This document shows, piece by piece, positions 1-64,000 of a stretch of DNA of 64,000 bases. The number at the start of each line of letters is the position of its first letter. Position 1 is the stretch's first letter. The DNA comes from a virus. A program made the translations under genes and the position numbers. The notes under the pieces are model-generated. The model was given only the letters and a program-made list of their open reading frames with translations, ran no database searches and was not told the origin of the DNA. The stretch spans positions 6,173 through 70,172 of the IMG/VR virus record IMGVR_UViG_3300047160_002873; one strand, given 5' to 3'.

Positions 1-28
1 TCGACTTTTCCTGTGTTGGAGGCTGATC

Positions 29-1120
29 ATGGCTCTCGGCGACTTCTTTAGCACCAACCCCGCGACTACTACGCAGACGCAGAACTCGACGACGACGGCC
101 AACCCGTGGGCACCAGCTGCAGGCTTGCTGACCGGGCTTACTGACAAGTATGGCAACATCGACACGTCGCTGACTGGGCAGCAGAAGACGGCTGGCACCG
201 ACCTGTGGAATCAGGCTAGCTCTACCCCCAGCTACGGTGCGCAGGGGACTGGCGCGGTTAACAGTCTCTTCAACAACATGGGGATGATCCCATCGGCATA
301 TAGCACTTTGCAAAACAACTTCGCGGGCATCGCCAATCCAGCGAACCTTAACCCCTATCAGACGCCCGGCTTCAGCGATGCACTCAGCACTCTGACCAAC
401 AACATCACGAACTCGGTGAAGGGCACCTATGCCGCGGCAGGACGAGCGCCCAGTGGCGCAGGAACAATGCCGCAGACATTAGCGAGGGGCTTGATGCAGG
501 GTGAGGCTCCAATCCTGCAGAGCCAGTATAACACGAACGTCGGCAGCATGATGGGGGCGAACTCTATTCTGCAGAATGCCGGCATCAACACAGCGAACGC
601 GATGAGCGGCAATGTCATGTCGGCACTGCAGGCAGCCGGCATCTTGCCCCAAGTCTCAATGGCTCCGGGACAGGCGCAGTGGGGAGTAGCCAATCAGCTT
701 TATTCGCAACCGATCTCGAACGTCAATCAGGTGCTGTCGCCGGCCGCGACGCTCGGCGGCATGGGCGGTACGACGAACGCGACTGGCACGTCGACGGGGC
801 AGCAATACCCTGCGAGTAATGCGATGTCTAACATCCTCGGCGCTGCATCGGGCGGTCTCGGCATTGTGGGACAACTCGCGGCGCTCTCTGATCGCAGACT
901 TAAGACGGACATCAAGGACATCGGCCGCACGCACGACAATCAGAAAATTTACAGCTATCGCTTCAAGGGCTCTGCGACGCCGCAAGTCGGAATGATGGCC
1001 GACGAGGTCGAGAAGACCAACCCGCACGCTGTGACAGCCGATCCCACCGGCTTCAAGCGTGTGCGTTATGACCTAGCAACTCGGAAGGCTGCCAAGATGG
1101 GAATGCTGGCAGCCGCATAA
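29..1120 (+). CDS. DNA ejection/pilot protein with C-terminal Peptidase_S74-like intramolecular chaperone domain
   Basis: Low-complexity G/A/N/T/Q pilot-like body; C-terminal SDRRLKTDI...YSYRFKG...GMMADEVE...VRYD motif; GGAGG RBS. Confidence 0.7.
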   Translation: MALGDFFSTNPATTTQTQNSTTTANPWAPAAGLLTGLTDKYGNIDTSLTGQQKTAGTDLWNQASSTPSYGAQGTGAVNSLFNNMGMIPSAYSTLQNNFAGIANPANLNPYQTPGFSDALSTLTNNITNSVKGTYAAAGRAPSGAGTMPQTLARGLMQGEAPILQSQYNTNVGSMMGANSILQNAGINTANAMSGNVMSALQAAGILPQVSMAPGQAQWGVANQLYSQPISNVNQVLSPAATLGGMGGTTNATGTSTGQQYPASNAMSNILGAASGGLGIVGQLAALSDRRLKTDIKDIGRTHDNQKIYSYRFKGSATPQVGMMADEVEKTNPHAVTADPTGFKRVRYDLATRKAAKMGMLAAA

Positions 1121-1645
1121 ATGGAGGCTCTAATGCCCGGTGGTGCACCTGCTCCAATGCAATTCGCTCCTCTGCAATACGCCTCCGCGCCGACAACCGG
1201 CGGTCTGGGCCAGCAGATGTCAAACCTTGGCAAGGCACTTGGCAACAACCGAGGAGCCCTGCAAGGTCTTTTCAGCCAGTCTCCGGCAGCCATTGCGCCG
1301 GGCTCCCCGATTCCCGGGGCACAAGGACCAACCTCAGCCGGCGGCCCGCAGGGGCCCACACCTCTCGTACCTCCTCCCGGACAACCGCAGCCGGTACCGC
1401 CGGCGCCGGCACCGACACCACAGCCGGCACCGCCGGGCGTGACATTGCCGACACCCGGGAATCCCTATCCGATGCCATCTCCCGTGCAGGCCTTTGCATC
1501 GCAGAACAACCCGCAGGTGACGCTGGACTGGCTCCGGCGACTGACCCAGACGGGGCAAAGCATCACACCTCCCGGCATGCCGGGCTCGTTTGCCATGGGC
1601 AGCGCCGGTCTGCTGCCGACAAACCCGGGGTATACGGGAGGGTGA
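1121..1645 (+). CDS. Pro/Gly-rich hypothetical (putative ejection-module protein)
   Basis: 174 aa ORF abutting the previous stop, in the ejection cluster. Confidence 0.55.
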   Translation: MEALMPGGAPAPMQFAPLQYASAPTTGGLGQQMSNLGKALGNNRGALQGLFSQSPAAIAPGSPIPGAQGPTSAGGPQGPTPLVPPPGQPQPVPPAPAPTPQPAPPGVTLPTPGNPYPMPSPVQAFASQNNPQVTLDWLRRLTQTGQSITPPGMPGSFAMGSAGLLPTNPGYTGG

Positions 1646-1646
1646 G

Positions 1647-3599
1647 GTGCCCAACTATCTGCAGGACATGATCGATCGGTTGGGGATACAAGACCCGGTC
1701 TCCGGTGCGCTTATCTCGCCTGATGTTGGCAATCCCGATGTCTATCAGTCGCAGGAGGGCGCGCGGCCGGGCTCTCTGCTTGATCAGCTAACGCGGAAGC
1801 GAAGGCTCCCAGCTGATTGGATGCCATTGCCTCAGCCGGGACAGACGCCTCCTGCAGGTGCGCTCGACAAGTATCAGCCGCCTCAGCAGGCGCCAGCGTT
1901 CGGTGCTGGTGCCGGGATGTTGTTTCCGCCAACAGTCAATGGTCAGACTGCCGGTGGCTTGCCTCCGGAGATACCCACGGAAGCAGTCCCTATGGGTGGG
2001 ACACCGATGCCCACACCGCGACCTGCTACGGCACCACCGCCGGCGGGCAATCGTGAGGCCGATGGTTCAGCTGCGGCTAAGCCTCCGGGCGATCCGACAG
2101 ATATCCGGACTGATGTTGCGAAGGGCGCCGTGGGCGCGGATGGGCGTCCTACCACCATGCAGGCAGATGGCGAGCAACAGGGCGGTGGTCCGCTCGGTGG
2201 GTTCGGCGACTGGCTCGGCAAACATTCAAACACGCTGCTGGCAATGGGTGCCGGCCTGCTCGGGGCGCCGACACTGGCGCAGGGGCTCTCGCGTGGCTTC
2301 GCATATGCTGGCCCGGCAGGTCAGGCTGATATCGCACGGCAGACGCAGCTGGGCGGTCAGCAGGCGACCTATAACGCATTACGCACCGCGGGCGTGCCGC
2401 ATGATCTCGCGGTTGCCGGGGCCACTAACCCGAAGGTGATGGACAAGCTGATGGAGAGCTACGTCACCGGCAACAAATATGCTGTTCACGACCTAGAGAC
2501 CACCAACTCATGGGGCGAGAAGACCAAGACGCCCATTGTCTATGACGAGCGCGATCCGTCGAAGGCCTACTATCTCCAGACAGGTCAGCCGGTGAATCCG
2601 AATGCCGGGACTGTCGGGCCGAGGACTGGCACGGCCGTACAGGGGCCGAATGGCGTATTCACTGTCCAAGGCGGCGAGGGTGGTGGTCAGGCTCCTGCAG
2701 CCGCTGGTGGCGGGCAAACTGGTGGTGCACCGGCACAGGCGCCATCGACATTCTATGCGCCGGGTGTCAGTGACGAGAACTACCGGGAAGACCTGCCTCC
2801 CGAGGACTACATCAAGCAGTTCACTCCCAGCACGCAGCAGGCGATCAAGGATCGCGTCAATGGGCTGATGCCGATCTCGGCAGCGACCGGCCGAGGGTCT
2901 GGGCCCGCGCAGCGGCTGCAGCGGGCGGCTGAGCTATATGGTGCACTGTCGGGAACGCCAATGGACTCCGCCTCAGTGGCGCAGCGCAGGGAGTGGGCGA
3001 CCAGCATTGCCAATACCAAGAGTGGCGTAGGCCTGCAGGCGAAGGGCTTCCAGCAGGGGCTGGAGCACATGGCTGCGCTCAGCGACAAGTGGGTGAAGGC
3101 GCACCAGTCTGGTGGCATGAACATCGAGGCTCTGGCGAGGCTCCGCAATCGCGCTATCACCTCCAAGCAGACGGAAATTTACAACGGCATCATCAACGAT
3201 GCGGGCAAGGTAGCCGGCGAGGTCGGCAAGCTGTTCTCCTCGGGCGGCACAGGTCACGAGCGACAGGAGACACAGGCACTGCTGGGCGACACGAGGATGT
3301 CTGGCAGAGCGGCGGCTGGTGCGATGGAATCGACGCTCGATCTCATGATGGGCGGGCTGCGACCACTGGAAGGCCGGCGCGACCAGCTATTCCCCGCCGG
3401 CAATGCGCCACGAGGTTCGGTGTTCATGGGGCCAGCCGAGGAAGCAAACATTGCGAAGATCAGGAAGAACCTTGCCATTCTGCGTGGCGAGCCGGGTGCG
3501 GTACCGGCAGCTGCGGCGCCAGCTGCGGCGCCTACTCCGACAAAGCCGGGCGGGCGCTACGTCTATGATCCGAATACCAAAACGATGGTGCTGCAGTGA
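1647..3599 (+). CDS. Putative internal virion/ejection protein
   Basis: Long ORF; likely GTG start at 1647 right after the upstream TGA; Gly/Pro/Ala-rich; ejection cluster position. Confidence 0.6.
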   Translation: MPNYLQDMIDRLGIQDPVSGALISPDVGNPDVYQSQEGARPGSLLDQLTRKRRLPADWMPLPQPGQTPPAGALDKYQPPQQAPAFGAGAGMLFPPTVNGQTAGGLPPEIPTEAVPMGGTPMPTPRPATAPPPAGNREADGSAAAKPPGDPTDIRTDVAKGAVGADGRPTTMQADGEQQGGGPLGGFGDWLGKHSNTLLAMGAGLLGAPTLAQGLSRGFAYAGPAGQADIARQTQLGGQQATYNALRTAGVPHDLAVAGATNPKVMDKLMESYVTGNKYAVHDLETTNSWGEKTKTPIVYDERDPSKAYYLQTGQPVNPNAGTVGPRTGTAVQGPNGVFTVQGGEGGGQAPAAAGGGQTGGAPAQAPSTFYAPGVSDENYREDLPPEDYIKQFTPSTQQAIKDRVNGLMPISAATGRGSGPAQRLQRAAELYGALSGTPMDSASVAQRREWATSIANTKSGVGLQAKGFQQGLEHMAALSDKWVKAHQSGGMNIEALARLRNRAITSKQTEIYNGIINDAGKVAGEVGKLFSSGGTGHERQETQALLGDTRMSGRAAAGAMESTLDLMMGGLRPLEGRRDQLFPAGNAPRGSVFMGPAEEANIAKIRKNLAILRGEPGAVPAAAAPAAAPTPTKPGGRYVYDPNTKTMVLQ

Positions 3600-6181
3600 C
3601 TGTCACTGTAACCGGACCAGACAATTCGACGTTCGAGTTTCCTGACGGTACCCCGCAGGAGACCATCACCTCCATGCTGGGGCAGCACTATGGCGCCGGG
3701 CCCGCTACGCCTGCTGTCCCCAAGCCATCCGGCGAGGATGTTTCCGCGATCTCGGCGGCGGAGGCTCTTCCCATTGTTGGAGCCTATTCGGACAAGGCTG
3801 CAGCATGGCTTCGCTCCAAGACTCGTGGTGGCACGACAGCCGAGAACCTCGCCCAGATACAGGGAGACGTTGCCAACTATCGGCGACAGCATCCGATTCA
3901 GAGCACGGCGGGAGACCTCGCCATAGGCTCACTGCCCTATGTGGCACTTGGCGGCTTCGGACCGGCTGCGCGGGCTCTCGGGATGGTTGGCAAGGCTTCC
4001 GAGGCGATCCCTCTGGCGGCCGGCACTGGCGGCCTCATAGGTGGCTTGGATGCTGCGGCTCGGGGTGAAGACCCACATACTGGTGCGATAGTTGGTGCTC
4101 TTACCGGGGCTGGTGGCGTTGCGGCCGGCAAGGCTGTGGGGCGTGTCTGGGATGCGGCGCGCGGCATGTTTGTCGACCGGCCGCGCATCCCCAACACGAT
4201 CGACGTCAATGGGCGTCCGATCCCCGTCAGCGAATCGACTATCACCCGCAACCCAATGACCGCGGCCGAGGAGCAGGGCATGCTGGGCACGCAGGTGCCG
4301 GCTGCCGTAGAGGCTGAGGGCAATACCCGGGCTGCGATGCAGCAGGCGCATGATGACCTGAACGATCGGCTTCGCACACCAGTCGGACCCATTGACCCCA
4401 ACGCGCCACCATCCGCAACGCCACAGCAGGCCGGCGGGGCGGCAGTCGGCGATCTCGTGGCGCAGGAGCAGCAGCGCACGGCAGATGAGGTGGCGAGGCT
4501 GGCAGGTCTACGGACTGATACCCAGACCTTGACGCGCGATCTTGGCGGAGGCATTGCCGGTCCGGCCCAGCCGCAGGATGTCGGCACCTCGATCGGGCAG
4601 CGCATCCGCGATCTCTTCACGACTGCACGGCAGGCTACCCGCACGGCCTATCGGGCAGCTGCGAACTTGCCAGCGAGTTACAACCCTCGTTTTATGTACA
4701 ATGCAGGGCGCATCATCCGCACAGCACTCGATACCGGGCCTATCGAGAGCCGGGTCAGGATCAACCCTGCCACTACTCCGCAGGCGCAGGCCGCTCTCGA
4801 CATGATCGATCAGGAGATCGGCCAATTACGGTTCACGAATGCGGCTGGCGACCGAGCAGAACCGGGTCTTCCCGCCCCGGTCCGGCCTATTACGCCTGCT
4901 GATATGGAGCAGATTCGCAAGGGCCTCGTGATCATGCGTCGGCAGGCCAACAATGCGGCGCGGACGTCCGGCAACTGGGAGGATGCCCGCGCCATTGGTC
5001 GTGTGATCGATGGGTTTGATGCATGGGAGCAGGCGACGGCGACAAGGCCCGGAGGTCTTCTCACCGGAGACCCGGCAGATGTTGTCGCCACCCGGCAGGC
5101 GGCTCGGGCCGCGCATGCGCAGGAGCGCGCCACCTTCTCCCGGCGAGGCCCGGGCGACGTGGTCGGCACGTTCATGGAGAATGTGGTCGGCAAGTATCCC
5201 GGGCAGGAGATGAGCCCGGAAAAGATCGTGCGCTCGCTCTTGGGAGCGCCCGGTAGTGCTCCGCCAGAGAATGCCGTGCCGATCCTCAACCATCTTCGCG
5301 ACAACGTGTTCGGCGCCAACAGCCCTGAGTGGGCATCAATCAAGCGCTCGGTGGTGCAGCACCTGACCGAGGCTCCCGCGGGTGCCGAGCCACTGTCAGA
5401 ACTAAGGCAGGCGCAGCAGATAGAGCGCTTCCTCGACAACGATCGACATGCCGGCGCTCTCTTCGATGCGGGAGAGCAGGCTCGGCTGCAGCAGCATGCC
5501 GATTCTCTGCGCGCGGCTCGTGATGAGCCAGCAGCGAGGGGCACCATGGCGCAAAGGCTCGACGTGCTCTCTGGCAGGATCACCGGGGAAGGCGGCACCC
5601 CCGACATGGTCATCAGCGACCTGCTCGGGCAGCGTGGCGGGCAATTAGCGGCAGCCCTGCGTGACCGCATCTCGCCGGAGTCGTGGGTGCAGCTGAAGCA
5701 GGGACTGCTTAAGAAGGCGATTGCCGGACCAGACGGGGCGATCCCGTGGGGCGATCAGAAGATTGGCAACAAGATCGCAGACTTTCTCACCAAGGATGTA
5801 GTGCGCGAGATGTATTCGCCGCAGGAAATTGCGATGATCAAACGGCTTGGCGACGCGCACATCCAGCTTATTCCTCCGCCGAGGACCACGAACCCCTCGG
5901 GCTCGGGTTATGAGTTGAAGCGCGCCGCCAAGACAATGTTCAAGACCATCCTCGCGACCATTGGTGTGACGACGCACGGTCTGCCGGGGTTGGCGGGAGC
6001 AAAGGCGGCCGGCGAGGCGATCGACAGGTATGGCGCATGGCAGCAGGGACAAAGAGCGAAAGACCTATTCCAAGGCTATCGGACGCAGCTGCCGCGGCAG
6101 GGTGCGCGCATCCCGCCGGCATTCGGAGCCCTTGGTGGTGCGACACTGAGGCCGGCGATCACTGATCAGGCTTCCCAGTAG
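3596..6181 (+). CDS. Large internal virion/ejection protein
   Basis: 861 aa; GTGA overlap; N-terminal GPDNSTFEFPDGTP motif and Gly/Ala hydrophobic segments typical of podovirus ejection proteins. Confidence 0.65.
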   Translation: MTVTVTGPDNSTFEFPDGTPQETITSMLGQHYGAGPATPAVPKPSGEDVSAISAAEALPIVGAYSDKAAAWLRSKTRGGTTAENLAQIQGDVANYRRQHPIQSTAGDLAIGSLPYVALGGFGPAARALGMVGKASEAIPLAAGTGGLIGGLDAAARGEDPHTGAIVGALTGAGGVAAGKAVGRVWDAARGMFVDRPRIPNTIDVNGRPIPVSESTITRNPMTAAEEQGMLGTQVPAAVEAEGNTRAAMQQAHDDLNDRLRTPVGPIDPNAPPSATPQQAGGAAVGDLVAQEQQRTADEVARLAGLRTDTQTLTRDLGGGIAGPAQPQDVGTSIGQRIRDLFTTARQATRTAYRAAANLPASYNPRFMYNAGRIIRTALDTGPIESRVRINPATTPQAQAALDMIDQEIGQLRFTNAAGDRAEPGLPAPVRPITPADMEQIRKGLVIMRRQANNAARTSGNWEDARAIGRVIDGFDAWEQATATRPGGLLTGDPADVVATRQAARAAHAQERATFSRRGPGDVVGTFMENVVGKYPGQEMSPEKIVRSLLGAPGSAPPENAVPILNHLRDNVFGANSPEWASIKRSVVQHLTEAPAGAEPLSELRQAQQIERFLDNDRHAGALFDAGEQARLQQHADSLRAARDEPAARGTMAQRLDVLSGRITGEGGTPDMVISDLLGQRGGQLAAALRDRISPESWVQLKQGLLKKAIAGPDGAIPWGDQKIGNKIADFLTKDVVREMYSPQEIAMIKRLGDAHIQLIPPPRTTNPSGSGYELKRAAKTMFKTILATIGVTTHGLPGLAGAKAAGEAIDRYGAWQQGQRAKDLFQGYRTQLPRQGARIPPAFGALGGATLRPAITDQASQ

Positions 6182-6333
6182 GGCAGCTGGCTGAGCAGCA
6201 GGAGGATGATCAGGAGCAGGATGCCCGGGAGTATCCCTTGGCTGTCGACAAACCACCGGGCAAAGGCGTGCCACGCGTGAGCGAAGAGAACTATCGCGGC
6301 TAGGCAGAGGAAAAATAAAAGGCGCACTATCAT
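6166..6333 (-). CDS. Small antisense membrane protein (55 aa), candidate superinfection-exclusion protein
   Basis: Translated by hand: MIVRLLFFLCLAAIVLFAHAWHAFARWFVDSQGILPGILLLIILLLLSQLPYWEA. It fills the intergenic gap and has two hydrophobic segments. Below the ORF-track cutoff. Confidence 0.6.
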   Translation of the reverse strand: MIVRLLFFLCLAAIVLFAHAWHAFARWFVDSQGILPGILLLIILLLLSQLPYWEA

Positions 6334-7117
6334 GGATGCTCAGGGGTACTACCAGAGTGTTGAGGATGCGATCAACAAAAGCGCGGCTGTCGCTGGCATG
6401 GACCCGGCACACTGGCGCGCTGTTGCTTCGATCGAAAGCTCGATCAACCCACAGAGCAACCGATATGAGGGCACTCAATTCAAGGGACTGTTTCAGCTTG
6501 GGAACGCAGTGTGGCATGACCATGGCGGGGGCGACATCTACAACCCCATGGACAATGCGATGGCTGCGGCAAGATACGCCCGCGCCAACTCCAACATCTT
6601 CAGGGCCCAGTTTGGCCGCGATCCGACTCCGACCGAGATATACCTGATGCATCAGCAGGGGCCCGGCTTCTACACAAAGGGCACGATGTCCAATATTGCC
6701 GGCAATCCCTATGCGAAGGGCATGGTCGCCTCCGAGCAGACGCCGCAATCATTCGAAGCAGGCTGGTCTAAAAACTTGGAAGCAAAGGCAGCAGCCGGAG
6801 GCGGGACCATCACGCCATATCAGCAGAGCGTGGCCGGCACGAGAGGTGGCGGTGGCGGTATGCCGGCCGGCGCAGCTGCAGGGCCAGCTGCGTCGACCGA
6901 GACCCCTGACGGTGATACAACTGGAGGCCTTGGAGCGGGGCTGGCAGCCGTTCAAGACAGGATCGCAAAACAGGATCAGGCAAACCAACCGCCGCCGCTG
7001 CAGCCGATGCAGATGGCGCAGCCGATGATGACACCCGCGATGTACAGGGCACGATTGATGGCGCAAGCCATGCTCAACAGGGACATGGGTATCACGCCGC
7101 CGGAGACACCATCATGA
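6332..7117 (+). CDS. Virion-associated lytic transglycosylase (SLT domain)
   Basis: AVASIESS catalytic Glu motif, KGLFQL, YNPMDNAMAAARY, YLMHQQG; low-complexity C-terminus. Confidence 0.85.
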   Translation: MDAQGYYQSVEDAINKSAAVAGMDPAHWRAVASIESSINPQSNRYEGTQFKGLFQLGNAVWHDHGGGDIYNPMDNAMAAARYARANSNIFRAQFGRDPTPTEIYLMHQQGPGFYTKGTMSNIAGNPYAKGMVASEQTPQSFEAGWSKNLEAKAAAGGGTITPYQQSVAGTRGGGGGMPAGAAAGPAASTETPDGDTTGGLGAGLAAVQDRIAKQDQANQPPPLQPMQMAQPMMTPAMYRARLMAQAMLNRDMGITPPETPS

Positions 7118-8208
7118 AGCGAACGCTCGGAATACTCGGTCTATTCATCCTGTGTGCTATCGGCGCGCAGGTCGCTGTCGAGGGGGCGAAGGCAGCCTTC
7201 TGGCAGTGGTCGACATCCTCGACCAGTAACGGCAACAGCGACCCGACGATCTCATGGGTCGAAGGAATGCCGCCGTCAGTGGTGAATGACAGCGGGCGAG
7301 CGATGATGGCTCGGCTCGCCGAGCAGGCGGCTGATACATCTGGTCAACTGACGACAGCCGGCGGTCCCGTCGCTTTCACGGTATCGAGCAATCAAGGCTT
7401 CCCCAATCCTCCGCAGAACGGTCAGGTGATTGGGGTGATGTTCAATGTGAACAGCGGAGCAAGCCCTACGCTGTCGGTCGATGGAGGCGCGGCGATCCCG
7501 ATTGACGCAAGCATCGGTACGCCTGCCTCTGTCGGTCCGGGCGCTCCCACTAGCTTGGTCTACAATGCGGCGAATAGTATCTGGCTGATCCGTGGCGGCG
7601 GCGGTGGTGGCACTCCGCTCGGCAGTGTCGTCGCCTATACAGGCACCACGGCGCCGGCAGGCTATGTGTTCGCTGATGGCTCCTGCCTCTCGACTACGAC
7701 CTTTGCGACCTATTGGGTTCTGATCGGCAGTCCGGCACCGGGCGCCTGTGGCGCAGGTCAGTTCAAGATAATCGATCTCCGCGGCTATGTGCTGGCTGGG
7801 CTTGATACCATGCCGGGAGGCAGCCCTGCAGGGCGACTGACGTCGGCTGCGACCGGATGCGGTACGGCAATGACTGTCGTCGGGGCTGCCTGCGCAACGC
7901 ACGAGTCTCATATCATGACTGTTGCGGAGTTGGCGATCCATGATCACTACGCGCCTATCACCGATCCGACGCATACCCATCCTGTTGGCGGCCAGATTGC
8001 CTACATCAGCGGTGTTTCCGGCTATGGTGTCGGCAATGGCGGTGTGCTGGGTCAGTATTACAATTCGGCCATCACTGTCTCCGCTGCTGCGACGGGGGTT
8101 TATGTTAACGGTGCCGCAGCGAACTACACCTCCAACACGGGCAGCAGCACTCCGATGCCTGCGATGGGGCCAACGATCGGCGTGATCTACATCATTCGGG
8201 TGCTGTGA
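7114..8208 (+). CDS. Tail fibre protein with tail-collar domain and N-terminal signal-peptide-like leader
   Basis: PLGSVVAYTGTTAPAGYVFADG...IDLRG collar motif, His-rich HDH/HTH needle, C-terminal YIIRVL; leader MKRTLGILGLFILCAIG...AKA. Confidence 0.8.
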   Translation: MKRTLGILGLFILCAIGAQVAVEGAKAAFWQWSTSSTSNGNSDPTISWVEGMPPSVVNDSGRAMMARLAEQAADTSGQLTTAGGPVAFTVSSNQGFPNPPQNGQVIGVMFNVNSGASPTLSVDGGAAIPIDASIGTPASVGPGAPTSLVYNAANSIWLIRGGGGGGTPLGSVVAYTGTTAPAGYVFADGSCLSTTTFATYWVLIGSPAPGACGAGQFKIIDLRGYVLAGLDTMPGGSPAGRLTSAATGCGTAMTVVGAACATHESHIMTVAELAIHDHYAPITDPTHTHPVGGQIAYISGVSGYGVGNGGVLGQYYNSAITVSAAATGVYVNGAAANYTSNTGSSTPMPAMGPTIGVIYIIRVL

Positions 8209-8498
8209 TGATCATCGAGACAGTGCACGGTCTGCGAAGGACCACTTGGCGTGCGAAACTTATCCGCACCGATCCGGGGCTGGTGATGGCTGCCGGGACT
8301 GTGACGTCAACGAATGTGCAGGATGCCACAAACCAGATAGCGGCCTTGTCGACGACTGCTACGACCAGCGGCACGCTCGTCAATACTAACGTGCAGCTGT
8401 CGATCGATGAACTGATCGCGGCCATCGTAGCTGCAGACATTCCGACTATCGGCACCCACGACCACGATGTGCTGGCTCAGATCGCAGCGGCGCTATAA
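8205..8498 (+). CDS. Hypothetical protein
   Basis: 97 aa ORF overlapping the upstream stop. Confidence 0.55.
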   Translation: MMIIETVHGLRRTTWRAKLIRTDPGLVMAAGTVTSTNVQDATNQIAALSTTATTSGTLVNTNVQLSIDELIAAIVAADIPTIGTHDHDVLAQIAAAL

Positions 8499-8513
8499 AT
8501 AGGAGGTACAGGC

Positions 8514-9551
8514 ATGAAGATAGTGATCAGCTCAGGTCATGGGCTTTACATCAGGGGAGCCTCTGGCCCGGCTCCATGGGGCTTGGACGAGGTCGACGAG
8601 GTCAGAAAAATAGTAGACGATGTAGCGCCCCGGCTCAGAGAGCTTGGCGTCGAAGTAGTTGTCTATCATGACGACGTTAGTGTCGAGCAGAACGAAAATT
8701 TGCACCGCATAGTGGACTACCATAATAACCAAGGGCCTCACGATATAGACTGCTCTGTGCACCTAAACGCGTACGAACCCACGGAAGGGGCCCGCGGTTG
8801 TGAGGTGCTATACGTGACGCAGAACTCTCTCGCTGAAGACCTAGCGGCGACAATGTCGGAGGCGGCGGGCTTCACAAACCGGGGGGCAAAGCACAGGGAC
8901 GATCTCTTCTTCCTGAATCAGTGCTTGGCACCAGCTGTGCTTTTGGAGGTGCTGTTCTGCGATGCCATGGAAGACATCGACTGCTACCACGCCAACTATG
9001 ATGAACTGATCGACGCCATTGCCACTACGCTGGCTGGGCATGACTTTGATGAGGATGAACCCGACGAGAATGAAACCGACCGGGAGGACGAACTTGAGGA
9101 GTTGGAGCTGGGCGGGAGGGTCGGCGAGGTCACTGTCCACGAGGTAGGGAAGTGCAGCCACTTCGGGGGCCCCGAGGACATGGGCGTAGATAGTGACGAA
9201 GGGCTCGCCTTCCACTACGAGGTCACGCCAGAGAATGAGCACCTGTTCCTCCCGGAACAGCCTCCCGGGACTACAGGACTCGCCCGGCGCCTAGACCCGT
9301 CAAGGTTCTACTTTGCCATCCGATTCGACTATGAGCTGACCCCGAAGACGATGCTCGCAGACCCCACGATTCGCGGGCTGGTGAAGGCTCAGAAGACTGG
9401 CAGGATGGCAATGGCATGGCCGGCAGATTGGGGGCCACACGAGGATACCGGCAGAAGCGCAGATATCAGCCCCGGACTGATGGAGTTTTTAGGCATAACC
9501 ACTGACGATATCGTGGAAATTACATACCCTGCGCAAGTGCTGGTCTCATGA
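8514..9551 (+). CDS. Endolysin: N-acetylmuramoyl-L-alanine amidase (Amidase_3) plus C-terminal double-psi beta-barrel-like domain
   Basis: SSGHG, E, SVHLNA and LLEVLF Zn-amidase motifs; acidic linker; ADWGP...ADISP DPBB/RlpA-like motif; AGGAGG RBS. Confidence 0.85.
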   Translation: MKIVISSGHGLYIRGASGPAPWGLDEVDEVRKIVDDVAPRLRELGVEVVVYHDDVSVEQNENLHRIVDYHNNQGPHDIDCSVHLNAYEPTEGARGCEVLYVTQNSLAEDLAATMSEAAGFTNRGAKHRDDLFFLNQCLAPAVLLEVLFCDAMEDIDCYHANYDELIDAIATTLAGHDFDEDEPDENETDREDELEELELGGRVGEVTVHEVGKCSHFGGPEDMGVDSDEGLAFHYEVTPENEHLFLPEQPPGTTGLARRLDPSRFYFAIRFDYELTPKTMLADPTIRGLVKAQKTGRMAMAWPADWGPHEDTGRSADISPGLMEFLGITTDDIVEITYPAQVLVS

Positions 9552-9781
9552 CAAAAATCGTCCTCGCGTTCCTGCTGGCTCACAGCTGGTATCCCAGTGA
9601 ATGCTGCAACGGGGCAGACTGCAGGCCTGTCCCCTGTGATCAGCTCGCAATCGACGGCTCCAGCGCAAAATGGGGCAATGGTCCCGCTCGTCAGCTCCGG
9701 GTCAGCCCTGACGGAGACTGCCATGTCTGCATGCACAATGAAGCGACCCTCTGCATCTTCGTCCCTGAGAAGCTGTCGTAG
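9548..9781 (+). CDS. Small Cys-rich protein (HSWYPxECC motif) with hydrophobic N-terminus
   Basis: 77 aa, 7 Cys, ATGA overlap with the endolysin. Confidence 0.6.
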   Translation: MTKIVLAFLLAHSWYPSECCNGADCRPVPCDQLAIDGSSAKWGNGPARQLRVSPDGDCHVCMHNEATLCIFVPEKLS

Positions 9782-9782
9782 G

Positions 9783-10151
9783 CTAGTTGCCGAGCTTCCT
9801 GAGGCGTTTTTTGTAGCTGACGTGGTTGGCGTACTGGTTGGGCCGGATCGGCTTCCACGGCTTCGCTATGAGCCCCTCGCGTATCCTCCGCTGGCGGATG
9901 CGCTCCAGCTTCTCCGCGGCCAGATCGGTCGAGGTGGGCAGCTTCCGGCCGCCCCTGACGTGCTTATGGCGCTTTCGTTCCTTTATCTTGAGGACGGTGT
10001 GGATGTTAAGCCCAAGCTGTAGGGCTATCCGCTGGGCGAGGCCTCGGGTGCCGAGACGGAACCCGGCGTTCTGGCGCTCCCGGCGATCCTGATTGACGAT
10101 GTCCTTGATCAGAGCCACGAGGGGCTCTGGCGTCGGCACTCGCATTGTCAT
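9783..10151 (-). CDS. Basic putative HTH DNA-binding protein
   Basis: Start via ATGA overlap at 10151; LAQRIALQLGLNIHTVLKI HTH-like segment. Confidence 0.5.
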   Translation of the reverse strand: MTMRVPTPEPLVALIKDIVNQDRRERQNAGFRLGTRGLAQRIALQLGLNIHTVLKIKERKRHKHVRGGRKLPTSTDLAAEKLERIRQRRIREGLIAKPWKPIRPNQYANHVSYKKRLRKLGN

Positions 10152-10663
10152 GCGCTCTTCCCCGCGTTTTTTTCCAGCTGCTTCGGGGTGACGTCGATGA
10201 GGGTAGCAGCTGCATTGAGCACATCCCACTTCGACTGTTGGAACTCCTTGCGCCCCATGGCGACGACGCTCTGGGACTGGGCGACATATTTGAGGATCAC
10301 CCGGCCGCGGACTACGATCGTCGCCGCGGGGTCGAGAGGAGCCATGAAAGCCGCCACAGTTGCTGCATCACGCACTGTGTCGCAGACCACCTCACTGAGA
10401 TGGAAGTAGCCACACTCCACCAGAAGCTTCTTCCGGAAGATGTCTTCGGTGGGGTACTTGGCATCGAGCTTCTCCGGGAGGTTACGCCACGCCTCTTTCA
10501 GCTGGGCGAAGTAGTGCCGGTGGCTATTCATGTCCCGCTCCTGTTCGGGATCGAGCATGAACACCTCGCCGACACCAAAGAAGTTCTTGCAGTAGTTCAG
10601 ATCGCGGTTCTCCGGCACGAATGACTTTCCGGTCCAGATCGCATGGATGGGGCGCCGGTTCAT
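10148..10663 (-). CDS. NinB/DUF1367-like recombination accessory protein
   Basis: R..SHRHYFA...S.S...M.RKEFQ pattern; lies next to the exonuclease. Confidence 0.5.
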   Translation of the reverse strand: MNRRPIHAIWTGKSFVPENRDLNYCKNFFGVGEVFMLDPEQERDMNSHRHYFAQLKEAWRNLPEKLDAKYPTEDIFRKKLLVECGYFHLSEVVCDTVRDAATVAAFMAPLDPAATIVVRGRVILKYVAQSQSVVAMGRKEFQQSKWDVLNAAATLIDVTPKQLEKNAGKSA

Positions 10664-11274
10664 AGATATGTCCTCAGGTGAGCGACCAGCTGGTCTATCT
10701 CTTGGTTGAAGTAGTCCAATTCACGGCGGAGGTTGGCCATGAAAGGTTCGTCACGCTCGATCCGGGTGACGGACTGTGGCAGCCCGGGAGAGCCGATCAC
10801 GAGATCGCACCACCGCCGGCCAGTGATCCAGAGGCAGCCCTGTATCTGGGCCTTGTGCTCTGACAAGGGGGCCTTCCCGGTTTCGAATATCTCGACCAGC
10901 AGGTCTGGCGCGGTCGACTTCACCTCGACCATACCCTCGGTGCCGACCAGCCCGTCAGGGCTGCAGCCAGTACGCATCAGCGTCGATCGCAGGAAGCCCA
11001 CGGTCTCGACGTTGACGTCGGCATCGAACGCATACTTGGCGCGCAGTACATCTTCCTGCTTTTTGCCACGGTCCATGGCTGCGTTGGTGAACGTCTCCAT
11101 GGTGATGTTGGAGACGATCTCAGCTGCCAGCTGGCGCCGGTACTTGGCGCGCATCTTTCCCTGCCCCTGAGCGAGCATGTCAGGGAATCGACTGGCGGTC
11201 GGGAGGCCACGACGTGCCTCGTGCCACTCGGGGCTGCCCTGCTCGCATTCGATGATCGTGTAGCGTGCTGTCAT
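10660..11274 (-). CDS. YqaJ/lambda-type exonuclease
   Basis: EQGSPEWHEARRGLPTAS, GCSPDGLV, EVKS, QIQGCLW motifs. Confidence 0.9.
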   Translation of the reverse strand: MTARYTIIECEQGSPEWHEARRGLPTASRFPDMLAQGQGKMRAKYRRQLAAEIVSNITMETFTNAAMDRGKKQEDVLRAKYAFDADVNVETVGFLRSTLMRTGCSPDGLVGTEGMVEVKSTAPDLLVEIFETGKAPLSEHKAQIQGCLWITGRRWCDLVIGSPGLPQSVTRIERDEPFMANLRRELDYFNQEIDQLVAHLRTYL

Positions 11275-11645
11275 TGTCTTTCCTTTAATTCTTCAGCGAC
11301 TGGTTTTGGGAACGGTTGCCAATGCGTTGGAGGCGTGTTTGAACGAGAGTTCCCCCAACAATTCAGCCTTTCATGCCAATAATCGGTACCAACTTCTGGA
11401 ATATATGGGCCATCAAATTTTGGTCGATAGACAATGATGTCTGTCCCGTCTTTTGGTGCAGTATCTATTGGTTGCCACTTCGGCTCCATCGCAGCGATGG
11501 CGACGCGGGCCAAGGCGCGGGCCAAGGCGCGATTGACTTCATCCTGTTCCTCGCTATCCCACGCAAAGCCTTCTGTCTCAGCTATCGCCCGCGCCACCCG
11601 TTCAATCATGGTCATCCCTAATTTTCCTTCACGGAAGTCTGTCAC
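11271..11645 (-). CDS. DUF551-like phage protein
   Basis: WQPIDTAPKDGT...PTHWQP motif; AT-richer segment. Confidence 0.7.
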   Translation of the reverse strand: MTDFREGKLGMTMIERVARAIAETEGFAWDSEEQDEVNRALARALARVAIAAMEPKWQPIDTAPKDGTDIIVYRPKFDGPYIPEVGTDYWHERLNCWGNSRSNTPPTHWQPFPKPVAEELKERQ

Positions 11646-13345
11646 TTGTAGCCCCCCTTTCCTGTGGCGATGTCTTTGGTGAGTCGCTTGGCAAGTTCGA
11701 TAGTCGTCAGATAGCGCTTGCCATCCTCTGTCCAGCGTTCATCGATAGAGCCAACATTGAACTCACTTTGCAGATAATGATCCAACCCCGGCACGGTGAT
11801 GGTGACGTGGTGGCCAGCCCATGTGAACTGGCGCAGGCCGCGGTACTTCATCTTCACATGGGTGCCCTTCTTGGTAGTGTAGGCACTGACGATGTGGAAG
11901 ATGCGCTTGCGCTGGCCTGTCGCTGTCACTTGAGTATTGTCGTAGTCACGATCCTTGAAGAAGTAGGCCATACGCCTGCTGTCGATGTTGAACACCGCAG
12001 TAGTGTCGCCCTTCCTCACCTGCACGCGACAGTCACCGAATTGCGAATGCTCGGCATCCTTCACAGCTTGCGTGAAGATGTGGCAGAGATGCGACTGCAC
12101 ATCGAGGCCATGCTGCGCAGCCCATTGCGCGAAGTCATCCGGAAGCCGCCAGTGCCGGTCCGGGATGTGGAAGTGTCCGATGCAGCGCTTCTTCTTGATC
12201 GGTATCCACTTGGTCTCACAGGTCCGCAGTGCCTTGATGGTCTTGCCATCCGTGCTGATGTAGATCGGAAACTCGGTGGGTACGCCCCATTTGGTTCGCT
12301 TGTCATCTGCCCGGTCCCACCACACCGTGACGGCATATATGTCACCCCCCGGCGCCAGCTGCACCTCCGGCGGCGGCTTGCTGTACTTGCGGTAGTAGAT
12401 GAACCGAGGCACGATCCACTTGCATCCCTTCTCAAACTTCTCGACCTTCGGGTTGCAGCCAAAGGCGATGCAGCCGAATGCCGGGCGGCTGACGTTGAAC
12501 ATCGGCGCCAGTGCGATCTCTTTCTTGTATCTGATGAGCTGCCGTGTTGAGAGCTTGGCTCCCATCTCCATGGTCCCAGCCATGTCCGTCGACATATACG
12601 GCAGCAGCTGCGCACCATATTCCTTGTAGAAAGCATAGGCCTCCGGGTCGTATCTCGCCATGCGCTGGATGTAGAACTCGTAGCGCTCCAGCTGCTCCAG
12701 CAGCGTGTCGCGAAAATTGAACACGCCCCATAGCTCGCTTTCCTCGTAGAGTACGAGGGGGTTGTTCTCGTCGCCATCGTAGTGGTCGGCGATCAGGTAG
12801 TGACCATCCTCACTCTCCGACATCGGCAGCGGCGGCAGTTCGTCAGGCGACGCTTCTTCCATCTCCACTTCGATCTTCGGCAAGGGCTTGGGCTCGGCCC
12901 GCGGCTTGCGCTCATGCTTCTCCGGCCGCTCTCCCTGCGGCGTGACCCATTTGTCGAACTTCATCCTTTCTCTGGCCAGCTTGCGACGCATCGCCTCTTC
13001 GGCGCGACGCTGTGCGCGTGAAGAGAACGGGCTGCCGCTGACGTAGGGCACGACCTGATCCCTGTCTGCCTTCAACACAGGCTCCGGCTCCGGCTCTGGC
13101 GGAGGCCTCGGCGCCTCGTAGCAGGCGCCAACGCGGTCGTCGTCCTCACGGCTCGATCGAGACGGTGTAGGCGGTGAGGGGTCTATTGGGCTTGCCATCC
13201 GGACGGAGGGGGACGGCCTCAGAGATCGTCTGCCAGTAGACCATGGCCTCTCTAGCGTCTGGAAACTCCTTTGCGTCGCCGCGACGAGTCGTGACCACGA
13301 GGTCGCCACGCCCTTCATGAGCATCGAAGTCCATGCTTTTAACAA
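11642..13345 (-). CDS. Large hypothetical protein (true start probably downstream, near 13080 or later)
   Basis: Long ORF with globular, aromatic-rich C-terminal two-thirds; its 5' part overlaps a better ORF at 13146-13412. Confidence 0.6.
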   Translation of the reverse strand: MLKAWTSMLMKGVATSWSRLVAATQRSFQTLERPWSTGRRSLRPSPSVRMASPIDPSPPTPSRSSREDDDRVGACYEAPRPPPEPEPEPVLKADRDQVVPYVSGSPFSSRAQRRAEEAMRRKLARERMKFDKWVTPQGERPEKHERKPRAEPKPLPKIEVEMEEASPDELPPLPMSESEDGHYLIADHYDGDENNPLVLYEESELWGVFNFRDTLLEQLERYEFYIQRMARYDPEAYAFYKEYGAQLLPYMSTDMAGTMEMGAKLSTRQLIRYKKEIALAPMFNVSRPAFGCIAFGCNPKVEKFEKGCKWIVPRFIYYRKYSKPPPEVQLAPGGDIYAVTVWWDRADDKRTKWGVPTEFPIYISTDGKTIKALRTCETKWIPIKKKRCIGHFHIPDRHWRLPDDFAQWAAQHGLDVQSHLCHIFTQAVKDAEHSQFGDCRVQVRKGDTTAVFNIDSRRMAYFFKDRDYDNTQVTATGQRKRIFHIVSAYTTKKGTHVKMKYRGLRQFTWAGHHVTITVPGLDHYLQSEFNVGSIDERWTEDGKRYLTTIELAKRLTKDIATGKGGYK

Positions 13346-13412
13346 AACACCCTCCCGCGGCTGTTGGGCCTTGGTCGGCCCGCTCGACTATTTTAATTAC
13401 TGCTGGCATCAT
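13146..13412 (-). CDS. Hypothetical phage protein
   Basis: 88 aa; ATGA overlap with erf; C-terminal PLRPDGKPNRPLTAYTV. Confidence 0.6.
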   Translation of the reverse strand: MMPAVIKIVERADQGPTAAGGCFVKSMDFDAHEGRGDLVVTTRRGDAKEFPDAREAMVYWQTISEAVPLRPDGKPNRPLTAYTVSIEP

Positions 13413-14275
13413 TTGAACTCGTTTTTCGGCAGCGGGGTGTCGCCCGGGAAGTCAGACTTCGCCGGCTTTCCCTTCTGCTCCAGTTTGCGGGTCAGCTGCT
13501 CGACAGCCTCATCGAAGCGATCGGCAGGTATCTGCGGGACGGTCTCTGCCTTGAACAGCGCAAGGAAGCGAGCAGTGTCGGCGCCCGATTCGTGGATCAG
13601 CTTGTTGATGGCGAGCACCTGATCCTTGTCGATCAGCATGGAGCCTCGCACCCGGGAGGCGTCGTCATCCTCGCCGCGGGTGACGATGTTCAGCAGCATG
13701 CCGGCAGTGTATCGTTTGCCATAGCTGGTCGTGCTGCCGACAGCCTGCACAGGGTTCTTGGACCCGGTGGAGTCATGCTGCAGGATCATCGTGGTGTCTT
13801 CCCGGTGGCCGGCGCGCGCCAGTATGGCGGTCACCATGATGCGACCGTCCGGAGCCTGCCCGACGCGGAATGAAAGCGAGAAATTGTGCTTGCGCAGCAG
13901 CGGCCTCAAGACATCCATGATGTCTTCCCACTTGGCGAAAGGCGTCTTCTGCTCGATCGGCCCAGTGCGATCACCGGTCTTCGGGTCTTTTCTCCGGATG
14001 ACGATACTGCCCTTCCTATCAATCTCAGGAAGCTCAGCCTGCAGCTGCGCCAAGGCATTGTCGTAACCTATCTTGGCGGCGCGCGCCTCCATGTCAGCCT
14101 GCAGCTGCACCAGCTGCGTCATCTTGGCGACGTCGACGCGCGGGTTCGCCGCGGCTGCCACAATGGCATTGAGTATCTGAGTTGAGGTGTCGAGCACCTC
14201 GACCCTCGGGGCCCTGATCCTGTGGGGCACCAATTCCTGATGCCGTGCTACGGTCTTCGCTGCCCTCTTAGCCAT
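13409..14275 (-). CDS. erf: ERF-family single-strand annealing protein
   Basis: FAKWEDI..LRPLL, QAVGSTTSYGKRY...EDDD ERF signature; paired with the YqaJ exonuclease; GGAGG RBS. Confidence 0.9.
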   Translation of the reverse strand: MAKRAAKTVARHQELVPHRIRAPRVEVLDTSTQILNAIVAAAANPRVDVAKMTQLVQLQADMEARAAKIGYDNALAQLQAELPEIDRKGSIVIRRKDPKTGDRTGPIEQKTPFAKWEDIMDVLRPLLRKHNFSLSFRVGQAPDGRIMVTAILARAGHREDTTMILQHDSTGSKNPVQAVGSTTSYGKRYTAGMLLNIVTRGEDDDASRVRGSMLIDKDQVLAINKLIHESGADTARFLALFKAETVPQIPADRFDEAVEQLTRKLEQKGKPAKSDFPGDTPLPKNEFK

Positions 14276-14568
14276 GCTTCGCCTCCTATCTTTTCATATC
14301 TGTCTGCGATCTCGATCGCGGTTTCGCGGCTGATAACAACGAGGGCACCGCCGCATATGCCTCCCTGCAATTGACTACGGAAGAACATCCACAAAGGGTC
14401 CGTGTCGACGCTGCCCGGGATGAAGTTCAGGAACCCTTTCCCGCACGCGTCGCAAATGATGACCTGCCCCGGATACGTCTCTTTCCCGAGGGGAATGAGC
14501 GTGAAGGTATCTTTTTCGATCTCTTCGGGTGTGCCGATTCCAGCTTCCGGAACTTCTTGGCGAGCCAT
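14248..14568 (-). CDS. Hypothetical CxxC protein overlapping both neighbours
   Basis: 106 aa with CDACG; protein-like composition, but 142 nt overlap with the HNH-like gene. Confidence 0.4.
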   Translation of the reverse strand: MARQEVPEAGIGTPEEIEKDTFTLIPLGKETYPGQVIICDACGKGFLNFIPGSVDTDPLWMFFRSQLQGGICGGALVVISRETAIEIADRYEKIGGEAWLRGQRRP

Positions 14569-14936
14569 GTGTCTGAGCCCTTTCCTGTGACTGTGCGCTC
14601 GGCGTCAGGTCGACGCCCGACAGACTTAAAAAGGTGCCCCAGCTTGCTGCGATAAACAAGAAACCGAGGGTCATTAGCATCAGGTATGTAGCGCCCTGTA
14701 CGGCGAGACCTTTTTCGAAGAACCAAAGCCGGATCATGATCCAGTTCATAGGCCTCCCCGTGGAATAGGAACTCAAGCAGCCATCTGATCTTGCCCGTCA
14801 GGGTACGATCCCCGCATGAGACGTTGTAGTAATCCCGATCGCACTCTAGTTCGAGAGGGCTGCGGTCTCGATCGACAAAGGCCTGCCGTTCGAGAACGGC
14901 AAGCCTCACCTTGAGCGGAATGTACGGACGCTTCAC
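14427..14936 (-). CDS. HNH-like endonuclease
   Basis: YELDHDPAL...AND...H..K pattern and basic KIPSRSF tail. Confidence 0.55.
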   Translation of the reverse strand: MKRPYIPLKVRLAVLERQAFVDRDRSPLELECDRDYYNVSCGDRTLTGKIRWLLEFLFHGEAYELDHDPALVLRKRSRRTGRYIPDANDPRFLVYRSKLGHLFKSVGRRPDAERTVTGKGSDTWLAKKFRKLESAHPKRSKKIPSRSFPSGKRRIRGRSSFATRAGKGS

Positions 14937-15826
14937 TAGCGGGTGACCCCCTTGTTGCGGAAGCCAACCTCGGCGCCGGGCAGCTGTCTGACGTGGCCGG
15001 TCGACTTGGCCCAGCCGCGCAGCGCCTTGTCCAGTTCGAAGTCAGTGAAGAACGGGCGCAGCGCTTCCAGATCGAGCACTGCCCGGTCGGTCACGAAGGC
15101 ATAGCCCTCGCGAGCGGTGGTGAGCAGCACCCCATTGTCTTGGCTGCGAACCCGGCTTAGATCGGCCGGCTTCACCAGCGTGGCGAGGCGGGCTTCCTCA
15201 GCCTGCTCGGAAGCGAGCGCCGCCTGATGGCGTGCGAGAGCCTCCTGCTCGGCCTTTGCGGCTGCTTCGTTGGCACGCTCCAGCTTGGTGGCTTCGGACC
15301 GGGCACGAGCCACGGCACGTTCAGCCTCCTCAGCTGCCAGACGAAGCTTGGCCAAGCGGGCCTGCTCTTCCCGGGCCAGCCGGGCAGCCTCAAGCCGCTC
15401 CCGCTCAAGCCGCGCCTTTTCCTCGGCGATCTTGGCGTCCTGCCAGATGTTGATCCTGTCCTGCAGGATGTCGATAGCGCCGGGTTTAACCGAGCGGTCA
15501 TTCTTCCTGCGCCGGACGATACGGTCCCGGAGCGAGTGGAAGAAATTGTCGACGGCATTGCCGGCCCGCAAATAGGGCTGCTTCTCGGACTCCCGGTGGG
15601 ACTCCAAGCGGGTGTCGAGGTCGCGCAGCTGCTTGATGGTGGCACCCAGCAGGAGGGCGGTATTGTCCGAATCGACGATCGTCGGCAGCTTCTCGGCGTC
15701 AGCCAGCAGCTGTTCGACGTTCTCGACGGACTGTCCATAGTCGATGGCGAGGCGGTCGGCCACGATCTGGGCCTGATCTACGCCTTGATTGTCTCCGATG
15801 GATGCGCGGGGATTAAGGTTGGTCAA
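14936..15826 (-). CDS. Coiled-coil phage protein
   Basis: IGDN N-terminal motif, long E/A/R heptads, C-terminal LPGAEV; TTG start after GGAG. Confidence 0.65.
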   Translation of the reverse strand: MTNLNPRASIGDNQGVDQAQIVADRLAIDYGQSVENVEQLLADAEKLPTIVDSDNTALLLGATIKQLRDLDTRLESHRESEKQPYLRAGNAVDNFFHSLRDRIVRRRKNDRSVKPGAIDILQDRINIWQDAKIAEEKARLERERLEAARLAREEQARLAKLRLAAEEAERAVARARSEATKLERANEAAAKAEQEALARHQAALASEQAEEARLATLVKPADLSRVRSQDNGVLLTTAREGYAFVTDRAVLDLEALRPFFTDFELDKALRGWAKSTGHVRQLPGAEVGFRNKGVTR

Positions 15827-15827
15827 T

Positions 15828-15923
15828 TTAGGCTCCCATTAGTTTGGCGATGAAAATGATGATAACAGTGACGAAAGCGGCCTGCGCGACGCACAGGCCG
15901 ATATCGAAAAGGATGCTACGCAT
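15828..15923 (-). CDS. 31 aa hydrophobic peptide
   Basis: Hand translation MRSILFDIGLCVAQAAFVTVIIIFIAKLMGA fills the gap between two minus-strand genes. Confidence 0.5.
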   Translation of the reverse strand: MRSILFDIGLCVAQAAFVTVIIIFIAKLMGA

Positions 15924-16137
15924 TCTCGACGTGGATACGGTAGAGGTGGGCTTTGCTGACCAGCGTGGGGCGGTTGGACTGCCCCTTGCGGTTGGCCTTG
16001 CGGGTGAAGGTGTCGGTGGCGCGGTTATACTTCATCTCGATACCGAGCCAGACGTGGGCGAGATCGGCAGAACCGGTTTCGCGGACCTGCCAGAAGCGGT
16101 TGTCAGTGGTCTCAATGATAGTGATCGGGAAGTCCAT
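15916..16137 (-). CDS. Hypothetical protein, first gene of the leftward operon
   Basis: GGAGCATC RBS motif before ATG 16137; downstream of the leftward promoter. Confidence 0.65.
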   Translation of the reverse strand: MDFPITIIETTDNRFWQVRETGSADLAHVWLGIEMKYNRATDTFTRKANRKGQSNRPTLVSKAHLYRIHVENA

Positions 16138-16176
16138 TCCGTGATGCTCCATCGAGCCCCTGCGGCTCGTGTGCTG

Positions 16177-16236
16177 TACTTAGCGATTCGCGAGACCATT
16201 GTCAACGGGGCGTTGACCTGCTAGGGGTTATCCACA
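16177..16236 (-). promoter_or_regulatory. Leftward sigma70 promoter with GTCAAC-N5-GTTGAC palindrome, CGATTCG site and DnaA box
   Basis: TTGACA (16205-16200), 17 nt spacer, TAAGTA; palindrome 16201-16217; CGATTCG 16184-16190; TTATCCACA 16228-16236. Confidence 0.7.
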
Positions 16237-16458
16237 ATGAAAAAACACCGGACGAAACCAAAACACCCATCCGACGAGGAGGCTTACCACTGGCTTCTCT
16301 CGGTGGAGGGGCTGACCAAAAGCCAGCTGGCGCGAATTGTGGGGGTCAGGAAGCAAGCCGTCACCAGATGGACGGCGGTGCCGCTGAAATATGTCCGCGT
16401 CATTCATGAAACCACTGGCATTCCCAAGAAAAGGCTGCGACCATCGGACTTCTCGTAA
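16237..16458 (+). CDS. Cro/YdaS-like HTH transcriptional regulator
   Basis: SQLARIVGVRKQAVTRW..VP...I...TGIP...LRP.DF pattern at the divergence point. Confidence 0.8.
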   Translation: MKKHRTKPKHPSDEEAYHWLLSVEGLTKSQLARIVGVRKQAVTRWTAVPLKYVRVIHETTGIPKKRLRPSDFS

Positions 16459-16561
16459 TTCGTGGCCCCCAGTTCACCCCCGAGCAAAGGCCGCGATAGG
16501 GGCCCGGTAGTTGAACCCCCTCTGCCGGGCTCCGCTCACCCCATCACAAACGGAGCAGGAC

Positions 16562-17230
16562 ATGCGAAAGGGATCAAAGAAAGGCAAGCCCAATGGCAAG
16601 CCGACAAAGAGGATGGACAAGGCGCCTGAGGTAGCGGTGAGGCGCCGCGGCAGCAATGCCAACGAGGAGAGCAAGGCATTGTTTCTCGACCATCACCTGC
16701 CGAAGATAGCGCGGCTCCGGGAGCTAGCAGCGACGGCGCAGGCCAATCTTCGCAACGGGTATAAGACAGCCAAGAAGGATGGGTTCTTACAGCGCGACTT
16801 CGACGTCGCCTTCCGGCTCAAGACGCAGACCGGGGAGAAGCAGATCAAGGCCGAGATCGCCCGCGACATGACAATCGCAAAATGGCTGGGCTATTCGCTC
16901 GGCAAGCAGCTGGACCTTTTCGTTGAGGCTGAGGAGCACGACATCGAGGCGCAGGCCTATGCCGATGGCGAGGAAGCGAGCCGCACCAACAAGCCGGCCT
17001 CGCCGATCTACGCCCCGCAGACACCCGGCTATGATGCCTACATGAGTGGCTTCCACGATCATCAGGAGACGATCGTGAAGGAGGCCAATACCAAGCAACC
17101 GGTCACCGCGACGGTGGCCTCTGGCGTCGCCATGACGCGCAGCCAGTTCAAGGCTCAGCAGGCGACCAAGCGTGCGGCTGATGCGGCTGAGGAACGCAGC
17201 ATATTCAGCAAGCGTGCGCCGGCTGAATGA
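16562..17230 (+). CDS. GapR/DUF2312-like DNA-binding protein with RMF-like C-terminal motif
   Basis: LRNGYKTAKKDGF...QLDLF, then AYADG..A......Y.P.....AY.SGF; GGAGCAGGA RBS. Confidence 0.5.
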   Translation: MRKGSKKGKPNGKPTKRMDKAPEVAVRRRGSNANEESKALFLDHHLPKIARLRELAATAQANLRNGYKTAKKDGFLQRDFDVAFRLKTQTGEKQIKAEIARDMTIAKWLGYSLGKQLDLFVEAEEHDIEAQAYADGEEASRTNKPASPIYAPQTPGYDAYMSGFHDHQETIVKEANTKQPVTATVASGVAMTRSQFKAQQATKRAADAAEERSIFSKRAPAE

Positions 17231-17709
17231 TTGTCGCGATCGACCCCGGGATACGTGGGGCTGCCGCCGCTCTCCTCGGCGGCACCTTCACGAGTGTCAT
17301 CGACCTTCCGGTAGTGCAGGTTGGCAAGAGGACCGAGATCGATATCGAAGCTTTGGAGAGCTGGCTCGTAGGCATAATGCCAACTCGCATCGTGATCGAG
17401 AACGTGCACTCGATGCCAAGGGAGGGCGCGGTCGGCGCCTTTCGCTTCGGTGTCGCGGTTGGCATTATCCGCGCTTTGGCCACCATCATTGGCGACGAGG
17501 TCGAGCTGGTCGAGCCTCATGTCTGGAAGCGTTATTTCGATCTGCTAGGTACCGACAAGGATCATTCTCTCGAATTGGCTCGTGTGCTCTGGCCGCAGCA
17601 TTGGCATAGTCTGCTGACGCGAGTTAAGGACACTCACCGTGCAGAGGCGATGCTGATGGCATGGTGGGCCGTCCGTCCTGCAGTCGGGAAGAACTGGCAC
17701 CGTGCTTGA
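17227..17709 (+). CDS. RuvC-like Holliday junction resolvase
   Basis: IDPG, IE, FRFG, VEPHVWKR, D.HRAEA motifs. Confidence 0.85.
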   Translation: MIVAIDPGIRGAAAALLGGTFTSVIDLPVVQVGKRTEIDIEALESWLVGIMPTRIVIENVHSMPREGAVGAFRFGVAVGIIRALATIIGDEVELVEPHVWKRYFDLLGTDKDHSLELARVLWPQHWHSLLTRVKDTHRAEAMLMAWWAVRPAVGKNWHRA

Positions 17710-18316
17710 TGGGCTGCCATACAACCACTTCGCCTGTGTCCATGCTGACGTGCCGTGGCAGTTCGACAGCTGGTCTCCGGCTGGCGAGGAACGCAGTGCC
17801 CAGCATCACTATCCCTGCATGTCGGATCGCGACATAGCCCGGCTCCCGGTACTCCGGCATGTGGCGCGCGACAGTCACCTGTTCTTCTGGGTGACCGGGC
17901 CTATGCTCGTGAAAGGCCGGCACATCCGCATCATGCGCAGCTGGGGGTTCGAGCCGACCGCGGTCGCCTTCGTCTGGATCAAGCTGAACGATCGCTGGCA
18001 TCCCCACTGGCTGGGCTACATCGAGGATGCAATCACCTTTATGGGGCTTGGTCACACCACCCGACAGAACGCAGAACTGTGTTTGCTGGGCCGCAGGGGC
18101 TCGCCTATGCGTTTATCCAAGTCGGTGCGGCAAGTGATGTTCGGTCCCGTCAGGGAGCACAGCCGGAAGCCTGAGGAGGTTTACAGCCGCATCACACAAT
18201 ATTGCTCGGGTCCGCGGCTCGATCTCTTCGGCCGGCAGAGCCGACCGGGATGGACGGTAACCGGGAACCAATCCACGCTCTTCGACAAAAAAGTGCTTAG
18301 CGGAGGGGGTATCTAA
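17702..18316 (+). CDS. MT-A70 family N6-adenine methyltransferase
   Basis: ADVPW (DPPW-like), HYPCM, LFFWVT, WGF, FVWIK, GLGHTTRQNAE, EHSRKP, DLFGR, GW...GNQ. Confidence 0.9.
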   Translation: MLDGLPYNHFACVHADVPWQFDSWSPAGEERSAQHHYPCMSDRDIARLPVLRHVARDSHLFFWVTGPMLVKGRHIRIMRSWGFEPTAVAFVWIKLNDRWHPHWLGYIEDAITFMGLGHTTRQNAELCLLGRRGSPMRLSKSVRQVMFGPVREHSRKPEEVYSRITQYCSGPRLDLFGRQSRPGWTVTGNQSTLFDKKVLSGGGI

Positions 18317-18319
18317 TGG

Positions 18320-18900
18320 GGGGAGGGGTGGACGTCAGTACACACGTCCGCGCGAACGAATCAGCAACAAACAGGATACGCGGAAAAAGCGTCACGACGT
18401 GTCATGACGCGTCAGTCAACACTTTGTGGACAGCAATCAGGGCTGCCCCCTAGAAATAGTGCTATGCGGTTATTCTGTTAACGCATGTAAGTTTACACTT
18501 GCATGACAGCCCGATTCGTGGATTCGTACGCAAGCGAAAGGGGCGCTCCCGGCAAGGAGGCACCCCTTTCTGAAACTGCCTAAACCTGTGACGTTTTGCA
18601 GCCGTGATGTTCACATAACATCCTCCCCCGCAAAATACAACAGGTTCCAAGGCAGCTTCGCCCATAGACTAGGCGAAAGCTCGGTCGGCGTGGGGCAAAA
18701 AGACCGGCCACGGACGTGCAGGCCAGCACGGCTCAGTCATCTGACCCTCAATGCATAGCACCGCCTCGGCGGTGGCCGCACCCGGCTGGCCTTTTGCCGG
18801 TGGTGTCGGAGGGTCACGATGACTGGGGGAGGGGGGGAAGGTGCCTACACCAGAAGGATAGTAACTAACAGTAGGAGTATGGAACTACTAGAGCCCACCA
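18320..18900. other. Non-coding structured region, candidate replication origin/leader
   Basis: No credible ORF; G-tracts at 18302-18331 and 18825-18837; several long inverted repeats; directly upstream of primase-helicase. Confidence 0.5.
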
Positions 18901-18919
18901 ACCAACAGGAGAATGAAAC

Positions 18920-19897
18920 GTGCAGACAACCGAGAGGCGAAAGACTATCGAAGTGGCAAGGGGACGATGGCCTGAGATACTGCTAGCCCTTGGTGTCGGG
19001 CATCACATCATCAACGGAAAGCATCAAGCCTGCCCCGCCTGCGGCGGCAAGGATCGCTTCCGGTTCACAGACTTTCAGAAGCAGGGCGACTATTTCTGCG
19101 GTCGCTGCGGCTCCGGCAATGGGCTCAAGCTGCTCGGCCTGATTCATGGCTGGGAGTGGAAGCAGGCCGCGGCCGAGGTCGATCGCGTCATCGGCAACCT
19201 GCCGCCGCCCCGGGTGGACATCGGCTTCTCCCACAGCCGGGCAGCATCACCCGGTGGTTGCCGCCGGCTTTACGCTGCCAGTCGGCCGATTAACGGGGAT
19301 GCCGCCGGGAAGTATCTGACCAACCGCGGCCTGTCGCAGTCGGACTTCGAAGGCTTGGACAAGGTGCTGCGCTACGTCCCGGCGATGCGCTATCAGGAGG
19401 ACCACACGCTGCACCCGGGGATGATTGCGGTGTTCAGCGATGCTGCCGGCAAGCCTACAACCATCCACCGCACCTACCTCACCGGCATTGGCACCAAGGC
19501 TGCACTGGCGCCGAATCGGATGTTCATGGCCGGCACTGTCCCGGTCGGTGGAGCGATTCGCCTGTCGGTTCCGGAAGAGAACCTCAGCTGCATGGGGATC
19601 GCCGAGGGCATCGAGACGGCGCTGTCGGCGCGAGCCCTGCGCAGTGGCCTGCCGGTGTGGGCAGCGGGCAACGATCAGCTGCTGAGGCAGTGGAAGCCTC
19701 CGGTCGAAGCCATCGAGATCACGATCTTCGCCGACAACGACAAGTCATACGCTGGTCAGTCCGCGGCCTATGCGCTCGCAGCCCGGCTGGTTAACGAATC
19801 AGTGCGGGATAACATTCAACGCCGCATCATTGTCGACGTACCGCCACAGGTTGGCACCGATTGGAATGACATCCTGCAACAAGGGGGTGAACTGTGA
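18920..19897 (+). CDS. DNA primase (Zn-ribbon + TOPRIM)
   Basis: CPACGGKDRF, CGRCGSGNG, EGIETALS, FADND, GTDWND. Confidence 0.9.
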   Translation: MQTTERRKTIEVARGRWPEILLALGVGHHIINGKHQACPACGGKDRFRFTDFQKQGDYFCGRCGSGNGLKLLGLIHGWEWKQAAAEVDRVIGNLPPPRVDIGFSHSRAASPGGCRRLYAASRPINGDAAGKYLTNRGLSQSDFEGLDKVLRYVPAMRYQEDHTLHPGMIAVFSDAAGKPTTIHRTYLTGIGTKAALAPNRMFMAGTVPVGGAIRLSVPEENLSCMGIAEGIETALSARALRSGLPVWAAGNDQLLRQWKPPVEAIEITIFADNDKSYAGQSAAYALAARLVNESVRDNIQRRIIVDVPPQVGTDWNDILQQGGEL

Positions 19898-21369
19898 GAG
19901 CATTGAGACCTGACCAACACGAGGCGCTGGACAATCTGCGTGCGGCTATTGCTGAGGGCAACAAGCACATCGTGATGCAGGCGCCGACCGGCTATGGCAA
20001 GACGGTGTTATCGGCTGAGCTAGTCAACAGTGCTCGCAGCAAGGGCAAGAAGGTATTGTTCGTGGTGCCGGCGATCTCGCTGGTCGACCAGACTGTCGAG
20101 ATGTTCGCCTCGCAGGGCATCGGCGAAGTCGGTGTGATCCAAGCGAATCACCGGCAGACCGATGGCTGTATGCCGGTGCAGGTCGCCAGTGTGCAGACGC
20201 TGCAGCGGCGCGATATGCCGCCGGCCGATGTCATCGTGCTTGACGAGGTACACCGCTGGTTCAACGCGTACGGCACATGGCTGCGGACACCCGGTGTCTG
20301 GCTGGAGAAGCCAGTGATCGGCCTGTCGGCGACGCCATGGCACAAGGTGCTCGGCTGCTACTTCGGCAAGCTGGTCAAGGCCTCGACGACGCAAGAGTTG
20401 ATCGATGGTGGCCTGCTGTCAGACTTCAAGGTGTTTGCCTCGGATCATCCTGATCTGGAGGGCATCGCCACGGTGGCTGGCGACTATCATGAGGGCGAAC
20501 TGGCTGAGCGCATGTCGAATGTGAAGCTGGTGGCCAACATCGTCGAGACGTGGCTGGAGCATGGCCGCGGCCGTCCCACCTTGTGCTTCGCTGTCGATCG
20601 CTGCCACGCCAAGCATCTGCAGAAGCAGTTCGAGGACCGCGGCGTCAAGGCGGCCTATCAGGATGCGTTCACGACGCCACACGATCGAGCGGCGATCAAG
20701 ACGGGCTTCCACGACGGCTCGATCGAGGTGGTGGTGAACATCGGCACGCTGACAACTGGTATCGACTGGGATGTCCGCTGCATCATCCTCGCGCGCCCCA
20801 CAAAGAGCGAGATGTTGTTTGTGCAGATCATGGGCCGCGGCCTGCGAACAGCCAGTGGCAAGGACCATCTATTGTGCCTCGACCACACTGACAACCACCT
20901 GCGCCTCGGGTTCGTGACGGACATCGATGCCAATCACGATGAGCTACTGAACAAGGCCGATCGCGTCGTCAGCGTGACCGATAAGATCAGGCTCCCGAAA
21001 GAGTGCCCGGCCTGCAACTTCCTGAAACCACCGGGGACCGCAAAGTGCCCGTCATGCGGCTTCATTGCGGTGAAGCACAACAAGATCGAGCCTACCGCGG
21101 GCGAGTTGAAGGAGATCGAGCGCAAGAGGAAGGCGGCCGAGAACGATATCAACCCGGCAGTCTTTTTCTCCGAGTTGCTGGCCTACGGCATCGAGCGTGG
21201 CTACAACCCGGGATGGGCTGCGAACAAGTACCGGGAGAAGTTCGGGGTATGGCCTAACGGCCTGAAAGGCACCATGGCTGCACGCGAGATATCGGCAAAG
21301 ACGCGCAGCTGGATCAAGTCACGCAATATCGCATGGGCGAAGTCCAAGCACCGGTTTTCCACAGCCTAG
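19894..21369 (+). CDS. Superfamily II DEAD/DEAH helicase with C-terminal Zn finger
   Basis: APTGYGKT, DEVH, SATP, QIMGRGLR, CPAC/CPSC. Confidence 0.92.
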   Translation: MRALRPDQHEALDNLRAAIAEGNKHIVMQAPTGYGKTVLSAELVNSARSKGKKVLFVVPAISLVDQTVEMFASQGIGEVGVIQANHRQTDGCMPVQVASVQTLQRRDMPPADVIVLDEVHRWFNAYGTWLRTPGVWLEKPVIGLSATPWHKVLGCYFGKLVKASTTQELIDGGLLSDFKVFASDHPDLEGIATVAGDYHEGELAERMSNVKLVANIVETWLEHGRGRPTLCFAVDRCHAKHLQKQFEDRGVKAAYQDAFTTPHDRAAIKTGFHDGSIEVVVNIGTLTTGIDWDVRCIILARPTKSEMLFVQIMGRGLRTASGKDHLLCLDHTDNHLRLGFVTDIDANHDELLNKADRVVSVTDKIRLPKECPACNFLKPPGTAKCPSCGFIAVKHNKIEPTAGELKEIERKRKAAENDINPAVFFSELLAYGIERGYNPGWAANKYREKFGVWPNGLKGTMAAREISAKTRSWIKSRNIAWAKSKHRFSTA

Positions 21370-21409
21370 TCAACGAGGCGTTGACGCCGGTCCTGATTCG
21401 TGAGACAAC
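21369..21409 (+). promoter_or_regulatory. Promoter cassette copy (palindrome + TGATTCG)
   Basis: GTCAAC-GAGGC-GTTGAC, then CCTGATTCGTGAGACAACCC, also present at 26071-26090. Confidence 0.7.
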
Positions 21410-21467
21410 CCGCGGACTGGACGGCCACCTTGCAGTGTCCGTCCTCCCCTCGAACCCGGAGCCCTTA

Positions 21468-21584
21468 ATGGCCTTTATGAACTTCTGGAAGACAATCAAC
21501 TCGATCCTCCGCTCGCGCGGTCAGGATGAGTTGCTCTACGGAGACGCCCGCGCGTGGTGGGCGGAGTATCTGGCGAATAGCTAG
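21468..21584 (+). CDS. 38 aa leader/early peptide
   Basis: MAFMNFWKTINSILRSRGQDELLYGDARAWWAEYLANS with CCCGGAG RBS. Confidence 0.55.
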   Translation: MAFMNFWKTINSILRSRGQDELLYGDARAWWAEYLANS

Positions 21585-21588
21585 GAAA

Positions 21589-21948
21589 AGGTGAGTTCTA
21601 CACGGCGCAAGAGTCCAGCCCAAAAGGTCTCGTGAAATTGGACGAAGTATCGAGCTAACCTCATCCCCTTGTGGGAACGGTTTCGACGGTAGGGATAAGC
21701 TGGAGCGTAGCGTGGCAGCCTCTGCAGGCGAACGACCACTGTTGCAGTGATAGACGCAGAACACCAAACCTTGCGCCCGGCAGCTTCGGCTTACCGGGCT
21801 TAAGGCAATAGGAGGTGGTGTTTCCAAAGGGCCGCGGTGTCGGGCTCTGCGGGCCACGGTATCCCGTCTGTCCTTGGCCGGACGCACGGGAGACTGAAGC
21901 AGAGTGAGAGCTTCGATGCTCTCCCTTTTGGTAACACCATCTCCACCA
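21589..21948 (+). ncRNA. Candidate large structured ncRNA; 3' domain closes with an acceptor-like helix + ACCA
   Basis: Non-coding gap dense in complementary segments (see findings); strand inferred from the upstream promoter and G-U pairs. Confidence 0.55.
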
Positions 21949-21978
21949 TCAACCTCAAACATCAGGAGACTACCACCT

Positions 21979-22860
21979 ATGAATGCACATGCCACACTTC
22001 GTTCCGGCTCGCTTTACACCCAGACTGCCCGCTTCGATGACCAGCAGCACTTCCTCACCGAAGACGAATTGCGCTCGATCGCCCCGAGCGTCTTCGCCAC
22101 CACTGCCCATGAATCCCGCTCCGCCCGCTTCAAGCCGATCGCGACCTATGACGTCGTGCGCAAGCTGGAGCAGGAGGGCTTCGGCGTCGTTGGCGCGGTG
22201 CAGTCGATCGCCCGGTTCGAGGACCGCAAGGACCATACCAAGCACCTGCTGCGTCTCCGCAAGAAGGACGACGTGCAGCGCAATGTCGGCGATACCGTTT
22301 TCGAGATACTGCTCAAGAACGCCAACGACGGCACCGCGGCCTATGACCTGCTGGCAGGTCTGTTCCGCATCCGCTGCCTCAACTCGCTGGTGGCGATGTC
22401 CACCCAGCTGTCGACGCAGCGTGTGCGCCACTCCGGCGACGTCGCACCCAAGGTGATCGAGGGCGTGTTCTCGGTCCTCAACGATGCGGAGCGCGCTCTC
22501 AACGCTCCGGACCAGTGGGGTCAGCTGCAGTTGGCTGCCCCAGAGCAGGTGGCGTTTGCCGAAGCGGCTCATGCTATCCGCTTCCCGGTCGACGAGAACA
22601 GCAACCAGACCACCCACGTTAAGCCGGAGCAGCTGCTTGAGGTTCGCCGTGAGGGTGATCGGGGGACTGATCTCTGGACGGTGTTCAACCGGGTTCAGGA
22701 GAACGTCATCCGCGGCGGGTTGGAGAACTACGGCTACAACGCGGCCAACCAGTATCGCCGGGCCCACACCCGTCAGGTCAAGGGCATCGACCAGAGCACC
22801 GCTCTGAACCGTGCGCTGTGGACGCTGGGAGAAAAGATGGCTGCCCTCAAGGCGGCCTAA
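21979..22860 (+). CDS. DUF932/DUF945-family protein
   Basis: ELRSIAPSVFA..AHESRS.RF..I.T, TKHLLRLR, NANDGT.AY.L.AGLFR..C.NSLV, DLWTVFNRVQEN, LNRALW. Confidence 0.85.
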   Translation: MNAHATLRSGSLYTQTARFDDQQHFLTEDELRSIAPSVFATTAHESRSARFKPIATYDVVRKLEQEGFGVVGAVQSIARFEDRKDHTKHLLRLRKKDDVQRNVGDTVFEILLKNANDGTAAYDLLAGLFRIRCLNSLVAMSTQLSTQRVRHSGDVAPKVIEGVFSVLNDAERALNAPDQWGQLQLAAPEQVAFAEAAHAIRFPVDENSNQTTHVKPEQLLEVRREGDRGTDLWTVFNRVQENVIRGGLENYGYNAANQYRRAHTRQVKGIDQSTALNRALWTLGEKMAALKAA

Positions 22861-22900
22861 CGAGACCCCGGGGGTTGACACCATTCCCCCGGCAAACTTG

Positions 22901-22935
22901 CCCCGGAGGCTTCACCATGGCCTCCGGGGTCTTTT
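22901..22935 (+). terminator. Rho-independent terminator
   Basis: CCCCGGAGGC/GCCTCCGGGG 10 bp stem followed by TCTTTT. Confidence 0.7.
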
Positions 22936-22952
22936 GAACAGGAGCCCTGTCA

Positions 22953-23159
22953 ATGCCTAGGAAGCGCGGCGAGAAAATGAAGATCATAGCGGGGCTCCTG
23001 CGCCGCAAAGAGGGCTGCACCGCCAAGGAAGTGAGGGAGGCTCTTGGCTGGCCTGCAGTGTCGATTAATCAGCGTGCAAGACAGCTGGGTATCAAGACCC
23101 GGAGAGAGACACGTTATTGGGCTATCCGTCCTAATCGCCGTAAGAGCATCACACCCTAG
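22953..23159 (+). CDS. Small winged-HTH protein (DUF3489-like)
   Basis: LLRRKEGCTAKEVREALGW pattern; CAGGAG RBS. Confidence 0.6.
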   Translation: MPRKRGEKMKIIAGLLRRKEGCTAKEVREALGWPAVSINQRARQLGIKTRRETRYWAIRPNRRKSITP

Positions 23160-23363
23160 CGCACAGGGCGGCCTCAGGCCGGAGGGTGCGACACGGACAA
23201 GCAGGAGGGTGTCCGTGGGATCAAAACAACCGCCTGCAGCTGGGGATCGGAGTCATTAACCGAGGCCCCAGCAATTTTCTCTACTGTGGCATATTCGCCA
23301 TAGCCAGTAATTCGCAAATCAGATACAGGTCGACTCATCATTCGAAAAGGGGAGCTACCACAC

Positions 23364-24260
23364 ATGAAGAAGTTACTACTGGGCGCCAGCTATCTGGTGC
23401 TCTCTACCACTACTGTGCTCGCAGGGGATAGCAACACCGCGGTAGGTGTTGGCGTCGCCAAGTCTACGTCGATCTCCAACGCACAGTCACAGGCAGTCGC
23501 GATCTCCGGCCAAGGAGGCGCAGGCGGCCAAGGAGGCGCAGGCGGTCAGGGCGGCAAAGGCGGCACGGGAATAGGTGTCGGCACTGGCGGCAATGTAACC
23601 TTCAACACTCCCGCCAACACTACACAAACCATCACCACGCAAGGCCATAGCTCGGTCTCCACGGTGCCCAGCGTGTTCGCTCCCGGGCTCGCCGCGGCTG
23701 GCATCGAAAGCTGCTTGGGCTCAGTCTCTGGCGGAGGCAGCTGGCTGGGCACCGGCATCACGCTCGGCGGTAGCATTCCTGATCGCGACTGTAGTACGCG
23801 TCTTGATGCGCGCACTTTGTGGAGCATGGGCCTCAAGAGGGCAGCGGTCTCGCGTCTCTGCCAGTCCGACAGCATCTACAACGCGATGCCAGACGTCTGC
23901 GGCGTCTATGTGATCAGGCCTACGCCATTGTTGGCTCCGGTCGGTTACCCGGCTCCAGCGGCTCCGCTGTCCGTCTACGCATCTACTGACAAAGCATACA
24001 GTGGTGGTCCGATCCTGCTTGTCGATGGCAGGCATGGCCAGAACGGTCGTGAGCACCTCTGCAACAGTTACGACGAGCCCAAACAACGCTGCCGCGTATG
24101 GGCTGACGCCGTAACCGTGAGGCCGAAACGTGTTGCGCGTGCGGCTCCACGGAAAGACCAAGTGGCAGCACCAGCTCCCGTCAAGCAGGAGGCTCCGGCT
24201 TCCCCGGCGACGGACAACTCATCCGCCGTAATCACGGCTGAAAAGAAGGAAGCAAACTAA
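23364..24260 (+). CDS. Secreted Gly/Ser-rich protein with 6 Cys
   Basis: Signal peptide MKKLLLG...VLA; GQGGAGG repeats; SC...DC...LC core. Confidence 0.7.
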   Translation: MKKLLLGASYLVLSTTTVLAGDSNTAVGVGVAKSTSISNAQSQAVAISGQGGAGGQGGAGGQGGKGGTGIGVGTGGNVTFNTPANTTQTITTQGHSSVSTVPSVFAPGLAAAGIESCLGSVSGGGSWLGTGITLGGSIPDRDCSTRLDARTLWSMGLKRAAVSRLCQSDSIYNAMPDVCGVYVIRPTPLLAPVGYPAPAAPLSVYASTDKAYSGGPILLVDGRHGQNGREHLCNSYDEPKQRCRVWADAVTVRPKRVARAAPRKDQVAAPAPVKQEAPASPATDNSSAVITAEKKEAN

Positions 24261-24261
24261 C

Positions 24262-24618
24262 ATGCGTAAGCTTTATCTAGCTACGGCGGCACTGTTGCTG
24301 TTCGCCGGCAGTGCACAGGCGGGGTCTACCCTCGCAGTTGCCGGCTCCACCGGAACCAATGCGGTTCTGACTGGCGCGGCGACTTCCAGTCACGGTCTCG
24401 GCTTCTCCACCGCTGGCGCGGCTGGCGTGAGCGCTGGCACTTCGGCTGGTATCGCTGTTTCCACCCCGGTTGGTGGCCTCAGCGCTGGCGTCGGCCAGAC
24501 CAATAACTTTGCCGGGGCCGGTGGCCTGACTGGCGGGGTTCTGGGTGGAGGCGGTTCCTTCATCGCAGGTTCCGGGGCGACCGGAACGAACGTGGGTGGT
24601 GGCTTCACCCACAACTAA
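24262..24618 (+). CDS. Secreted Gly/Ala/Ser/Thr-rich small protein
   Basis: Signal peptide ending AQA; mature part has no D/E/K/R. Confidence 0.7.
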   Translation: MRKLYLATAALLLFAGSAQAGSTLAVAGSTGTNAVLTGAATSSHGLGFSTAGAAGVSAGTSAGIAVSTPVGGLSAGVGQTNNFAGAGGLTGGVLGGGGSFIAGSGATGTNVGGGFTHN

Positions 24619-24683
24619 TTATCCACAGCCAAGTCGGTGGGGGTCAACGTCGTGTTGACTCCCATCGGCCGAATCGCTATACC
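24619..24683 (+). promoter_or_regulatory. Promoter cassette copy with DnaA box
   Basis: TTATCCACA 24619-24627; GTCAAC-GTCGT-GTTGAC 24643-24659; TTGACT-17-TATACC with CGAATCG in the spacer. Confidence 0.75.
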
Positions 24684-24722
24684 GATGCTCCCGGCCGCAG
24701 TGGCCATAACCCGGAGCATCTA

Positions 24723-25577
24723 ATGACCCGCACCGACATCCACCGCCCCTCCGCCATCAACCCCTGCGACTATGACTTCGTCGCCATGGACTATTATGGT
24801 CCGGCTGACTTCGGCGACAGCTATTTGGCCTCCCATCGTCAGGCGTTTCGCGAGCACATGGCCCGCACTGGCGGCACCTTCTCCCAGCACAATCACGCTG
24901 GCAGCTGCCACATCTGCGGTGCTGCCGCCATGTACGTGGCGAAGTTCCACCACCTCCCGACCAACACGTACATCGTGACCGGCACCGATTGTGCCGACAA
25001 CATGGAGATGGGCAACCCGGAGGCCTTCAAGCGCTTCCGCAAGGGCTGCATCGAGCATGGCAAGACCGCCAAGGCCAAGGCAGCCGCCAAGCTGTTCTTG
25101 GAGCAGGCCGGTGTCGCCATTGCTTGGGACATCTACGCTGCCACCGAGCGCTCCGCGTTCCAGAATGAGGAGAGCATCATCACCGACATCGTCGGCAAGC
25201 TGGTGAAGTACGGCTCGGTGAGCGAGAAGCAGGTGGCCTTCGTGCAGAAGCTGGTTGGCCTGATCGCTGCTCGTGCCGAGCGCACTGTTCAGCGCGCTGC
25301 CGAGACCGCAGCCGCCGCCCCGCTGCCGGCTTTCACCGGCCGGGTGCGGATCGAGGGTACGGTGCTGTCGACCAAGACGGTCGAGGGCGCCTACGGCACC
25401 CAGTTCAAGATGCTGGTGCAGCATGCCGATGGCTGGAAAGTGTGGGGCACGATCCCCTCCTCGATCGAGGTGGCCCGCGGCGACCGGGTGGCTTTCGAGG
25501 CCAAGGTCGAGGCCTCGCAGGATGATGCCAAGTTCGGCTTCTTCAGCCGGCCGACCAAGGCGCAGGTGATTCGGTAA
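24723..25577 (+). CDS. Early phage protein with CxxC/CxxC-like Zn site and C-terminal OB-fold-like domain
   Basis: CHICG...GTDCA; GRVRIEGTVLSTK...GDRVAFEAKV...GFFSRP; GGAGCATC RBS; strong codon bias. Confidence 0.7.
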   Translation: MTRTDIHRPSAINPCDYDFVAMDYYGPADFGDSYLASHRQAFREHMARTGGTFSQHNHAGSCHICGAAAMYVAKFHHLPTNTYIVTGTDCADNMEMGNPEAFKRFRKGCIEHGKTAKAKAAAKLFLEQAGVAIAWDIYAATERSAFQNEESIITDIVGKLVKYGSVSEKQVAFVQKLVGLIAARAERTVQRAAETAAAAPLPAFTGRVRIEGTVLSTKTVEGAYGTQFKMLVQHADGWKVWGTIPSSIEVARGDRVAFEAKVEASQDDAKFGFFSRPTKAQVIR

Positions 25578-25846
25578 TGGAGGGACCAATGGAACTGCCA
25601 CGCATCAACAGGTTGTCGGGGACCACCCCCGACGACTTGCTCAAAGACTACGTCAAGGCAATTGATGCCGCCTCCGAGGCCATAGACGCCCTTGGAGGCG
25701 TGTGGCCGAATGGCCGGGACTATCAGGGCGGTAACATCAGCCGAGCGATGCACGAGCACGCTGAGCGCTGCAGGAGCCTGCGCAATGTCTTGGCTGAACT
25801 GACCACGATCGCCGAATCAATTTCCAACCAGATGGGTGACATATGA
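25577..25846 (+). CDS. Hypothetical protein
   Basis: Coupled ORF with a PNGRDY motif. Confidence 0.6.
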   Translation: MEGPMELPRINRLSGTTPDDLLKDYVKAIDAASEAIDALGGVWPNGRDYQGGNISRAMHEHAERCRSLRNVLAELTTIAESISNQMGDI

Positions 25847-26082
25847 CTTTCGTCCTTTCGATGGAGCGCTACCCGGGCAAGGCCGAGGTGCACGGCTTTC
25901 ACTTCGGCTCGATCGAGCGAATTGCTCGTGAGCTAGTCGAGGAGAAAATGAGGACGTGCCGGGAGAACGACTGGCCCATGGTAACGATGGCTTTACTACG
26001 GGATGGAAAAATATTTGACGTTCTCCACAGGGATGGCCAGTGGCAAAGTCAACTGGCCGTTGACCCTGACCCTGATTCGTGA
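25843..26082 (+). CDS. Hypothetical protein
   Basis: ATGA-coupled ORF. Confidence 0.5.
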   Translation: MTFVLSMERYPGKAEVHGFHFGSIERIARELVEEKMRTCRENDWPMVTMALLRDGKIFDVLHRDGQWQSQLAVDPDPDS

Positions 26083-26090
26083 GACAACCC
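26048..26090 (+). promoter_or_regulatory. Promoter cassette copy (palindrome + TGATTCG)
   Basis: GTCAAC-TGGCC-GTTGAC, then CCTGATTCGTGAGACAACCC, same spacing as the 21369 copy. Confidence 0.7.
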
Positions 26091-26117
26091 GGGCCTCGCA
26101 ACCCCGGAGAGCATCAC

Positions 26118-26195
26118 ATGATCTTCAAAGCCATCAATGCCGTTTTGGACCACTTCTGCGCTACCTTCTTCCAAGGCGCTCGCCGCGACTGGTGA
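26118..26195 (+). CDS. 25 aa leader/early peptide
   Basis: MIFKAINAVLDHFCATFFQGARRDW after the GGAGAGCATC RBS. Confidence 0.45.
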   Translation: MIFKAINAVLDHFCATFFQGARRDW

Positions 26196-26244
26196 GCGTC
26201 TCTCTTTCACCCCTTCACCCCTTGACCTAATGGAGACCACCAAC

Positions 26245-26583
26245 ATGACCACCTGCACCGAAGCCCAGCGTGCCGAAGCCATCGCAGCCGTCCGTGAAGC
26301 GTTCGAGACCAACATAGCGGCCCTTGAGGCGGCCTTGGCTGGCCCTTGTACCGGCTCGATCTACTTCTGGCCAGAGTACGCCTTGGGCGCCAAGTTCGAC
26401 GTCTACGGCGGCAAGTCTCAGGCCGTGCGTGCCGATCTGGCCACGGTGTGCGTCAACCGCACCGCCCAGATTTTCAACGGCAAGGGCGAGAAGGCCCGCC
26501 GCACGTCTCGCCGGGTGGCCTGCGAGATCGCCTTGAGGCAGGCGCGCGAATCGTACGCCAGCTTACTCAAGCACCTCGACTGA
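26245..26583 (+). CDS. Hypothetical protein
   Basis: GGAG RBS before ATG 26245; strong codon bias. Confidence 0.6.
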   Translation: MTTCTEAQRAEAIAAVREAFETNIAALEAALAGPCTGSIYFWPEYALGAKFDVYGGKSQAVRADLATVCVNRTAQIFNGKGEKARRTSRRVACEIALRQARESYASLLKHLD

Positions 26584-26653
26584 GGCGTCCCACATCGACC
26601 CTGCGCCGGGCGCCTTCGGGCTACCCGGCTCGGGGCGTTAGAAGGAGCATCCA

Positions 26654-26899
26654 ATGGACTTTCCTCCCATCCCTGACTTCCTGCTCGTTGCCAATCGCAC
26701 CGAGCTATCGCCCGAGCAGCAGGCTCGCCTCAACGAGCGTCTGAAGGCTGCCGGCCACGCCAAGCGCAAGAAGCGCCAGCGCTTCGATCTGCCCAAGACC
26801 ATGGAAGGCCCGGCTTGGGCCCTTCTGAAGCAGATCGAGAAGGACAAAGCCGACAAGCAGGCCGAGCGCTTTCGCCGGCTGCGTGAACGCAACAAGTAG
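26654..26899 (+). CDS. Basic hypothetical protein
   Basis: AGGAGCATC RBS; IPDFL motif. Confidence 0.6.
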   Translation: MDFPPIPDFLLVANRTELSPEQQARLNERLKAAGHAKRKKRQRFDLPKTMEGPAWALLKQIEKDKADKQAERFRRLRERNK

Positions 26900-26910
26900 A
26901 GGAGCATCAC

Positions 26911-27069
26911 ATGAAGCGATTCGAGATCAAGCTATGGGACAAGGTGGTCCGGGACGAGTTCTCGGAACTGGTCGAGGCCTCGGACGACGGGGAGGCGTGG
27001 AAGATCGCCCGTCGGCAGCGCCCGCAGCGCCGGTTCCACATCATCGAGATCATGGAGCTGTTCCATTGA
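26911..27069 (+). CDS. 52 aa hypothetical protein
   Basis: Hand translation MKRFEIKLWDKVVRDEFSELVEA...; AGGAGCATC RBS. Confidence 0.6.
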   Translation: MKRFEIKLWDKVVRDEFSELVEASDDGEAWKIARRQRPQRRFHIIEIMELFH

Positions 27070-27275
27070 TCGCGCACTACAAGCTTACGGTCGGTCCGTT
27101 CCGGATTGAGCTGCTGGAGAGCCGCGGGTATAACAGCCCGCGGTTCACCATGCTTTTCGGTATCCTCGCGCAGCCCAAGGCCGTTGCCCTGATCTACCTT
27201 GGCGAGGACAGGCTCGCTGCGCTGGCTTCGTTCGCCCGGAAGGTCGAGTATCACCAAACCACAGGCGAGGCATGA
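27066..27275 (+). CDS. Hypothetical protein
   Basis: TTGA overlap start; in frame with the 26883-27275 ORF. Confidence 0.45.
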   Translation: MIAHYKLTVGPFRIELLESRGYNSPRFTMLFGILAQPKAVALIYLGEDRLAALASFARKVEYHQTTGEA

Positions 27276-27637
27276 GAAAGCGATTGCCGCGGGAACTGGA
27301 GCAGGGCCGGCTCAGGAGGGGTTATTACGCCTCCGAGCCCGGAGACCTGCATGGCGCCTTCTGCATTGCCGGCGAATGGACTTCCCAGCTTCGCATCCTG
27401 TCCTCAGGCGTCGACAGGGAGTTCGGCTGGGAGCATGTCTCGGTGTCGACCGATCGCCGCTGTCCCAGCTGGGAAGAGATGCAGAAGGTCAAGGAGCTGT
27501 TCTGGATGGACGACGAGGTGGTGATGCAGCTGCATCCGGCCAAGAAAGACCATATCAGCGTGGCTCACTATTGCCTCCACCTCTGGCGTCCCCTCGAAGC
27601 TGTGATACCGTTGCCACCCACGGAACTGATTGCATAG
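27272..27637 (+). CDS. Conserved-looking phage protein (WEHVSVS...CPSWEEM...CLHLW family)
   Basis: Recognisable motif chain of a common phage DUF. Confidence 0.7.
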   Translation: MRKRLPRELEQGRLRRGYYASEPGDLHGAFCIAGEWTSQLRILSSGVDREFGWEHVSVSTDRRCPSWEEMQKVKELFWMDDEVVMQLHPAKKDHISVAHYCLHLWRPLEAVIPLPPTELIA

Positions 27638-27648
27638 GAGGAACACAG

Positions 27649-27951
27649 ATGCCGGACAGATACGACAACGCAAACTTCCTCGACAAGGCGTTCGAGGTGG
27701 CAGCAGAGACGCAGAAGGGGATCGGTCAGCTGGCGCCGGATGAAGTGTCATTCGTGATGGGCTTCATTGCCTGCTTCGGCATCGTGACCGGACGCGTTGA
27801 CGTCGGCATTGGTCCTGACGAGCCTCTGGATACTATCTTCGATGCCATTCACAAGGACATCGTCGCCTTTGGCAGGCGGGTCGCAGCCAACCAGCGACTC
27901 CAGAACGTAGTGAGGGACAAGGTAAATGGCTTCAGACCGCGACGACATTGA
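27649..27951 (+). CDS. Hypothetical protein
   Basis: AGGAGG RBS before ATG 27649. Confidence 0.6.
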   Translation: MPDRYDNANFLDKAFEVAAETQKGIGQLAPDEVSFVMGFIACFGIVTGRVDVGIGPDEPLDTIFDAIHKDIVAFGRRVAANQRLQNVVRDKVNGFRPRRH

Positions 27952-28174
27952 GACGACGGACGACGGCATGCTCCTCGCCAGTGGCTGGTTTGGCTACTCG
28001 TGCGATGCATGCGGCTGCTACCACATCGATCTGCTCGACACCAACAACAAGCCGTTTGCGAGCATGGTGATTGACGAGGGCGACCTCGAAAAGGTGGCGC
28101 ATGTCCTGCTGGGCTTCGCTGCCAAGACCACAACTGAGCGCGGGCTCAATTCCGCTCTTTTCACAAGGCACTAG
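27926..28174 (+). CDS. Small CxxCxxxH protein
   Basis: CDACGCYH motif. Confidence 0.55.
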   Translation: MASDRDDIETTDDGMLLASGWFGYSCDACGCYHIDLLDTNNKPFASMVIDEGDLEKVAHVLLGFAAKTTTERGLNSALFTRH

Positions 28175-28191
28175 AGAGGAGGGATATATCA

Positions 28192-28497
28192 ATGGCAGGA
28201 TACGAACGTCGGAGGACACCCCCAAGCACGGCACAACTAGAGGAGATGTCAGTGACAGAGCAAGCCAGCACCCCTCCTGAGCAGGCTGAGGGTAGGCCAG
28301 ACGGTAAGGATGACGGACCTGTCAATATTCAGGTCGCCCACAACGAGAACGTGGTGATTATCCAGTTCGGTGGCCCGGTCTCGTGGGTTGGCATGCCGCC
28401 TGACAACGCCAGATCGCTGGCCCGGTTCCTGTTCGAGCACGCCCTCATGGTGGAGCAGCAGGCGGCTGTTGCCGCGGTCCCGCAGGGCAACGCATGA
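28192..28497 (+). CDS. Hypothetical protein
   Basis: VVIIQFGGPVSWVGMPP..AR.LA motif; start may lie downstream. Confidence 0.6.
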   Translation: MAGYERRRTPPSTAQLEEMSVTEQASTPPEQAEGRPDGKDDGPVNIQVAHNENVVIIQFGGPVSWVGMPPDNARSLARFLFEHALMVEQQAAVAAVPQGNA

Positions 28498-28706
28498 ACC
28501 AGCTGATCACTGGAACCGTCGTTATCTGGTACCTCTTCCTAGTCTTGTGCCTGATGCTCTTTGTCACGGCCGGCGAATGGAATAGTATCCTTGTGTTTCT
28601 CACAGGCTTCATGGCCGCAGCAGGAGGCACCTGCGTGGCTGTCATCTGGGCGTCCATGGTGCTAGCGAAGCGAGCAGACCAGAACGATCCTTTTCTGAGA
28701 GACTGA
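28494..28706 (+). CDS. Small two-TM membrane protein
   Basis: Two hydrophobic helices and a charged C-tail. Confidence 0.6.
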   Translation: MNQLITGTVVIWYLFLVLCLMLFVTAGEWNSILVFLTGFMAAAGGTCVAVIWASMVLAKRADQNDPFLRD

Positions 28707-28709
28707 AAA

Positions 28710-29264
28710 ATGGGCGGCAGTAAGAAGGGCGAGCATCGCGGCAATGCCCGGAAGCGGCCGGCATCCCGGCCAACCAACAGAACGCATGAGACGCCCGCGG
28801 AGATCATGCGCGAGGCCACCAGCAAGCGGGGCAACGCCCGGCTGGACCCGGTAGTGATCGAGCGCCGGATCATGGTGGCGCGGATAATCAATCCACCCTC
28901 GGACAATATCGACGACATGACGCCCAAGGACGTGCTGCTCGCCGGCATGCACCATCACATGGGCGCGATTCGCGATATGAAGCTGATGCTGGAGGCTGTC
29001 GCCGAGCAGCCTGTGACCGAGGACACTGCGGCTCAGTGCAATGCGCTGGATGCCGAGATCGAGCGTGGCTTCGACAAGGCCGGCGAGTTCGCGTTCAAGG
29101 TCGCCGGCTATATCCACGCCAAGAAGCAGATCATTGGCACCACCGAGATGACCGGCCAGAGCCAAATCGCGATCCTGCAGGAGCTGTTCGACGAGATCAA
29201 TGAGCTAGAGGCGACCAAGCCGATTCCGATCGAGCACAAGCCACCACAGAGAACAGGATCATGA
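28710..29264 (+). CDS. terS: Putative terminase small subunit
   Basis: GGSKKGEHRG...TN, TPKDVLL.GM, A.KVAGYIHAK pattern typical of small-terminase-like proteins; at the start of the late region. Confidence 0.55.
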   Translation: MGGSKKGEHRGNARKRPASRPTNRTHETPAEIMREATSKRGNARLDPVVIERRIMVARIINPPSDNIDDMTPKDVLLAGMHHHMGAIRDMKLMLEAVAEQPVTEDTAAQCNALDAEIERGFDKAGEFAFKVAGYIHAKKQIIGTTEMTGQSQIAILQELFDEINELEATKPIPIEHKPPQRTGS

Positions 29265-29482
29265 CCAAGGTGATCACAGGCGAGGACAAGCTGTCTTGTG
29301 CCCAGCGAGAGCTACGGCTGCGGCGCAAGGTGTATCCGCGGTGGGTGCAGATCGGCAAGATGGATGCGAGCGATGCTGCCCGGGAGATCGCGACAATGGA
29401 GGCGATCGTCAAAGACTATCAGCACCACCTGCGACAGAAGGAGATGTTCGGTGATCTCGATCAGCCATTGGGGAATGTTTAG
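29261..29482 (+). CDS. Hypothetical phage protein
   Basis: CAQREL.LRRKVYPRWV..GKM....A.REIA.MEAI motif. Confidence 0.7.
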   Translation: MTKVITGEDKLSCAQRELRLRRKVYPRWVQIGKMDASDAAREIATMEAIVKDYQHHLRQKEMFGDLDQPLGNV

Positions 29483-29566
29483 AGTTGAGCCCTATCCGGA
29501 GCATCATGATCTGCTCCACCACGACGGCATTGAGCCATCCAAGCTGGCGTGGCTGGAGTGGCTTGG

Positions 29567-30226
29567 ATGAGGCGCTATGTCTGCCAGAAGCAGCCGCTGG
29601 TGATGACGCATGCCGAGATCGAGGCAGAGGCACAGCGCCGGTACGAATTGCACAAGGGCCAAGCGTCGCAGAAAGCCCTTGCTCCAGATCATGACCTGAA
29701 GGGCGTTCTTGGCGAGGTGCAATGGGCGGATACGAGCGGCGAGCCCATGGCCCCTCCCGTCACTCATGGTGGCGGAGACAATGGGATTGACGGCTATGCA
29801 TGGACGATCCACGGCGATTTTCCGGTCGACGTCAAGGCAGCGGCTATCCCCAAGAACCTGTGGGTCAAACAGGGCTGGGCAAAGCGTGGCACGATTTACA
29901 TCCTCGGCCAGTATCACGATCTGGGACCGGGCAATCGCTGGGTCGAACTGTTGCGCTGGCAGAAGGGCTCGATTGTTCTGGAGGCGCCAGTCATCAATAC
30001 GCCGGGCGATATCCTCGTCAATTCCATCCCGTTCAATGACCTGCGCGAGATCGACGAGCTGGTCGAGGTATGTCGCTTCGTGAAAGACTTCACGATGGAT
30101 GAGGTGCGCACTGAGCTGCGCCAGCATCACCACGCCGGGCTCGCCGGCAAGCCACGTTCAGAGCGGATAAGCCAGCGCATTGCTGCTCTGTGGCGCCGGG
30201 TCGACGAAGATGCTAAGAAGGGCTGA
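29567..30226 (+). CDS. Putative PD-(D/E)xK nuclease-like protein
   Basis: GVLGE...DNGIDG...DVKA spacing. Confidence 0.4.
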   Translation: MRRYVCQKQPLVMTHAEIEAEAQRRYELHKGQASQKALAPDHDLKGVLGEVQWADTSGEPMAPPVTHGGGDNGIDGYAWTIHGDFPVDVKAAAIPKNLWVKQGWAKRGTIYILGQYHDLGPGNRWVELLRWQKGSIVLEAPVINTPGDILVNSIPFNDLREIDELVEVCRFVKDFTMDEVRTELRQHHHAGLAGKPRSERISQRIAALWRRVDEDAKKG

Positions 30227-30244
30227 CCACGGCAGGAGGCAGGC

Positions 30245-30553
30245 ATGGCCAAGCTCTATGTCACGGAATATCCCGATCTTCCGGGGGCGTTCGCCACATT
30301 CGCTCCACAGGTAACGCGCGATCCGCCACTGGTTGATCAGACGCCTGTCGCTATTGCTGTTGGTGCCAATCCATCCGCGGCCTTTTCAAGCCAGACCAAG
30401 ATCGTCCGGCTGCATGCGGATGTAGTATGCTCGATCGCGATCGGTCCGGTGGGCACAGTGGCGACAGCGAACAACCAGCGCATGGCCGCCAATCAGACCG
30501 AGTACAAGATGGTCATCCCGGGATATATCGTCAGCGTTATCTCCAACACGTAG
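30245..30553 (+). CDS. Small beta-sandwich virion-like protein
   Basis: LYVTEY...SAAF..TKIVRLHAD..CSI.IG...AT.N..RMAANQTEY; AGGAGG RBS. Confidence 0.6.
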   Translation: MAKLYVTEYPDLPGAFATFAPQVTRDPPLVDQTPVAIAVGANPSAAFSSQTKIVRLHADVVCSIAIGPVGTVATANNQRMAANQTEYKMVIPGYIVSVISNT

Positions 30554-30562
30554 GAGGGCTCA

Positions 30563-31126
30563 ATGTCCTTGGGCGCGTATCTACCGCCGACATCAGGCGA
30601 GGCTGCATCGATGTACGCATTGCTGCAGGTGATCGCTGATCCGAAGCAGGCCAAGCAGGCGCTCGACAAGATGGTCGAGGAGCGAAAGGCAATCGACAAT
30701 GCAACCGAGAAGCAGCGAGAATTGCTTGCACACAGCGAGGCTGCGAACCGTAAGGCACATCAGGAGAGTGAGAAGGCTAAAGCGGAAGCAGAGCGCGCGT
30801 CGACCAAAGCTGCGGCCGATCTTGGAGCAGCCAAGAACGCCCTAGCGCAGGCTCAGCGTGCCAAGGAGCAGGCCGAGCACAGTGAGCGCACCGCGGCCGA
30901 CATCCGGGCGCTGACCGACCAGCGGGAGTCGGTGCTCGATGCCCGCGAGAAGGAGGTCGAGGCCCGGGAGCGCAAGCTTCAGAATGGCGAGCAATCGATC
31001 GAGCGGCAGGTCGAGCTACTCAAGAAGCGGGAGCAGGGGCTTGTCGACCGTGAGGCCCAGCTGGCTGAGGATGTCGCGGAGAACGAGAAATGGCTTCGTG
31101 GCTTGAAGCCGCCTCGGGCGCGCTAA
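30563..31126 (+). CDS. Coiled-coil protein
   Basis: Continuous E/K/A/R heptads; AGGAGG RBS. Confidence 0.65.
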   Translation: MSLGAYLPPTSGEAASMYALLQVIADPKQAKQALDKMVEERKAIDNATEKQRELLAHSEAANRKAHQESEKAKAEAERASTKAAADLGAAKNALAQAQRAKEQAEHSERTAADIRALTDQRESVLDAREKEVEARERKLQNGEQSIERQVELLKKREQGLVDREAQLAEDVAENEKWLRGLKPPRAR

Positions 31127-31497
31127 CGCTTCTCGCATTCTTCGGAGCGTTCCCGCGCTTCGCAAAGGACGGTGTCATCGACGCGTTCGGTGGCAGCATC
31201 GTCACAACGCCAATACCAATGACGGTGCCGGCCAACGCGCCGATCGGCACTGTGGTCGGAACACTGTCAGTCGCTGGAGGACCGGGAGGGACATACACCT
31301 ACAGCCTGCTCTCTGATGCATTGGGCTACTTCACGATTGTCGGCAATCAGCTGCAGGTCAATGCAGCGATGGTGCCCGGGACCGACAACATCACGATCCT
31401 CGCCACCGGGAGTCTGGGAGACACGATACAGCTGCCAACTTCTGTGATCATTACACCGGTCGGGTATGTGCCAACATATTATCTCTATGGGTTCTGA
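31090..31497 (+). CDS. Single cadherin-like domain protein
   Basis: VPANAPIGTVVGTLSV...TYSL...FTI.GNQLQV...ITI.AT; C-tail PTYYLYGF. Confidence 0.65.
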   Translation: MASWLEAASGALTLLAFFGAFPRFAKDGVIDAFGGSIVTTPIPMTVPANAPIGTVVGTLSVAGGPGGTYTYSLLSDALGYFTIVGNQLQVNAAMVPGTDNITILATGSLGDTIQLPTSVIITPVGYVPTYYLYGF

Positions 31498-31500
31498 TCC

Positions 31501-34500
31501 ATGGCTGACCCTATTGTACACGTCACCAACGGCATCCCTGACGCCGGCACCGGCAACATAACCACCCTCGGTCAGACTCTGCTGGACGGCGCCAACATTG
31601 TCTTCGGCGCCACCTCCGATCTCGCGATAACTGCCGGAGCAGCCGGCACCATCTCGGCCAAGCTTCGGTCGATTTCGCGGGACATCGTCGGCGGCATCGT
31701 GCTGCAGACGGGCGCCAACGTCATTGGCGCGGTGACACAGTCTGCCGGGCCATGGTCGGTCTCCGGCACTGTGGCAGCAACACAGAGCGGCGCATGGAAC
31801 ATCGGGAATATAACGGGCACCGTATCACTCCCGACGGGAGCTGCTACATCTGCGAATCAGCCGACCAATGTCACACAAGCCTCTACCACGTCTGGACAAA
31901 CCGGCTCTCTGTCCTTCGGTGCTGTCACAACTGCGGCACCATCGTATGGCACCGGACAATCGAGTCCCGTTTCCCTGACGACGGCTGGAGCGCTCCGGAC
32001 TGACAGCAGCGCGGTCACGCAGCCGATCTCCGGCAGCGTCACGGTCACCGGCACCACGACGGTCACCGGGACCGTGGCTGCGACGCAGTCAGGAACGTGG
32101 AACATCGGCACCCTGACGTCGATCACCAACCCGGTGGCGGTGACTGGTACATTCTGGCAGGCCACCCAGCCCATATCGGCAGCCGCCCTTCCGTTGCCAT
32201 CTGGCGCGGCTACGAGCGCCAACCAGACGACGGCCGCGGCTCAGGGCTCCGCCACCAGCGGCCAGACTGGACCGCTTGTACAGGGCGCTGTGACGACCTC
32301 AGCACCCACCTACACCACAGCAACCACCCAACCAGTATCGCTGACCACGGCAGGTGCGATACGGGTCGACGGTTCCGCCACTACCCAGCCAGTGAGCGGG
32401 ACCGTCGCGGCCACACAGTCCGGCAACTGGTCGAGCCGGCTACAGGATGGCTCCGGCAATGCCATAACCTCGGACGCCCGAGGCACAGCCCGGCCGCTGG
32501 CTGTCGAGATACTGGACGCCAGCGGAAACCAGATCACGAGTTTCGGTGCCGGTTCAGGACCAAGCTTCGGTGCGGCCTTCCCGTCGACCGGGCAGGCGAT
32601 CGGCGTCAAGGACTCGACCGGCGTCAATATGACCAACCTCAAGGCCAACGCATCCAACGCGTTGGTTGTTGATGGCAGTGCAGTCACCCAACCGGTGAGC
32701 GGCACCTTCTGGCAGGCGACGCAGCCTGTTTCCGGGACGTTCTGGCAAGCAACCCAGCCCGTCAGCGCAGCGTCCCTGCCACTGCCGTCCGGCGCATCGA
32801 CATCGGCCAACCAGCCAACCAATGCCGCGATTGCCTCGACCACGTCAGGTCAGACAGGCAATCTGTCTTTTGGTGCAGTCACTACGGCTGCGCCGGCCTA
32901 CACGACGGCTCAGAGCAACCCATTGAGCCTGACCACCGCGGGCGCATTGCGTGTCGACGGGAGCGGCGTCACGCAACCAGTCTCCGGTACCGTGGCAATC
33001 AGCGGGACAGTCGCGGCAACCCAGAGCGGAACATGGAACATAACCAACATCACTGGCACAGTCTCATTGCCAACGGGAGCAGCGACCAGTGCCAACCAGC
33101 CATCGAATGCTTCGCTTGGGAGTGCAACCTCGGGGCAAACGGGACATCTCGCCCTCGGAGCCGTTACCACAGCCGCACCATCGTATACGACGGCAACCAG
33201 CAACGTCTTGTCACTTACCACTACAGGTGCCCTGCGTGTGGATGGGAGTGGAGTTACACAACCTGTTAGCGGCACGGTCACGGCATCGCAGGGAGGCACA
33301 TGGACGGTTCAGCCGGGCAATACAGCCAACACCACACCATGGCTGATCTCGATCCAGCAGGGCGGCAATACAGCAGCGGTGACGGCGGCGAGCGCGCTGA
33401 AGGTCGACAACAGCGCAGTGACACAACCTGTCTCGGGAACGGTCGCAGCGACGCAGAGCGGCAACTGGACCAGCCGCACGGTCGGCAATGCAGGGGCGAT
33501 TCTCGACTTCGCCGGGCAGAACGCCTCGGCCCCGGCCAACTCATTCTTGGTCGGTGGTGAGTTCAACACCACGCCCACCACGATCTCCTCGGGCAATGCG
33601 AGCCCCCTGCAGCTGGACAGCGCCGGCAACCTACTTGTGAACGTGAAGGCAGGTGGCGCCGCGGGCGGCACATCGTCAAGCTTCGGCGCGGCGATCCCGG
33701 GTACAGGCACCGCGGCCGGCTTCAGCGATGGCACGAACATGCAGCTGGCGCGCGTGTTCGATGGCGACACTGGCGCGGGCACGCAATACAGCCTCGGTGT
33801 CCTGCTCAAGACACCAGCGAGTGGCGGTGCGGTCGACGTCGGTGTGAGCGGCCAGCCGTTGCGTGTTGATCCCACGGGCACCACGACGCAGCCAGTCAGT
33901 GGCACCTTCTGGCAGACTACGCAGCCGGTGTCGGGCACTGTCACGGCGAATCAGGGGAGCCCACCATGGACAGTCAAGCCGGACGGAACGGTCTGGGGAG
34001 TGACAGGCACGAGCGCGAACGTCAACCTGACGAACGCGAGTGTCGCGGTGACCGGGACATTCTGGCAGGCGACGCAACCAATCAGTGCGGCGAGCCTTCC
34101 ACTTCCGACTGGTGCGGCAACGTCAGCCAATCAGCCCACCAACGCAGCGCTGGGATCGACTACGTCTGGTCAGACTGGGTATCTAGCCCTTGGAGCCGTT
34201 ACTACTGCTGCGCCAACGTATACGACTGCGCAGAGCAACGCACTCAGTCTCACCACCGCGGGTGCGTTGCGCGTCGATGGAAGCGGAGTGACACAACCGG
34301 TCAGTGGGACGATTAGCGTCTCGGGCACAGTCGGGGTTACACAGAGCGGCACATGGACAGTTCAACCCGGAAACACAGCGAATACGACGGCTTGGCTAGT
34401 TACCGGGACTGGTGGCACGTTTCCCGCGACCCAGAGCGGTACTTGGAATATTACGAATGTCTCCGGGACCGTGTCATTGCCGACTGGCGCGTCTACCAGT

Positions 34501-37500
34501 GCGAATCAGCCGAGCAATGCGGGCCAAGGATCGACGACCAGCGGCCAGACCGGCACCATGGCGATGGGTGCGGTCACGACCGGCAACCCAACCTATACAA
34601 CGGGCCAGACCAGTCCCCTGTCATTGGATACATCGGGTGCCTTGCGCGTCAATGTTATCGCTGGCTCAGGCGGTGGTGGCACTAGCTCAAGCTTCGGCTC
34701 TGCATTCCCCGCCACAGGTACGGCGATCGGTGCGAAGGACTCGGCCGGCACGAACATGACGTTCCTGCAGGTCAATTCCAGCAACGCGCTCAAGGTGGAT
34801 GGAAGCGCCGTCACCCAGCCAGTGAGTGGCACGTTCTGGCAAGCTACGCAGCCCGTTTCAGGCACTGTCACGGCAAACCAAGGCGGTGCGCCATGGACGA
34901 TGAAACCAGACGGCACCGTCTGGACGCTGACCGGCACGAGCGCCAATGTCAACGTGACCAACTCGGTCACGATCTCGGGCACTGTGACTGTTACGGGCAC
35001 GGTCGCGGCCACGCAATCAGGCAACTGGACTAGCAGGATCGTCGGCAATGCCGGCGCAACGCTCGATGCGGTGATCGGCAATGCCACCGCACCAACAAAC
35101 ATGATCGCTGTGGGGGGCGTCTTCAACACGACCCGGCCAACGCTGACCACGGGTCAGTCCGCGGCCTTCCAATCGAACAGCAGTGGCGTGCAGCTGGTCG
35201 ACGGGTCGACGGTGACACAGCCTGTATCGGGTACTTTCTGGCAAGCTACACAGCCTGTATCGGGCACGGTGACTGTGACGCAAGGCACAGCCGCCAACCT
35301 CAACGCGACTGTGACCGGCACGGTGGGTGTTTCGGGCACGGTGGCCTGCACACAGAGTGGCACATGGAATATCACAAACATCTCAGGGACTGTCTCGCTC
35401 CCGACTGGGGCGGCGACCTCTGCAAATCAGCCCACGAATGCAAGTTTGGGCTCCACTACCTCGGGACAGACCGGGTATCTGGCACTTGGCGCGGTTACTA
35501 CCTCTGCCCCCACCTACCTGACGGCGCAAACCAACGCGCTATCGCTTACTACAGCCGGCGCGTTACGCGTGGACGGAAGTGGGGTGACGCAGCCCGTCAG
35601 CGGAACCTTTTGGCAAGCCACGCAGCCCGTATCCGGGACCGTTACGGCTAACCAAGGCGGCACTTGGACTGTGCAGCCCGGGAATACAGCTAACACGACA
35701 CCATGGCTCGCCAAGATCGGTGATGGCACGAACAGCGCAGCGATCAAGGCGGCGAGCACGAGTGCAGTCGCTGGTGATCCGGCATTGGTTGTTGCAATCA
35801 GCCCCAACAGTGCGACGGTTGCAGCAACCCAGTCCGGCACTTGGAACATCAACAACATCAGCGGCACGGTGAGCCTGCCTACTGGCGCCGCAACGAGCGC
35901 CAACCAGCCCAGCAATATCGCGCAAGCTGCAGCGACATCCTCGCAAACCGGTACACTTGCGATGGGTATGGTGACGACCGGAAACCCAACCTATACGACA
36001 GGCACGATCAACGGCATGAGCCTCGATACCTCGGGCGCTCTACGTGTGAACGTTATTGCTGGCTCAGGTGGTGGCGGCACGAGCAGCTCATTCAGTAGCG
36101 CGTTCCCCGCAACTGGTACGGCGATAGGTGCCACGGACGGCACCAATATGAAGCCGTTGAAGGTTGATGGCGCTGGCAATTTGAATGTGGTCAGCACACC
36201 AACAATATGGACTCAAACTAATAACTGGACATCAGCAACTCCGGGCAATTCGACTGTCCTTCTCTACAATGGCACGTCTCTGGTTGAGACTGTGCTTGCG
36301 GGTCAGCTGACCACGACAAGCACGATCACCGCGGGTGCTCTTACATTCGAAGAGAGCTGGGATGCAGGTACGACGTGGAAGAGCGTTCCTGCTGCGCGCA
36401 TGCTTGATCCAAGCACGGGGTTTCAACTCTCGAACCCGTACACGCTGGCCCCTACCACGACTCAGCCATTCCAGATCGTTATAGATGGTGCGGCACAGAT
36501 TCGGAGCCGTCTCTCAACAGCCATCACGGGGACTGGAACGCTTACTATTGGCTGGACGATGGCAAACCTGTCGGGCCCAGTTCCTATTATTCAGCAGGGC
36601 GCGCCATTTTACAGCAACATACAGCAATGGGGTAACACGGCATTAGGTGCGCCGTCGAACTATGGCACATCGCCCGGAGCTGTCTCCGTGCCCGGCGTCA
36701 ATGCTTTTGTGACCAATACCGTTGCAGTCTCCGGCACCTTCTGGCAAGCAACTCAGCCGGTCAGTGGCACTGTCACCGCGAACCAAGGCGGCGCTCCATG
36801 GGCGCAAAATGTCAGCCAGTTTGGCGGCACGAACATCTCGACGGGCACGGGTGTAGGCGGCGCCGGCATTCCGCGCGTTACGGTGTCGAGCGATAGCACG
36901 GTCGGTGTGTCTGGCACGGTGACAGTTTCGGGCACAGTTACTGCCAACCAAGGCGGTACATGGACTGTGCAGCCCGGCAACACGGCCAACACTACAGCTT
37001 GGCTGGTCACTGGCACAGGCGGGACATTCCCGGTCACCGGAACCTTCTGGCAGGCTACTCAACCAGTCTCCGGCACGGTCTCTGCTCAATCATCGACCTC
37101 TCCAGTGTCGACAATGAACAGTGCGAGCGCCAATACCGGCCTCAATGCAGCAATGGCTGGCGTGTTCGACGACGTCACGCCGACAGCGATCACCGAGAAC
37201 AATTTCGGTTTTGTGCGCATGTCGGCCAACCGCAACCTCTATGGCACGATCCGCGACGCTGCCGGCAACGAGCGCGGTGTCAACGTCACCACGGGCAACG
37301 CCCTGACGGTCGATGGCTCGGCCACTACCCAGCCGGTCTCGATCGCAGCCTCGGTGACTGTGCAGCAGGCCACCTCGTCCAACCTCAAGGGACAGGTCGA
37401 CCCCCTGACGCCGGCAAGCTGGGCGATCGGCACGAGTACCTACAACAGCGCACTGGCTACCAACGGTCATTTGGCGTTGGCCCAGTTCCAGACCAGCCCC

Positions 37501-38679
37501 GGCGCGCTGACCACGACCAACATGGCCCCACTGCAGGTCGATGCGAACGGCAACCTGCGCGTCAATATCATGGCCGGCGCCGGTTCGGGCGGCACGAGCA
37601 GTACTGTCGGTGGCGCCATGCCCTCGACGGCTACGGTGGCCATGGGTTCGGTTACGACTGCGGCCCCCTCCTACACCACTGCCACCGCGAATGCCCTCTC
37701 CCTGACCACCGCAGGGGCTCTGAGAGTGGACGGAAGCGCGGTTACCCAGCCGGTATCAGGAACCTTCTGGCAGGCGACCCAGCCAGTGAGTGGTACTTTC
37801 TGGCAGACGACCCAGCCGGTCTCCCTGACCTCCACCACGATCACAGGTACGGTCGCTTGTACCCAGTCCGGCAACTGGACATCGCGGATCGTGGGGAACG
37901 CGGGAGCCACGCTGGATGCCGTTATCGGCAACGCGACGGCTCCGACCAATATGCTGGCGGTGGGTGGCGTCTTTAATACGTCCCGGCCGACACTCACGAC
38001 AGGCCAGTCCGCGGCGTTCCAGTCGAATAGCCAAGGTGTGCAGCTGGTTGACGGCAGCACGGTGACGCAACCGGTGTCGGGCACATTCTGGCAGGCAACC
38101 CAGCCAGTCAGCGGAACCTTCTGGCAGACAACCCAGCCTGTGAGCATTGCAGCCGCAGTCAACGTCAACGCCACCCAGACCACCAGCCCTTGGGTTGTGG
38201 CAGGCGATACTGCTTCCGGCTCCGCTGACGCGAACAACCCAATCAAGGTTGGCGGTGTTGCTCGCACCGCAAACCCGACCGCCGTCACGACCGGCCAGCG
38301 GGTTAATGCCACGTTCGATAAACTCGGCAAGCAGGTGGTGGTCGGCGCGATTCGCGATCTCAAGGGTGTGCAGAAGACTTCCATAACCGTCAACACCGAA
38401 ACAACGGTCGTGACGGCAGGCGGCGCCGGCGTCTTTAATGACGTCTATGCCATCACGGTGACGAACAAGAGTGCGACCTCGGTCTTCGTCGACTTCAAGG
38501 ATGCGACTGCTGGCACCATTCGCATGACCTTGGCCGCCCCGGCCAACGACACGAGAGGCTTCACTGTGCCCGTCGATTCAGCCATGGTGCAGGCAGTAGC
38601 CGCCAACAACTGGACAGCCACAGTGAGCAGCGCCGTGACCTCGATCGAGATCACCGTGCTCTATGTGCAGAACATATAG
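31501..38679 (+). CDS. Giant beta-repeat fibre/adhesin protein (2392 aa)
   Basis: Many TQPVSGTFWQA, SLPTGAATSANQP and LSLTTAGALRVDGS repeats; T/G/S/A-rich; unique insert near 36190-36600 and a C-terminal globular domain. Confidence 0.8.
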   Translation: MADPIVHVTNGIPDAGTGNITTLGQTLLDGANIVFGATSDLAITAGAAGTISAKLRSISRDIVGGIVLQTGANVIGAVTQSAGPWSVSGTVAATQSGAWNIGNITGTVSLPTGAATSANQPTNVTQASTTSGQTGSLSFGAVTTAAPSYGTGQSSPVSLTTAGALRTDSSAVTQPISGSVTVTGTTTVTGTVAATQSGTWNIGTLTSITNPVAVTGTFWQATQPISAAALPLPSGAATSANQTTAAAQGSATSGQTGPLVQGAVTTSAPTYTTATTQPVSLTTAGAIRVDGSATTQPVSGTVAATQSGNWSSRLQDGSGNAITSDARGTARPLAVEILDASGNQITSFGAGSGPSFGAAFPSTGQAIGVKDSTGVNMTNLKANASNALVVDGSAVTQPVSGTFWQATQPVSGTFWQATQPVSAASLPLPSGASTSANQPTNAAIASTTSGQTGNLSFGAVTTAAPAYTTAQSNPLSLTTAGALRVDGSGVTQPVSGTVAISGTVAATQSGTWNITNITGTVSLPTGAATSANQPSNASLGSATSGQTGHLALGAVTTAAPSYTTATSNVLSLTTTGALRVDGSGVTQPVSGTVTASQGGTWTVQPGNTANTTPWLISIQQGGNTAAVTAASALKVDNSAVTQPVSGTVAATQSGNWTSRTVGNAGAILDFAGQNASAPANSFLVGGEFNTTPTTISSGNASPLQLDSAGNLLVNVKAGGAAGGTSSSFGAAIPGTGTAAGFSDGTNMQLARVFDGDTGAGTQYSLGVLLKTPASGGAVDVGVSGQPLRVDPTGTTTQPVSGTFWQTTQPVSGTVTANQGSPPWTVKPDGTVWGVTGTSANVNLTNASVAVTGTFWQATQPISAASLPLPTGAATSANQPTNAALGSTTSGQTGYLALGAVTTAAPTYTTAQSNALSLTTAGALRVDGSGVTQPVSGTISVSGTVGVTQSGTWTVQPGNTANTTAWLVTGTGGTFPATQSGTWNITNVSGTVSLPTGASTSANQPSNAGQGSTTSGQTGTMAMGAVTTGNPTYTTGQTSPLSLDTSGALRVNVIAGSGGGGTSSSFGSAFPATGTAIGAKDSAGTNMTFLQVNSSNALKVDGSAVTQPVSGTFWQATQPVSGTVTANQGGAPWTMKPDGTVWTLTGTSANVNVTNSVTISGTVTVTGTVAATQSGNWTSRIVGNAGATLDAVIGNATAPTNMIAVGGVFNTTRPTLTTGQSAAFQSNSSGVQLVDGSTVTQPVSGTFWQATQPVSGTVTVTQGTAANLNATVTGTVGVSGTVACTQSGTWNITNISGTVSLPTGAATSANQPTNASLGSTTSGQTGYLALGAVTTSAPTYLTAQTNALSLTTAGALRVDGSGVTQPVSGTFWQATQPVSGTVTANQGGTWTVQPGNTANTTPWLAKIGDGTNSAAIKAASTSAVAGDPALVVAISPNSATVAATQSGTWNINNISGTVSLPTGAATSANQPSNIAQAAATSSQTGTLAMGMVTTGNPTYTTGTINGMSLDTSGALRVNVIAGSGGGGTSSSFSSAFPATGTAIGATDGTNMKPLKVDGAGNLNVVSTPTIWTQTNNWTSATPGNSTVLLYNGTSLVETVLAGQLTTTSTITAGALTFEESWDAGTTWKSVPAARMLDPSTGFQLSNPYTLAPTTTQPFQIVIDGAAQIRSRLSTAITGTGTLTIGWTMANLSGPVPIIQQGAPFYSNIQQWGNTALGAPSNYGTSPGAVSVPGVNAFVTNTVAVSGTFWQATQPVSGTVTANQGGAPWAQNVSQFGGTNISTGTGVGGAGIPRVTVSSDSTVGVSGTVTVSGTVTANQGGTWTVQPGNTANTTAWLVTGTGGTFPVTGTFWQATQPVSGTVSAQSSTSPVSTMNSASANTGLNAAMAGVFDDVTPTAITENNFGFVRMSANRNLYGTIRDAAGNERGVNVTTGNALTVDGSATTQPVSIAASVTVQQATSSNLKGQVDPLTPASWAIGTSTYNSALATNGHLALAQFQTSPGALTTTNMAPLQVDANGNLRVNIMAGAGSGGTSSTVGGAMPSTATVAMGSVTTAAPSYTTATANALSLTTAGALRVDGSAVTQPVSGTFWQATQPVSGTFWQTTQPVSLTSTTITGTVACTQSGNWTSRIVGNAGATLDAVIGNATAPTNMLAVGGVFNTSRPTLTTGQSAAFQSNSQGVQLVDGSTVTQPVSGTFWQATQPVSGTFWQTTQPVSIAAAVNVNATQTTSPWVVAGDTASGSADANNPIKVGGVARTANPTAVTTGQRVNATFDKLGKQVVVGAIRDLKGVQKTSITVNTETTVVTAGGAGVFNDVYAITVTNKSATSVFVDFKDATAGTIRMTLAAPANDTRGFTVPVDSAMVQAVAANNWTATVSSAVTSIEITVLYVQNI

Positions 38680-38684
38680 GATGA

Positions 38685-39224
38685 GTGATGGACGGGCCTT
38701 GGGTCAGCAACCTGCTGGAGCCTCATAATGTCGGCAACAGCCTCGGCACTGTCACGCTGACCACGACGGCGCAGATACTGTGCCCGACCAACATGCTGCC
38801 CAATCTGGCCAACTGGTTCAATTATGTTGGCAAGGCGCTTCACATAAAGGGCGTCGGATGGACAACGACGGGAGCGACCCCGGGCAATCTTGGATGGTCG
38901 ATCCTGTATGGCCCCAACACGAACAATGTCGGGTCAAATATTGCCTCGGTCCTGTTTGCAGGGACAAATAACTCGACGACGTCGACATTCATGTTCGATC
39001 TGTGGGTTCGATGTCAGGCAACCGGGACTAATGGGACGCTATGCGCTGGTGGTGTTTTCTTCAGTCAGAGTCAGGGCCTGTGGAACTTCAACTTTTCCGG
39101 CTCGCCGATCTTCACTGGCTGCGATCTGACGACGTCGGCCTACATGAGCCCACAACTCTACAGAACTGGCAGTACGGCCGAGCAGGCAGCGATCTTGGAC
39201 ATATGGTTTGAGAGTTTGAACTAA
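38685..39224 (+). CDS. MDGP-family beta-sandwich protein, paralog 1
   Basis: MDGP start, N.F..VGK.L, VRCQATG..G.L, ends WFESLN. Confidence 0.75.
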   Translation: MMDGPWVSNLLEPHNVGNSLGTVTLTTTAQILCPTNMLPNLANWFNYVGKALHIKGVGWTTTGATPGNLGWSILYGPNTNNVGSNIASVLFAGTNNSTTSTFMFDLWVRCQATGTNGTLCAGGVFFSQSQGLWNFNFSGSPIFTGCDLTTSAYMSPQLYRTGSTAEQAAILDIWFESLN

Positions 39225-39225
39225 A

Positions 39226-39771
39226 ATGGATGGCCCCCAATTCAACGGCAATTTTTATTGCGATACCAAGCCGCCGTTTTATGCGGTGAGCGATTTGCCG
39301 ATTACGCTGACGGGCTCGTATCAACCTGTCGTCTCGGCTGGAGCGTTGCCATGGATGCCGCCTAATTACTTCACGCCCGGCAAGCTGCTTTACATGCGGA
39401 TGATGTTTCAATGCACCTCTCAAGCAACGCCGGGAGCAATCTTTTTCCAAGTGATGCTTGGCGACAATACGGCCAACAACGGACAGTCACTCGTCAACGT
39501 GGGTCTGAACTGGACGGCGAACAATTCCAATGTAACCTCGACCTTTGAGTGCTGGATGAAGTGTCGCGCCTCGGGGGTCTCCGGCAGCATCCTGACTTTT
39601 GGCACCCTCTTTGTCGGCGGCACGGGCATCATCATGGTGCCGCCTTCTGGGCCCGGCTCAGTCACCATCGACACGACGCAGTCTGGCTATCTTTCCACGC
39701 AGGTCAATCGGAGTGGCAGTACCGGGGAGACATTCCAGTTTCACGACATCTTCTTCAGGGCGATGAACTAA
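39226..39771 (+). CDS. MDGP-family beta-sandwich protein, paralog 2
   Basis: MDGP start, NYFTPGKLL, KCRASGVSG, ends FFRAMN. Confidence 0.75.
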   Translation: MDGPQFNGNFYCDTKPPFYAVSDLPITLTGSYQPVVSAGALPWMPPNYFTPGKLLYMRMMFQCTSQATPGAIFFQVMLGDNTANNGQSLVNVGLNWTANNSNVTSTFECWMKCRASGVSGSILTFGTLFVGGTGIIMVPPSGPGSVTIDTTQSGYLSTQVNRSGSTGETFQFHDIFFRAMN

Positions 39772-39773
39772 AG

Positions 39774-40307
39774 ATGGATGGACCATTCTACAACGATTCA
39801 AGGCCGCCGTTTCCAGTGACGACGAGCCCCAGTGCGATCACTCTGACGGGATCGTATCAGCCGATCGTCCCGACAGCATGGATGCGTCCGCTCGGCAATT
39901 ACTTCAACTGGGTGGGCAAGCTTGTTCATCTAAGGCTAATAGCCACGACCACGTCCGGCGCGACGCCGGGAACGTTCAATGTGGGCGCCTACTGGGGCAA
40001 CAATACTGCCGGCAATGGTACGCAGCTTTGCGCTGTAGGCTTCACTTGGAACGCGAACAACGTCAACGTATTCACGCCAATCGACCTGTTTGTCCGATGT
40101 CGGGCGCTCGGGACCAGCGGCTCGCTGTTCGCCTACGGAACGTGCTTTCTCGGAGGCTCCGGGATAATTTTCTACAGCTTCAACAACCCGGCTGCGGTGA
40201 CGGTCGACCTGACGCAGCCAAATTATCTCTCTGTGCAGCTGTTTCGTTCGGGAAGCACCGCCGAGACAGTCACGACCTATGATGTATACTGGCAGACACT
40301 GAATTAG
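39774..40307 (+). CDS. MDGP-family beta-sandwich protein, paralog 3
   Basis: True start ATG 39774 (MDGPFY); NYFNWVGKLV, VRCRALGTSG, ends YWQTLN. Confidence 0.75.
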   Translation: MDGPFYNDSRPPFPVTTSPSAITLTGSYQPIVPTAWMRPLGNYFNWVGKLVHLRLIATTTSGATPGTFNVGAYWGNNTAGNGTQLCAVGFTWNANNVNVFTPIDLFVRCRALGTSGSLFAYGTCFLGGSGIIFYSFNNPAAVTVDLTQPNYLSVQLFRSGSTAETVTTYDVYWQTLN

Positions 40308-40319
40308 GGGAGACGAACA

Positions 40320-40871
40320 ATGGATGGTCCGTTCTGGGTTGATCTTCGCGCTCCACACATGAGTGCCGATACTTCCTCGACGACGCTGACCACGACGGCA
40401 GTGGCGATTCTTCCGACCGCCATGCTGCCGGTGCTCGGCAGCAACTATTTCGGGTTCGTCGGCAAGGCGGTCAGGATGAGAATATGGGGCCAGATGACGG
40501 CGGTCGCGACGCCGGGCAACATCACGGCTCAACTTTTCTGGGGGACCAATGCGAACGCCAACGGCACCTCACTGGTAGCCACCGCCGCGACCGCGCTGAC
40601 GGCAGGCACGAACCTGTCGTGGGAGCTTGATATCTTTGTCCGCTGTCGCTCGCTCGGGTCTTCAGGCTCATTGATTGCACATGGCATGTTGAACGCGAAC
40701 GTCGCGCTGATTGCCTCGACCCTGCAGCCGGTGATGCTGCCGGCTTCCGCAGCTTCGGCTACGACAGTCGACCTGACGGCGAACAACGTGCTCTCTCCGC
40801 AGATGATTGCGAGCGGTTCTGCCGGTTCTGCCGTGATAGTCCACGAGTACACGTTCGAGGCGATGAATTGA
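40320..40871 (+). CDS. MDGP-family beta-sandwich protein, paralog 4
   Basis: MDGPFW, NYFGFVGKAV, VRCRSLGSSG, ends TFEAMN. Confidence 0.75.
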   Translation: MDGPFWVDLRAPHMSADTSSTTLTTTAVAILPTAMLPVLGSNYFGFVGKAVRMRIWGQMTAVATPGNITAQLFWGTNANANGTSLVATAATALTAGTNLSWELDIFVRCRSLGSSGSLIAHGMLNANVALIASTLQPVMLPASAASATTVDLTANNVLSPQMIASGSAGSAVIVHEYTFEAMN

Positions 40872-41566
40872 ACAGCAGCAGCAGCCTGCTGCTGCAGGAA
40901 GTACACAAAGCGGCGGCCTATTTTCGGGAAGACGCAGCGAGGCGAGGGATAAGGCCGATCTCTCGCCTTTACACAGTTTTGGATCACGGTGGCGGATGGA
41001 GGTTTGTGGTGACGCCGCGGTGGGAGATCAAACACCATCTCGTCGAGAAGGAACGGGCGATCATGGTGCCCAAGGTTCTGATTGCGGAACCTGTCGGCTG
41101 GGATGATCTTCCTCGCACGATCAGGCTGGCGGAGCGCTATGCGACGGCAAAGATGTCAGGACGCAATGCGTGCGGAAAGTGCGAGCAGTGCTGTATCACT
41201 CTGCGGATCAACGAGAAGCAGCTTATAAAGCCGGCGCACAGTCGCTGCCAATACCTTGATGCGCTCCTCGGAGGCTGTGGCATCTATCCGGCACGCCCAC
41301 CTGTTTGCAAAGCATTCGAGTGTGAATGGCTCAAGTCACAGCGGCTCAATGACAAGATGCATCCCGATCTGCGGCCGGACAAGTGTGGAGTGATCTTCAC
41401 GACGGCAACATCGGTCAACAACTTTGATCCGGAGATCATCGAGGCACATCCCGATGTTCACCGGAAGACTGATCCGTTCAAAGGGAAGCTCGTGCGCAGG
41501 CATATTGCTGCGCTGGAGAAGTTCGGTCAGCGGGTGATCCGCGTCACTCATTACGAGGACGTGTGA
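40868..41566 (+). CDS. YkgJ/FliB-like CxxCxxCC (putative Fe-S or Zn) protein
   Basis: CGKCEQCC...C..L....CGIYPARPPVCKAFECEWL. Confidence 0.7.
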   Translation: MNSSSSLLLQEVHKAAAYFREDAARRGIRPISRLYTVLDHGGGWRFVVTPRWEIKHHLVEKERAIMVPKVLIAEPVGWDDLPRTIRLAERYATAKMSGRNACGKCEQCCITLRINEKQLIKPAHSRCQYLDALLGGCGIYPARPPVCKAFECEWLKSQRLNDKMHPDLRPDKCGVIFTTATSVNNFDPEIIEAHPDVHRKTDPFKGKLVRRHIAALEKFGQRVIRVTHYEDV

Positions 41567-43185
41567 TGACGCAGGTCTTTCTAACCAACGCATCATCCTC
41601 ACCATGGACTGTCCCGACCAACTTCACGACTGGTCCGACGGGTGGGCCGAATACGATTGTGGATACAAGCGGTGTGGTGTCGGCGAGCACTTCGCTGGCA
41701 ATCGGGTCATCATCGGCACAGACGGGAGTCGGTCAGTCGTTTCAGGTGCCCACTGCCGATCTCGGCATGGCGTGCAACAGCATCAACGTCATGATGTTTG
41801 TGACGGGGTCTCCGGTCGACAATCTCATCATGAAGCTATGGTCCGGGGTGCCGGGCACCACCCTGCTTGCCACAGCTACTGCGGTCGCGGGCAATTCTCT
41901 GACGGGCACTTTCGTCACTCCTGCCTATCAAACTTTTACGTTTCCTTCACCCGGGCAGCTGCTGTCGGCCGCGGTTGAGGGAGCCAGCTGGACGATCGAA
42001 CGGAGTGGCGCAGTCGACGCTGCCAACTATTGCTCGATTTCTGGCACGACTTCAGGAAGCGTCTATGTCGGCGGCATGGTGTATCTCCAATCTGGCACAT
42101 GGGGCAGTTTCTCCGCATCCGACGTGATTTTTCAGGTCATCAACTCCAATGGAATAACCCATACCGTTGAGATTGTCGGCGCAGGCGGGAACGGAGGGGC
42201 GGGTAACACAGGTGGCGCCTCGCAGGCCGGGGCTGGTCCGGGCGGTGGCGGGTACGGCAAGTTTACCTATTCCTCTGGCACCATGACGCCGGGAGGCACA
42301 ACGGTTGCTTTTTCGGTAGTTGCTGGTGGAGCGGGAGGTGGCACTACGGGGACTGCCTCTTGGTGGGAAGCATCCGCCAATGGCTATACGGCTGGCGGAG
42401 GTGGCACTTCCTCGAACGGCCTTACTGCCGGGACGGCTGGCGCTGCGGGAGCATCAGTCGGGTCTCCGGCGATTGTTTATACGGTAACGACTTCCAAGGC
42501 TGGTGGTGCTGGTGCGGCTGGTTCGCATGGTGGCGGTGGTGGTGGCGGGGCTGGTGGCCCCAATGCCGCCGGGGGAGCCGGTGGTGCTGGTGGGGGCACA
42601 ACAGGTGGTGGCGGTGGTGGCGGCGGAGCGAATAATGGCACTACCGGCAATGGTACCGCTGGGGTCTCTCCCACGCACGGCAATGGTGGTCAAGGCAATT
42701 CAGGGACACCCGGAACAGCGAACGGCCAGTCTGGCACCGGGAGCAGCGGCGGTGCCGGCGGTGATGGTGCAGCGAGCGGGAATGCGACTCCGGCAGGAGC
42801 TGGCGGAGGTTCCGACACCACTTGGGATGGATCGCATGGCACGGGCGGTGGCGGTGGGGGTGGTGGTTATCCGGCGGCGAACAGTGTCCAGAGTACTGTA
42901 GCAGGCAACGGTGGAAACTATGGGGGCGGTGGTGGCGGATCAGCCTCCGCACGAGGCACCGGTTCGACCGTAACTCCCGGTACAGGAGCCGGCTCTTTAG
43001 CTATTATATTTTATAATCCATCGGTGGCGCCTCCCGCAGGCCTTCCATTGACGCAGACACTTTTGCGTCCCGGTCTTGGTCCTGTGGTTCATCGTGCTCA
43101 GATGTTTCCTTTTGCCATTCCGGTCACTGCTGCTGCTCCGCCGCCAGTAACGGGGAGCACTTTGCCAACGATGGGTGTAGGATGA
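41563..43185 (+). CDS. Glycine-rich fibre/virion protein
   Basis: WTVP..., inserted beta domain, VEIVGAGG.GG and poly-Gly tracts, GGNYGGGGGG; C-tail LPTMGVG. Confidence 0.75.
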   Translation: MMTQVFLTNASSSPWTVPTNFTTGPTGGPNTIVDTSGVVSASTSLAIGSSSAQTGVGQSFQVPTADLGMACNSINVMMFVTGSPVDNLIMKLWSGVPGTTLLATATAVAGNSLTGTFVTPAYQTFTFPSPGQLLSAAVEGASWTIERSGAVDAANYCSISGTTSGSVYVGGMVYLQSGTWGSFSASDVIFQVINSNGITHTVEIVGAGGNGGAGNTGGASQAGAGPGGGGYGKFTYSSGTMTPGGTTVAFSVVAGGAGGGTTGTASWWEASANGYTAGGGGTSSNGLTAGTAGAAGASVGSPAIVYTVTTSKAGGAGAAGSHGGGGGGGAGGPNAAGGAGGAGGGTTGGGGGGGGANNGTTGNGTAGVSPTHGNGGQGNSGTPGTANGQSGTGSSGGAGGDGAASGNATPAGAGGGSDTTWDGSHGTGGGGGGGGYPAANSVQSTVAGNGGNYGGGGGGSASARGTGSTVTPGTGAGSLAIIFYNPSVAPPAGLPLTQTLLRPGLGPVVHRAQMFPFAIPVTAAAPPPVTGSTLPTMGVG

Positions 43186-43203
43186 AGTGAAGGAGGACAA
43201 GTC

Positions 43204-43581
43204 ATGGACACAGACGCACTGCTCAAGCCGATCGAGGCGACCGATGATCCGGTCGAAGCATGGAAGGTAGTCGTCGAGGCCAACACCGCGGCGATCAAGG
43301 AGATGCGGATGGACCTGCAGACGTGTGACAACGCCGACAAGGTCCATGCGATCATGGCGAAGGCCGAGAAGGCGATGGAAGACCTCTCGGTGAAGAGCCA
43401 GAAGATACCGCAGTGGGTGAAGGACGGTAAGCAACCGCCGCAGTCGGATGCCCCGTACGGGCAATACCCGATCTATCAACCACTCAACCCGGCCAATCCG
43501 GTGCCGTGGCCTCCCGGCTACGATCCCGGCGACAATTCCGTCAAAAAGGACTTCGGCAAGCAGGAAGGAGCCAAGTCATGA
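43204..43581 (+). CDS. Hypothetical protein, Pro-rich C-terminus
   Basis: AGGAGG RBS; YPIYQPLNPANPVP. Confidence 0.6.
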   Translation: MDTDALLKPIEATDDPVEAWKVVVEANTAAIKEMRMDLQTCDNADKVHAIMAKAEKAMEDLSVKSQKIPQWVKDGKQPPQSDAPYGQYPIYQPLNPANPVPWPPGYDPGDNSVKKDFGKQEGAKS

Positions 43582-43874
43582 GCCCGACACCGATCCGCGA
43601 TCCCAACGCGCCACCTGATCCCAGCGAGCTTCGCGAGATACCCGACTATCAGCATATGCCGATCTACGAGGGTCAGCCGCATAACCCGGTGTTACCGGGC
43701 GTGCCGCCGGGCCCTGACGACCCTGTAGGCATCCCTCCGGACCCGCCATGGCAGCCGGGCGACGGAAAACCCCCGGGCGTGGGTGGTGGGCCTCCTGACG
43801 TCGGGCCTCCGGGCAAGCCTCCAGCGAAAGAGGAGGAGGACGATCCCCATCCGAAGGCGAAGCATAAAAAATGA
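43578..43874 (+). CDS. Pro-rich hypothetical protein
   Basis: ATGA overlap, AGGAG RBS; MPIYEGQPHNPVLP. Confidence 0.55.
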   Translation: MSPTPIRDPNAPPDPSELREIPDYQHMPIYEGQPHNPVLPGVPPGPDDPVGIPPDPPWQPGDGKPPGVGGGPPDVGPPGKPPAKEEEDDPHPKAKHKK

Positions 43875-46800
43875 AGGTGCTGACGACAGAAAGTCAGATG
43901 CGATACACGCTGGAGAGCGCGCGGCAGGTGCTGTTCGAGCAATTGCCGCCGCCTTATGTCTTCGTGCCGCCGGCCGATGGGCCCTACATCATCTCGATCA
44001 CGCCGCAGATATCATCGCCAAACTTCGAAGACCCGATAACGATCATTGTTACGGGCGGCAGGTTCACCGGAACATCAGACGTTCAGTTTGTGAATGAAGG
44101 CTCGGTCGATAATTTCACTGTCGACAGTGACACCCAGATCACTGTCAATACTTACCTCTATGGCAGGGAGGGCGATCCAGTCGACAACCTGTTCGTAGTC
44201 GCCGCGGACGGGGTCACCACGAGCCCGATCACGCCGGCCACTGACTTCTGGTACGCCTATGCGTGGCCTGAGGACTGTGTCTTTGGACCGCTTGCGATCA
44301 CCGGGAATCGCATCTGGTCAGCTGCCGGGTCTCAGTGGTTTTTCAACGATTTCTCGTCGCCACCTTCGCGATTCCTCACCACCAGTGGCTTTGGGGATCA
44401 ATGGCCCGGTGATGCAGGCTGGCCAAGTGGCGTGGGAGATGCCGGGCAAATTTTGCAGGATGCCAGCTACGTCTATTATCTCTCCAGCAGCAATGCTTGC
44501 CTTACCCGATTCCCGATCGGCTTTGCGCCTCCTGATGGAGGCAACTGGGCAACCTATGACACGCTGATCATTCCACAAGGCTGCCCACCATTAGGCAGTA
44601 GCGGCTCCGGCTCTGGTGGGCTCGGGCTTGTCAACAGCTGCCTATCTGGCAGCAAGCTGTACATGGTGTGGGGAGCACAGGGGAAATGGAATAACGTCAC
44701 AACGAACTATCCTCAGCTGGTGGTCGTCGATCTGGCGGCATGGTCTCCAACGGGCTTTGCGATTTATCCGATCACGACTGTTACCAGTCCGGCATCCCTT
44801 GGGATAGGGGTGTGTGTCGCCAACGGTCTTATCCTCGTCGGGGTACAGGAGGGGACTCCAGACGGGTACGCAGGGAAGCTTTACTATTCCTCGGTGAGCA
44901 CGCCCGGCACGTTCACCAAGATCAACCTGACTTACATTCCCGCTTTTTGTGTTGCGAGCGGCAACTTTGGCTACTTCATGCAGTATTATTTTCAGCCCAG
45001 CTACCAGTATCGCGGGCCGGGCTGGCAGAGGCATATGATCATCGCCGACTGCACGACTGGCACGCCTGTCATCAGCTATGTCGACATGGCCGCGGATGAT
45101 GCCAACTTCAAGTTTCTCTCTCAGTTCAATCGTGATCCCATCCCTTGGGTCTCGTCGACGCATCTTTACGTCGATGGAAACACGATCATCAATGATGTTG
45201 GTTCCTACTCGGTGCCAACTCCGCCCTTCTACCTTGCTAAGCGTCTACTTGGCACAGGCGCTGCAGATGGTGGAGGATCGACGCCGCCGCCGGTTGCTGA
45301 CCCCAACTTCAGCCATGTTGCCTTGCTCTGCGGGTTCAATGGCAAGGACAGGGATCAGTGGATACTCGATGAAGGCCCCGATACAAAGGGGAATGCAGTT
45401 TTCTCTTTTTTCGCTCACCAAGCTTATCAATTCCAAGCGAAGATCAGCACGGCGCAGAAAAAGTTCGGAGCATCTTCAATCTATTTCGGCGGCAACTCGG
45501 GAATATACTGGTATCAATTCGCAGACTGGGACTTCGGCACCTCGCCATTCACCGTCGAGTGCTGGTTTTATCCAACGTCATCTGCAGGACAGCAATTCCT
45601 AGTCGGCCATTGTGTCAGGGGCGCTGCTGGGGGCTCAGGTGTACACGGACAATGGCACTTCTGGATTGATGCCAGCGGGCATCTTGGTTTCAGGATGTAT
45701 GACTGGTCTAATGCTGTTGCCCACGATATTCCCTCCACAACGACGCCGACCCTGAACACTTGGCATCATGGCGCTGTCGACTTTGATGGAAGCAACTATC
45801 GACTCTATATGGATGGACTGACCATTGGGGTTCTTCCAACATCGACTTATTCAACTAATCTTACGGCAAACTATGGTGTCTATCTGTCTATCGGTGCTGA
45901 CACTGAAACCAATGCCTCTTATTTTTCGGGATATATCGACGAGGTGAGGATCAGCACGAACCTCGCGCGTTATGCCAACAGCACCAGTTACACTCTCCCG
46001 ACTGCCGCATTCCCCCGAGGCCCGACTCCGCTCCCGGCCAACGGCATCTTCATGAATAACCTCTCGCCTTGGAATTGGGAATTGTGGCCCTTTGGTTCCG
46101 GAGCCTACTCTGGCGGCAAGCTCTTTATCGTAATGACTTCGTGGGACTATGGTGGAGGCGGCAGCGATGGAGGGTTGCTGGCGATAGTCAATGAAGACCT
46201 GACTTCGCCTGCGCTGTATCCGGTGCCAAGCGCGTCATTGTCGGCCAATGATGCGTTCGCGAATGCCCAGACGGTGACTCTCGGGACGACTACGACTACT
46301 GGAAACCTCTACTATGCAACAGGTGAGGCCAACGAGCAGTATCCACCGGTTTGGGACATCGGCTCAGACCCAAATGGGAATCCTAGCGCTAGCCTTTCCC
46401 TTCAAGCCATTACCGGCATCGAGCACACGATCTGGTACAAGTTCACTGCGCCATCGACGGGAGACTACACAGTCACATATCACGACAGGCGGGGCGGCTG
46501 GCAGTTCGATCTGGCAGTTTACTCCGGCAGTGGTTTCGGATCACTGGTCAACATTGGGCAAAAGTTCGCGGGCTACGAGAGTGGCACCCTGACAATGCCT
46601 CTTACGGCAGGCGCGACCTATCACCTCTCATTCGACAGATACTTCTACTATGGCTTGTACGGCGGCTATGAGCCCGATCTGTACAACGACGGGCTAGTGA
46701 CGTTTACGGTCGCGTCCGCGACGACGCCGGGCACTCCACCCAGTTTCGTCAATGCCGGAGCGCAGGCAGTTGCGACTGGCGGGATGGGCGCGGGCTGCAC

Positions 46801-47938
46801 TGTGACTCCACCTCTACCGACGAGCCGCACCAATGGCAATCTGCTGATAGCCATCGCTCGTCCTTTTGGGACGTACAGCATTCCGACGTCCGGAGGGATA
46901 GGCGACTGGAACCAAGATACTTCGAGTTCAAGTACAGGCGGCCACAACTATTTCGCCTACGGCGCGGTGCTATTCCGCTGGGTCGACGGCACTGAGGTGG
47001 CTCCGGTCTTTCAGCTTCCCAACTATAGCAATCGTCTGGACATCGTGGCGCAGGTGTTTCAATACACAGGCGCGGCCTTTTTTAGCCGCTTTAGTAATCC
47101 CTTCGGCTGGGCGAAGGTGGGAGGCTGGTTCATACCATCCGGGACCGTGTCATCGACCGGGACCGTCTCGGCGGCCCCGGTGACTATCCCTTCGCCGACG
47201 CTGACCTATCCCTATTCGAGGGTGCTCTGCGTCAGCATGTACGACCCCGGTGCCGCGGCGACGCCATCGGTTCCGCCCGGCTTCACCTCGCGCAACACGA
47301 CACCGGCCACCGCGGCCACGATCTTCTCCGAGACATTGACAACCGACACGGCGTTCGCAGCCGGTGCAAACTGTCGCATTGTTATTCCACCGACCTATCT
47401 TTCGGCAAGCGGCAGCAACATCCGCATCTGGGTGCAGGGGCCTTCCGCCGTCAGCATGGGTTTCAACCCGATGTATGTGGGTCATGCTGATCAAACTGTT
47501 AACCCGTGGAACTTCGACGGTACGCAGGTGCACGCCTACTTCAGCTACGGTAATCCAAACCTCAATACGGTTGCCGCCGGCACCATTTTGAAAAGTGACA
47601 TCATCCCCTACAACCTCGACCACACCAAACCGCTGGTGATATCGTTCTACACAACCAGCACCACGATCCGCACGGGGCCGTCTCCCGGCGGAACAACCAT
47701 GACGTCCTATTCAAAGATCGCGTTGGGGACCGTTGAGGCAGCGAACACAGTCGTGACCGGATACAGCGGGACGACGGGTGTCTTCCTCTTGGTGAAGATC
47801 GAGGTGATGGACCAGCACGCTCCATGCAACATCTCAGATCAGTCCTTTTCCGCCATGAACACCGCGATCCCGGCAACCACACTGCCTGAAACACCAGACG
47901 GCTGGGCCAATTTCATGCTCGAAATAAGGTCGCAATAA
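43871..47938 (+). CDS. Multidomain adhesin/receptor-binding protein with IPT-like and LamG/ConA-like domains
   Basis: PYIISITP...FTVDSDTQITV (IPT); DPNFSHVALLCGFNG...FTVECW...WHH.AV...RLY.DG...GYIDEVRIS (LamG). Confidence 0.8.
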   Translation: MKVLTTESQMRYTLESARQVLFEQLPPPYVFVPPADGPYIISITPQISSPNFEDPITIIVTGGRFTGTSDVQFVNEGSVDNFTVDSDTQITVNTYLYGREGDPVDNLFVVAADGVTTSPITPATDFWYAYAWPEDCVFGPLAITGNRIWSAAGSQWFFNDFSSPPSRFLTTSGFGDQWPGDAGWPSGVGDAGQILQDASYVYYLSSSNACLTRFPIGFAPPDGGNWATYDTLIIPQGCPPLGSSGSGSGGLGLVNSCLSGSKLYMVWGAQGKWNNVTTNYPQLVVVDLAAWSPTGFAIYPITTVTSPASLGIGVCVANGLILVGVQEGTPDGYAGKLYYSSVSTPGTFTKINLTYIPAFCVASGNFGYFMQYYFQPSYQYRGPGWQRHMIIADCTTGTPVISYVDMAADDANFKFLSQFNRDPIPWVSSTHLYVDGNTIINDVGSYSVPTPPFYLAKRLLGTGAADGGGSTPPPVADPNFSHVALLCGFNGKDRDQWILDEGPDTKGNAVFSFFAHQAYQFQAKISTAQKKFGASSIYFGGNSGIYWYQFADWDFGTSPFTVECWFYPTSSAGQQFLVGHCVRGAAGGSGVHGQWHFWIDASGHLGFRMYDWSNAVAHDIPSTTTPTLNTWHHGAVDFDGSNYRLYMDGLTIGVLPTSTYSTNLTANYGVYLSIGADTETNASYFSGYIDEVRISTNLARYANSTSYTLPTAAFPRGPTPLPANGIFMNNLSPWNWELWPFGSGAYSGGKLFIVMTSWDYGGGGSDGGLLAIVNEDLTSPALYPVPSASLSANDAFANAQTVTLGTTTTTGNLYYATGEANEQYPPVWDIGSDPNGNPSASLSLQAITGIEHTIWYKFTAPSTGDYTVTYHDRRGGWQFDLAVYSGSGFGSLVNIGQKFAGYESGTLTMPLTAGATYHLSFDRYFYYGLYGGYEPDLYNDGLVTFTVASATTPGTPPSFVNAGAQAVATGGMGAGCTVTPPLPTSRTNGNLLIAIARPFGTYSIPTSGGIGDWNQDTSSSSTGGHNYFAYGAVLFRWVDGTEVAPVFQLPNYSNRLDIVAQVFQYTGAAFFSRFSNPFGWAKVGGWFIPSGTVSSTGTVSAAPVTIPSPTLTYPYSRVLCVSMYDPGAAATPSVPPGFTSRNTTPATAATIFSETLTTDTAFAAGANCRIVIPPTYLSASGSNIRIWVQGPSAVSMGFNPMYVGHADQTVNPWNFDGTQVHAYFSYGNPNLNTVAAGTILKSDIIPYNLDHTKPLVISFYTTSTTIRTGPSPGGTTMTSYSKIALGTVEAANTVVTGYSGTTGVFLLVKIEVMDQHAPCNISDQSFSAMNTAIPATTLPETPDGWANFMLEIRSQ

Positions 47939-48123
47939 TGCCAGTGATCACCACAGAACGACAGATGCGCCACACGCGGATGGTGTCCCGGTGGACGCAG
48001 TTCGAGCCGGGCGCGACATACACGGCTGGCGCAGTATCTGCCGCGGAGGACGCCAAACATGATATGGAAACCGATCTTTCCCTTCGTACTGGCGCTGAAC
48101 CTGATAGTCCTGCACGGACCTGA
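47938..48123 (+). CDS. Short protein sharing the N-terminal motif of the 1355 aa adhesin
   Basis: MPVITTERQMRHT..S....FE versus MKVLTTESQMRYT..S....FE; TAATG coupling. Confidence 0.5.
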   Translation: MPVITTERQMRHTRMVSRWTQFEPGATYTAGAVSAAEDAKHDMETDLSLRTGAEPDSPART

Positions 48124-48331
48124 CGGAGCAGAGATTGATATCAACCTGAATGAAGTCAGCTCGATTCGTGACAGGTCAGTGGCAAGCGAGGGGCACTTTG
48201 CCAAGGGTGTCAATTGTCTGCTGTTCATGACGAACGGCAAGGTCATCGGCGTTAGAGAGGACTGCGACCAAGTCCGGATGATGGTGCAGAACGGTAAGCC
48301 ACTGGTTGACCCAAAAGGGCCGGGCCGGTAG
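48059..48331 (+). CDS. FlbD-like small protein with hydrophobic leader
   Basis: L.GPDG..I.IN..EV..IR...LFMTNGK.I.VRE..DQV pattern; 2 Cys. Confidence 0.5.
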   Translation: MIWKPIFPFVLALNLIVLHGPDGAEIDINLNEVSSIRDRSVASEGHFAKGVNCLLFMTNGKVIGVREDCDQVRMMVQNGKPLVDPKGPGR

Positions 48332-48381
48332 GTTGGGGATAGCGCCGATGCCTGTCTCGCGTCAGGCGTTGCGGGCGCTAG

Positions 48382-48418
48382 GGGAGCGGGCGTTGGTGAT
48401 GCTCCGCCCGCTCCCTTT
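48382..48418 (+). terminator. GC-rich hairpin, possible weak terminator
   Basis: GGGAGCGGGCG/CGCCCGCTCCC 11 bp stem + TTT. Confidence 0.45.
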
Positions 48419-48435
48419 GCACAAGGAGCCAGATA

Positions 48436-48678
48436 ATGGACCAAAGATCAGATAATGAGGGTGGCCGGCTGTCGCCACTGGAGCGCATCAAAGCACAGCA
48501 TGATCTCACGAGGCGCATGATCCTGAGTGGCGACGAGGACGAGATACCGTGGCAGTCGGATATGCTTCCCGAGCAAGCCGGCCTGCAGCAGGTCTGGGCC
48601 GACAAGAACGGCAAGCTATGGATCATGGAGCGGTCACAGGCCGGCATTAAGCTGAAGCGACTGTGGCACATCGTTTAA
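48436..48678 (+). CDS. Hypothetical protein
   Basis: AAGGAG RBS. Confidence 0.55.
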   Translation: MDQRSDNEGGRLSPLERIKAQHDLTRRMILSGDEDEIPWQSDMLPEQAGLQQVWADKNGKLWIMERSQAGIKLKRLWHIV

Positions 48679-48716
48679 GGTTCTGATACGGTGCACCCGT
48701 TCCAGAGGGGCATACC

Positions 48717-49016
48717 ATGGCACACAGCAGGATGCGCAATCTGACACTCGCGAGCGCGAAGCACCTCTTGTCGCAAGGCCACATCACTCCAGCCCATCAT
48801 CAGAAGATCGTGGCGGCGGCTGCGGTCCCGACTATTCCCAAGATGCCAACTCAGCCGACGCTGCCTAAAGCACCAGCGTTCGGCGCGTTGGGTAAGAAGA
48901 TGGCTGCTCCGCCCTTACCATCACCGGGTCAGCAGGCCAATATTCCGGGCGTTCCGGGTGTCGTCGGTGGTGGGCAAAACCTCATGCCGCCCAACTTCAT
49001 GGCGGATGATTCATAG
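48717..49016 (+). CDS. Pro-rich hypothetical protein
   Basis: ASAKHL...GHITP..H.KI motif followed by low complexity. Confidence 0.55.
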   Translation: MAHSRMRNLTLASAKHLLSQGHITPAHHQKIVAAAAVPTIPKMPTQPTLPKAPAFGALGKKMAAPPLPSPGQQANIPGVPGVVGGGQNLMPPNFMADDS

Positions 49017-49025
49017 GAGGATAAG

Positions 49026-49397
49026 ATGGCAGCAGTACCGGTTATCATCAACGGCATGTTGTATCCGAAGGAGAAGGGCTCTGGTGCTGGAGCTATGCCC
49101 GCTGTCTTCATGGGCTTTCTGAGCATCGCCGGACTGAGCGTCGGCGGTGGTCCGATCATCCCGCCGGAGATACTTCCGCCGGACCCTGATGATCCACACC
49201 CGGCGCATCCGATCGTGATTCCGCCGGACCTGCCACCGATAGTCGACCCGCCACCGGGCAACCCGGCGCCCAATGCCGTTGTCGTCCTCAAACCGGCTCC
49301 GGAGACCGGCGGTTGGGGTTTGGCGACAGACCCGGGGTCTCAGAAGATACAATGGTTCTTCGCTCCCGGCGCAGGCGGAGCAGGACCGAAGGGATAG
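49026..49397 (+). CDS. HPxHPI Pro-rich protein A
   Basis: PHPAHPIVIPP; AGGAGG RBS. Confidence 0.65.
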   Translation: MAAVPVIINGMLYPKEKGSGAGAMPAVFMGFLSIAGLSVGGGPIIPPEILPPDPDDPHPAHPIVIPPDLPPIVDPPPGNPAPNAVVVLKPAPETGGWGLATDPGSQKIQWFFAPGAGGAGPKG

Positions 49398-49408
49398 AGG
49401 GGTTAGTC

Positions 49409-49819
49409 ATGGCAGGTATTCCCATCACGATTATAGGCACGATCTCTGACGCAGACGGCAATACCAAGCATGTTCAGATCACTGGCATCGCTGGTGTGCC
49501 GGATGTTTCAACGGGTCACCCGCTGCCACAGCCGCCCGTCTACCCGGCGCATCCATGGGTGCCACCGCCGGTCGACCCCGGCTATGGCGTGCCTGCGCCT
49601 GTGCCGCATCCGGAGCACCCGATAGTGCTGCCGCCAGACAAGCCACCGCCGGAAAGGCCGCCGGAGACGCCTCCGGGGCAGCGGCCGGGTGAAGGCTGGT
49701 CATGGGTCTATACGCCAAACGGCTGGATACTGGTTTGGGTACCGCCCGGTGGGGGTGGCAAGCCGCAACCTGTTCCTCCGCCGTCAGGAGGTACGGCCCC
49801 GAAGCCCACCCCCTTTTGA
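49409..49819 (+). CDS. HPxHPI Pro-rich protein B
   Basis: Start ATG 49409; YPAHPW, PHPEHPIVLPP, GWSWVYTPNGW. Confidence 0.65.
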   Translation: MAGIPITIIGTISDADGNTKHVQITGIAGVPDVSTGHPLPQPPVYPAHPWVPPPVDPGYGVPAPVPHPEHPIVLPPDKPPPERPPETPPGQRPGEGWSWVYTPNGWILVWVPPGGGGKPQPVPPPSGGTAPKPTPF

Positions 49820-49892
49820 GCAGGTGGATGAGCAAATTGCGGACATTGTCGCTAGTCTTAAGAGACTTAGAGAATTGACTAGGAGCTAAACG

Positions 49893-50078
49893 ATGCCGCT
49901 GGTATCGAAGGCGCAAGCCAGATGGGCCTACTGGGCCCGGAAGCATGCCAGCGGCAGCGAGCAGAAAGCAGCGCGGGAGTTCATCAATGCCAGTCCCCAT
50001 GGGAAGGGCGCCTACAAACACCTGCCGGCCCGCGTGAAGCAGCAACCAAAGCGCAAGTTCGGTTCACTGAGTAGGTGA
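49893..50078 (+). CDS. Small basic phage protein (MPxxSKAQ family)
   Basis: MPLVSKAQ...AREF...LPARVK; AGGAG RBS. Confidence 0.65.
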   Translation: MPLVSKAQARWAYWARKHASGSEQKAAREFINASPHGKGAYKHLPARVKQQPKRKFGSLSR

Positions 50079-50079
50079 A

Positions 50080-50448
50080 ATGGCCTTCAACGTACGCATA
50101 TTCGGCTACAACGGCTTGGCTCAGATGCACGTCACGCAGCAGCATCGCTATTCCAGCGTCACGGTGTTTATGGCTGAGGAGCCGCCGATCTGGTCAGCAG
50201 TGGCGACATCCAATGGGGCGACCCCGGTGCCTATTGTCTTTCCCGGTCCGGGAACGGACACCGCGAAGGTGCTCGGCATCGAGGTGCCTGACAATCAGCA
50301 GATCAGGTACGAGCTACAGATGCTCGGTCCTCTAGCCAGTAATGCGCGTACGGCAGGCAACCTCTCACGCCGAATGAGCGGTTTCGATTACATCGCTTGG
50401 ACGGCAGGCGCGACGTTTTCGTTCGTGGATGCCGCTAGTTTCCTGTGA
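50080..50448 (+). CDS. Small beta-rich hypothetical protein
   Basis: 122 aa, coupled to terL. Confidence 0.6.
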   Translation: MAFNVRIFGYNGLAQMHVTQQHRYSSVTVFMAEEPPIWSAVATSNGATPVPIVFPGPGTDTAKVLGIEVPDNQQIRYELQMLGPLASNARTAGNLSRRMSGFDYIAWTAGATFSFVDAASFL

Positions 50449-52013
50449 ACGAGCCAGTCTCCATTTTGAAGGGAAGCAGCACCTATAAGGAGCTACGGGT
50501 GAAGTTTGCCAACCGCGATCGGCGGATGGACACCCTGTATCAGGTGCTCAATGAGCAGGGGCAGATCGTGCCCTATCGGCGCCGTACGGCGCAGGCAAAG
50601 TATGCAGCCGATCAATGGCTGCTCGACATCATCGTGAAGGCGCGGCAGATCGGGTTCTCGACCGAGATCGCGATCGACATAACCGACCACTGCATCTGGC
50701 GAAAGAACTTCACGGCCGGCATCATCGACTACACGCTCGACGATGCCAAGCTGAAGCTGCAGAAGGTGCGGACCGCCTACATGGGAACCCCGGCCGCGGT
50801 AAGGGAGACTGTGCGCCTCGTGAAGGACAACGAGGAGGAACTGAAATGGTCAAACGGGTCTACGTGTTATGTGGGGACCAGCCACCGCGGTGGGACGCTC
50901 CAGTATTTGCATATATCGGAGTTTGGAAAGATAGCCACGGACAAACCGGACATTGCCCGCGAGATCAAGACGGGCGCTCTGAACACCATCGCACCCGGAC
51001 AAAAGATCAAGGTCGAAAGCACCGCGCACGGCACAAGCGGCCAGTTCTACGACATGGTTCGCATCGCGGAAGCTAAGGCGAAGACAGGCAAGTCTCTATC
51101 CCAGCTGGACTTCAAGCTGCACTTCTTCGCGTGGTGGATGGACCCGAAGTACGTGGTGCAGCCGACCTTGGCTGTCATCACCCGCGAGATGTCGGAATAC
51201 TTCGACGAGCTTCGCGTCAAGCACGGTGTGATCCTCTCGCCAGAGCAGAAGGCATGGTACATCCTGAAGTACGAGACGCTCGGCCGCGACGACATGCACT
51301 CGGAGTTTCCGAGCTGCATGGAGGAGACCTTCTACAACAGCATGGAGGGAACATGGTTCAAGAGAGAGATGCAGAAGATGCGGGAGGAGCACCGGATCGG
51401 CCACAATATCCCGCACGACCCAAATTATCTCGTGAACACGTTCTGGGACATCGGGCTGGAGACCAAGAACAACCAGAACGCAATCTGGTTTCACCAGACG
51501 GACGGGACGCGCCACCGGATCATCGACTACTACGAGAACGCGGGAGAGGGAGTGCAGCATTACGCGAGCAAAGTAAGAGAGATTGGCGTGAAGCGAAACT
51601 TCACTTTCGGGAAGCACTATGGGCCTCACGACATCGCACACCGAAGCTGGGCAAACGACGCGAAGACGCGCAAGGAAATAGCATCGAGCCTCGGGATCGA
51701 GTTCGAGGTGGTGCCGAGAGTGCTGGACAAGGAGGACGCGATCGAGGCCCTGCGCCGCATGTTGAGCCTGACGTGGATCGACGCGGAGCATTGCGGTCGT
51801 TTAGTGGAGTGTCTGGACAATTATCGAAAAGTATGGAGCAGGCAGCTCGCGCAATGGACCGCGGTGCCGCTGCACAACTGGGCAAGCAACGCAGCTGACG
51901 CCGGCATGACCGGCGCTGTAGGAATGAAGCCGGACGGCATCTGGCTCGCTGATGGAAGCAGGAACAAGTCACGCAACGACAAGCGTGTGCGAGGGTCACA
52001 ATGGGCGCAATGA
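50445..52013 (+). CDS. terL: Terminase large subunit
   Basis: KARQIGFST Walker A, LHISE Walker B, ESTAHG coupling motif, FFAWW, WDIG, GPHD, ADA nuclease residues. Confidence 0.92.
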   Translation: MNEPVSILKGSSTYKELRVKFANRDRRMDTLYQVLNEQGQIVPYRRRTAQAKYAADQWLLDIIVKARQIGFSTEIAIDITDHCIWRKNFTAGIIDYTLDDAKLKLQKVRTAYMGTPAAVRETVRLVKDNEEELKWSNGSTCYVGTSHRGGTLQYLHISEFGKIATDKPDIAREIKTGALNTIAPGQKIKVESTAHGTSGQFYDMVRIAEAKAKTGKSLSQLDFKLHFFAWWMDPKYVVQPTLAVITREMSEYFDELRVKHGVILSPEQKAWYILKYETLGRDDMHSEFPSCMEETFYNSMEGTWFKREMQKMREEHRIGHNIPHDPNYLVNTFWDIGLETKNNQNAIWFHQTDGTRHRIIDYYENAGEGVQHYASKVREIGVKRNFTFGKHYGPHDIAHRSWANDAKTRKEIASSLGIEFEVVPRVLDKEDAIEALRRMLSLTWIDAEHCGRLVECLDNYRKVWSRQLAQWTAVPLHNWASNAADAGMTGAVGMKPDGIWLADGSRNKSRNDKRVRGSQWAQ

Positions 52014-52028
52014 GCGTGGAGCAGGTAT

Positions 52029-52223
52029 ATGGGCATCGTAAAGCGATGGCTCGACAAGTACAGGAGAGCGATTGACGTTCAGGAACTATGGCCGGTGTGC
52101 AAGAAGATTGCGAAAGATGACGAAGTGGCTCGCGCCACGTTTTACTATCACATCATTCACGACAAGGCATGGACTGCCTACTTCAGCGACAAAGAACTGC
52201 GGAAGTTTGTGAGCGAACTATGA
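52029..52223 (+). CDS. Hypothetical protein
   Basis: 64 aa ORF with RBS-like GGAGCAGG. Confidence 0.55.
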   Translation: MGIVKRWLDKYRRAIDVQELWPVCKKIAKDDEVARATFYYHIIHDKAWTAYFSDKELRKFVSEL

Positions 52224-52396
52224 TCAGCAAGTCGGCAGCGGACTATACCTCGGTCGCAGAGCACATGAACGAGCGCTGCCGGCTGTGTCAGCACTTCGTC
52301 GACCCGAAGGGCTGCGAGATCGTGAAAGGTCTCATCAGCCCACGAGGGTGGTGCAAATATTTCGAGAGGAGCGAGCATGCCACTAGCAGGGATTAG
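52220..52396 (+). CDS. HiPIP-like (high-potential iron-sulfur) mini-protein
   Basis: Y...RCRLCQHF....GCEIVKGLISPRGWCKYF; ATGA coupling. Confidence 0.7.
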   Translation: MISKSAADYTSVAEHMNERCRLCQHFVDPKGCEIVKGLISPRGWCKYFERSEHATSRD

Positions 52397-52790
52397 ACTG
52401 ATCAGGCAGATATTCGCGGACCATCTGCCGGCAGGCTACAGCCTCGCCAGCGCTTACATGAACCTCGATCACGATGGGCCCGACCCGGAATCGCAGGTTC
52501 TAACGTTCCATGTTATTGCTCCGGCGGGCAATGCCATTGTGGTAAAGTCCGACAGAGTGCCATCCCGGTTCGACATCAACCTCTTGGCGGCGGCTACTGC
52601 CAAGAAATTTGCGGAGGGTCTAGGCAATGAGCCATCTCATGGAATCGACGCGAAGGATGGCGGAGAACGATCCGTCAATCGTCAAGTTCCGCCGGATACC
52701 GGTGGGCAACACGGTGGTCTACCACGGACGCTCGGGGTCGATGCGCCAAGGCAGGACAACCTTCCCGGCGACGGTCCTGAAGCAGCATGA
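52377..52790 (+). CDS. Hypothetical protein
   Basis: GAGGAG RBS; 3' end overlaps the next ORF. Confidence 0.5.
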   Translation: MPLAGIRLIRQIFADHLPAGYSLASAYMNLDHDGPDPESQVLTFHVIAPAGNAIVVKSDRVPSRFDINLLAAATAKKFAEGLGNEPSHGIDAKDGGERSVNRQVPPDTGGQHGGLPRTLGVDAPRQDNLPGDGPEAA

Positions 52791-53103
52791 AGACGACGGC
52801 TCTCTCGATCTGATCGTTGACTTTGAGGCCGAGGATCGCATCTGGGAGCAGCGTGTGCTGCCATGGAGCGAGACGCAGTCCGGACACTGCTGGGAGCCTG
52901 TCGAGCCGATCGAGGGCACCTCGGAGCATCAGGCACTGGCCCAGCTGGCGGAGACCATGCGACGGGAGTTTCAAGGACTATCCAATCTCGTCAGCCAGCT
53001 GAAGAACCAGATGTACGGGGACTACGACATCCCCAATAGGGCAATGATCGAGTACCTCGATGACTTCGACAAGCGGTTGAAGAAGCTGGAGCGCAAGGCG
53101 TGA
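52627..53103 (+). CDS. Hypothetical protein (SH3-like N-terminus, coiled-coil C-terminus)
   Basis: VGNTVVY...FPATV....DG.LDL.V...CW pattern. Confidence 0.55.
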   Translation: MSHLMESTRRMAENDPSIVKFRRIPVGNTVVYHGRSGSMRQGRTTFPATVLKQHEDDGSLDLIVDFEAEDRIWEQRVLPWSETQSGHCWEPVEPIEGTSEHQALAQLAETMRREFQGLSNLVSQLKNQMYGDYDIPNRAMIEYLDDFDKRLKKLERKA

Positions 53104-53113
53104 GGGCTGAGCT

Positions 53114-55825
53114 ATGGCGCGCAACGCGGCGATTCTGGAAGATGTCGACTATTCGGATGTGACGCCCGGTGCGGAAAGCGACGGGGCATCTAGCTCAGAT
53201 GAGACCGATCGCAGAGCGCAGATACCCCTGTCGAAGAAGACCCCGCAGCAGCAATGGCGCATCCTCAAGGGCAACATTCAATCCGACCTCGAATATTCGC
53301 TGAAGTGGCGCAAGCAGGCGACCGATGACCTCGGGTTCGTCTCCGGCGACCAGTGGTCCGACGAGGACAAGCAGATACTGGATGAGCAGGGGCGACCACA
53401 CAACGTCTTCAACCGCATCGAGACCATCCTCCGCGCCATTGCCGGCATGGAGATCAACGGTCGGCACGAGATTAACTTCCTCCCACGAAACAATGATGAC
53501 ACGGCCAAGAACGAGCTGCTGACGGCGGTTTCGAAATGGATGGGTGATGGCTGCGATGCGGAGGATGAGCAATCAGAGGCATTCCAGCAGGCTCTTGGCA
53601 CTGGCTTGGGTGTTTCGGAAGCGCGCTATTCGTACGAGAACGAGGCCGAGGGCTCGTATATCGAAGAGCAAATCGACAGCAGAGAGTTCGTCTGGGATCG
53701 GACCGCACGCAAAAAGAACCTCCGGGATGCCCGACGCATGGGACGACTGCGGCGAATGCCGCTGATCGACGCCCTGCAGATGTTTCCCGGCAAGACGCGA
53801 CGGGACATAGACGCGCAGTGGGCCAACCAGAACTACCTTGACGAAGCGACACTCAAGTCGATCGAGGAGAAGCGCATCCGTGATGAAAACACGGCGCTGT
53901 GGGAGGACTACGACGACCGCAACGAAGTGACAGTGGTCGTGATCCAATGGAGGGAGAAGGAATCGTACTGGCGGGTCGCTGATATCGCCACCAATACGGT
54001 GAAGGAGTACGACAATGACCAGTACAAGATGATCTCTGCCCGCATGAACCAGATTGGCAGTAAGGTCGGGGCTATGGCCAGCCTTCACGCACGGCAGGCC
54101 TATCGGTGGCGCTACTATCAGGCGTTCCTCGGTGCCAATGCGCTGCTCGACAAGGTGCAGCCGGCGCCATGCGGCAACCAGTTCTCGTGGGGCGTCATCA
54201 CAGGCGCCTTCGATGCCAAAAAGAGGCAGTGGTATGGCCTCGTGCGCGTGATGCGCGATCCGCAGCAATGGGCAAACAAGTTCCTGTCCCAGATCATGCA
54301 GATCATGAACAGCACCGCAAAGGGAGGCATTCTCGCCGAGGCTGACGCGTTCGACGATCAGCGGCAGGCGGAAGAGACCTATGCGATGCCGGAGGCGATC
54401 ACATGGATGACGCCCGGCTCGCTATCCGGACAGAAGCCAAAGGTGATACCGAAGCCCGGACAGGGCGACGCTAGCGCCTACGTCAATCTGCTGACCTATG
54501 CTGTCCAGTCGATTACCGCGGTGACTGGCATCAATCTCGAACTGCTCGGGCAGCAGGACAAGGACCAGCCGGGCATCGTTGAGCACATGCGCAAGCAGGC
54601 CGGCATGACAGTGCTGGCGACGATGTTCGACAGCCTGCGTGGCTTCCTCAAGATGATCGGCCGCAAGAGGCTCTACTTCATCCAGACGCGTATCCCGGAC
54701 GGCACGATGGTTCGCGTGGCGGGCGGCGAATATGCGCAGGTGGTGCAGGTCACCAAGGACAAGACGACGGGCAACTACGACGTGGTTGTCGACGACGCCC
54801 CGACCAGCCCCAACATGAAGGAGGCCAACTGGGCTGTCATGCAGCCAATGCTGACAGCGTTCAAGGATCAGTTCCTGCAAGACCCGCAGCTGATGATCCT
54901 TGCGCTGGAATATTCGCCGCTCCCCTCGGCCTTTGTCGACGCCATGAAGAAGGCGATGGTCAAGTCCCAGATGGGCGATCCGGGTCAGCAGCAGTGGCAG
55001 GAGACGATGAAGCAGCTGGCAATTTCCAAACTCACCGCGGAGATCAACAAGGATCAGAGTATCGCGGAGATGAACAATGCAAAGGCCGGCGCAACTAACT
55101 CGACCGCCACGTACGATTTGGCAATGGCTCAAAATCTTCTGGCTAAGAATGATATCGAGGGATTCCAGCACCATATTCAGGCCATGTCCGAAGCCGCGAA
55201 AGCCGAGCTAAACAAGGCGAAGGCGGCGCAGACGATCGTCTCGACCCACAAGGACATGCAGCAGACCAACATCGATCACCAGCAGCACGTCAGCGATATG
55301 CTGACTGACGCGACCGATCGCGCCGCGACCCGGCATCAGGCGGCTGTCGACACCCATGGCGTGATGATCGATCACCACAAGGCGCTGACTGACCGCATCC
55401 AAGCCCACCTCACGGCGCGGCAGCAGCAGCTTGACATGATGAATATGCAGGCGGATCGGGACCACGAGGCTCAGCAGGGTCAGGCCGATCGCGAGCACGA
55501 AGCCCAGCAGGGACAGGCGGATCGGGATCAGCAGAACAACGAGATGGTCGGGGATCAGGCGCTGCAGGCGATCAAGATGGGCGGCGATCAGGGGCTGCAG
55601 GCTCAGGCGCAGGTCGGCGATCAGAGGCTCCGGTCGCAGGAGTTGAACCAGAACCGGGAGGCTGGGGCGGCCGATCGCGAGCTAAAGGCCGGCGACCAGC
55701 GACTGAAGGCGCAGCAGCTGCGGCAGACCGACGAGCATAACCGGCGCCAGAGCGAGATCGCTCGGTACACCGCGGTGACCGGCGCTCAGCAGGCGGCAGC
55801 GCGAGACTCGGAGAAGAAGAAGTGA
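53114..55825 (+). CDS. Portal protein (P22-like) with long C-terminal coiled-coil extension
   Basis: F.SGDQW, GRP...FNRI, YGLVR.MRDPQ...NK, G.YDV.VD..P.SP; follows terL. Confidence 0.9.
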   Translation: MARNAAILEDVDYSDVTPGAESDGASSSDETDRRAQIPLSKKTPQQQWRILKGNIQSDLEYSLKWRKQATDDLGFVSGDQWSDEDKQILDEQGRPHNVFNRIETILRAIAGMEINGRHEINFLPRNNDDTAKNELLTAVSKWMGDGCDAEDEQSEAFQQALGTGLGVSEARYSYENEAEGSYIEEQIDSREFVWDRTARKKNLRDARRMGRLRRMPLIDALQMFPGKTRRDIDAQWANQNYLDEATLKSIEEKRIRDENTALWEDYDDRNEVTVVVIQWREKESYWRVADIATNTVKEYDNDQYKMISARMNQIGSKVGAMASLHARQAYRWRYYQAFLGANALLDKVQPAPCGNQFSWGVITGAFDAKKRQWYGLVRVMRDPQQWANKFLSQIMQIMNSTAKGGILAEADAFDDQRQAEETYAMPEAITWMTPGSLSGQKPKVIPKPGQGDASAYVNLLTYAVQSITAVTGINLELLGQQDKDQPGIVEHMRKQAGMTVLATMFDSLRGFLKMIGRKRLYFIQTRIPDGTMVRVAGGEYAQVVQVTKDKTTGNYDVVVDDAPTSPNMKEANWAVMQPMLTAFKDQFLQDPQLMILALEYSPLPSAFVDAMKKAMVKSQMGDPGQQQWQETMKQLAISKLTAEINKDQSIAEMNNAKAGATNSTATYDLAMAQNLLAKNDIEGFQHHIQAMSEAAKAELNKAKAAQTIVSTHKDMQQTNIDHQQHVSDMLTDATDRAATRHQAAVDTHGVMIDHHKALTDRIQAHLTARQQQLDMMNMQADRDHEAQQGQADREHEAQQGQADRDQQNNEMVGDQALQAIKMGGDQGLQAQAQVGDQRLRSQELNQNREAGAADRELKAGDQRLKAQQLRQTDEHNRRQSEIARYTAVTGAQQAAARDSEKKK

Positions 55826-56196
55826 TACGCGAGCGGATGGCACTGTTGAGGCAGGCGCAGGAATACTTCCACGCGCTGCTCCTTGGCGTCGTTAACTGGG
55901 ATGATGTCAGGGTCGACAAAGCGGTCCCGATCCCCCCGGTTAAGGGGAACCGGGACCAAGGCAAGGAGCGGGACATTGTATCGGCCAGCTTCAACGGCTT
56001 CCGGATGGAGCTGCTTGGCCCGTTCGAGAACGAGCACTGGCCGCTCGGGTGTGTCAAGGTCAGCCGTGGTGGACATTCGTTCTCCGGACCGCTGGACGCA
56101 CTAACGTGGGTGTATGTCGCTAACTTTATTCGCGAGCACAAACCCGAGGGAGACGACGATGGCAGGATTGCAGGTGGAGAGGATTGGGGACGTTGA
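55822..56196 (+). CDS. Hypothetical protein
   Basis: GTGA-coupled ORF between portal and scaffold. Confidence 0.5.
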   Translation: MIRERMALLRQAQEYFHALLLGVVNWDDVRVDKAVPIPPVKGNRDQGKERDIVSASFNGFRMELLGPFENEHWPLGCVKVSRGGHSFSGPLDALTWVYVANFIREHKPEGDDDGRIAGGEDWGR

Positions 56197-57430
56197 CGAA
56201 GGCGAGCCGCCCGTCCCCTCCGAGGTCGATGAGTTTGGTTTGACGCCAGACGAGCGGGCTGCCTTCGACGGCATGAAGGACGCCGATAAAGGCCTCCCGG
56301 AGGCCCCTGAGGAGCCTGAGGAGGCGCCCGCGCCGGCCCCCGCCCCCGAGGAGCCCAAGCAGAAACTGGACGCACCACCGGCGCCGCCAAAGAAGGTGGA
56401 GGCCCCTGAGGAGGACGACGAGCCCGATCAGGTAACGCGCGACCCCCGCACGGGCAAAGAGCAGCGCACGATCTCCTACGGTAAGCACCAGCGGCTTTTG
56501 AAGAAGGCGCGGGAGGATGCGGAGGCGCTCCGGGCCCAAGCTGAGGAGGGGCGGATCAACCATGCCAAGCTCACGGAACGGCTGGCGATCCTGAATGATG
56601 CCCTGACAGCGCCTCCGCCACCGCCGCAGCTGACCCCGCAGGAGCAGGAACAGCAGCGCCGGCAGGAAGCCCTGCAGAACCCGATGCTGGAGGACACGAT
56701 CGATCCCTCGATCGATCTGGCCGGCTCGATCGCGCAGATGCAGCGCCGGCAAATATTCATGGCGCAAGCCAATATGTACCAGCAGGAGGCCACGCAGGAG
56801 CAGCTGGCTGACCAGCAGATGGTCCGGGACTTCACCCGGGACGCCGAGATGTTCTCGCGATCCGAGGAGGGTCAGCACTTTTTCGGCGATGCTGGCGCCT
56901 ACCAGTTCCTGAAGAACAGCCGGCTGTGCGAGCTTGCCTATCGCATGTTCCGCAAAGACCCCACCAATGTGAACGATAAGTTCACCCAGAAAGAGATCAA
57001 TCAGCTGGTGTCGTCCTATAACGAGGAGGAGCGAGACCTCGTTGGCGATGCCCTGCAGAACGGTGTAAGCCCGTCACAAACGATCATGTGGTACGCAAAA
57101 GGGCGCGGCTGGCGACCGCCGCAGCCCGCGGCTCCGCCACCCGCACCTCCTCCGGCCCCTGCGTCTGCACGCAAGTCGCCACTGGCGCCTCCGGCGGCTG
57201 TGCCTCCCCCACAACCCTCCAACAGCGCGGTGGCGAGGATACAGTCGGAGACAGCCGGCGCGGCAGCATCGCGCTCCCTGTCTGATGGTGGCGGTGTGCC
57301 GCCAGCCGAGCCGCTCTCGATCGAGCAGCTGCTCAAAATGGATGATGAAGAGTTCGGAGTGTATATTGATAACCTGCCTCCGCAGCGTCTGCAGTCGCTG
57401 ATGGGGCGAGACTTCCCGACGCGTCATTAG
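56159..57430 (+). CDS. Capsid scaffolding protein
   Basis: Acidic Pro-rich N-terminus, coiled coil, Y.KGRGW, C-terminal EQLLKMDDEEF helix; between portal and capsid. Confidence 0.75.
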   Translation: MAGLQVERIGDVDEGEPPVPSEVDEFGLTPDERAAFDGMKDADKGLPEAPEEPEEAPAPAPAPEEPKQKLDAPPAPPKKVEAPEEDDEPDQVTRDPRTGKEQRTISYGKHQRLLKKAREDAEALRAQAEEGRINHAKLTERLAILNDALTAPPPPPQLTPQEQEQQRRQEALQNPMLEDTIDPSIDLAGSIAQMQRRQIFMAQANMYQQEATQEQLADQQMVRDFTRDAEMFSRSEEGQHFFGDAGAYQFLKNSRLCELAYRMFRKDPTNVNDKFTQKEINQLVSSYNEEERDLVGDALQNGVSPSQTIMWYAKGRGWRPPQPAAPPPAPPPAPASARKSPLAPPAAVPPPQPSNSAVARIQSETAGAAASRSLSDGGGVPPAEPLSIEQLLKMDDEEFGVYIDNLPPQRLQSLMGRDFPTRH

Positions 57431-57441
57431 GAAAGACCGAC

Positions 57442-57681
57442 ATGAAGGCAATTTTCATCGCTTTATTTGGGGCCGGACTGTTAATTGCTGCGCCAGCGAA
57501 GGCGCAGGATCAACGGCCACCACCCGCGCCTGTTTCACCGGGCTTCACCACGGGTGATTGGGGGGTGTCACGCCGGGTAGAGCGGAGGGAGGCGCGCCGG
57601 GACTGGCGTCACCGCGACCGCTACAACCGATATCAGACCCGGCGGAATGATTTGAATCAGAGGTATCAACATCGCCAGTAG
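57442..57681 (+). CDS. Small secreted Arg-rich peptide
   Basis: Signal peptide ending AKA; Arg-rich mature part. Confidence 0.55.
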   Translation: MKAIFIALFGAGLLIAAPAKAQDQRPPPAPVSPGFTTGDWGVSRRVERREARRDWRHRDRYNRYQTRRNDLNQRYQHRQ

Positions 57682-57690
57682 GAGGCTCAA

Positions 57691-57933
57691 ATGAGCTGTT
57701 TAAGTCTCGGGTTTGTAGAGCAATTGCTGGTCTGGCTGATTATCGTCGTCGCGGTCGTCGCAGTGATCAAGCTGCTTATTCCATTCCTAGACGGCCTCAC
57801 AGGCTTTCCCATTGTCGGGCAGATCATCTCCATCCTGCTCTGGGCGATAGTGGCGATCATGATCCTCTATGTGATCTTTGGCCTGCTCAGCTGCTTGGTA
57901 GGTTCCGGGCCCGGCTTGCACCTGCCCCGGTGA
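57691..57933 (+). CDS. Small two-TM membrane protein (holin candidate)
   Basis: Two long hydrophobic helices; AGGAGG RBS. Confidence 0.65.
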   Translation: MSCLSLGFVEQLLVWLIIVVAVVAVIKLLIPFLDGLTGFPIVGQIISILLWAIVAIMILYVIFGLLSCLVGSGPGLHLPR

Positions 57934-57945
57934 TGGAGGCGTGTC

Positions 57946-58068
57946 ATGGCCGCACGGATAGCCATTGCGATCCTGCTTTCGCTTTTGATCTTCCTTCCCA
58001 TTCTGAAAGGCCGGTCGGGGTATTTTAGCCACGACCTGACCTTTTACAGCCAGAACGACTATCCGTGA
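57946..58068 (+). CDS. 40 aa single-TM peptide
   Basis: MAARIAIAILLSLLIFLPILKGRSGYFSHDLTFYSQNDYP; GGAGG RBS. Confidence 0.5.
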   Translation: MAARIAIAILLSLLIFLPILKGRSGYFSHDLTFYSQNDYP

Positions 58069-58267
58069 TGCTGGCTTGCATCCGAAAGCCCATTGAGATA
58101 AAAAGGTCACACGCCTCGGGGATCGGCGCTTAAATTTCCCCCACCTCTAGGGCTACCGGTCAAGCCCTCCCGCCCAGCAGGGGGCGTTTAAGCAATCTGC
58201 ACCCACGCATATCGCAGCATGTGCCACGGCGCCGCTATGGCGCCGGGCGCGACCGCAGGGGTGCCCC

Positions 58268-59380
58268 ATGGCGACCACTTCCTATCCCGTCAACGACGCT
58301 ATGGCCGTCAAGCTATGGTCGCGCGTCCTTGATTACGAAGCGCTGAAATATACGGCGATTGCGCCGCTGATCGGCGATGACGAGAACTCCATCATCCACA
58401 TGCAGGATGCGCTGTCGAAGGGCCCGGGTGACGCAATCACCTATGCGATCGTCATGCAGCTTGCACAGGCTGGCTTTTCCGAGAACCAGCTGGCGGAAGG
58501 CAACGGTGAGGCGCTGACGACCTACAGCGATCAGCTTGTGATCAATGAGCTGATGGCGGTGGCCGGCGTCAAATCGAGGCGCACGATCGACCAGCAACGC
58601 GTCCCGTGGGACTTGCGGAACACGGCGAAGGGGCGGCTGGGTGACTGGTACGCCAAACGCTATTCGGTGGCGTTCTTCAATCAGGTCTGTGGCTATTCGG
58701 TGCAGACCGACGTGCGCTACACCGGTCTCAATCCGGTGACGGCTCCATCTACCGGCCGCATTATCCGGCAGTCGAACCGGGCCTCAGATGATCTTCTGGT
58801 GGCTGGCGACACCTTCACCCTCGACATGATCGACAAGGCAAAGGAAGCGGCAATCACCGCTACGCCGATGATTCGTCCGATCAGGATCAAGGGCAACTCG
58901 CCGCGCAGCAACGGGCGCAGCGACTACAACAACACGCTGGAGGATATGTATTGCGCGTACCTCCATCCCTATCAAGTCACGGCCATGCGCCGCAACACCT
59001 CGACCGGTCAATTCATCGATCTGCAGAAGGCGGCCTCGATGGGCCGGCAGGACACCGGCAACCGCATCTTCTCCGGTGCGATCGGCGTCTACAACGCAAC
59101 CATCATGCGCTCGGCATTCGACGTGACGGATGGCGTCTCTGCAGCTGGCGCCGATGTGCCGACTGTGAGGCGAGCCATCTTCCTCGGAGGACAGGCTGCG
59201 ATGATGGGCTTCGGACGGGACAACGGACCGTCGAAGCTGACATGGAATGAGGAACTGTTTGACCACAAGCGGCGCCTCGAAATTTCGGCACTGACGATCC
59301 ACGGGCTGAAGAAGACGCGCTACAATAACATCGACTATGGCACTATCGTCATGTCGACCTACGCGCAGCCTGCGACCTGA
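58268..59380 (+). CDS. Major capsid protein (N4-gp56/DUF4043-like)
   Basis: AVKLWS, LSKGPGD.IT, AEGN.E.L....DQL.IN, DLR..AK..L.DW, GAIG.YN, RAIFLG.QA, G.KKTR...D.G.I. Confidence 0.9.
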   Translation: MATTSYPVNDAMAVKLWSRVLDYEALKYTAIAPLIGDDENSIIHMQDALSKGPGDAITYAIVMQLAQAGFSENQLAEGNGEALTTYSDQLVINELMAVAGVKSRRTIDQQRVPWDLRNTAKGRLGDWYAKRYSVAFFNQVCGYSVQTDVRYTGLNPVTAPSTGRIIRQSNRASDDLLVAGDTFTLDMIDKAKEAAITATPMIRPIRIKGNSPRSNGRSDYNNTLEDMYCAYLHPYQVTAMRRNTSTGQFIDLQKAASMGRQDTGNRIFSGAIGVYNATIMRSAFDVTDGVSAAGADVPTVRRAIFLGGQAAMMGFGRDNGPSKLTWNEELFDHKRRLEISALTIHGLKKTRYNNIDYGTIVMSTYAQPAT

Positions 59381-59392
59381 GGAGGATGTAAC

Positions 59393-59812
59393 ATGCCCAC
59401 TGGTGTTCTCGGCACGGCTGCCCGGCAAGACCCGCGGCAAGTCTCCAATACGCTGAAGAAGACGGTCAACTGGAACGATGCGGCGACGGGTGTCCCCGTT
59501 CCCTTTGCGAACTATCTGCCGCAGGGTGCCTTCATCCTCAACGTCTGGATCGAGGTGGTGGTCGCCTTCAACGGCACCACGCCCACGCTCACGGTCGGCA
59601 CCAATGCCGCGAGCTATAACAATATCGTGGCGGCTGGCGATGCGACATGGACGGGCACTGTCATTCCCGCCATCACCCAAGGCCGGGGACTCGGCCGGTC
59701 CCTTACCGCGGCGGGCGACGTGCTGCCCTATGCGGTATGGAACGCGACTGGTTCGCCGTCAGCAGGACAGGCCATCTTCGTCATCGAGTTCGAGGGCGGA
59801 TGGCAGTCGTAA
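59393..59812 (+). CDS. Capsid decoration/cement-like protein
   Basis: LP.GA.I......V..AFNG..PTLTVG...G.A...IEF fold directly after the capsid gene. Confidence 0.65.
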   Translation: MPTGVLGTAARQDPRQVSNTLKKTVNWNDAATGVPVPFANYLPQGAFILNVWIEVVVAFNGTTPTLTVGTNAASYNNIVAAGDATWTGTVIPAITQGRGLGRSLTAAGDVLPYAVWNATGSPSAGQAIFVIEFEGGWQS

Positions 59813-59829
59813 CCTCCCTAGACTTGGGC

Positions 59830-59859
59830 CGGGCGGCCGACCCCGCCCGACCTCTTTTT
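59830..59859 (+). terminator. Rho-independent terminator after the capsid/decoration genes
   Basis: CGGGCGG/CCGCCCG stem followed by CTCTTTTT. Confidence 0.55.
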
Positions 59860-59873
59860 GCGAGGGTGAGACC

Positions 59874-60362
59874 ATGAAGCGCTTTCTAAACTCGGCGGCA
59901 TCCGGCGCGATCTTTGCGCTGGCAGCGCTGGCTACAGCGGCGATGGCACTCCAGATCGCCGGTCGCGATTCGGGGCAGAGCCGGAATATCTTCCAAGTCG
60001 GAATGGCGGCGATCTCGACCGACCTTGGTGTCACCGCGACACCTTCCGGCACGCAGGCCAACTCTTACCAGATCACCGCGGGCTTCACGCTCGTGACGAC
60101 GGTGGCGACGATCGGCGATGGTGTGAAGATGCCCTCGATCACGAATATCGGGGCTCCATCAAACCTTGATACTTCGCTCAATGTCATTGTCGTCAACAAC
60201 ACAGCCAACTCGATGAACGTCTTTCCGTTCTTGGCAACGGATGTCATTGTCAGCAATGGCACTGCAGCTGGTGCGGGGGCTGCACTGGCGGTGCCAGCAT
60301 TGAAGAATGCGGACTGCTGGTCCGCGACATCGACGGGTCGTTGGTATTGCACAGTCGGTTAG
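59874..60362 (+). CDS. Virion fibre-tip-like beta protein with signal peptide
   Basis: Start ATG 59874; leader MKRFLN...AMA; VTTVAT.GDGV.MP...V.NN.ANSM.VFP...W; 2 Cys. Confidence 0.65.
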   Translation: MKRFLNSAASGAIFALAALATAAMALQIAGRDSGQSRNIFQVGMAAISTDLGVTATPSGTQANSYQITAGFTLVTTVATIGDGVKMPSITNIGAPSNLDTSLNVIVVNNTANSMNVFPFLATDVIVSNGTAAGAGAALAVPALKNADCWSATSTGRWYCTVG

Positions 60363-60401
60363 CGCGGTTCGGCCGCGGTTACCGCGGAGGAGGCGCGAAC
60401 C

Positions 60402-61637
60402 ATGCGAACACTACTCACTGCTGCCCTTTTCTCCCTATTGTTGATCGGCGGGGCTCAGGCCCAGACTCCAGCCCCTCGGGTCGTCAACCCACCCTGCAAT
60501 GCTCCCTGCACGCAGCAGCAGCTACTGCAGGATGTTCAGAACCAATTCCCTGACAACACAGCCGGCGCCATCACGCCGGCCATCATGCGTACGTTCTTCA
60601 ACAACCAGCTTAACTCCATGATGGCGGCATCTCCGCTCGTGGCTGGCCAGCTGGTGTGCTGGAATGGCACGACCGGCCTGCCCGGTACCTGCTCTGGCGC
60701 AGTCAGCATTCCCCAAGGCGGCACTGGCGCAGTCTCGCAGGGTGGTGCGGCAATCAACATCTTCCCGACCGCGATCCGGGCGGGCGACATTGCCTACTGG
60801 AGCGGTGCCAACTGGGTCACGCTCACTGGCAACAACACTGGCACACAGCTATTGTCCGAGAACGCCTCGGGCGTGCCGTCATGGGTACCGGCGGTCAACT
60901 TCCCGGTCGCCACACGGGTCGGGGACATCATCTACTGGAGCGGGACGTCATGGGTCACCCTTGCGGGCAACAACGCCGGCAATGTGATCCTGTCGGAGAA
61001 TGCGTCTGGCGCTCCGACGTGGCTGGCTTCAGGCAATGCAGCATCGACGGTAGTGCTGCCGGCACCTACCCGGGCTGGCGACATGCCTTACTGGAACGGG
61101 ACGGCATGGACGACGATCGCCGGCAATAACACTGGCACGCAGTTCCTGTCACAGAATGGGTCTGGCGTGCCGGCGTGGGGCAATATTACTGCGGTGACAT
61201 CCGTCACCTGCGGCACTGGCCTGTCCGGCGGCACGATCACCGCGACTGGCACCTGTGCGGTCAATATCAGCAATTTCACCAACTCTTTGGCCGCTGATCA
61301 GCCGCTCAATGTCATCGGCAATTATTTCCCCGGCCCAAGCGTGGCACAAGGTACGACGGGGACATGGTGGGCCGCTGGAACGGTGACACTGAGCGACACG
61401 GCGGCGGCGACGTTTTACTGCAAGCTGTGGGATACCGGCGCCATCATCATGGCGAGCGGCGTCGCGCAGATCACGGCAGCAGGCAACACCACCATGAGTT
61501 TGGCCGGGTATGTTTCGTCTCCGGCGGGCAACATCACGATCAGCTGCCGGGATATCACGACTGCCAATGGCAATATACGGTTTAATATCAGCGGCAATTC
61601 CCGTGACAGCACGCTGAACGTGATGAGAATACAGTGA
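60402..61637 (+). CDS. Head/tail fibre protein with signal peptide and three GDxxYWxG repeats
   Basis: Leader ending AQA; FPDNTAGAITPA, SIPQGGTGA, repeats RAGDIAYWSG.NW..L.GNN.G...LS.N.SG.P.W, GTGLSGGTIT..GT; 8 Cys. Confidence 0.75.
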   Translation: MRTLLTAALFSLLLIGGAQAQTPAPRVVNPPCNAPCTQQQLLQDVQNQFPDNTAGAITPAIMRTFFNNQLNSMMAASPLVAGQLVCWNGTTGLPGTCSGAVSIPQGGTGAVSQGGAAINIFPTAIRAGDIAYWSGANWVTLTGNNTGTQLLSENASGVPSWVPAVNFPVATRVGDIIYWSGTSWVTLAGNNAGNVILSENASGAPTWLASGNAASTVVLPAPTRAGDMPYWNGTAWTTIAGNNTGTQFLSQNGSGVPAWGNITAVTSVTCGTGLSGGTITATGTCAVNISNFTNSLAADQPLNVIGNYFPGPSVAQGTTGTWWAAGTVTLSDTAAATFYCKLWDTGAIIMASGVAQITAAGNTTMSLAGYVSSPAGNITISCRDITTANGNIRFNISGNSRDSTLNVMRIQ

Positions 61638-62407
61638 TGACGCAACAACAACAGGGTGGCTTTGGTCCGGGCTTTAGTACCGGCTTTGAGGGTGGCGGCG
61701 CCGTCTACAGCCTCGGCGGGATGATCTTCCGAATCGCTGCGGAGCTAGGCTCGCGCTTCGATCTGGCGGGGCTTGCGGGCTCGGCCAACCAGTCGAGGCC
61801 CAATGCCGAGGCGATCCGCAACGCCATCAACACGGCGATCTCGATCTACCAGAAGCAGCGCTTTCGCTTCAACGAAATCGATCCATCAGCCCCGACCATG
61901 TTCCAGACTGTCGGCGGGCGCGCGACCTATAACAGCGATGACTGCCCGGCGATTGGGTCGATGTACTGGATCGACTACATCAACATCCAGATCGGCAACA
62001 CGCTGATGCAGCTGTCGCAGGTCAACCCGGAGCGGCAGCACCTGAACATTCAGCTGTTCACCCAGTTCGGCCTGCCCACGAGCTTCGCCTATGAAGGCAA
62101 TACGCTGATCCTCTATCCCGTGCCGGTCGCCGCCTACAATGTCTGGATCGGTGGCCATTTGCGGGTCGAGATGCCTCAGGACGATGGTGAGCTAAATAAC
62201 CCATGGATGCAGCCTGAGCAGGGCGAGCTACTGATCCGATCCCGCGCCAAGTACGAGATCGCGCTGCACGTCTTGCGCAACCCATCGATGGCGCAGGCAA
62301 TGTCACCGGACGAGCCCGGCGCCACATGGCGCGCGTTCAGGATACTGAAAGGCGAGGGCAACAAGATCACATCAACGCGCGGACGTGTCGTGCCAATGAA
62401 GTTCTAG
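61634..62407 (+). CDS. Head-tail adaptor/connector protein
   Basis: IRNAIN.AI..Y...RF.FNE, G.P..FA, L.LYPVP, N.W...GE.LIR..AK. Confidence 0.7.
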   Translation: MMTQQQQGGFGPGFSTGFEGGGAVYSLGGMIFRIAAELGSRFDLAGLAGSANQSRPNAEAIRNAINTAISIYQKQRFRFNEIDPSAPTMFQTVGGRATYNSDDCPAIGSMYWIDYINIQIGNTLMQLSQVNPERQHLNIQLFTQFGLPTSFAYEGNTLILYPVPVAAYNVWIGGHLRVEMPQDDGELNNPWMQPEQGELLIRSRAKYEIALHVLRNPSMAQAMSPDEPGATWRAFRILKGEGNKITSTRGRVVPMKF

Positions 62408-62411
62408 TGAG

Positions 62412-64000
62412 ATGCCGAAGCTTGTCGAGTTTCCAGAGTATGCGCCCGATGTCTCACCGCTCGGTCAGGCCGAATCGCAGGTGATCTACAATGTTGTGCC
62501 GAAGGGCGACGGCTATGGGCCTATCCAGAGTCTGCTGCCTTATACCGGCAAGCTTCCCGGACCGTGCCGCGGCTACTTCTTCGGGCGCCGGGTGGACGGA
62601 TCGGTGTCGCTGTTCGCCGGCACGGAAAACAACCTCTACATCATGAACGCGACGACACTGGAATGGGACAAGGTGTCGAAGGGCGGCAATGACTATGCCT
62701 CAGTGCCGACCGGCGACCACTGGGTGTTTGTCCAGTTCAATGATCTGGTGATCGCGGTCCAGCAGAACTGTCCCCCGCAGAAGTTCGCGCTCTCGACGTC
62801 GAGCGTCTTTGTCGACCTTGGCGGCAATCCGCCCTTCGCAGGATCGGTCGCCGTGATCGGCTTCTTCGTGGTGCTCACCGCACTGACGGAGAACAAGCTG
62901 CGGGCGCAGTGGAGCGATCTCGATGCTCCAGAATCGTGGACTGCGGGCCTCGGACTATCGGACTTCCAAGACTTCCCGGATGGCGGCTCCTGTCTGGTGT
63001 GCACTGGGGGTGACGCTTATGGTCTGATCTTTCAGGAGCAGTCGATCCGCTCCATGACCTACGCGGCCGGCAACCCGGCGATCTTCCAGTTCTATCGCAT
63101 CAGCACGCAGGAAGCGCTGTATGCCAAGTATTCCGTCGTCAACGTCGGCAACCGTGTGTTCTACCTTGGCGCAGCCGGCTTCAAGCAGATCGTCGGCTCG
63201 ACGGACCCGGTCGATATCGGCAAGGAGAAGACCAACCGCACGTTCTTTTCCGAGGTGGACCCGTCCGCACCACAGCTGATCATCGGTGCCTCGGCTCCGA
63301 CCGCGACCCGCGTCTTCATGGCCTACAAGTCGCTGCTCAATGGCACACAGGGCGTATTCGACCGGGTGCTGATCTACGACTACGTGCTCAACAAGTGGAC
63401 GCGAGCGAACCTGATCGGCGAGTATATCGCATCACTGGCGAAGCCCGGTCTCACGCTGGAGGCCATGGACCAGTTCGCACTGCCGCAGCTGATGGTACAG
63501 GATGCAAGAAACAACGGGGTTGGCGCGATCCGTCTGACGCTCGATTCCGTCGCCAAGCCGACCTTTAATCTGGCTGCCCAGCCATTCGCCACGGTGCAGG
63601 GCGTCAAGGGAACGGTGGAGGCAAACGGTGTCTGGAGCTTCAACATCATCGATGACACTCACGCCGACCTTGTCGGATCAACCTTTACCAATGCCTATAT
63701 CAGCGGTGGCGCCATCGGCGGATCGATCGAGGAGATACCGTTCTCCTTTGACAGCGTCGTCAAGGCGGCTATTGCTCAGCCATCGGCGTTTGACGCGAAC
63801 GGTGTGCTCGGCTTCTTCAATGGGCCCAACCTCGAAGCCACGTTGGAGACGGGCGAGGCGGATGGCGAGGGGCAGTTTGTCTTCACCACTTCGGTGCTGC
63901 CGATAACCGACGCTACGGCGGTCTATTGCTCGATCGGGTGGCGCAACCGTCCCTCCACTCCGATCCAGTACACCATGGAAAGCTTGGTCGACGATCAGGG
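62412..64000 (+). CDS. Tail nozzle / P22 gp10-like DNA stabilization protein (truncated by the window end)
   Basis: ATG 62412, open to the end: F.EYAPD, NVVP..DGY.P, W.F.QF.D, QWS.L...E.W, SD.Q.FPDGG beta-propeller pattern. Confidence 0.7.
   Translation, partial: MPKLVEFPEYAPDVSPLGQAESQVIYNVVPKGDGYGPIQSLLPYTGKLPGPCRGYFFGRRVDGSVSLFAGTENNLYIMNATTLEWDKVSKGGNDYASVPTGDHWVFVQFNDLVIAVQQNCPPQKFALSTSSVFVDLGGNPPFAGSVAVIGFFVVLTALTENKLRAQWSDLDAPESWTAGLGLSDFQDFPDGGSCLVCTGGDAYGLIFQEQSIRSMTYAAGNPAIFQFYRISTQEALYAKYSVVNVGNRVFYLGAAGFKQIVGSTDPVDIGKEKTNRTFFSEVDPSAPQLIIGASAPTATRVFMAYKSLLNGTQGVFDRVLIYDYVLNKWTRANLIGEYIASLAKPGLTLEAMDQFALPQLMVQDARNNGVGAIRLTLDSVAKPTFNLAAQPFATVQGVKGTVEANGVWSFNIIDDTHADLVGSTFTNAYISGGAIGGSIEEIPFSFDSVVKAAIAQPSAFDANGVLGFFNGPNLEATLETGEADGEGQFVFTTSVLPITDATAVYCSIGWRNRPSTPIQYTMESLVDDQ

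Follow-up and report, generated by a model that had tools for sequence, protein, structure and literature searches.

Predicted export leaders and paired cysteines on three fibre-type proteins of a short-tailed soil phage

Tail fibres and tailspikes of short-tailed phages such as T7 gp17 and P22 gp9 are modular, binding the particle through an N-terminal part and the receptor through a distal one; they join the particle late in assembly, and fold and assemble in the cytoplasm without a signal peptide. What, then, are three fibre-type genes with export-like leaders and paired cysteines doing in an uncultured, short-tailed soil phage that probably infects a two-membrane, Bradyrhizobium-like host? 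The window analysed here is a 64-kb stretch of the 70,172-bp (~70 kb) record of this phage (Table 1). A preliminary description had singled out the three genes, and its coordinates and translations proved exact (364, 162 and 411 aa), as did its counts of four, two and eight cysteines in the mature proteins. Judging from sequence, export and disulfide bonding of all three proteins are likely. That the collar-type fibre P0001 joins the particle after export, at lysis, is a plausible further step to which we give somewhat less than even weight.

Table 1. Features of the window in and around the two blocks that hold the leader-bearing fibre-type genes.
Feature	Position	Strand	Length	Remarks
Transglycosylase-like gene	6332..7117	+		Stop overlaps fibre start (ATGA)
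P0001, collar-type tail fibre	7114..8208	+	364 aa	Predicted to be made as a pre-protein
97-aa ORF	8205..8498	+	97 aa	Leaderless; GTG start overlaps fibre stop
Amidase_3 endolysin	8514..9551	+		Directly 3' of fibre block
Small protein with Sec-like leader	57442..57681	+	79 aa	...AAPAKA then QDQ; between 438-aa gene and capsid gene
Major capsid protein (PF13252)	58268..59380	+
139-aa gene	59393..59812	+	139 aa	3' of capsid gene; left border of P0002/P0003 slot
Terminator-like hairpin	59830..59849	+		G+C-rich, with T run; between 139-aa gene and P0002
P0002	59874..60362	+	162 aa	Basic/hydrophobic N-terminal segment, linker, spike-type beta-sandwich, C-terminal Cys pair
P0003	60402..61637	+	411 aa	Leader, N-terminal region with two Cys pairs, repeats, C-terminal jelly roll
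257-aa gene (phrog_19385)	61634..62407	+	257 aa	Right slot border; conserved in RHph_Y1_10 and Mae-JY35
Virion structural protein (phrog_3287)	62412..64000	+	1086 aa	First 529 codons in window

The basic-hydrophobic-AxA leaders reported earlier are present on all three genes and are kept across homologs. The predicted leader covers residues 1-27 in P0001 (7114-7194; MKRTLGILGLFILCAIGAQVAVEGAKA, then AFWQW) and residues 1-20 in P0003 (60402-60461; MRTLLTAALFSLLLIGGAQA, then QTPAP). The corresponding segment of P0002, residues 1-25 (59874-59948; MKRFLNSAASGAIFALAALATAAMA, then LQIAG), may be either a cleaved signal or a signal anchor. All three passed a crude Sec rule, which asks for a net positive start and small residues at positions -3 and -1 and scores the best hydrophobic window of 10 residues (3.16, 2.35 and 2.49 for P0001, P0002 and P0003, respectively), and none contains a lipobox. 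Among 93 members of the collar fibre family, 74 bear a leader, i.e. at least 15 residues before the conserved Trp, the rest being 12 leaderless proteins and 7 N-terminal fragments. Furthermore, 100 of the 120 listed relatives of P0003 passed the same rule, and the P0002 family retains MKR followed by the hydrophobic stretch. Capsid and portal were found to be free of leader-type N-termini, in agreement with the preliminary description, and so were the 257-aa gene, the large genes at 31-48 kb and the 1086-aa gene, which crosses the record end into record bases 1-1672. The list of three was incomplete, however, as the crude rule picked out four further leader-like starts (57442-57681, 23364-24260, 24262-24618 and 9548-9781); a family search with the first of these, the 79-aa protein, found none.

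It is very improbable that the leaders are a gene-calling artefact, with the true starts located downstream and the leaders left untranslated. The start at 59874 does lie within a longer open frame (59478-60362) and is followed by an in-frame ATG at codon 24, and a TTG occurs at codon 13 of the gene at 60402. Against this, the P0001 start overlaps the stop of the preceding gene (ATGA) and is followed by no ATG, GTG or TTG up to the conserved W30, Shine-Dalgarno-like sequences precede 59874 (GAGGGTGAG) and 60402 (GGAGGAGG), and Met24 of P0002 is not conserved. Moreover, dozens of homologs preserve the leaders at the protein level despite differences in their DNA.

The cysteines follow the leaders. 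The core virion proteins of this phage have hardly any cysteines. Mature P0001 has cysteines at 191/212 and 249/260, with an extra one, Cys14, inside the leader; P0002 has two near its C-terminus (...DCW...WYC); and P0003 has eight (32, 36, 86, 97, 270, 285, 340 and 382). Covariation of leader and cysteine pairs, which had been proposed as a check, was observed: all four cysteines were present in 72 of 74 leader-bearing collar fibres vs none of the 12 leaderless ones, and among 102 distinct sequences of the P0002 family 49 had both leader and pair and 45 had neither. Across 153 mature collar-fibre sequences, cysteine number was always even when a leader was present (73/73; 4 in 45, 6 in 26 and 2 in 2 fibres), whereas leaderless fibres had 0 (18), 1 (42), 2 (14), 3 (4) or 4 (2). 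In the P0003 family (63 sequences), the pair 270/285 was complete in 28, absent from 29 and reduced to a single cysteine in 3, the respective counts for 340/382 being 48, 8 and 1. Members with a leader-like start had 4-14 cysteines (median 7, n = 100) vs 0-4 in leaderless full-length members (median 2, n = 11). Two leaderless Bradyrhizobium prophage fibres carrying the P0003 tip domain lack the pairs, and a leader-bearing neighbour family member has kept them. Leaderless relatives of all three families thus exist and are Cys-poor. The exceptions were four leader-bearing P0002 relatives without the pair and the leader-bearing fibres P0184 and that of L015, without standard pairs. On a tree of the 153 fibres each cysteine pair corresponds to one change and the leader to three, leaving three independent contrasts and a sign test without power. 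The covariation is phylogenetically shallow, with about one origin per family, and hence is no statistical proof.

Alternatively, the segments could be uncleaved anchors or amphipathic helices on membrane-bound or cytoplasmic proteins, with metal-binding or reduced cysteines. The hydrophobic stretch of P0002, ~20 residues, is long and Ala-rich and was modelled as one helix spanning residues 2-23 (pLDDT of the model, 77.4), so it could be an uncleaved anchor. High-GC genomes are also rich in Ala, Leu and Val codons, and the c-region of the P0001 leader is unusually long and charged (QVAVEGAKA). We nevertheless consider this explanation unlikely. All three segments combine a basic n-region, a hydrophobic core and small residues at -3/-1, and the same build recurs in homologs of differing sequence (...GAGPAGA then A-L-W-Q-W; ...PAYS then A-F-W). 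Leaderless cytoplasmic relatives in all three families do without both leader and pairs, and the even counts in leader-bearing fibres, together with the joint loss of pairs, fit disulfides better than metal sites. In the reading that we favour, Sec leaders of the signal peptidase I type would direct the three proteins to the host periplasm, where disulfides would form at two pairs in P0001, one in P0002 and four in P0003.

Is an exported P0001 still a tail fibre? The protein scored 23.9 bits against Pfam Collar, just below the cut-off of 24, matched PHROG tail families, and had profile matches to the solved tail fibres 9b45 gp47 and 8kec. It is single-copy, with no paralog in the genome, and closes the block of tail and ejection genes. 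This is the position of the leaderless fibre in related phages and the place of gp17 in the T7 gene order; as with T7 gp17 and P22 gp9, we take it to be the last gene after adaptor, nozzle and internal-core-like genes. Synteny at this position includes Bradyrhizobium phage ppBeUSDA76-2 (WAX24428.1, 'tail fiber protein'), Microcystis phage Mae-JY35 (XAI96525.1), Rhizobium phage RHph_Y1_10 and many Bradyrhizobium prophages, and a lysozyme or transglycosylase gene followed by the fibre gene recurs in relatives. P0001 and these leaderless fibres share the N-terminal domain (W.W...N..AD..I.W.EG..PS.VNDS.RAMMA), the shaft, the collar domain and the place after ejection and transglycosylase genes. 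In contrast, in the leaderless fibres the conserved Trp is preceded by 3-5 residues, cysteines number 0-4 (mostly 0-1), and the loop ...YG.GDGSTTF.LPDLRG stands where P0001 has a Cys-stapled ...APG.C..G.F.IIDLRG.

Conservation in the collar fibre is highest in the N-terminal domain (residues 28-75): identity there is 66.7% within the leader clade, vs 45.8% and 47.1% in the remaining parts, and 58% between clades, vs 36% and 32%. By analogy with the modular architecture of such fibres, this domain may be the particle-docking part. With the predicted cut after A-K-A, two residues would precede the first conserved Trp, matching the leaderless M-x-F/L-W/Y-x-W starts, so that cleavage would regenerate the N-terminus of leaderless relatives. 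Because of the single copy, the fibre position, the conserved N-terminal domain and the native-like cut end, we infer that P0001 remains a tail fibre. If it is both exported and a tail fibre, its first contact with the particle, which is built in the cytoplasm, would come with the merging of the compartments by holin and endolysin, or in the lysate. For P22, spikes can be added late to finished heads in vitro. No holin was identified adjoining the endolysin, and a family search with the 97-aa ORF between fibre and endolysin found none. A related complete phage record of 65,245 bp has the same leader-bearing fibre, as well as a leader-bearing 957-aa spike-like protein with the P0003 tip, adjoining endolysin and lipoprotein genes.

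P0002 and P0003 had also been called virion fibres; the predicted folds agree with a fibre-tip-like nature, but their slot is variable. In P0002, a linker of ~20 residues leads to a spike-type beta-sandwich (47-162) that matched a phage tailspike C-terminal domain in the VIA search (Z 10.9, rmsd 2.0 over 86 residues), and the top six rows of this search were all phage spike or fibre parts. P0003 contains three or four ...GD..YW.G..W..L.GN... repeats and a predicted C-terminal TNF/C1q-like jelly roll (about 289-411) carrying Cys 340/382. Foldseek matched this tip in the PDB to BC2L-C and C1q-type domains (E 5.8e-5 to 3e-4, target TM-scores 0.55-0.69) and in BFVD to phage fibre-like proteins. 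The fold is likened to the N-terminal lectin of Burkholderia cenocepacia BC2L-C, C1q-like globular domains, chlamydial Pgp3 and the lambda gpJ central fibre; the likeness to TNF/C1q-like trimeric heads lies in the predicted fold, at 9-16% sequence identity. In more distant relatives the slot holds an HNH gene and small ORFs (RHph_Y1_10) or a 58-aa ORF (Mae-JY35). Among close relatives, P0003 is absent from L098 and L107 and a second P0002 copy takes its place in L106 and L114, while the slot position of P0002 is fixed, making P0002 core to the lineage and P0003 accessory. Both evolve far faster than the capsid protein, with identities in close relatives of 52-78% (P0002) and 53-62% (P0003) vs 88-96%. 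P0002 and P0003 would be exported fibre-tip-like products of the capsid-adaptor block that may serve as late-added decorations or have roles outside the particle.

The main rival to particle attachment extends such outside roles to all three proteins: fibre and tip modules may have become periplasmic or released proteins that bind envelope sugars or receptors and never join a particle. Possible roles are receptor masking on debris or neighbours, superinfection exclusion or sensing, lectin-like adhesins, and decoys. The variable slot and fast evolution of P0002 and P0003 agree with this, as does the resemblance of the P0003 tip to trimeric TNF-like lectins (BC2L-C N-terminal domain, PLTL) and to secreted Pgp3. 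Furthermore, of 121 Bradyrhizobium-genus genomes sampled, 8 carry P0003-family genes, some of them in cassettes that lack obvious capsid genes over a distance of 20 kb (L182, L185). The phage also has leaderless candidate receptor-binding proteins, an S74 fibre (29-1120) and a 1355-aa Laminin_G_3 protein, so the collar fibre could be freed for other use. Exported accessory and envelope proteins with signal sequences are well known in phages (T5 Llp, Cor, lambda Lom and Bor, T4 RI, Imm and Sp, spanins, SAR endolysins); to our knowledge, those from tailed phages include no tail-fibre homolog and no particle part. Exported, disulfide-bonded pIII and pVIII do become particle parts in filamentous phages, which assemble at the membrane and are unrelated to tailed phages. 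In the literature searched we found no description of exported fibre proteins for tailed phages. Outside phages, the mosaic adhesive trimer (MAT) fibres of Bdellovibrio bacteriovorus are described as phage-tail-fibre-like trimers with a signal peptide located outside the cytoplasm, on the bacterial surface (PMC10769870), and show that fibres of this type can be exported and fold there. The MAT fibres belong to the cells of a predatory bacterium and are encoded outside any phage structural operon, with a family-specific ~130-aa domain after the signal peptide and, in many cases, an S74 chaperone (PMC10769870); the three window proteins lack such a chaperone.

We regard a purely outside role as possible, though on the doubtful side. 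The gene for P0001 has a single copy and is the one that leaderless relatives have retained in the tail-fibre position; the N-terminal domain of the protein is under the strongest constraint, and its leader ends exactly at the native N-terminus. The three proteins also differ from exported accessory proteins in having leaders without a lipobox and no family match; they gave no match to PADLOC models, a library of bacterial defence systems and hence weak evidence. All three genes lie inside the late structural operon, and none has a promoter-like site of its own; in particular, no sigma-70-like site was found before P0002. From the sequence between the 139-aa gene and P0002, we infer that P0002 and P0003 are expressed by read-through of the terminator-like hairpin, at a level below that of the capsid gene.

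The collar-type tail fibre P0001 (364 aa) and the products of two adjoining genes lying between the 139-aa and 257-aa genes, P0002 (162 aa) and P0003 (411 aa), had been described as opening with basic-hydrophobic-AxA leaders, and their translations match this description: each begins with Lys/Arg followed by a hydrophobic stretch and an A-x-A site. Using a crude Sec rule (net positive start, hydrophobic window score, small residues at -3 and -1), we obtained hydrophobic window scores of 3.16, 2.35 and 2.49 and net charges of +2, +2 and +1 for P0001, P0002 and P0003, respectively, with candidate cut sites that include A-K-A, A-M-A and A-Q-A. Translations and alignments also agreed with the Cys numbers (4, 2 and 8 in the predicted mature parts) and motifs reported for the three proteins.

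Were the starts wrongly assigned, the leaders would be untranslated. A start downstream of the leader was sought in the collar fibre gene, and no other start codon was found before the conserved domain. Furthermore, the ATG of P0001 overlaps the stop codon of the upstream gene (ATGA), and Shine-Dalgarno-like sequences precede the starts of P0002 and P0003. On these grounds we rejected a start-codon artefact, which we regard as most improbable. The leaders were likewise rejected as lipoprotein signals because they have no conserved lipobox (L-[AS]-[GA]-C), and as Tat signals because a twin-arginine (RR) motif is missing. In the leader of the collar fibre, Cys14 is unconserved and preceded by I-L, not by G/A/S, and in the ...LSVCEVHAQA stretch of P0003 relatives V occupies -1 with the A-x-A site downstream.

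As the preliminary description had stated for capsid and portal, among others, the other large structural genes are leaderless. The list of three leader-bearing genes in that description is incomplete, as four further ORFs pass the same crude rule: the first of two small envelope-type ORFs upstream of the capsid gene, both genes of a tandem pair in the early/middle region, and a 77-aa ORF behind the endolysin gene. Cys is absent from the 1410-, 363-, 174-, 861-, 261- and 139-aa structural proteins, and the portal, capsid, 438-aa and 257-aa proteins contain 1-2 each. The first envelope-type ORF encodes a 79-aa protein that combines a Sec-like leader with a strongly basic tail, and its neighbor an 80-aa protein made up almost entirely of hydrophobic helices (3-4 segments). 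The tandem genes have exported-type starts, MKKLLLGASYLVLSTTTVLAG... and MRKLYLATAALLLFAGSAQAG..., and Gly/Ala/Ser-rich products, the first of which contains 6 Cys. Neither the envelope-type nor the tandem genes gave a family match, and the small leader-bearing ORFs belong to no family in Pfam, NCBIfam or PADLOC. A role as a lysis accessory (spanin-like?) protein is conceivable for the product of the 77-aa ORF, which has a hydrophobic N-terminus and 7 Cys. The neighborhood of the endolysin gene yielded no holin, and two small multi-helix ORFs are located elsewhere.

The 70,172-bp IMG/VR record, of which the window spans bases 6173-70172, is rated complete by CheckV, and a search of it for terminal repeats of 20-2000 bases gave none. 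The ORF starting at window position 62412 crosses the record end and stops at record base 1672, yielding 1086 aa. Because the cut falls inside this structural gene, the record has arbitrary ends and derives from a circular or circularly permuted genome. The G+C content of the window is 54-65%, and no tRNA gene was found in it. All late genes are on the + strand, and their order corresponds to that of T7 (capsid, adaptor, nozzle, internal proteins, fibre), so that P0001 would occupy the position that the tail fibre gene has in T7. The stretch before P0002 showed no promoter-like site. A megablast search of window positions 53114-64000 against the phage collection returned no match. The window also carries a recombination pair composed of a YqaJ-like exonuclease and an ERF-family annealing protein, and no integrase was seen among the window ORFs scanned with Pfam.

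Features of the window, with positions in window coordinates
Feature	Position	Strand	Remarks
S74-type fibre	29-1120	+	after 1410-aa gene
Genes of 174, 669 and 861 aa		+	ejection-like, after S74-type fibre
Transglycosylase	6332-7117	+	directly before P0001
Collar fibre P0001	7114-8208	+	followed by 97-aa ORF
97-aa ORF	8205-8498		leaderless, overlaps P0001 stop
Amidase_3 endolysin	8514-9551	+	after 97-aa ORF
77-aa ORF	9548-9781		start overlaps amidase gene end
YqaJ-like exonuclease, ERF-family annealing protein	10660-11274, 13409-14275	-	recombination pair
Tandem genes	23364-24260, 24262-24618		early/middle region
Small multi-helix ORF	28494-28706		
232-aa protein	40868-41566		within 31-48 kb block of large genes
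1355-aa protein	43871-47938		Laminin_G_3 domain
Large terminase	50445-52013	+	
P22-like portal	53114-55825	+	followed by 438-aa gene
Two small envelope-type ORFs	57442-57681, 57691-57933	+	between 438-aa gene and capsid gene; second is multi-helix
Major capsid protein (PF13252)	58268-59380	+	followed by 139-aa gene
Terminator-like hairpin	59830-59849		between capsid/139-aa pair and P0002
P0002, then P0003	59874-60362, 60402-61637	+	after 139-aa gene
257-aa gene, 1086-aa virion protein (phrog_3287), 1410-aa gene		+	after P0003, in that order

Several lines of evidence identify P0001 as a homolog of tail fibres. It scored 23.9 bits against the Pfam Collar family (PF07484, gathering cut-off 24), for which its relatives P0147 and P0090 scored 24.4 and 42.9, respectively; PHROG tail families matched it at 2.6e-7 to 4.5e-3, and the family profile matched the solved tail fibres 9b45 gp47 (2.5e-9) and 8kec (8.5e-5). 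It is syntenic with annotated tail fibres, the gene order being shared by L010-L012 and by most of 80 genome loci, and a paralog is absent from the genome. Conservation is highest in the N-terminal 48 residues (66.7% identity within the leader clade vs 46-47% for the other parts), and the N-terminal domain retains 58% identity between leader-bearing and leaderless clades vs 32-36% for the other parts. The same type of domain heads fibres with very different distal parts, such as P0212-P0214, which carry an Mtd-like domain. Gene order and N-terminal domain thus both mark P0001 as the positional ortholog of the tail fibre of this phage group, and the conservation of the domain is that expected of a particle-docking module. 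The leaderless 97-aa ORF that follows P0001 and a 141-aa ORF located after the leader-bearing fibre of the related complete phage L009 (3168-3593) share, by eye, ...T..NVQDA..Q.A..., and the 97-aa product may remain cytoplasmic as a partner of the fibre.

We compared 93 collar fibres (the query, 90 collection matches and 2 sequences from GenBank phages). In an alignment-based count, at least 15 residues precede the conserved Trp in 74 of the 93 and 1-5 residues in 12, the other 7 being N-terminal fragments. The leaders vary in sequence and share the same build, all stopping just before [AS]-[FLVIY]-W-x-W, and leaderless fibres open with M-x-(x)-F/L-W/Y-x-W. The leader is therefore placed exactly ahead of the native N-terminus, and the predicted cut would regenerate that N-terminus. 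Of the 74 leader-bearing fibres, 72 have Cys at all four positions, vs none of the 12 leaderless ones. In bacterial genomes (one per species), the collar fibre is common in Bradyrhizobium prophages and almost always leaderless, leader-bearing versions being confined there to four loci (L013, L014, L015 and L032), all on metagenome-bin contigs. At the first Cys pair, the collar domain has a remodeled loop in place of the GDGSTTF loop usual in leaderless fibres, and this pair is predicted to staple the remodeled loop.

A tree was built from 153 fibres, leaving out N-terminal fragments, rows without a VNDS.RAM-type motif and locus ORFs with fewer than 280 aa after the Trp (L032 was among those left out). 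The number of mature Cys in leader-bearing fibres of this set is always even (4 in 45, 6 in 26, 2 in 2); among the 80 leaderless ones, 42 have one Cys and 18 have none. The tree requires 3 changes for the leader and 1 for each Cys pair, so that the large leader clade represents a single event and a formal test for correlated change is powerless; in the independent-contrast test of leader vs Cys pairs there were 3 contrasts only. The co-variation of leader presence with Cys pairs, a check proposed earlier, was seen as an association in the collar fibre, P0003 and P0002 families. The case for it draws on the recurrence of this association in three families that are unrelated to each other and, within the P0003 family, on pair partners being lost jointly. 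Across homologs of all three families, the predicted leader is kept in character, not in sequence.

The crude Sec rule was passed by 100 of the 120 listed relatives of P0003, and the other 20 include 5 without a Met start (one of them, P0034, also fragment-like), 3 borderline cases and 11 leaderless full-length proteins. Among the first 63 of these 120 proteins, positions 270/285 hold Cys at both sites in 28, other residues at both in 29 and a single Cys in 3; for 340/382 the corresponding counts are 48, 8 and 1. Among close relatives, the two N-terminal Cys pairs show the same behavior. Cys density is 1.8 per 100 residues in leader-like members vs 0.54 in leaderless members. Cys parity (67 even, 33 odd when cut at the first candidate site) was not used as evidence because many leaders include Cys themselves and the place of the cut is uncertain. 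Two leaderless prophage fibres of the Bradyrhizobium genus share the P0003 tip at 50% and 40% identity; both lack Cys 340/382, and 270/285 are also absent in the longer alignment (L184). One of them (L183) is part of a plain terminase-portal-capsid-fibre module. A leader-bearing relative of 176 aa retains all four Cys.

The predicted model of P0003 (mean pLDDT 66.9; about 90 for the tip, residues 289-411) consists of a repeat shaft and a TNF/C1q-like jelly roll. Foldseek matched the tip to C1QL, BC2L-C-nt, Caprin-2 C1q and PLTL in the PDB (target TM-scores 0.52-0.69) and further to Pgp3 and the lambda central fibre, and the viral models matched by P0003 are tail-fibre-like proteins. As modeled, the C-terminus of P0003 thus has the jelly-roll fold of solved TNF/C1q-like head domains. 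A tblastn search of the phage collection with P0003 returned no match, a first genome-contig scan with its alignment gave 112 pattern matches of which 0 were confirmed, and five Bradyrhizobium genomes contained no match at 1e-5. Because P0003-family genes occur in 8 of 121 sampled genomes of a Bradyrhizobium strain's genus, they are accessory and not core cellular genes. Two chromosomal cassettes of the Bradyrhizobium genus (L185 8282-11912 and L182 8352-10864) each encode 1-2 leader-bearing, very Cys-rich fibre-like proteins with up to 21 Cys in 729 aa. The adjoining genes, of about 165 aa and 712-729 aa, are Cys-free, and within 20 kb of either cassette no capsid gene was seen.

Of 102 distinct P0002-family sequences (distinct C-terminal 120-residue stretches from ORFs with a complete C-terminus), 49 have both leader and Cys pair, 45 have neither and 8 are discordant (3 of them fragments), with leader-bearing members amounting to 49+4. 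The leaderless P0002-type beta-sandwich occurs either as free proteins of 115-130 aa or, by sequence, at the C-terminus of fibres 823-1916 aa long (loci L167, L169 and L171). The P0002 model (pLDDT 77.4) comprises an N-terminal helix, a linker and a beta-sandwich (residues 47-162) that matches C-terminal or branching domains of phage tailspikes and a capsid spike. The six rows with VIA Z values of 10.9, 9.1, 9.0, 8.4, 8.2 and 7.4 are all parts of phage spikes or fibres, followed by rows at 5.9 and 4.0. Residues 47-162 are therefore predicted to be a phage spike/fibre beta-sandwich domain, clear of unrelated rows. Sequence searches of the PDB with P0002 and P0003 profiles gave nothing useful, and neither protein belongs to a family in Pfam, NCBIfam or PADLOC. 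The PADLOC anti-phage defence models, a library that covers phage-borne exclusion genes poorly, returned 0 families for 9 proteins. The 162-aa form of P0002, with MKR and a hydrophobic stretch, is highly conserved. The hydrophobic core of its leader spans about 20 residues, whereas some 7-15 are usual in a Sec signal, and its N-terminal segment may be an uncleaved anchor instead of a cleaved signal. As a general account, uncleaved anchors or non-exported helices are improbable and, like wrong starts, among the less likely readings.

In soil-metagenome contigs with capsid proteins 88-96% identical, the order capsid, 139 aa, P0002, P0003, 257 aa and 1086 aa is kept. P0002 (52-78% identity) and P0003 (53-62%) have changed far more quickly than the capsid protein. 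P0003 is absent from two contigs (L098 and L107) and replaced by a second P0002 copy in two others (L106 and L114). Complete records with capsid identities of 80% and 77% still have a P0002-like gene between the 139-aa and 257-aa genes, a position occupied by an HNH gene or small ORFs in the distant phages RHph_Y1_10 and Mae-JY35, whose fibres are leaderless. The phage L009 (65,245 bp, terminal repeats, capsid identity 80%) has a leader-bearing collar fibre and, between it and the lysis genes, a gene (3574-6447) for a 957-aa spike-like protein with a Sec-like leader that ends in a P0003-type tip, followed by genes for an M15 endolysin, a small two-helix protein and a lipoprotein. With dozens of homologs found here, the leader-bearing fibre pattern appears widespread in uncultured soil phages. 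Judging from its relatives, the host would be Bradyrhizobium-like, with two membranes.

Conserved Sec-type leaders, even Cys counts, co-varying pairs and Cys-poor cytoplasmic relatives together suggest, as the simplest reading, that the three proteins are exported and oxidatively folded with disulfides, which we consider highly probable. Fibre-derived exported factors that never enter the particle, such as receptor masks, decoys, exclusion or sensing proteins, or lectins, are the main alternative, a serious though somewhat doubtful one; this role best fits P0003, which is variable, accessory and lectin-like, and may fit P0002 too. For P0001, late docking onto the particle after export has close to an even chance, and is favored because P0001 is the only fibre ortholog, keeps the most constrained N-terminal module and would regain its native N-terminus on cleavage.

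By the textbook account, tailed phages assemble wholly within the reducing cytoplasm. We tentatively propose, at rather less than even confidence, that morphogenesis uses two compartments across a lineage of 60-70-kb soil podophages. The fibre at the gp17 position and further fibre-tip proteins would be exported throughout the lineage by the host Sec system and stapled with disulfides by the periplasmic oxidation machinery. They would then dock on particles built in the cytoplasm, either during the brief merger of compartments caused by holin and endolysin or in the lysate, and infectivity would depend on host secretion and Dsb proteins. P22 spikes can be added in vitro to finished short-tailed heads, and the large lesions made by the lambda holin would let compartments mix before the outer membrane breaks.

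If the fibres are exported and oxidized first, particle completion would hinge on host Sec/Dsb and on the mode of lysis, disulfide-stabilized fibre folds suited to soil would become usable, and work on host range, phage engineering and in vitro assembly of such phages would need a periplasmic step. If they act outside the particle instead, they would represent a new class of fibre-derived exported phage factors (receptor masks, decoys, lectins). No description of Sec-exported tail fibres of tailed phages was found in a literature search that covered abstracts. The nearest published parallel is the MAT fibre family of Bdellovibrio, which PMC10769870 describes as phage-fibre-like trimers with signal peptides, located on the bacterial surface, whose hallmark is a beta-rich domain, conserved and roughly 130 aa long, directly after the signal peptide.

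Among 50 window ORFs scanned with Pfam, none was a Dsb-like or signal-peptidase gene. The 1355-aa protein with a Laminin_G_3 domain contains 14 Cys and has no leader, and so departs from the rule that late proteins rich in Cys carry leaders here. The 232-aa protein contains 9 Cys and weakly matches the CxxCxxCC family (PF03692; 21.4 bits vs a cut-off of 23).

Follow-up and report, generated by a model that had tools for sequence, protein, structure and literature searches.

A long branched RNA hairpin predicted upstream of a DUF932 gene in a soil phage and its relation to a two-hairpin intercistronic cassette

Introduction

What kind of element occupies the 138 nt (21811-21948) in front of the DUF932 gene of this soil phage, and does it belong to any known class of structured RNA? 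The window, meaning the whole stretch of 64,000 nt analyzed here, represents a complete 70-kb soil phage whose host is probably a member of the Hyphomicrobiales. The DUF932 gene (21979..22860, + strand) encodes 293 amino acids (Pfam PF06067, E 1e-33), and genes for a primase and a helicase are located just upstream of the element. The Shine-Dalgarno sequence of the DUF932 gene, AGGAGA, was read from the sequence at 21964..21969 (+), 9 nt before the ATG, and is separated from the hairpin by an unpaired A/C-rich linker (21945..21963, +) that contains ACCA. The original prediction described the element as a four-way-junction RNA with a pseudoknot, closed by an acceptor-like helix ending in ACCA, and read it as an enlarged tRNA mimic, ribozyme or riboswitch-like RNA. 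All of the sequence strings quoted in that prediction were recovered from the window at the positions given for them. The stable fold, the closing helices P1 and P2 and arms 2 and 3 held up in the present analysis, whereas arm 1 and the pseudoknot did not.

Results

The closing stem carries most of the fold

The element was closed by two helices on the + strand. P1 (21811-21822 with 21933-21944) consisted of 12 bp including one G.U pair, and in the Boltzmann ensemble 11 of its 12 pairs had a pair probability of 1.0. P2 (21824-21831 with 21924-21931) consisted of 8 bp, also including one G.U pair, with pair probabilities of 0.81-1.0, and a U.U mismatch separated the two helices. A repeat search found P1 and P2 together as a 21-nt inverted repeat with 86% complementarity and arms 92 nt apart; the 3' strands of P2 and P1 (21924..21944, +) were placed by the minimum free energy (MFE) structure, the inverted repeat and the pair probabilities.

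The dinucleotide-shuffle control bore out the stability of the fold. The MFE of the + strand RNA was -77.1 kcal/mol, compared with -51.6 +/- 4.0 kcal/mol for the shuffles (z -6.35), and none of 200 shuffles reached it. When the entire window was scanned on both strands in 138-nt segments with a step of 30 nt (4258 segments), the element ranked first by MFE and second by GC-corrected residual; the GC content of the region was 0.62. A sense-strand RNA-type structure in the DUF932 5' leader was likewise borne out, with -77.1 kcal/mol on the + strand against -63.9 kcal/mol on the - strand, and 5 of the 51 MFE pairs on the + strand were G.U. The element also folded well as single-stranded DNA (z -5.1). 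The significance of the fold resided mainly in the 20-bp closing stem formed by P1 and P2, since the 92-nt interior alone gave a z of only -2.40 on the + strand, where 5 of 200 shuffles were as good; on the - strand its z was -3.29.

Arms of the interior and the comparison with tRNA

With a z of -2.4 against shuffles, the interior was not featureless. In the MFE structure it carried three arms, all on the + strand: arm 1 of 6 bp (21832-21837 with 21847-21852, p 0.57), arm 2, a long rod of 2 + 4 + 6 + 5 bp with a hexaloop (21853..21900, p 0.92-1.0 in the 11 inner pairs), and arm 3, whose 6-bp stem carries a UUCGAU loop (21906..21923, p 0.73), followed directly by CCUUUUGG, which is the 3' strand of P2. 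Arms 2 (p 0.9-1.0) and 3 (p 0.73) corresponded to those predicted originally, while the arm 1 proposed there contained a C.A mismatch and had p close to 0. The proposed four-way junction with its pseudoknot was also unfavorable, at -66.6 kcal/mol against -77.1 kcal/mol for the MFE structure in a nested pairing model. The supposed pseudoknot (21844-21850 with 21899-21905) was instead a competing nested helix; its 7 nt overlap arm 1 of the MFE structure, and it had p 0.16 in an alternative fold of -73.2 kcal/mol.

A tRNA-like mimic, read by RNase P/Z, the CCA-adding enzyme or synthetases, had been suggested by the ACCA that follows the helix and by the UUCGA-containing loop of arm 3. The sequence comparisons largely refuted this reading, which we regard as highly improbable. 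ARAGORN detected 0 tRNA or tmRNA genes in the 64 kb, and no tRNA-clan or other Rfam match apart from noise was found at E<=10. The closing helix of 12+8 bp differs from the 7-bp acceptor helix of tRNA. Arm 3 has a 6-nt loop on a 6-bp stem, where a T arm would have a 7-nt UUCRANN loop on 5 bp, and UUCG-type loops are generic and preferred among the hairpins of this phage. The ACCA end itself is variable: it is AUCA in a 99%-identical relative (P0121), in which C21946 is T, and GUUA in the L006 lineage, although it was kept in record 7 of the X3 contigs.

No Rfam family covered the element, either in the window at the gathering threshold or in the locus at E<=10. The sole match at the gathering threshold in the window was Proteo-phage-1 at 23154-23241, and Rfam 15 at E<=10 returned for 21400-22100 only mir-1304 (16.1 bits, GA 90) and L13-Bacteroidia (15 bits, GA 38), both noise. 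In 20 related loci the gathering threshold was passed only by ar15, elsewhere in locus L159, and no family covered the element. A riboswitch or ribozyme gained no support, given the missing Rfam match, the 7-bp hairpin that alone occupies this place in the leaders of DUF932 genes with 77-80% identity, and the different interior in a close relative. Of the original interpretation, the RNA structure in the DUF932 leader stands, with no Rfam family to cover it, and the tRNA mimic, riboswitch and ribozyme do not. A decoy role, also suggested there, is conceivable but drew no support from the analysis.

Open reading frames across the element were also considered as candidates. A 29-codon frame from GTG 21818 to TGA 21905-21907 was rejected, as its start lies only 2 nt from the Shine-Dalgarno-like box described below and its frame is lost by the replacement of 95 by 91 nt in a relative. 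An antisense frame of 176 aa over the element was judged spurious as a gene; the protein search gave one 99%-identical match (P0121) and none among shorter proteins.

Homologues of the element

The interior had no homologue in any of the collections searched. The phage's own genome (G000) gave a single match for the element, the plasmid and phage collections gave no match to it, and blastn and nhmmer detected no homologue of the interior in 113 loci. When 80 helicase-linked and 19 metagenome loci were searched by blastn, nhmmer and a single-sequence covariance model, the matches were limited to hairpin 1, described in the next section, and the start of P1. The single-sequence covariance model R1 recovered nothing except itself in 188 sources, including 1.3 Mb of related loci. 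Among 401 genomes of the host order there was no full-length match to the element; 13 genomes had matches of 20-39 nt at chance level (E 4.5e-4 to 9e-3), one of which was an ordinary host terminator similar to hairpin 1. The exact string of arm 3 was matched twice, in both cases by chance within coding sequence.

Searches through the DUF932 protein gave a similar picture. Two viral loci with 57% and 47% identity had unrelated leaders, and 80 bacterial DUF932 loci with 48-61% identity contained nothing homologous to the element. The DUF932 proteins of cultured phages were at most 55% identical, so cultured phages offered no useful relative. About 40 soil contigs (P0002-P0040) encode DUF932 at 81-91% identity and stood outside the leader comparisons reported below. 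No RNA of the stretch was found among 24 runs. No publication on the element was found in a literature search on DUF932, leading regions and phage RNA motifs.

Independently of the element, many of the bacterial DUF932 loci showed other long hairpins together with a CCGCUUCGCGG-type hairpin before the gene.

A repeated hairpin cassette precedes the element

A separate hairpin, hairpin 1 (copy 1, 21769..21805, +, 69.3 bits with model R2), ended 5 nt before P1. Its stem had three segments, of 5 bp (lower), 6 bp (middle) and 3 bp (upper), and was capped by a UUCG loop. A second copy (26599..26635, +, 71.3 bits with R2), whose lower stem covaries with that of copy 1, was located 14 nt after a stop codon and was directly followed by a ribosome-binding site and an ATG with no second hairpin. 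At E <= 2.5e-4, R2 matched 24 sites in 92 sources (26 sites at E<=1), and all 24 lay between open reading frames in gene orientation. Four virus records searched whole contained 2, 3, 1 and 0 copies, and one 14.5-kb locus (L104) contained 4.

Covariation analysis showed that hairpin 1 is a real structured RNA element. Over 13 distinct copies, which are not phylogenetically independent, 96.2% of the cells were paired compared with 82.1% in shuffles, both sides had changed in 6 of the 14 pairs, and the covariation score was reached by none of 500 shuffles. When the partners were shifted by one column, pairing fell to 56-60%. The loops alternated among UUCG, GCAA, GAAA and longer variants. Hairpin 1 resembled a host terminator stem (L199) but had no U tract.

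Hairpin 1 was followed by a purine-rich, Shine-Dalgarno-like box, UAGGAGGUG (21809..21817, +), which in this leader supplies the 5' strand of P1. In the second copy of the window and in locus L113 the box was a true ribosome-binding site, 6-7 nt before the ATG. In 16 of 20 cassettes, again not phylogenetically independent, the box had a 3' pairing partner, where shuffles predicted 8.7; in the other 4 it was unpaired. Neighboring cassettes preceded ArdC-type genes. The unit that recurs is a stop codon, a stem-loop, a Shine-Dalgarno sequence and a start codon, as in a PeSL-like cassette.

A scan of 21200-23500 for promoters, restricted to the sigma-70 type, found 0 consensus sites. The lack of a promoter-like site from hairpin 1 to the gene would suit a conditional transcription attenuator, in which arm 3 and the U-rich 3' strand of P2 act as a weak terminator set by upstream folding and control transcriptional read-through into DUF932 from the replication genes. 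The segment 21906-21923 plus CCTTTTGG was terminator-like in a consensus scan, and arm 1 has two competing pairings. Nevertheless, the loose consensus gave 2 terminator-like sites in the region scanned with 1.5 expected by chance, the candidate has a 6-bp stem, a C-rich tail start and only 4 U, the leaders of L006 and L195 lack it, and no conserved sensor is present. Attenuation is a doubtful explanation to which we assign a low probability.

The second hairpin is small in related phages

The second hairpin of the cassette always began in the purine-rich box. In the relatives it had 5-8 bp, and it had 7 bp in two other DUF932 leaders; only in the present one was it expanded. The first of the two belongs to the L006/L007 lineage (DUF932 80%, helicase 74% identical). 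Hairpin 1 and the box are both present there, the 7-bp hairpin that comes next aligns with the base of P1, and after it stand the linker, ribosome-binding site and ATG seen in the window. The basal 7 bp of P1 were kept in L006 with one G-C pair replaced by A-U on both sides and one G.U pair by G-C, whereas an L006-type contig (L102) had a mismatch within this stem; only three independent lineages support the conservation of the P1 base. In the second leader (L195, DUF932 77%) the distance to the ATG was the same, but the 7-bp hairpin was unrelated. The linker motif AUCAACCUCAA stood directly 3' of the hairpin in the window, in L006 and in L012/L195. Judged from these alignments, the expanded second hairpin appears to be lineage-specific, an overgrown version of the small hairpin in related soil phages.

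A further comparison came from a 447-nt contig of a soil run (X3, record 7), which showed 0 differences at 21792-21828 and none at 21924-21951. Between the identical strands of P1 and P2, the 95-nt interior was exchanged for 91 other letters; over 145 nt, the start of its DUF932 gene differed by 20 substitutions and 9 gaps. The stem was thus conserved and the interior was not. The apical 92-95 nt are fast-evolving or exchangeable and probably lack a conserved function.

Replacement of the interior between identical arms could also be explained at the DNA level, with the 21-bp inverted repeat either serving as a site for a recombinase or for replication (cruciform, origin or invertible segment) or being the trace of a small mobile element bounded by terminal inverted repeats. 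The position immediately after the primase and helicase genes and the folding of the single-stranded DNA (z -5.1) agree with this proposal, which we nonetheless consider very unlikely. No direct repeats or iterons were present in 21500-22000, and a replication origin was rejected because there were neither iterons nor an AT-rich stretch (GC 0.62). The element is single-copy in the genome and absent from the 401 host-order genomes, and so is not a multicopy MITE. There was no target-site duplication, as the bases flanking the arms differ, and the replaced segment of X3 did not align as an inverted piece. The G.U pairs favor the sense strand, and the base of the arms is common to the short hairpin of L006, which indicates that the arms are ancestral and were not inserted.

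The same replacement raises the question of whether the three-armed apical domain is functional in itself, either as a module that binds protein, ligand or RNA or as a processed small RNA, for example an anti-defence decoy, displayed on the conserved 20-bp stem before an anti-restriction-type gene with its alleles swapped or diversifying. An identical stem bearing a replacement of similar length (95 vs 91 nt) in a close relative fits a functional, diversifying module equally well, and the proposal also agrees with an interior that beats shuffles (z -2.4), the robust arms 2 and 3, the ArdC-type genes after neighboring cassettes and the proximity of another structured RNA, Proteo-phage-1. However, the z of the interior is modest and the sense strand is no better than the antisense strand, the head has neither a homologue in the collections searched nor an Rfam match, and related DUF932 leaders manage without it. 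A functional head is therefore unlikely. The extended form of this proposal, in which the 20-bp stem is a display platform and exchangeable RNA heads serve as a fast-evolving decoy or sensor in the conflict between phage and host, seems rather improbable to us.

Discussion

The anatomy of the element, its strand and its pattern of conservation were established by the comparisons above. The explanation we prefer, with about an even chance of being correct, is a cis-acting mRNA leader hairpin that represents the overgrown second hairpin of a two-hairpin intercistronic cassette. According to this model, the soil-phage clade would place the cassette between early genes such as DUF932, ArdC and small genes of unknown function. 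The proposed order runs from the stop codon to the conserved 14-bp stem-loop of hairpin 1 about 14-30 nt further on, then to the box 5 nt later and the second hairpin, whose 5' strand would be formed by the box. The A/C-rich linker, which is unpaired, and the real ribosome-binding site come last. In the present phage the second hairpin would have grown to the 20-bp stem of P1 and P2 with the three-armed apical domain. The element would be transcribed as part of a polycistronic early mRNA and would act on it in cis. The stem would sequester the relic Shine-Dalgarno box and may shield the DUF932 ribosome-binding site from upstream structure, through which it could influence DUF932 expression.

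With its length of about two helical turns, the stem may in addition serve as an RNase III-type processing or stability site. Its 12 + 8 bp with one U.U mismatch have the length of such a site; cleavage of the stem by RNase III is a guess from helix length. The RNase III hairpins between the early genes of T7 and the sites of the lambda N-leader/sib type are intercistronic stem-loops of about two helical turns on a polycistronic early mRNA; they are found immediately before a ribosome-binding site and influence mRNA stability and translation in cis. The present element resembles them as an intercistronic stem-loop of about two turns. In contrast, the T7 sites are single irregular hairpins while the present element is branched, and the 7-bp versions of the relatives are too short for RNase III, so that a role in RNase III processing cannot be the conserved one.

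Other known systems share single features with the cassette. In YrlA, a bacterial and phage Y-RNA-like RNA, a tRNA-like head sits on a long closing stem. As in tRNA, tmRNA and YrlA, a long helix closes the 5' and 3' ends of the present element, which has a multi-arm head and a UUCGA-containing loop; unlike them, it has no ARAGORN or Rfam match, its T-arm lengths are off, its ACCA is variable and its head is not conserved. The SAS elements are reportedly short sequence motifs rather than covarying hairpins, with far more copies per genome and a host of a different phylum. The SAS/ESAS (start-associated sequences) of cluster K mycobacteriophages (Pope et al. 2011, PMC3203893) are similar to the present cassette in forming a conserved motif family repeated directly before several non-structural genes and in overlapping the ribosome-binding region.

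A close parallel was the PeSL (promoter-early stem-loop) cassette of T4-type phages, in which a sigma-70 consensus promoter is combined with a stem-loop for which termination has been demonstrated (Arbiol et al. 2010, PMC2839356). Both are short repeated intergenic cassettes in plastic early regions of phage, in which a stop codon is followed by a stable stem-loop, a Shine-Dalgarno sequence and the next gene start. Both also precede different accessory genes in different relatives, which makes them likely points of recombination or shuffling. PeSLs number about 50, against 0-3 copies of the present cassette per virus record searched whole, and no PeSL is known to have a 138-nt branched hairpin (PMC2839356). 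The present cassette further differs in that no promoter-like site was found, and in its two hairpins, its GC-rich phage, its likely alphaproteobacterial host and its RNA-type covariation.

The analysis thus describes an uncatalogued two-hairpin cassette with clear RNA-level covariation in an uncultured soil-phage clade, probably with Hyphomicrobiales hosts, that precedes early genes, including anti-restriction-type ones. The cassette could enter the catalogues of RNA families, and it marks module boundaries in mosaic genomes. The head that differs between near-identical phages offers a natural case of an RNA domain arising in, or being swapped into, the loop of a hairpin. A head that proved functional would constitute a new phage RNA, and if the stem indeed displayed exchangeable heads, it would represent a new kind of hypervariable RNA cassette.

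A stable sense-strand structure

The 138-nt element at 21811-21948 (+), in the 5' leader of the DUF932 gene, is a real and exceptionally stable sense-strand RNA-type structure. All strings quoted in the original prediction were found at their coordinates. The closing stem consisted of P1 (12 bp, 21811-21822 with 21933-21944) and P2 (8 bp, 21824-21831 with 21924-21931), an inverted repeat of 21 nt that was 86% complementary as DNA and, as RNA, completely paired apart from a single U.U mismatch. Folding of the plus strand gave a minimum free energy (MFE) of -77.1 kcal/mol (z -6.35), equalled by none of 200 shuffled controls; the minus strand gave -63.9 kcal/mol (z -4.26), and the element as single-stranded DNA gave z -5.1. 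Among 4258 windows of 138 nt on both strands, the element ranked first for low folding energy and second for GC-corrected residual. These shuffle z-scores and this rank showed that the structure exceeds chance, although imperfect inverted repeats in themselves were frequent in the window (57 pairs with arms of 14 nt or longer, spaced within 300 nt). The closing stem was the source of most of the folding signal, because the interior alone (92 nt) reached only z -2.40 in the sense and -3.29 in the antisense orientation. The bias towards the sense strand was evident from the G.U pairs and from the orientation of all copies of the cassette described below.

In the Boltzmann ensemble, P1, P2, arm 2 and arm 3 were robust. 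Arm 1 of the originally predicted four-way junction with a pseudoknot had a probability of about 0, and the strands assigned to the pseudoknot formed a nested helix competing with the MFE arm 1 (p 0.16 vs 0.57). The predicted fold as a whole lay 10.5 kcal/mol above the MFE. Arm 3 might serve as the basis of a conditional terminator, but a scan gave 2 terminator-like sites with 1.5 expected, and we regard this role as distinctly unlikely.

The closing helix with its ACCA end had suggested a tRNA mimic. ARAGORN found 0 tRNA or tmRNA, and the element matched no Rfam 15 family at gathering scores; at E<=10, its locus gave two noise matches and nothing else. The ACCA end was variable, being GUUA in the lineage of the related viral locus L006 and AUCA in a near-identical 626-nt contig, whose antisense ORF product over the element was identical to the window's at 164 of 165 residues, the sole difference mapping to C21946>T. 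Arm 3, whose loop had been likened to a T-loop, consisted of a 6-bp stem with a loop of 6 nt, and the hairpins of this phage group most often carried a UUCG loop. A tRNA mimic is thus hardly credible, and the pseudoknot, riboswitch and ribozyme readings were likewise unsupported.

A DNA-level site or the footprint of a mobile element could also be considered for such an inverted repeat. The element was single-copy in the phage genome, with target-site duplication absent. It was not found in the plasmid and phage collections searched and was absent from 401 host-order genomes, 13 of which gave chance-level matches of 20-39 nt and nothing longer. We consider this explanation very unlikely.

The phage and its locus

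The source virus record (70,172 bp, rated 100% complete in IMG/VR), of which the window covers 6173-70172, is that of a tailed phage with genes for terminase, portal protein, major head protein, tail proteins and endolysin, and also an ERF recombinase gene. The element lay in a gap of 395 nt between ORFs. On the 5' side were an ORF of 83 aa and the genes for an MT-A70 methylase, a primase and an SF2 helicase (all +), and on the 3' side was the DUF932 gene (+, ATG 21979; PF06067, E 1e-33). The closest cellular DUF932 proteins (48-61% identity) were almost all from Hyphomicrobiales, such as Mesorhizobium, Rhizobium, Bradyrhizobium and Roseibium. The runs containing the element's sequence were soil metagenomes, and about 40 contigs encoded DUF932 at 81-91% identity to the window's.

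Other features of the window were also recorded. A Proteo-phage-1 RNA (Rfam RF03044) matched at 23154-23241 (+) with 43.9 bits (gathering score 42), within the 500-nt gap 3' of the DUF932 gene. The top GC-corrected folding outlier was 18500-18700 (-), with -86.5 kcal/mol over 201 nt (z -3.99); here a long hairpin stood together with a terminator-like one, in the gap of 600 nt that separates the methylase and primase genes. An ORF of 2392 aa (31501-38679, +) had no Pfam match at E<=1e-4.

A conserved stem with a replaced head

Logan contigs from four soil runs were compared with the window's locus, and the window's form was unchanged in two of the runs. A 447-nt contig from another run, X3, was identical to the window over 21792-21828, then carried 91 different letters in place of the window's 95 (21829-21923), and aligned again from 21924 with no listed difference up to 21951. 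The second aligned piece (21924-22068, 145 nt), which included the DUF932 start, contained 20 substitutions and 9 gaps. Conservation of both strands of the closing stem therefore exceeded that of the coding sequence, and the head was replaced. A functional head RNA, exchangeable on a conserved stem, would be compatible with this replacement; the head itself is not conserved, and we consider such a function unlikely. Two metagenome loci, L096 and L101, had in common a 12-bp closing helix 3' of the upstream hairpin and, after it, a linker with GAUUAA at its end, and the interiors were wholly unlike (about 90 vs about 190 nt), a pattern matching that of the element, with the stem conserved and the head swapped.

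The intercistronic cassette

The stem-loop just 5' of the element (hairpin 1, 21769-21805; GCAA-capped in the X3 contig) had a second copy at 26599-26635, confirmed on the sequence. A motif scan recovered 4 viral and 19 metagenome loci, and the family included copies in loci L104, L090, L112, L089 and L008. The 14-bp stem was built in three tiers. Across 13 distinct copies, 96.2% of cells were paired vs 82.1% in shuffles, two-sided changes occurred at 6 of the 14 pairs, and the covariation score was reached by 0 of 500 shuffles, the scan pattern having constrained the loop and middle-stem composition and left complementarity at variable positions free. When partners were shifted by one column, pairing fell to 56-60%. 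A covariance-model search revealed more copies with differing stems and UUCG, GCAA, GAAA or longer loops, all in gene orientation and between ORFs; the family thus far recovered sits among the early genes of related soil phages. Four virus records searched whole contained 2, 3, 1 and 0 copies, and the 14.5-kb locus L104 contained 4. Rfam had no family for these tetraloop hairpins.

Hairpin 1 was located about 14-30 nt 3' of a stop codon, and every copy was followed about 5 nt later by a box of UAG plus purines. The downstream genes varied (DUF932, ArdC and small unknown genes). In window copy 2 and in locus L113 the box itself was the actual ribosome-binding site, and in most other cassettes it supplied the 5' strand of a second, 5-8-bp hairpin. 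The box was paired in 16 of 20 cassettes vs 8.7 expected from shuffles, although the copies are not independent.

In L104 (5282-5333, 5731-5782, 7636-7690 and 8011-8062, -) and L112, the box was followed by CAAUC and an AUG opening a frame of 11-14 codons through the small second hairpin, with its stop at or beside the main gene start; in one copy of this lineage the AUG was instead in frame with the main gene. The short frame may encode a translationally coupled leader peptide. Chromosomal or ICE-type Hyphomicrobiales DUF932 genes had their own conserved leader about 30-120 nt upstream (L118, L121, L125, L128, L130, L132, L133, L135, L159 and L162), with one or two long hairpins (maximum 22 bp) and, some 25-35 nt 5' of the ATG, a CCGCUUCGCGG-type hairpin; it had no Rfam match and no sequence kinship with the phage leader.

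Relatives of the leader

Of 80 viral loci linked via the helicase, L006/L007 and L013 alone aligned to the gap; their matches spanned 45-57 nt, taking in the upstream hairpin and the initial bases of P1. The order in L006, whose DUF932 protein was 80% identical to the window's, was stop codon, tetraloop hairpin, purine-rich box, 7-bp hairpin with a 7-nt loop, A/C-rich linker with the window's AACCUCAA core, ribosome-binding site and DUF932. The 7-bp hairpin aligned to the P1 base, where one two-sided G-C to A-U change and one G.U to G-C change kept the pairing. In a third lineage (G002/L195, DUF932 77%), an unrelated 7-bp hairpin stood equally far from the ATG, and the shared linker motif came after it.

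Proposed role

The intercistronic phage cassette is uncatalogued, and the element is a hypertrophied, lineage-specific form of its second hairpin, enlarged here to a 20-bp stem with a three-armed head. T7-type RNase III sites and, in mycobacteriophages of cluster K, the SAS motifs are looser analogies. The closest described system is the PeSL cassette of T4-type phages, in which a stop codon, a promoter with a stem-loop, a Shine-Dalgarno sequence and a start codon are repeated across plastic early regions and mediate modular shuffling (PMC2839356). Its layout and genomic behaviour resemble those of the present cassette; PeSL is, however, defined by its promoter, and because no promoter was found in our scan, the cassette was not classed as PeSL. 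A full-text literature search found no paper describing the 138-nt element.

That the element acts as a cis-acting leader on an early polycistronic mRNA is, in our judgement, an even call. Its stem would sequester a relic Shine-Dalgarno box, and the element would prevent structure from forming in the A/C-rich linker and in the true ribosome-binding site, AGGAGA, which lies 9 nt 5' of the DUF932 ATG. With about two helical turns, the stem could also serve processing by a double-strand RNase, or stabilisation. Hairpin 1 resembled the stem of a host intrinsic terminator: in genome G265 (L199, 1500-1560, -), such a terminator had a near-identical stem and UUCG loop followed by a U tract, which the phage hairpin lacks. 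The phage hairpin may imitate host terminators or have arisen from them. As it sits behind the first gene of a unit, we conjecture a role as an attenuator or in processing. The hairpin-1 family merits an Rfam-type entry of its own.
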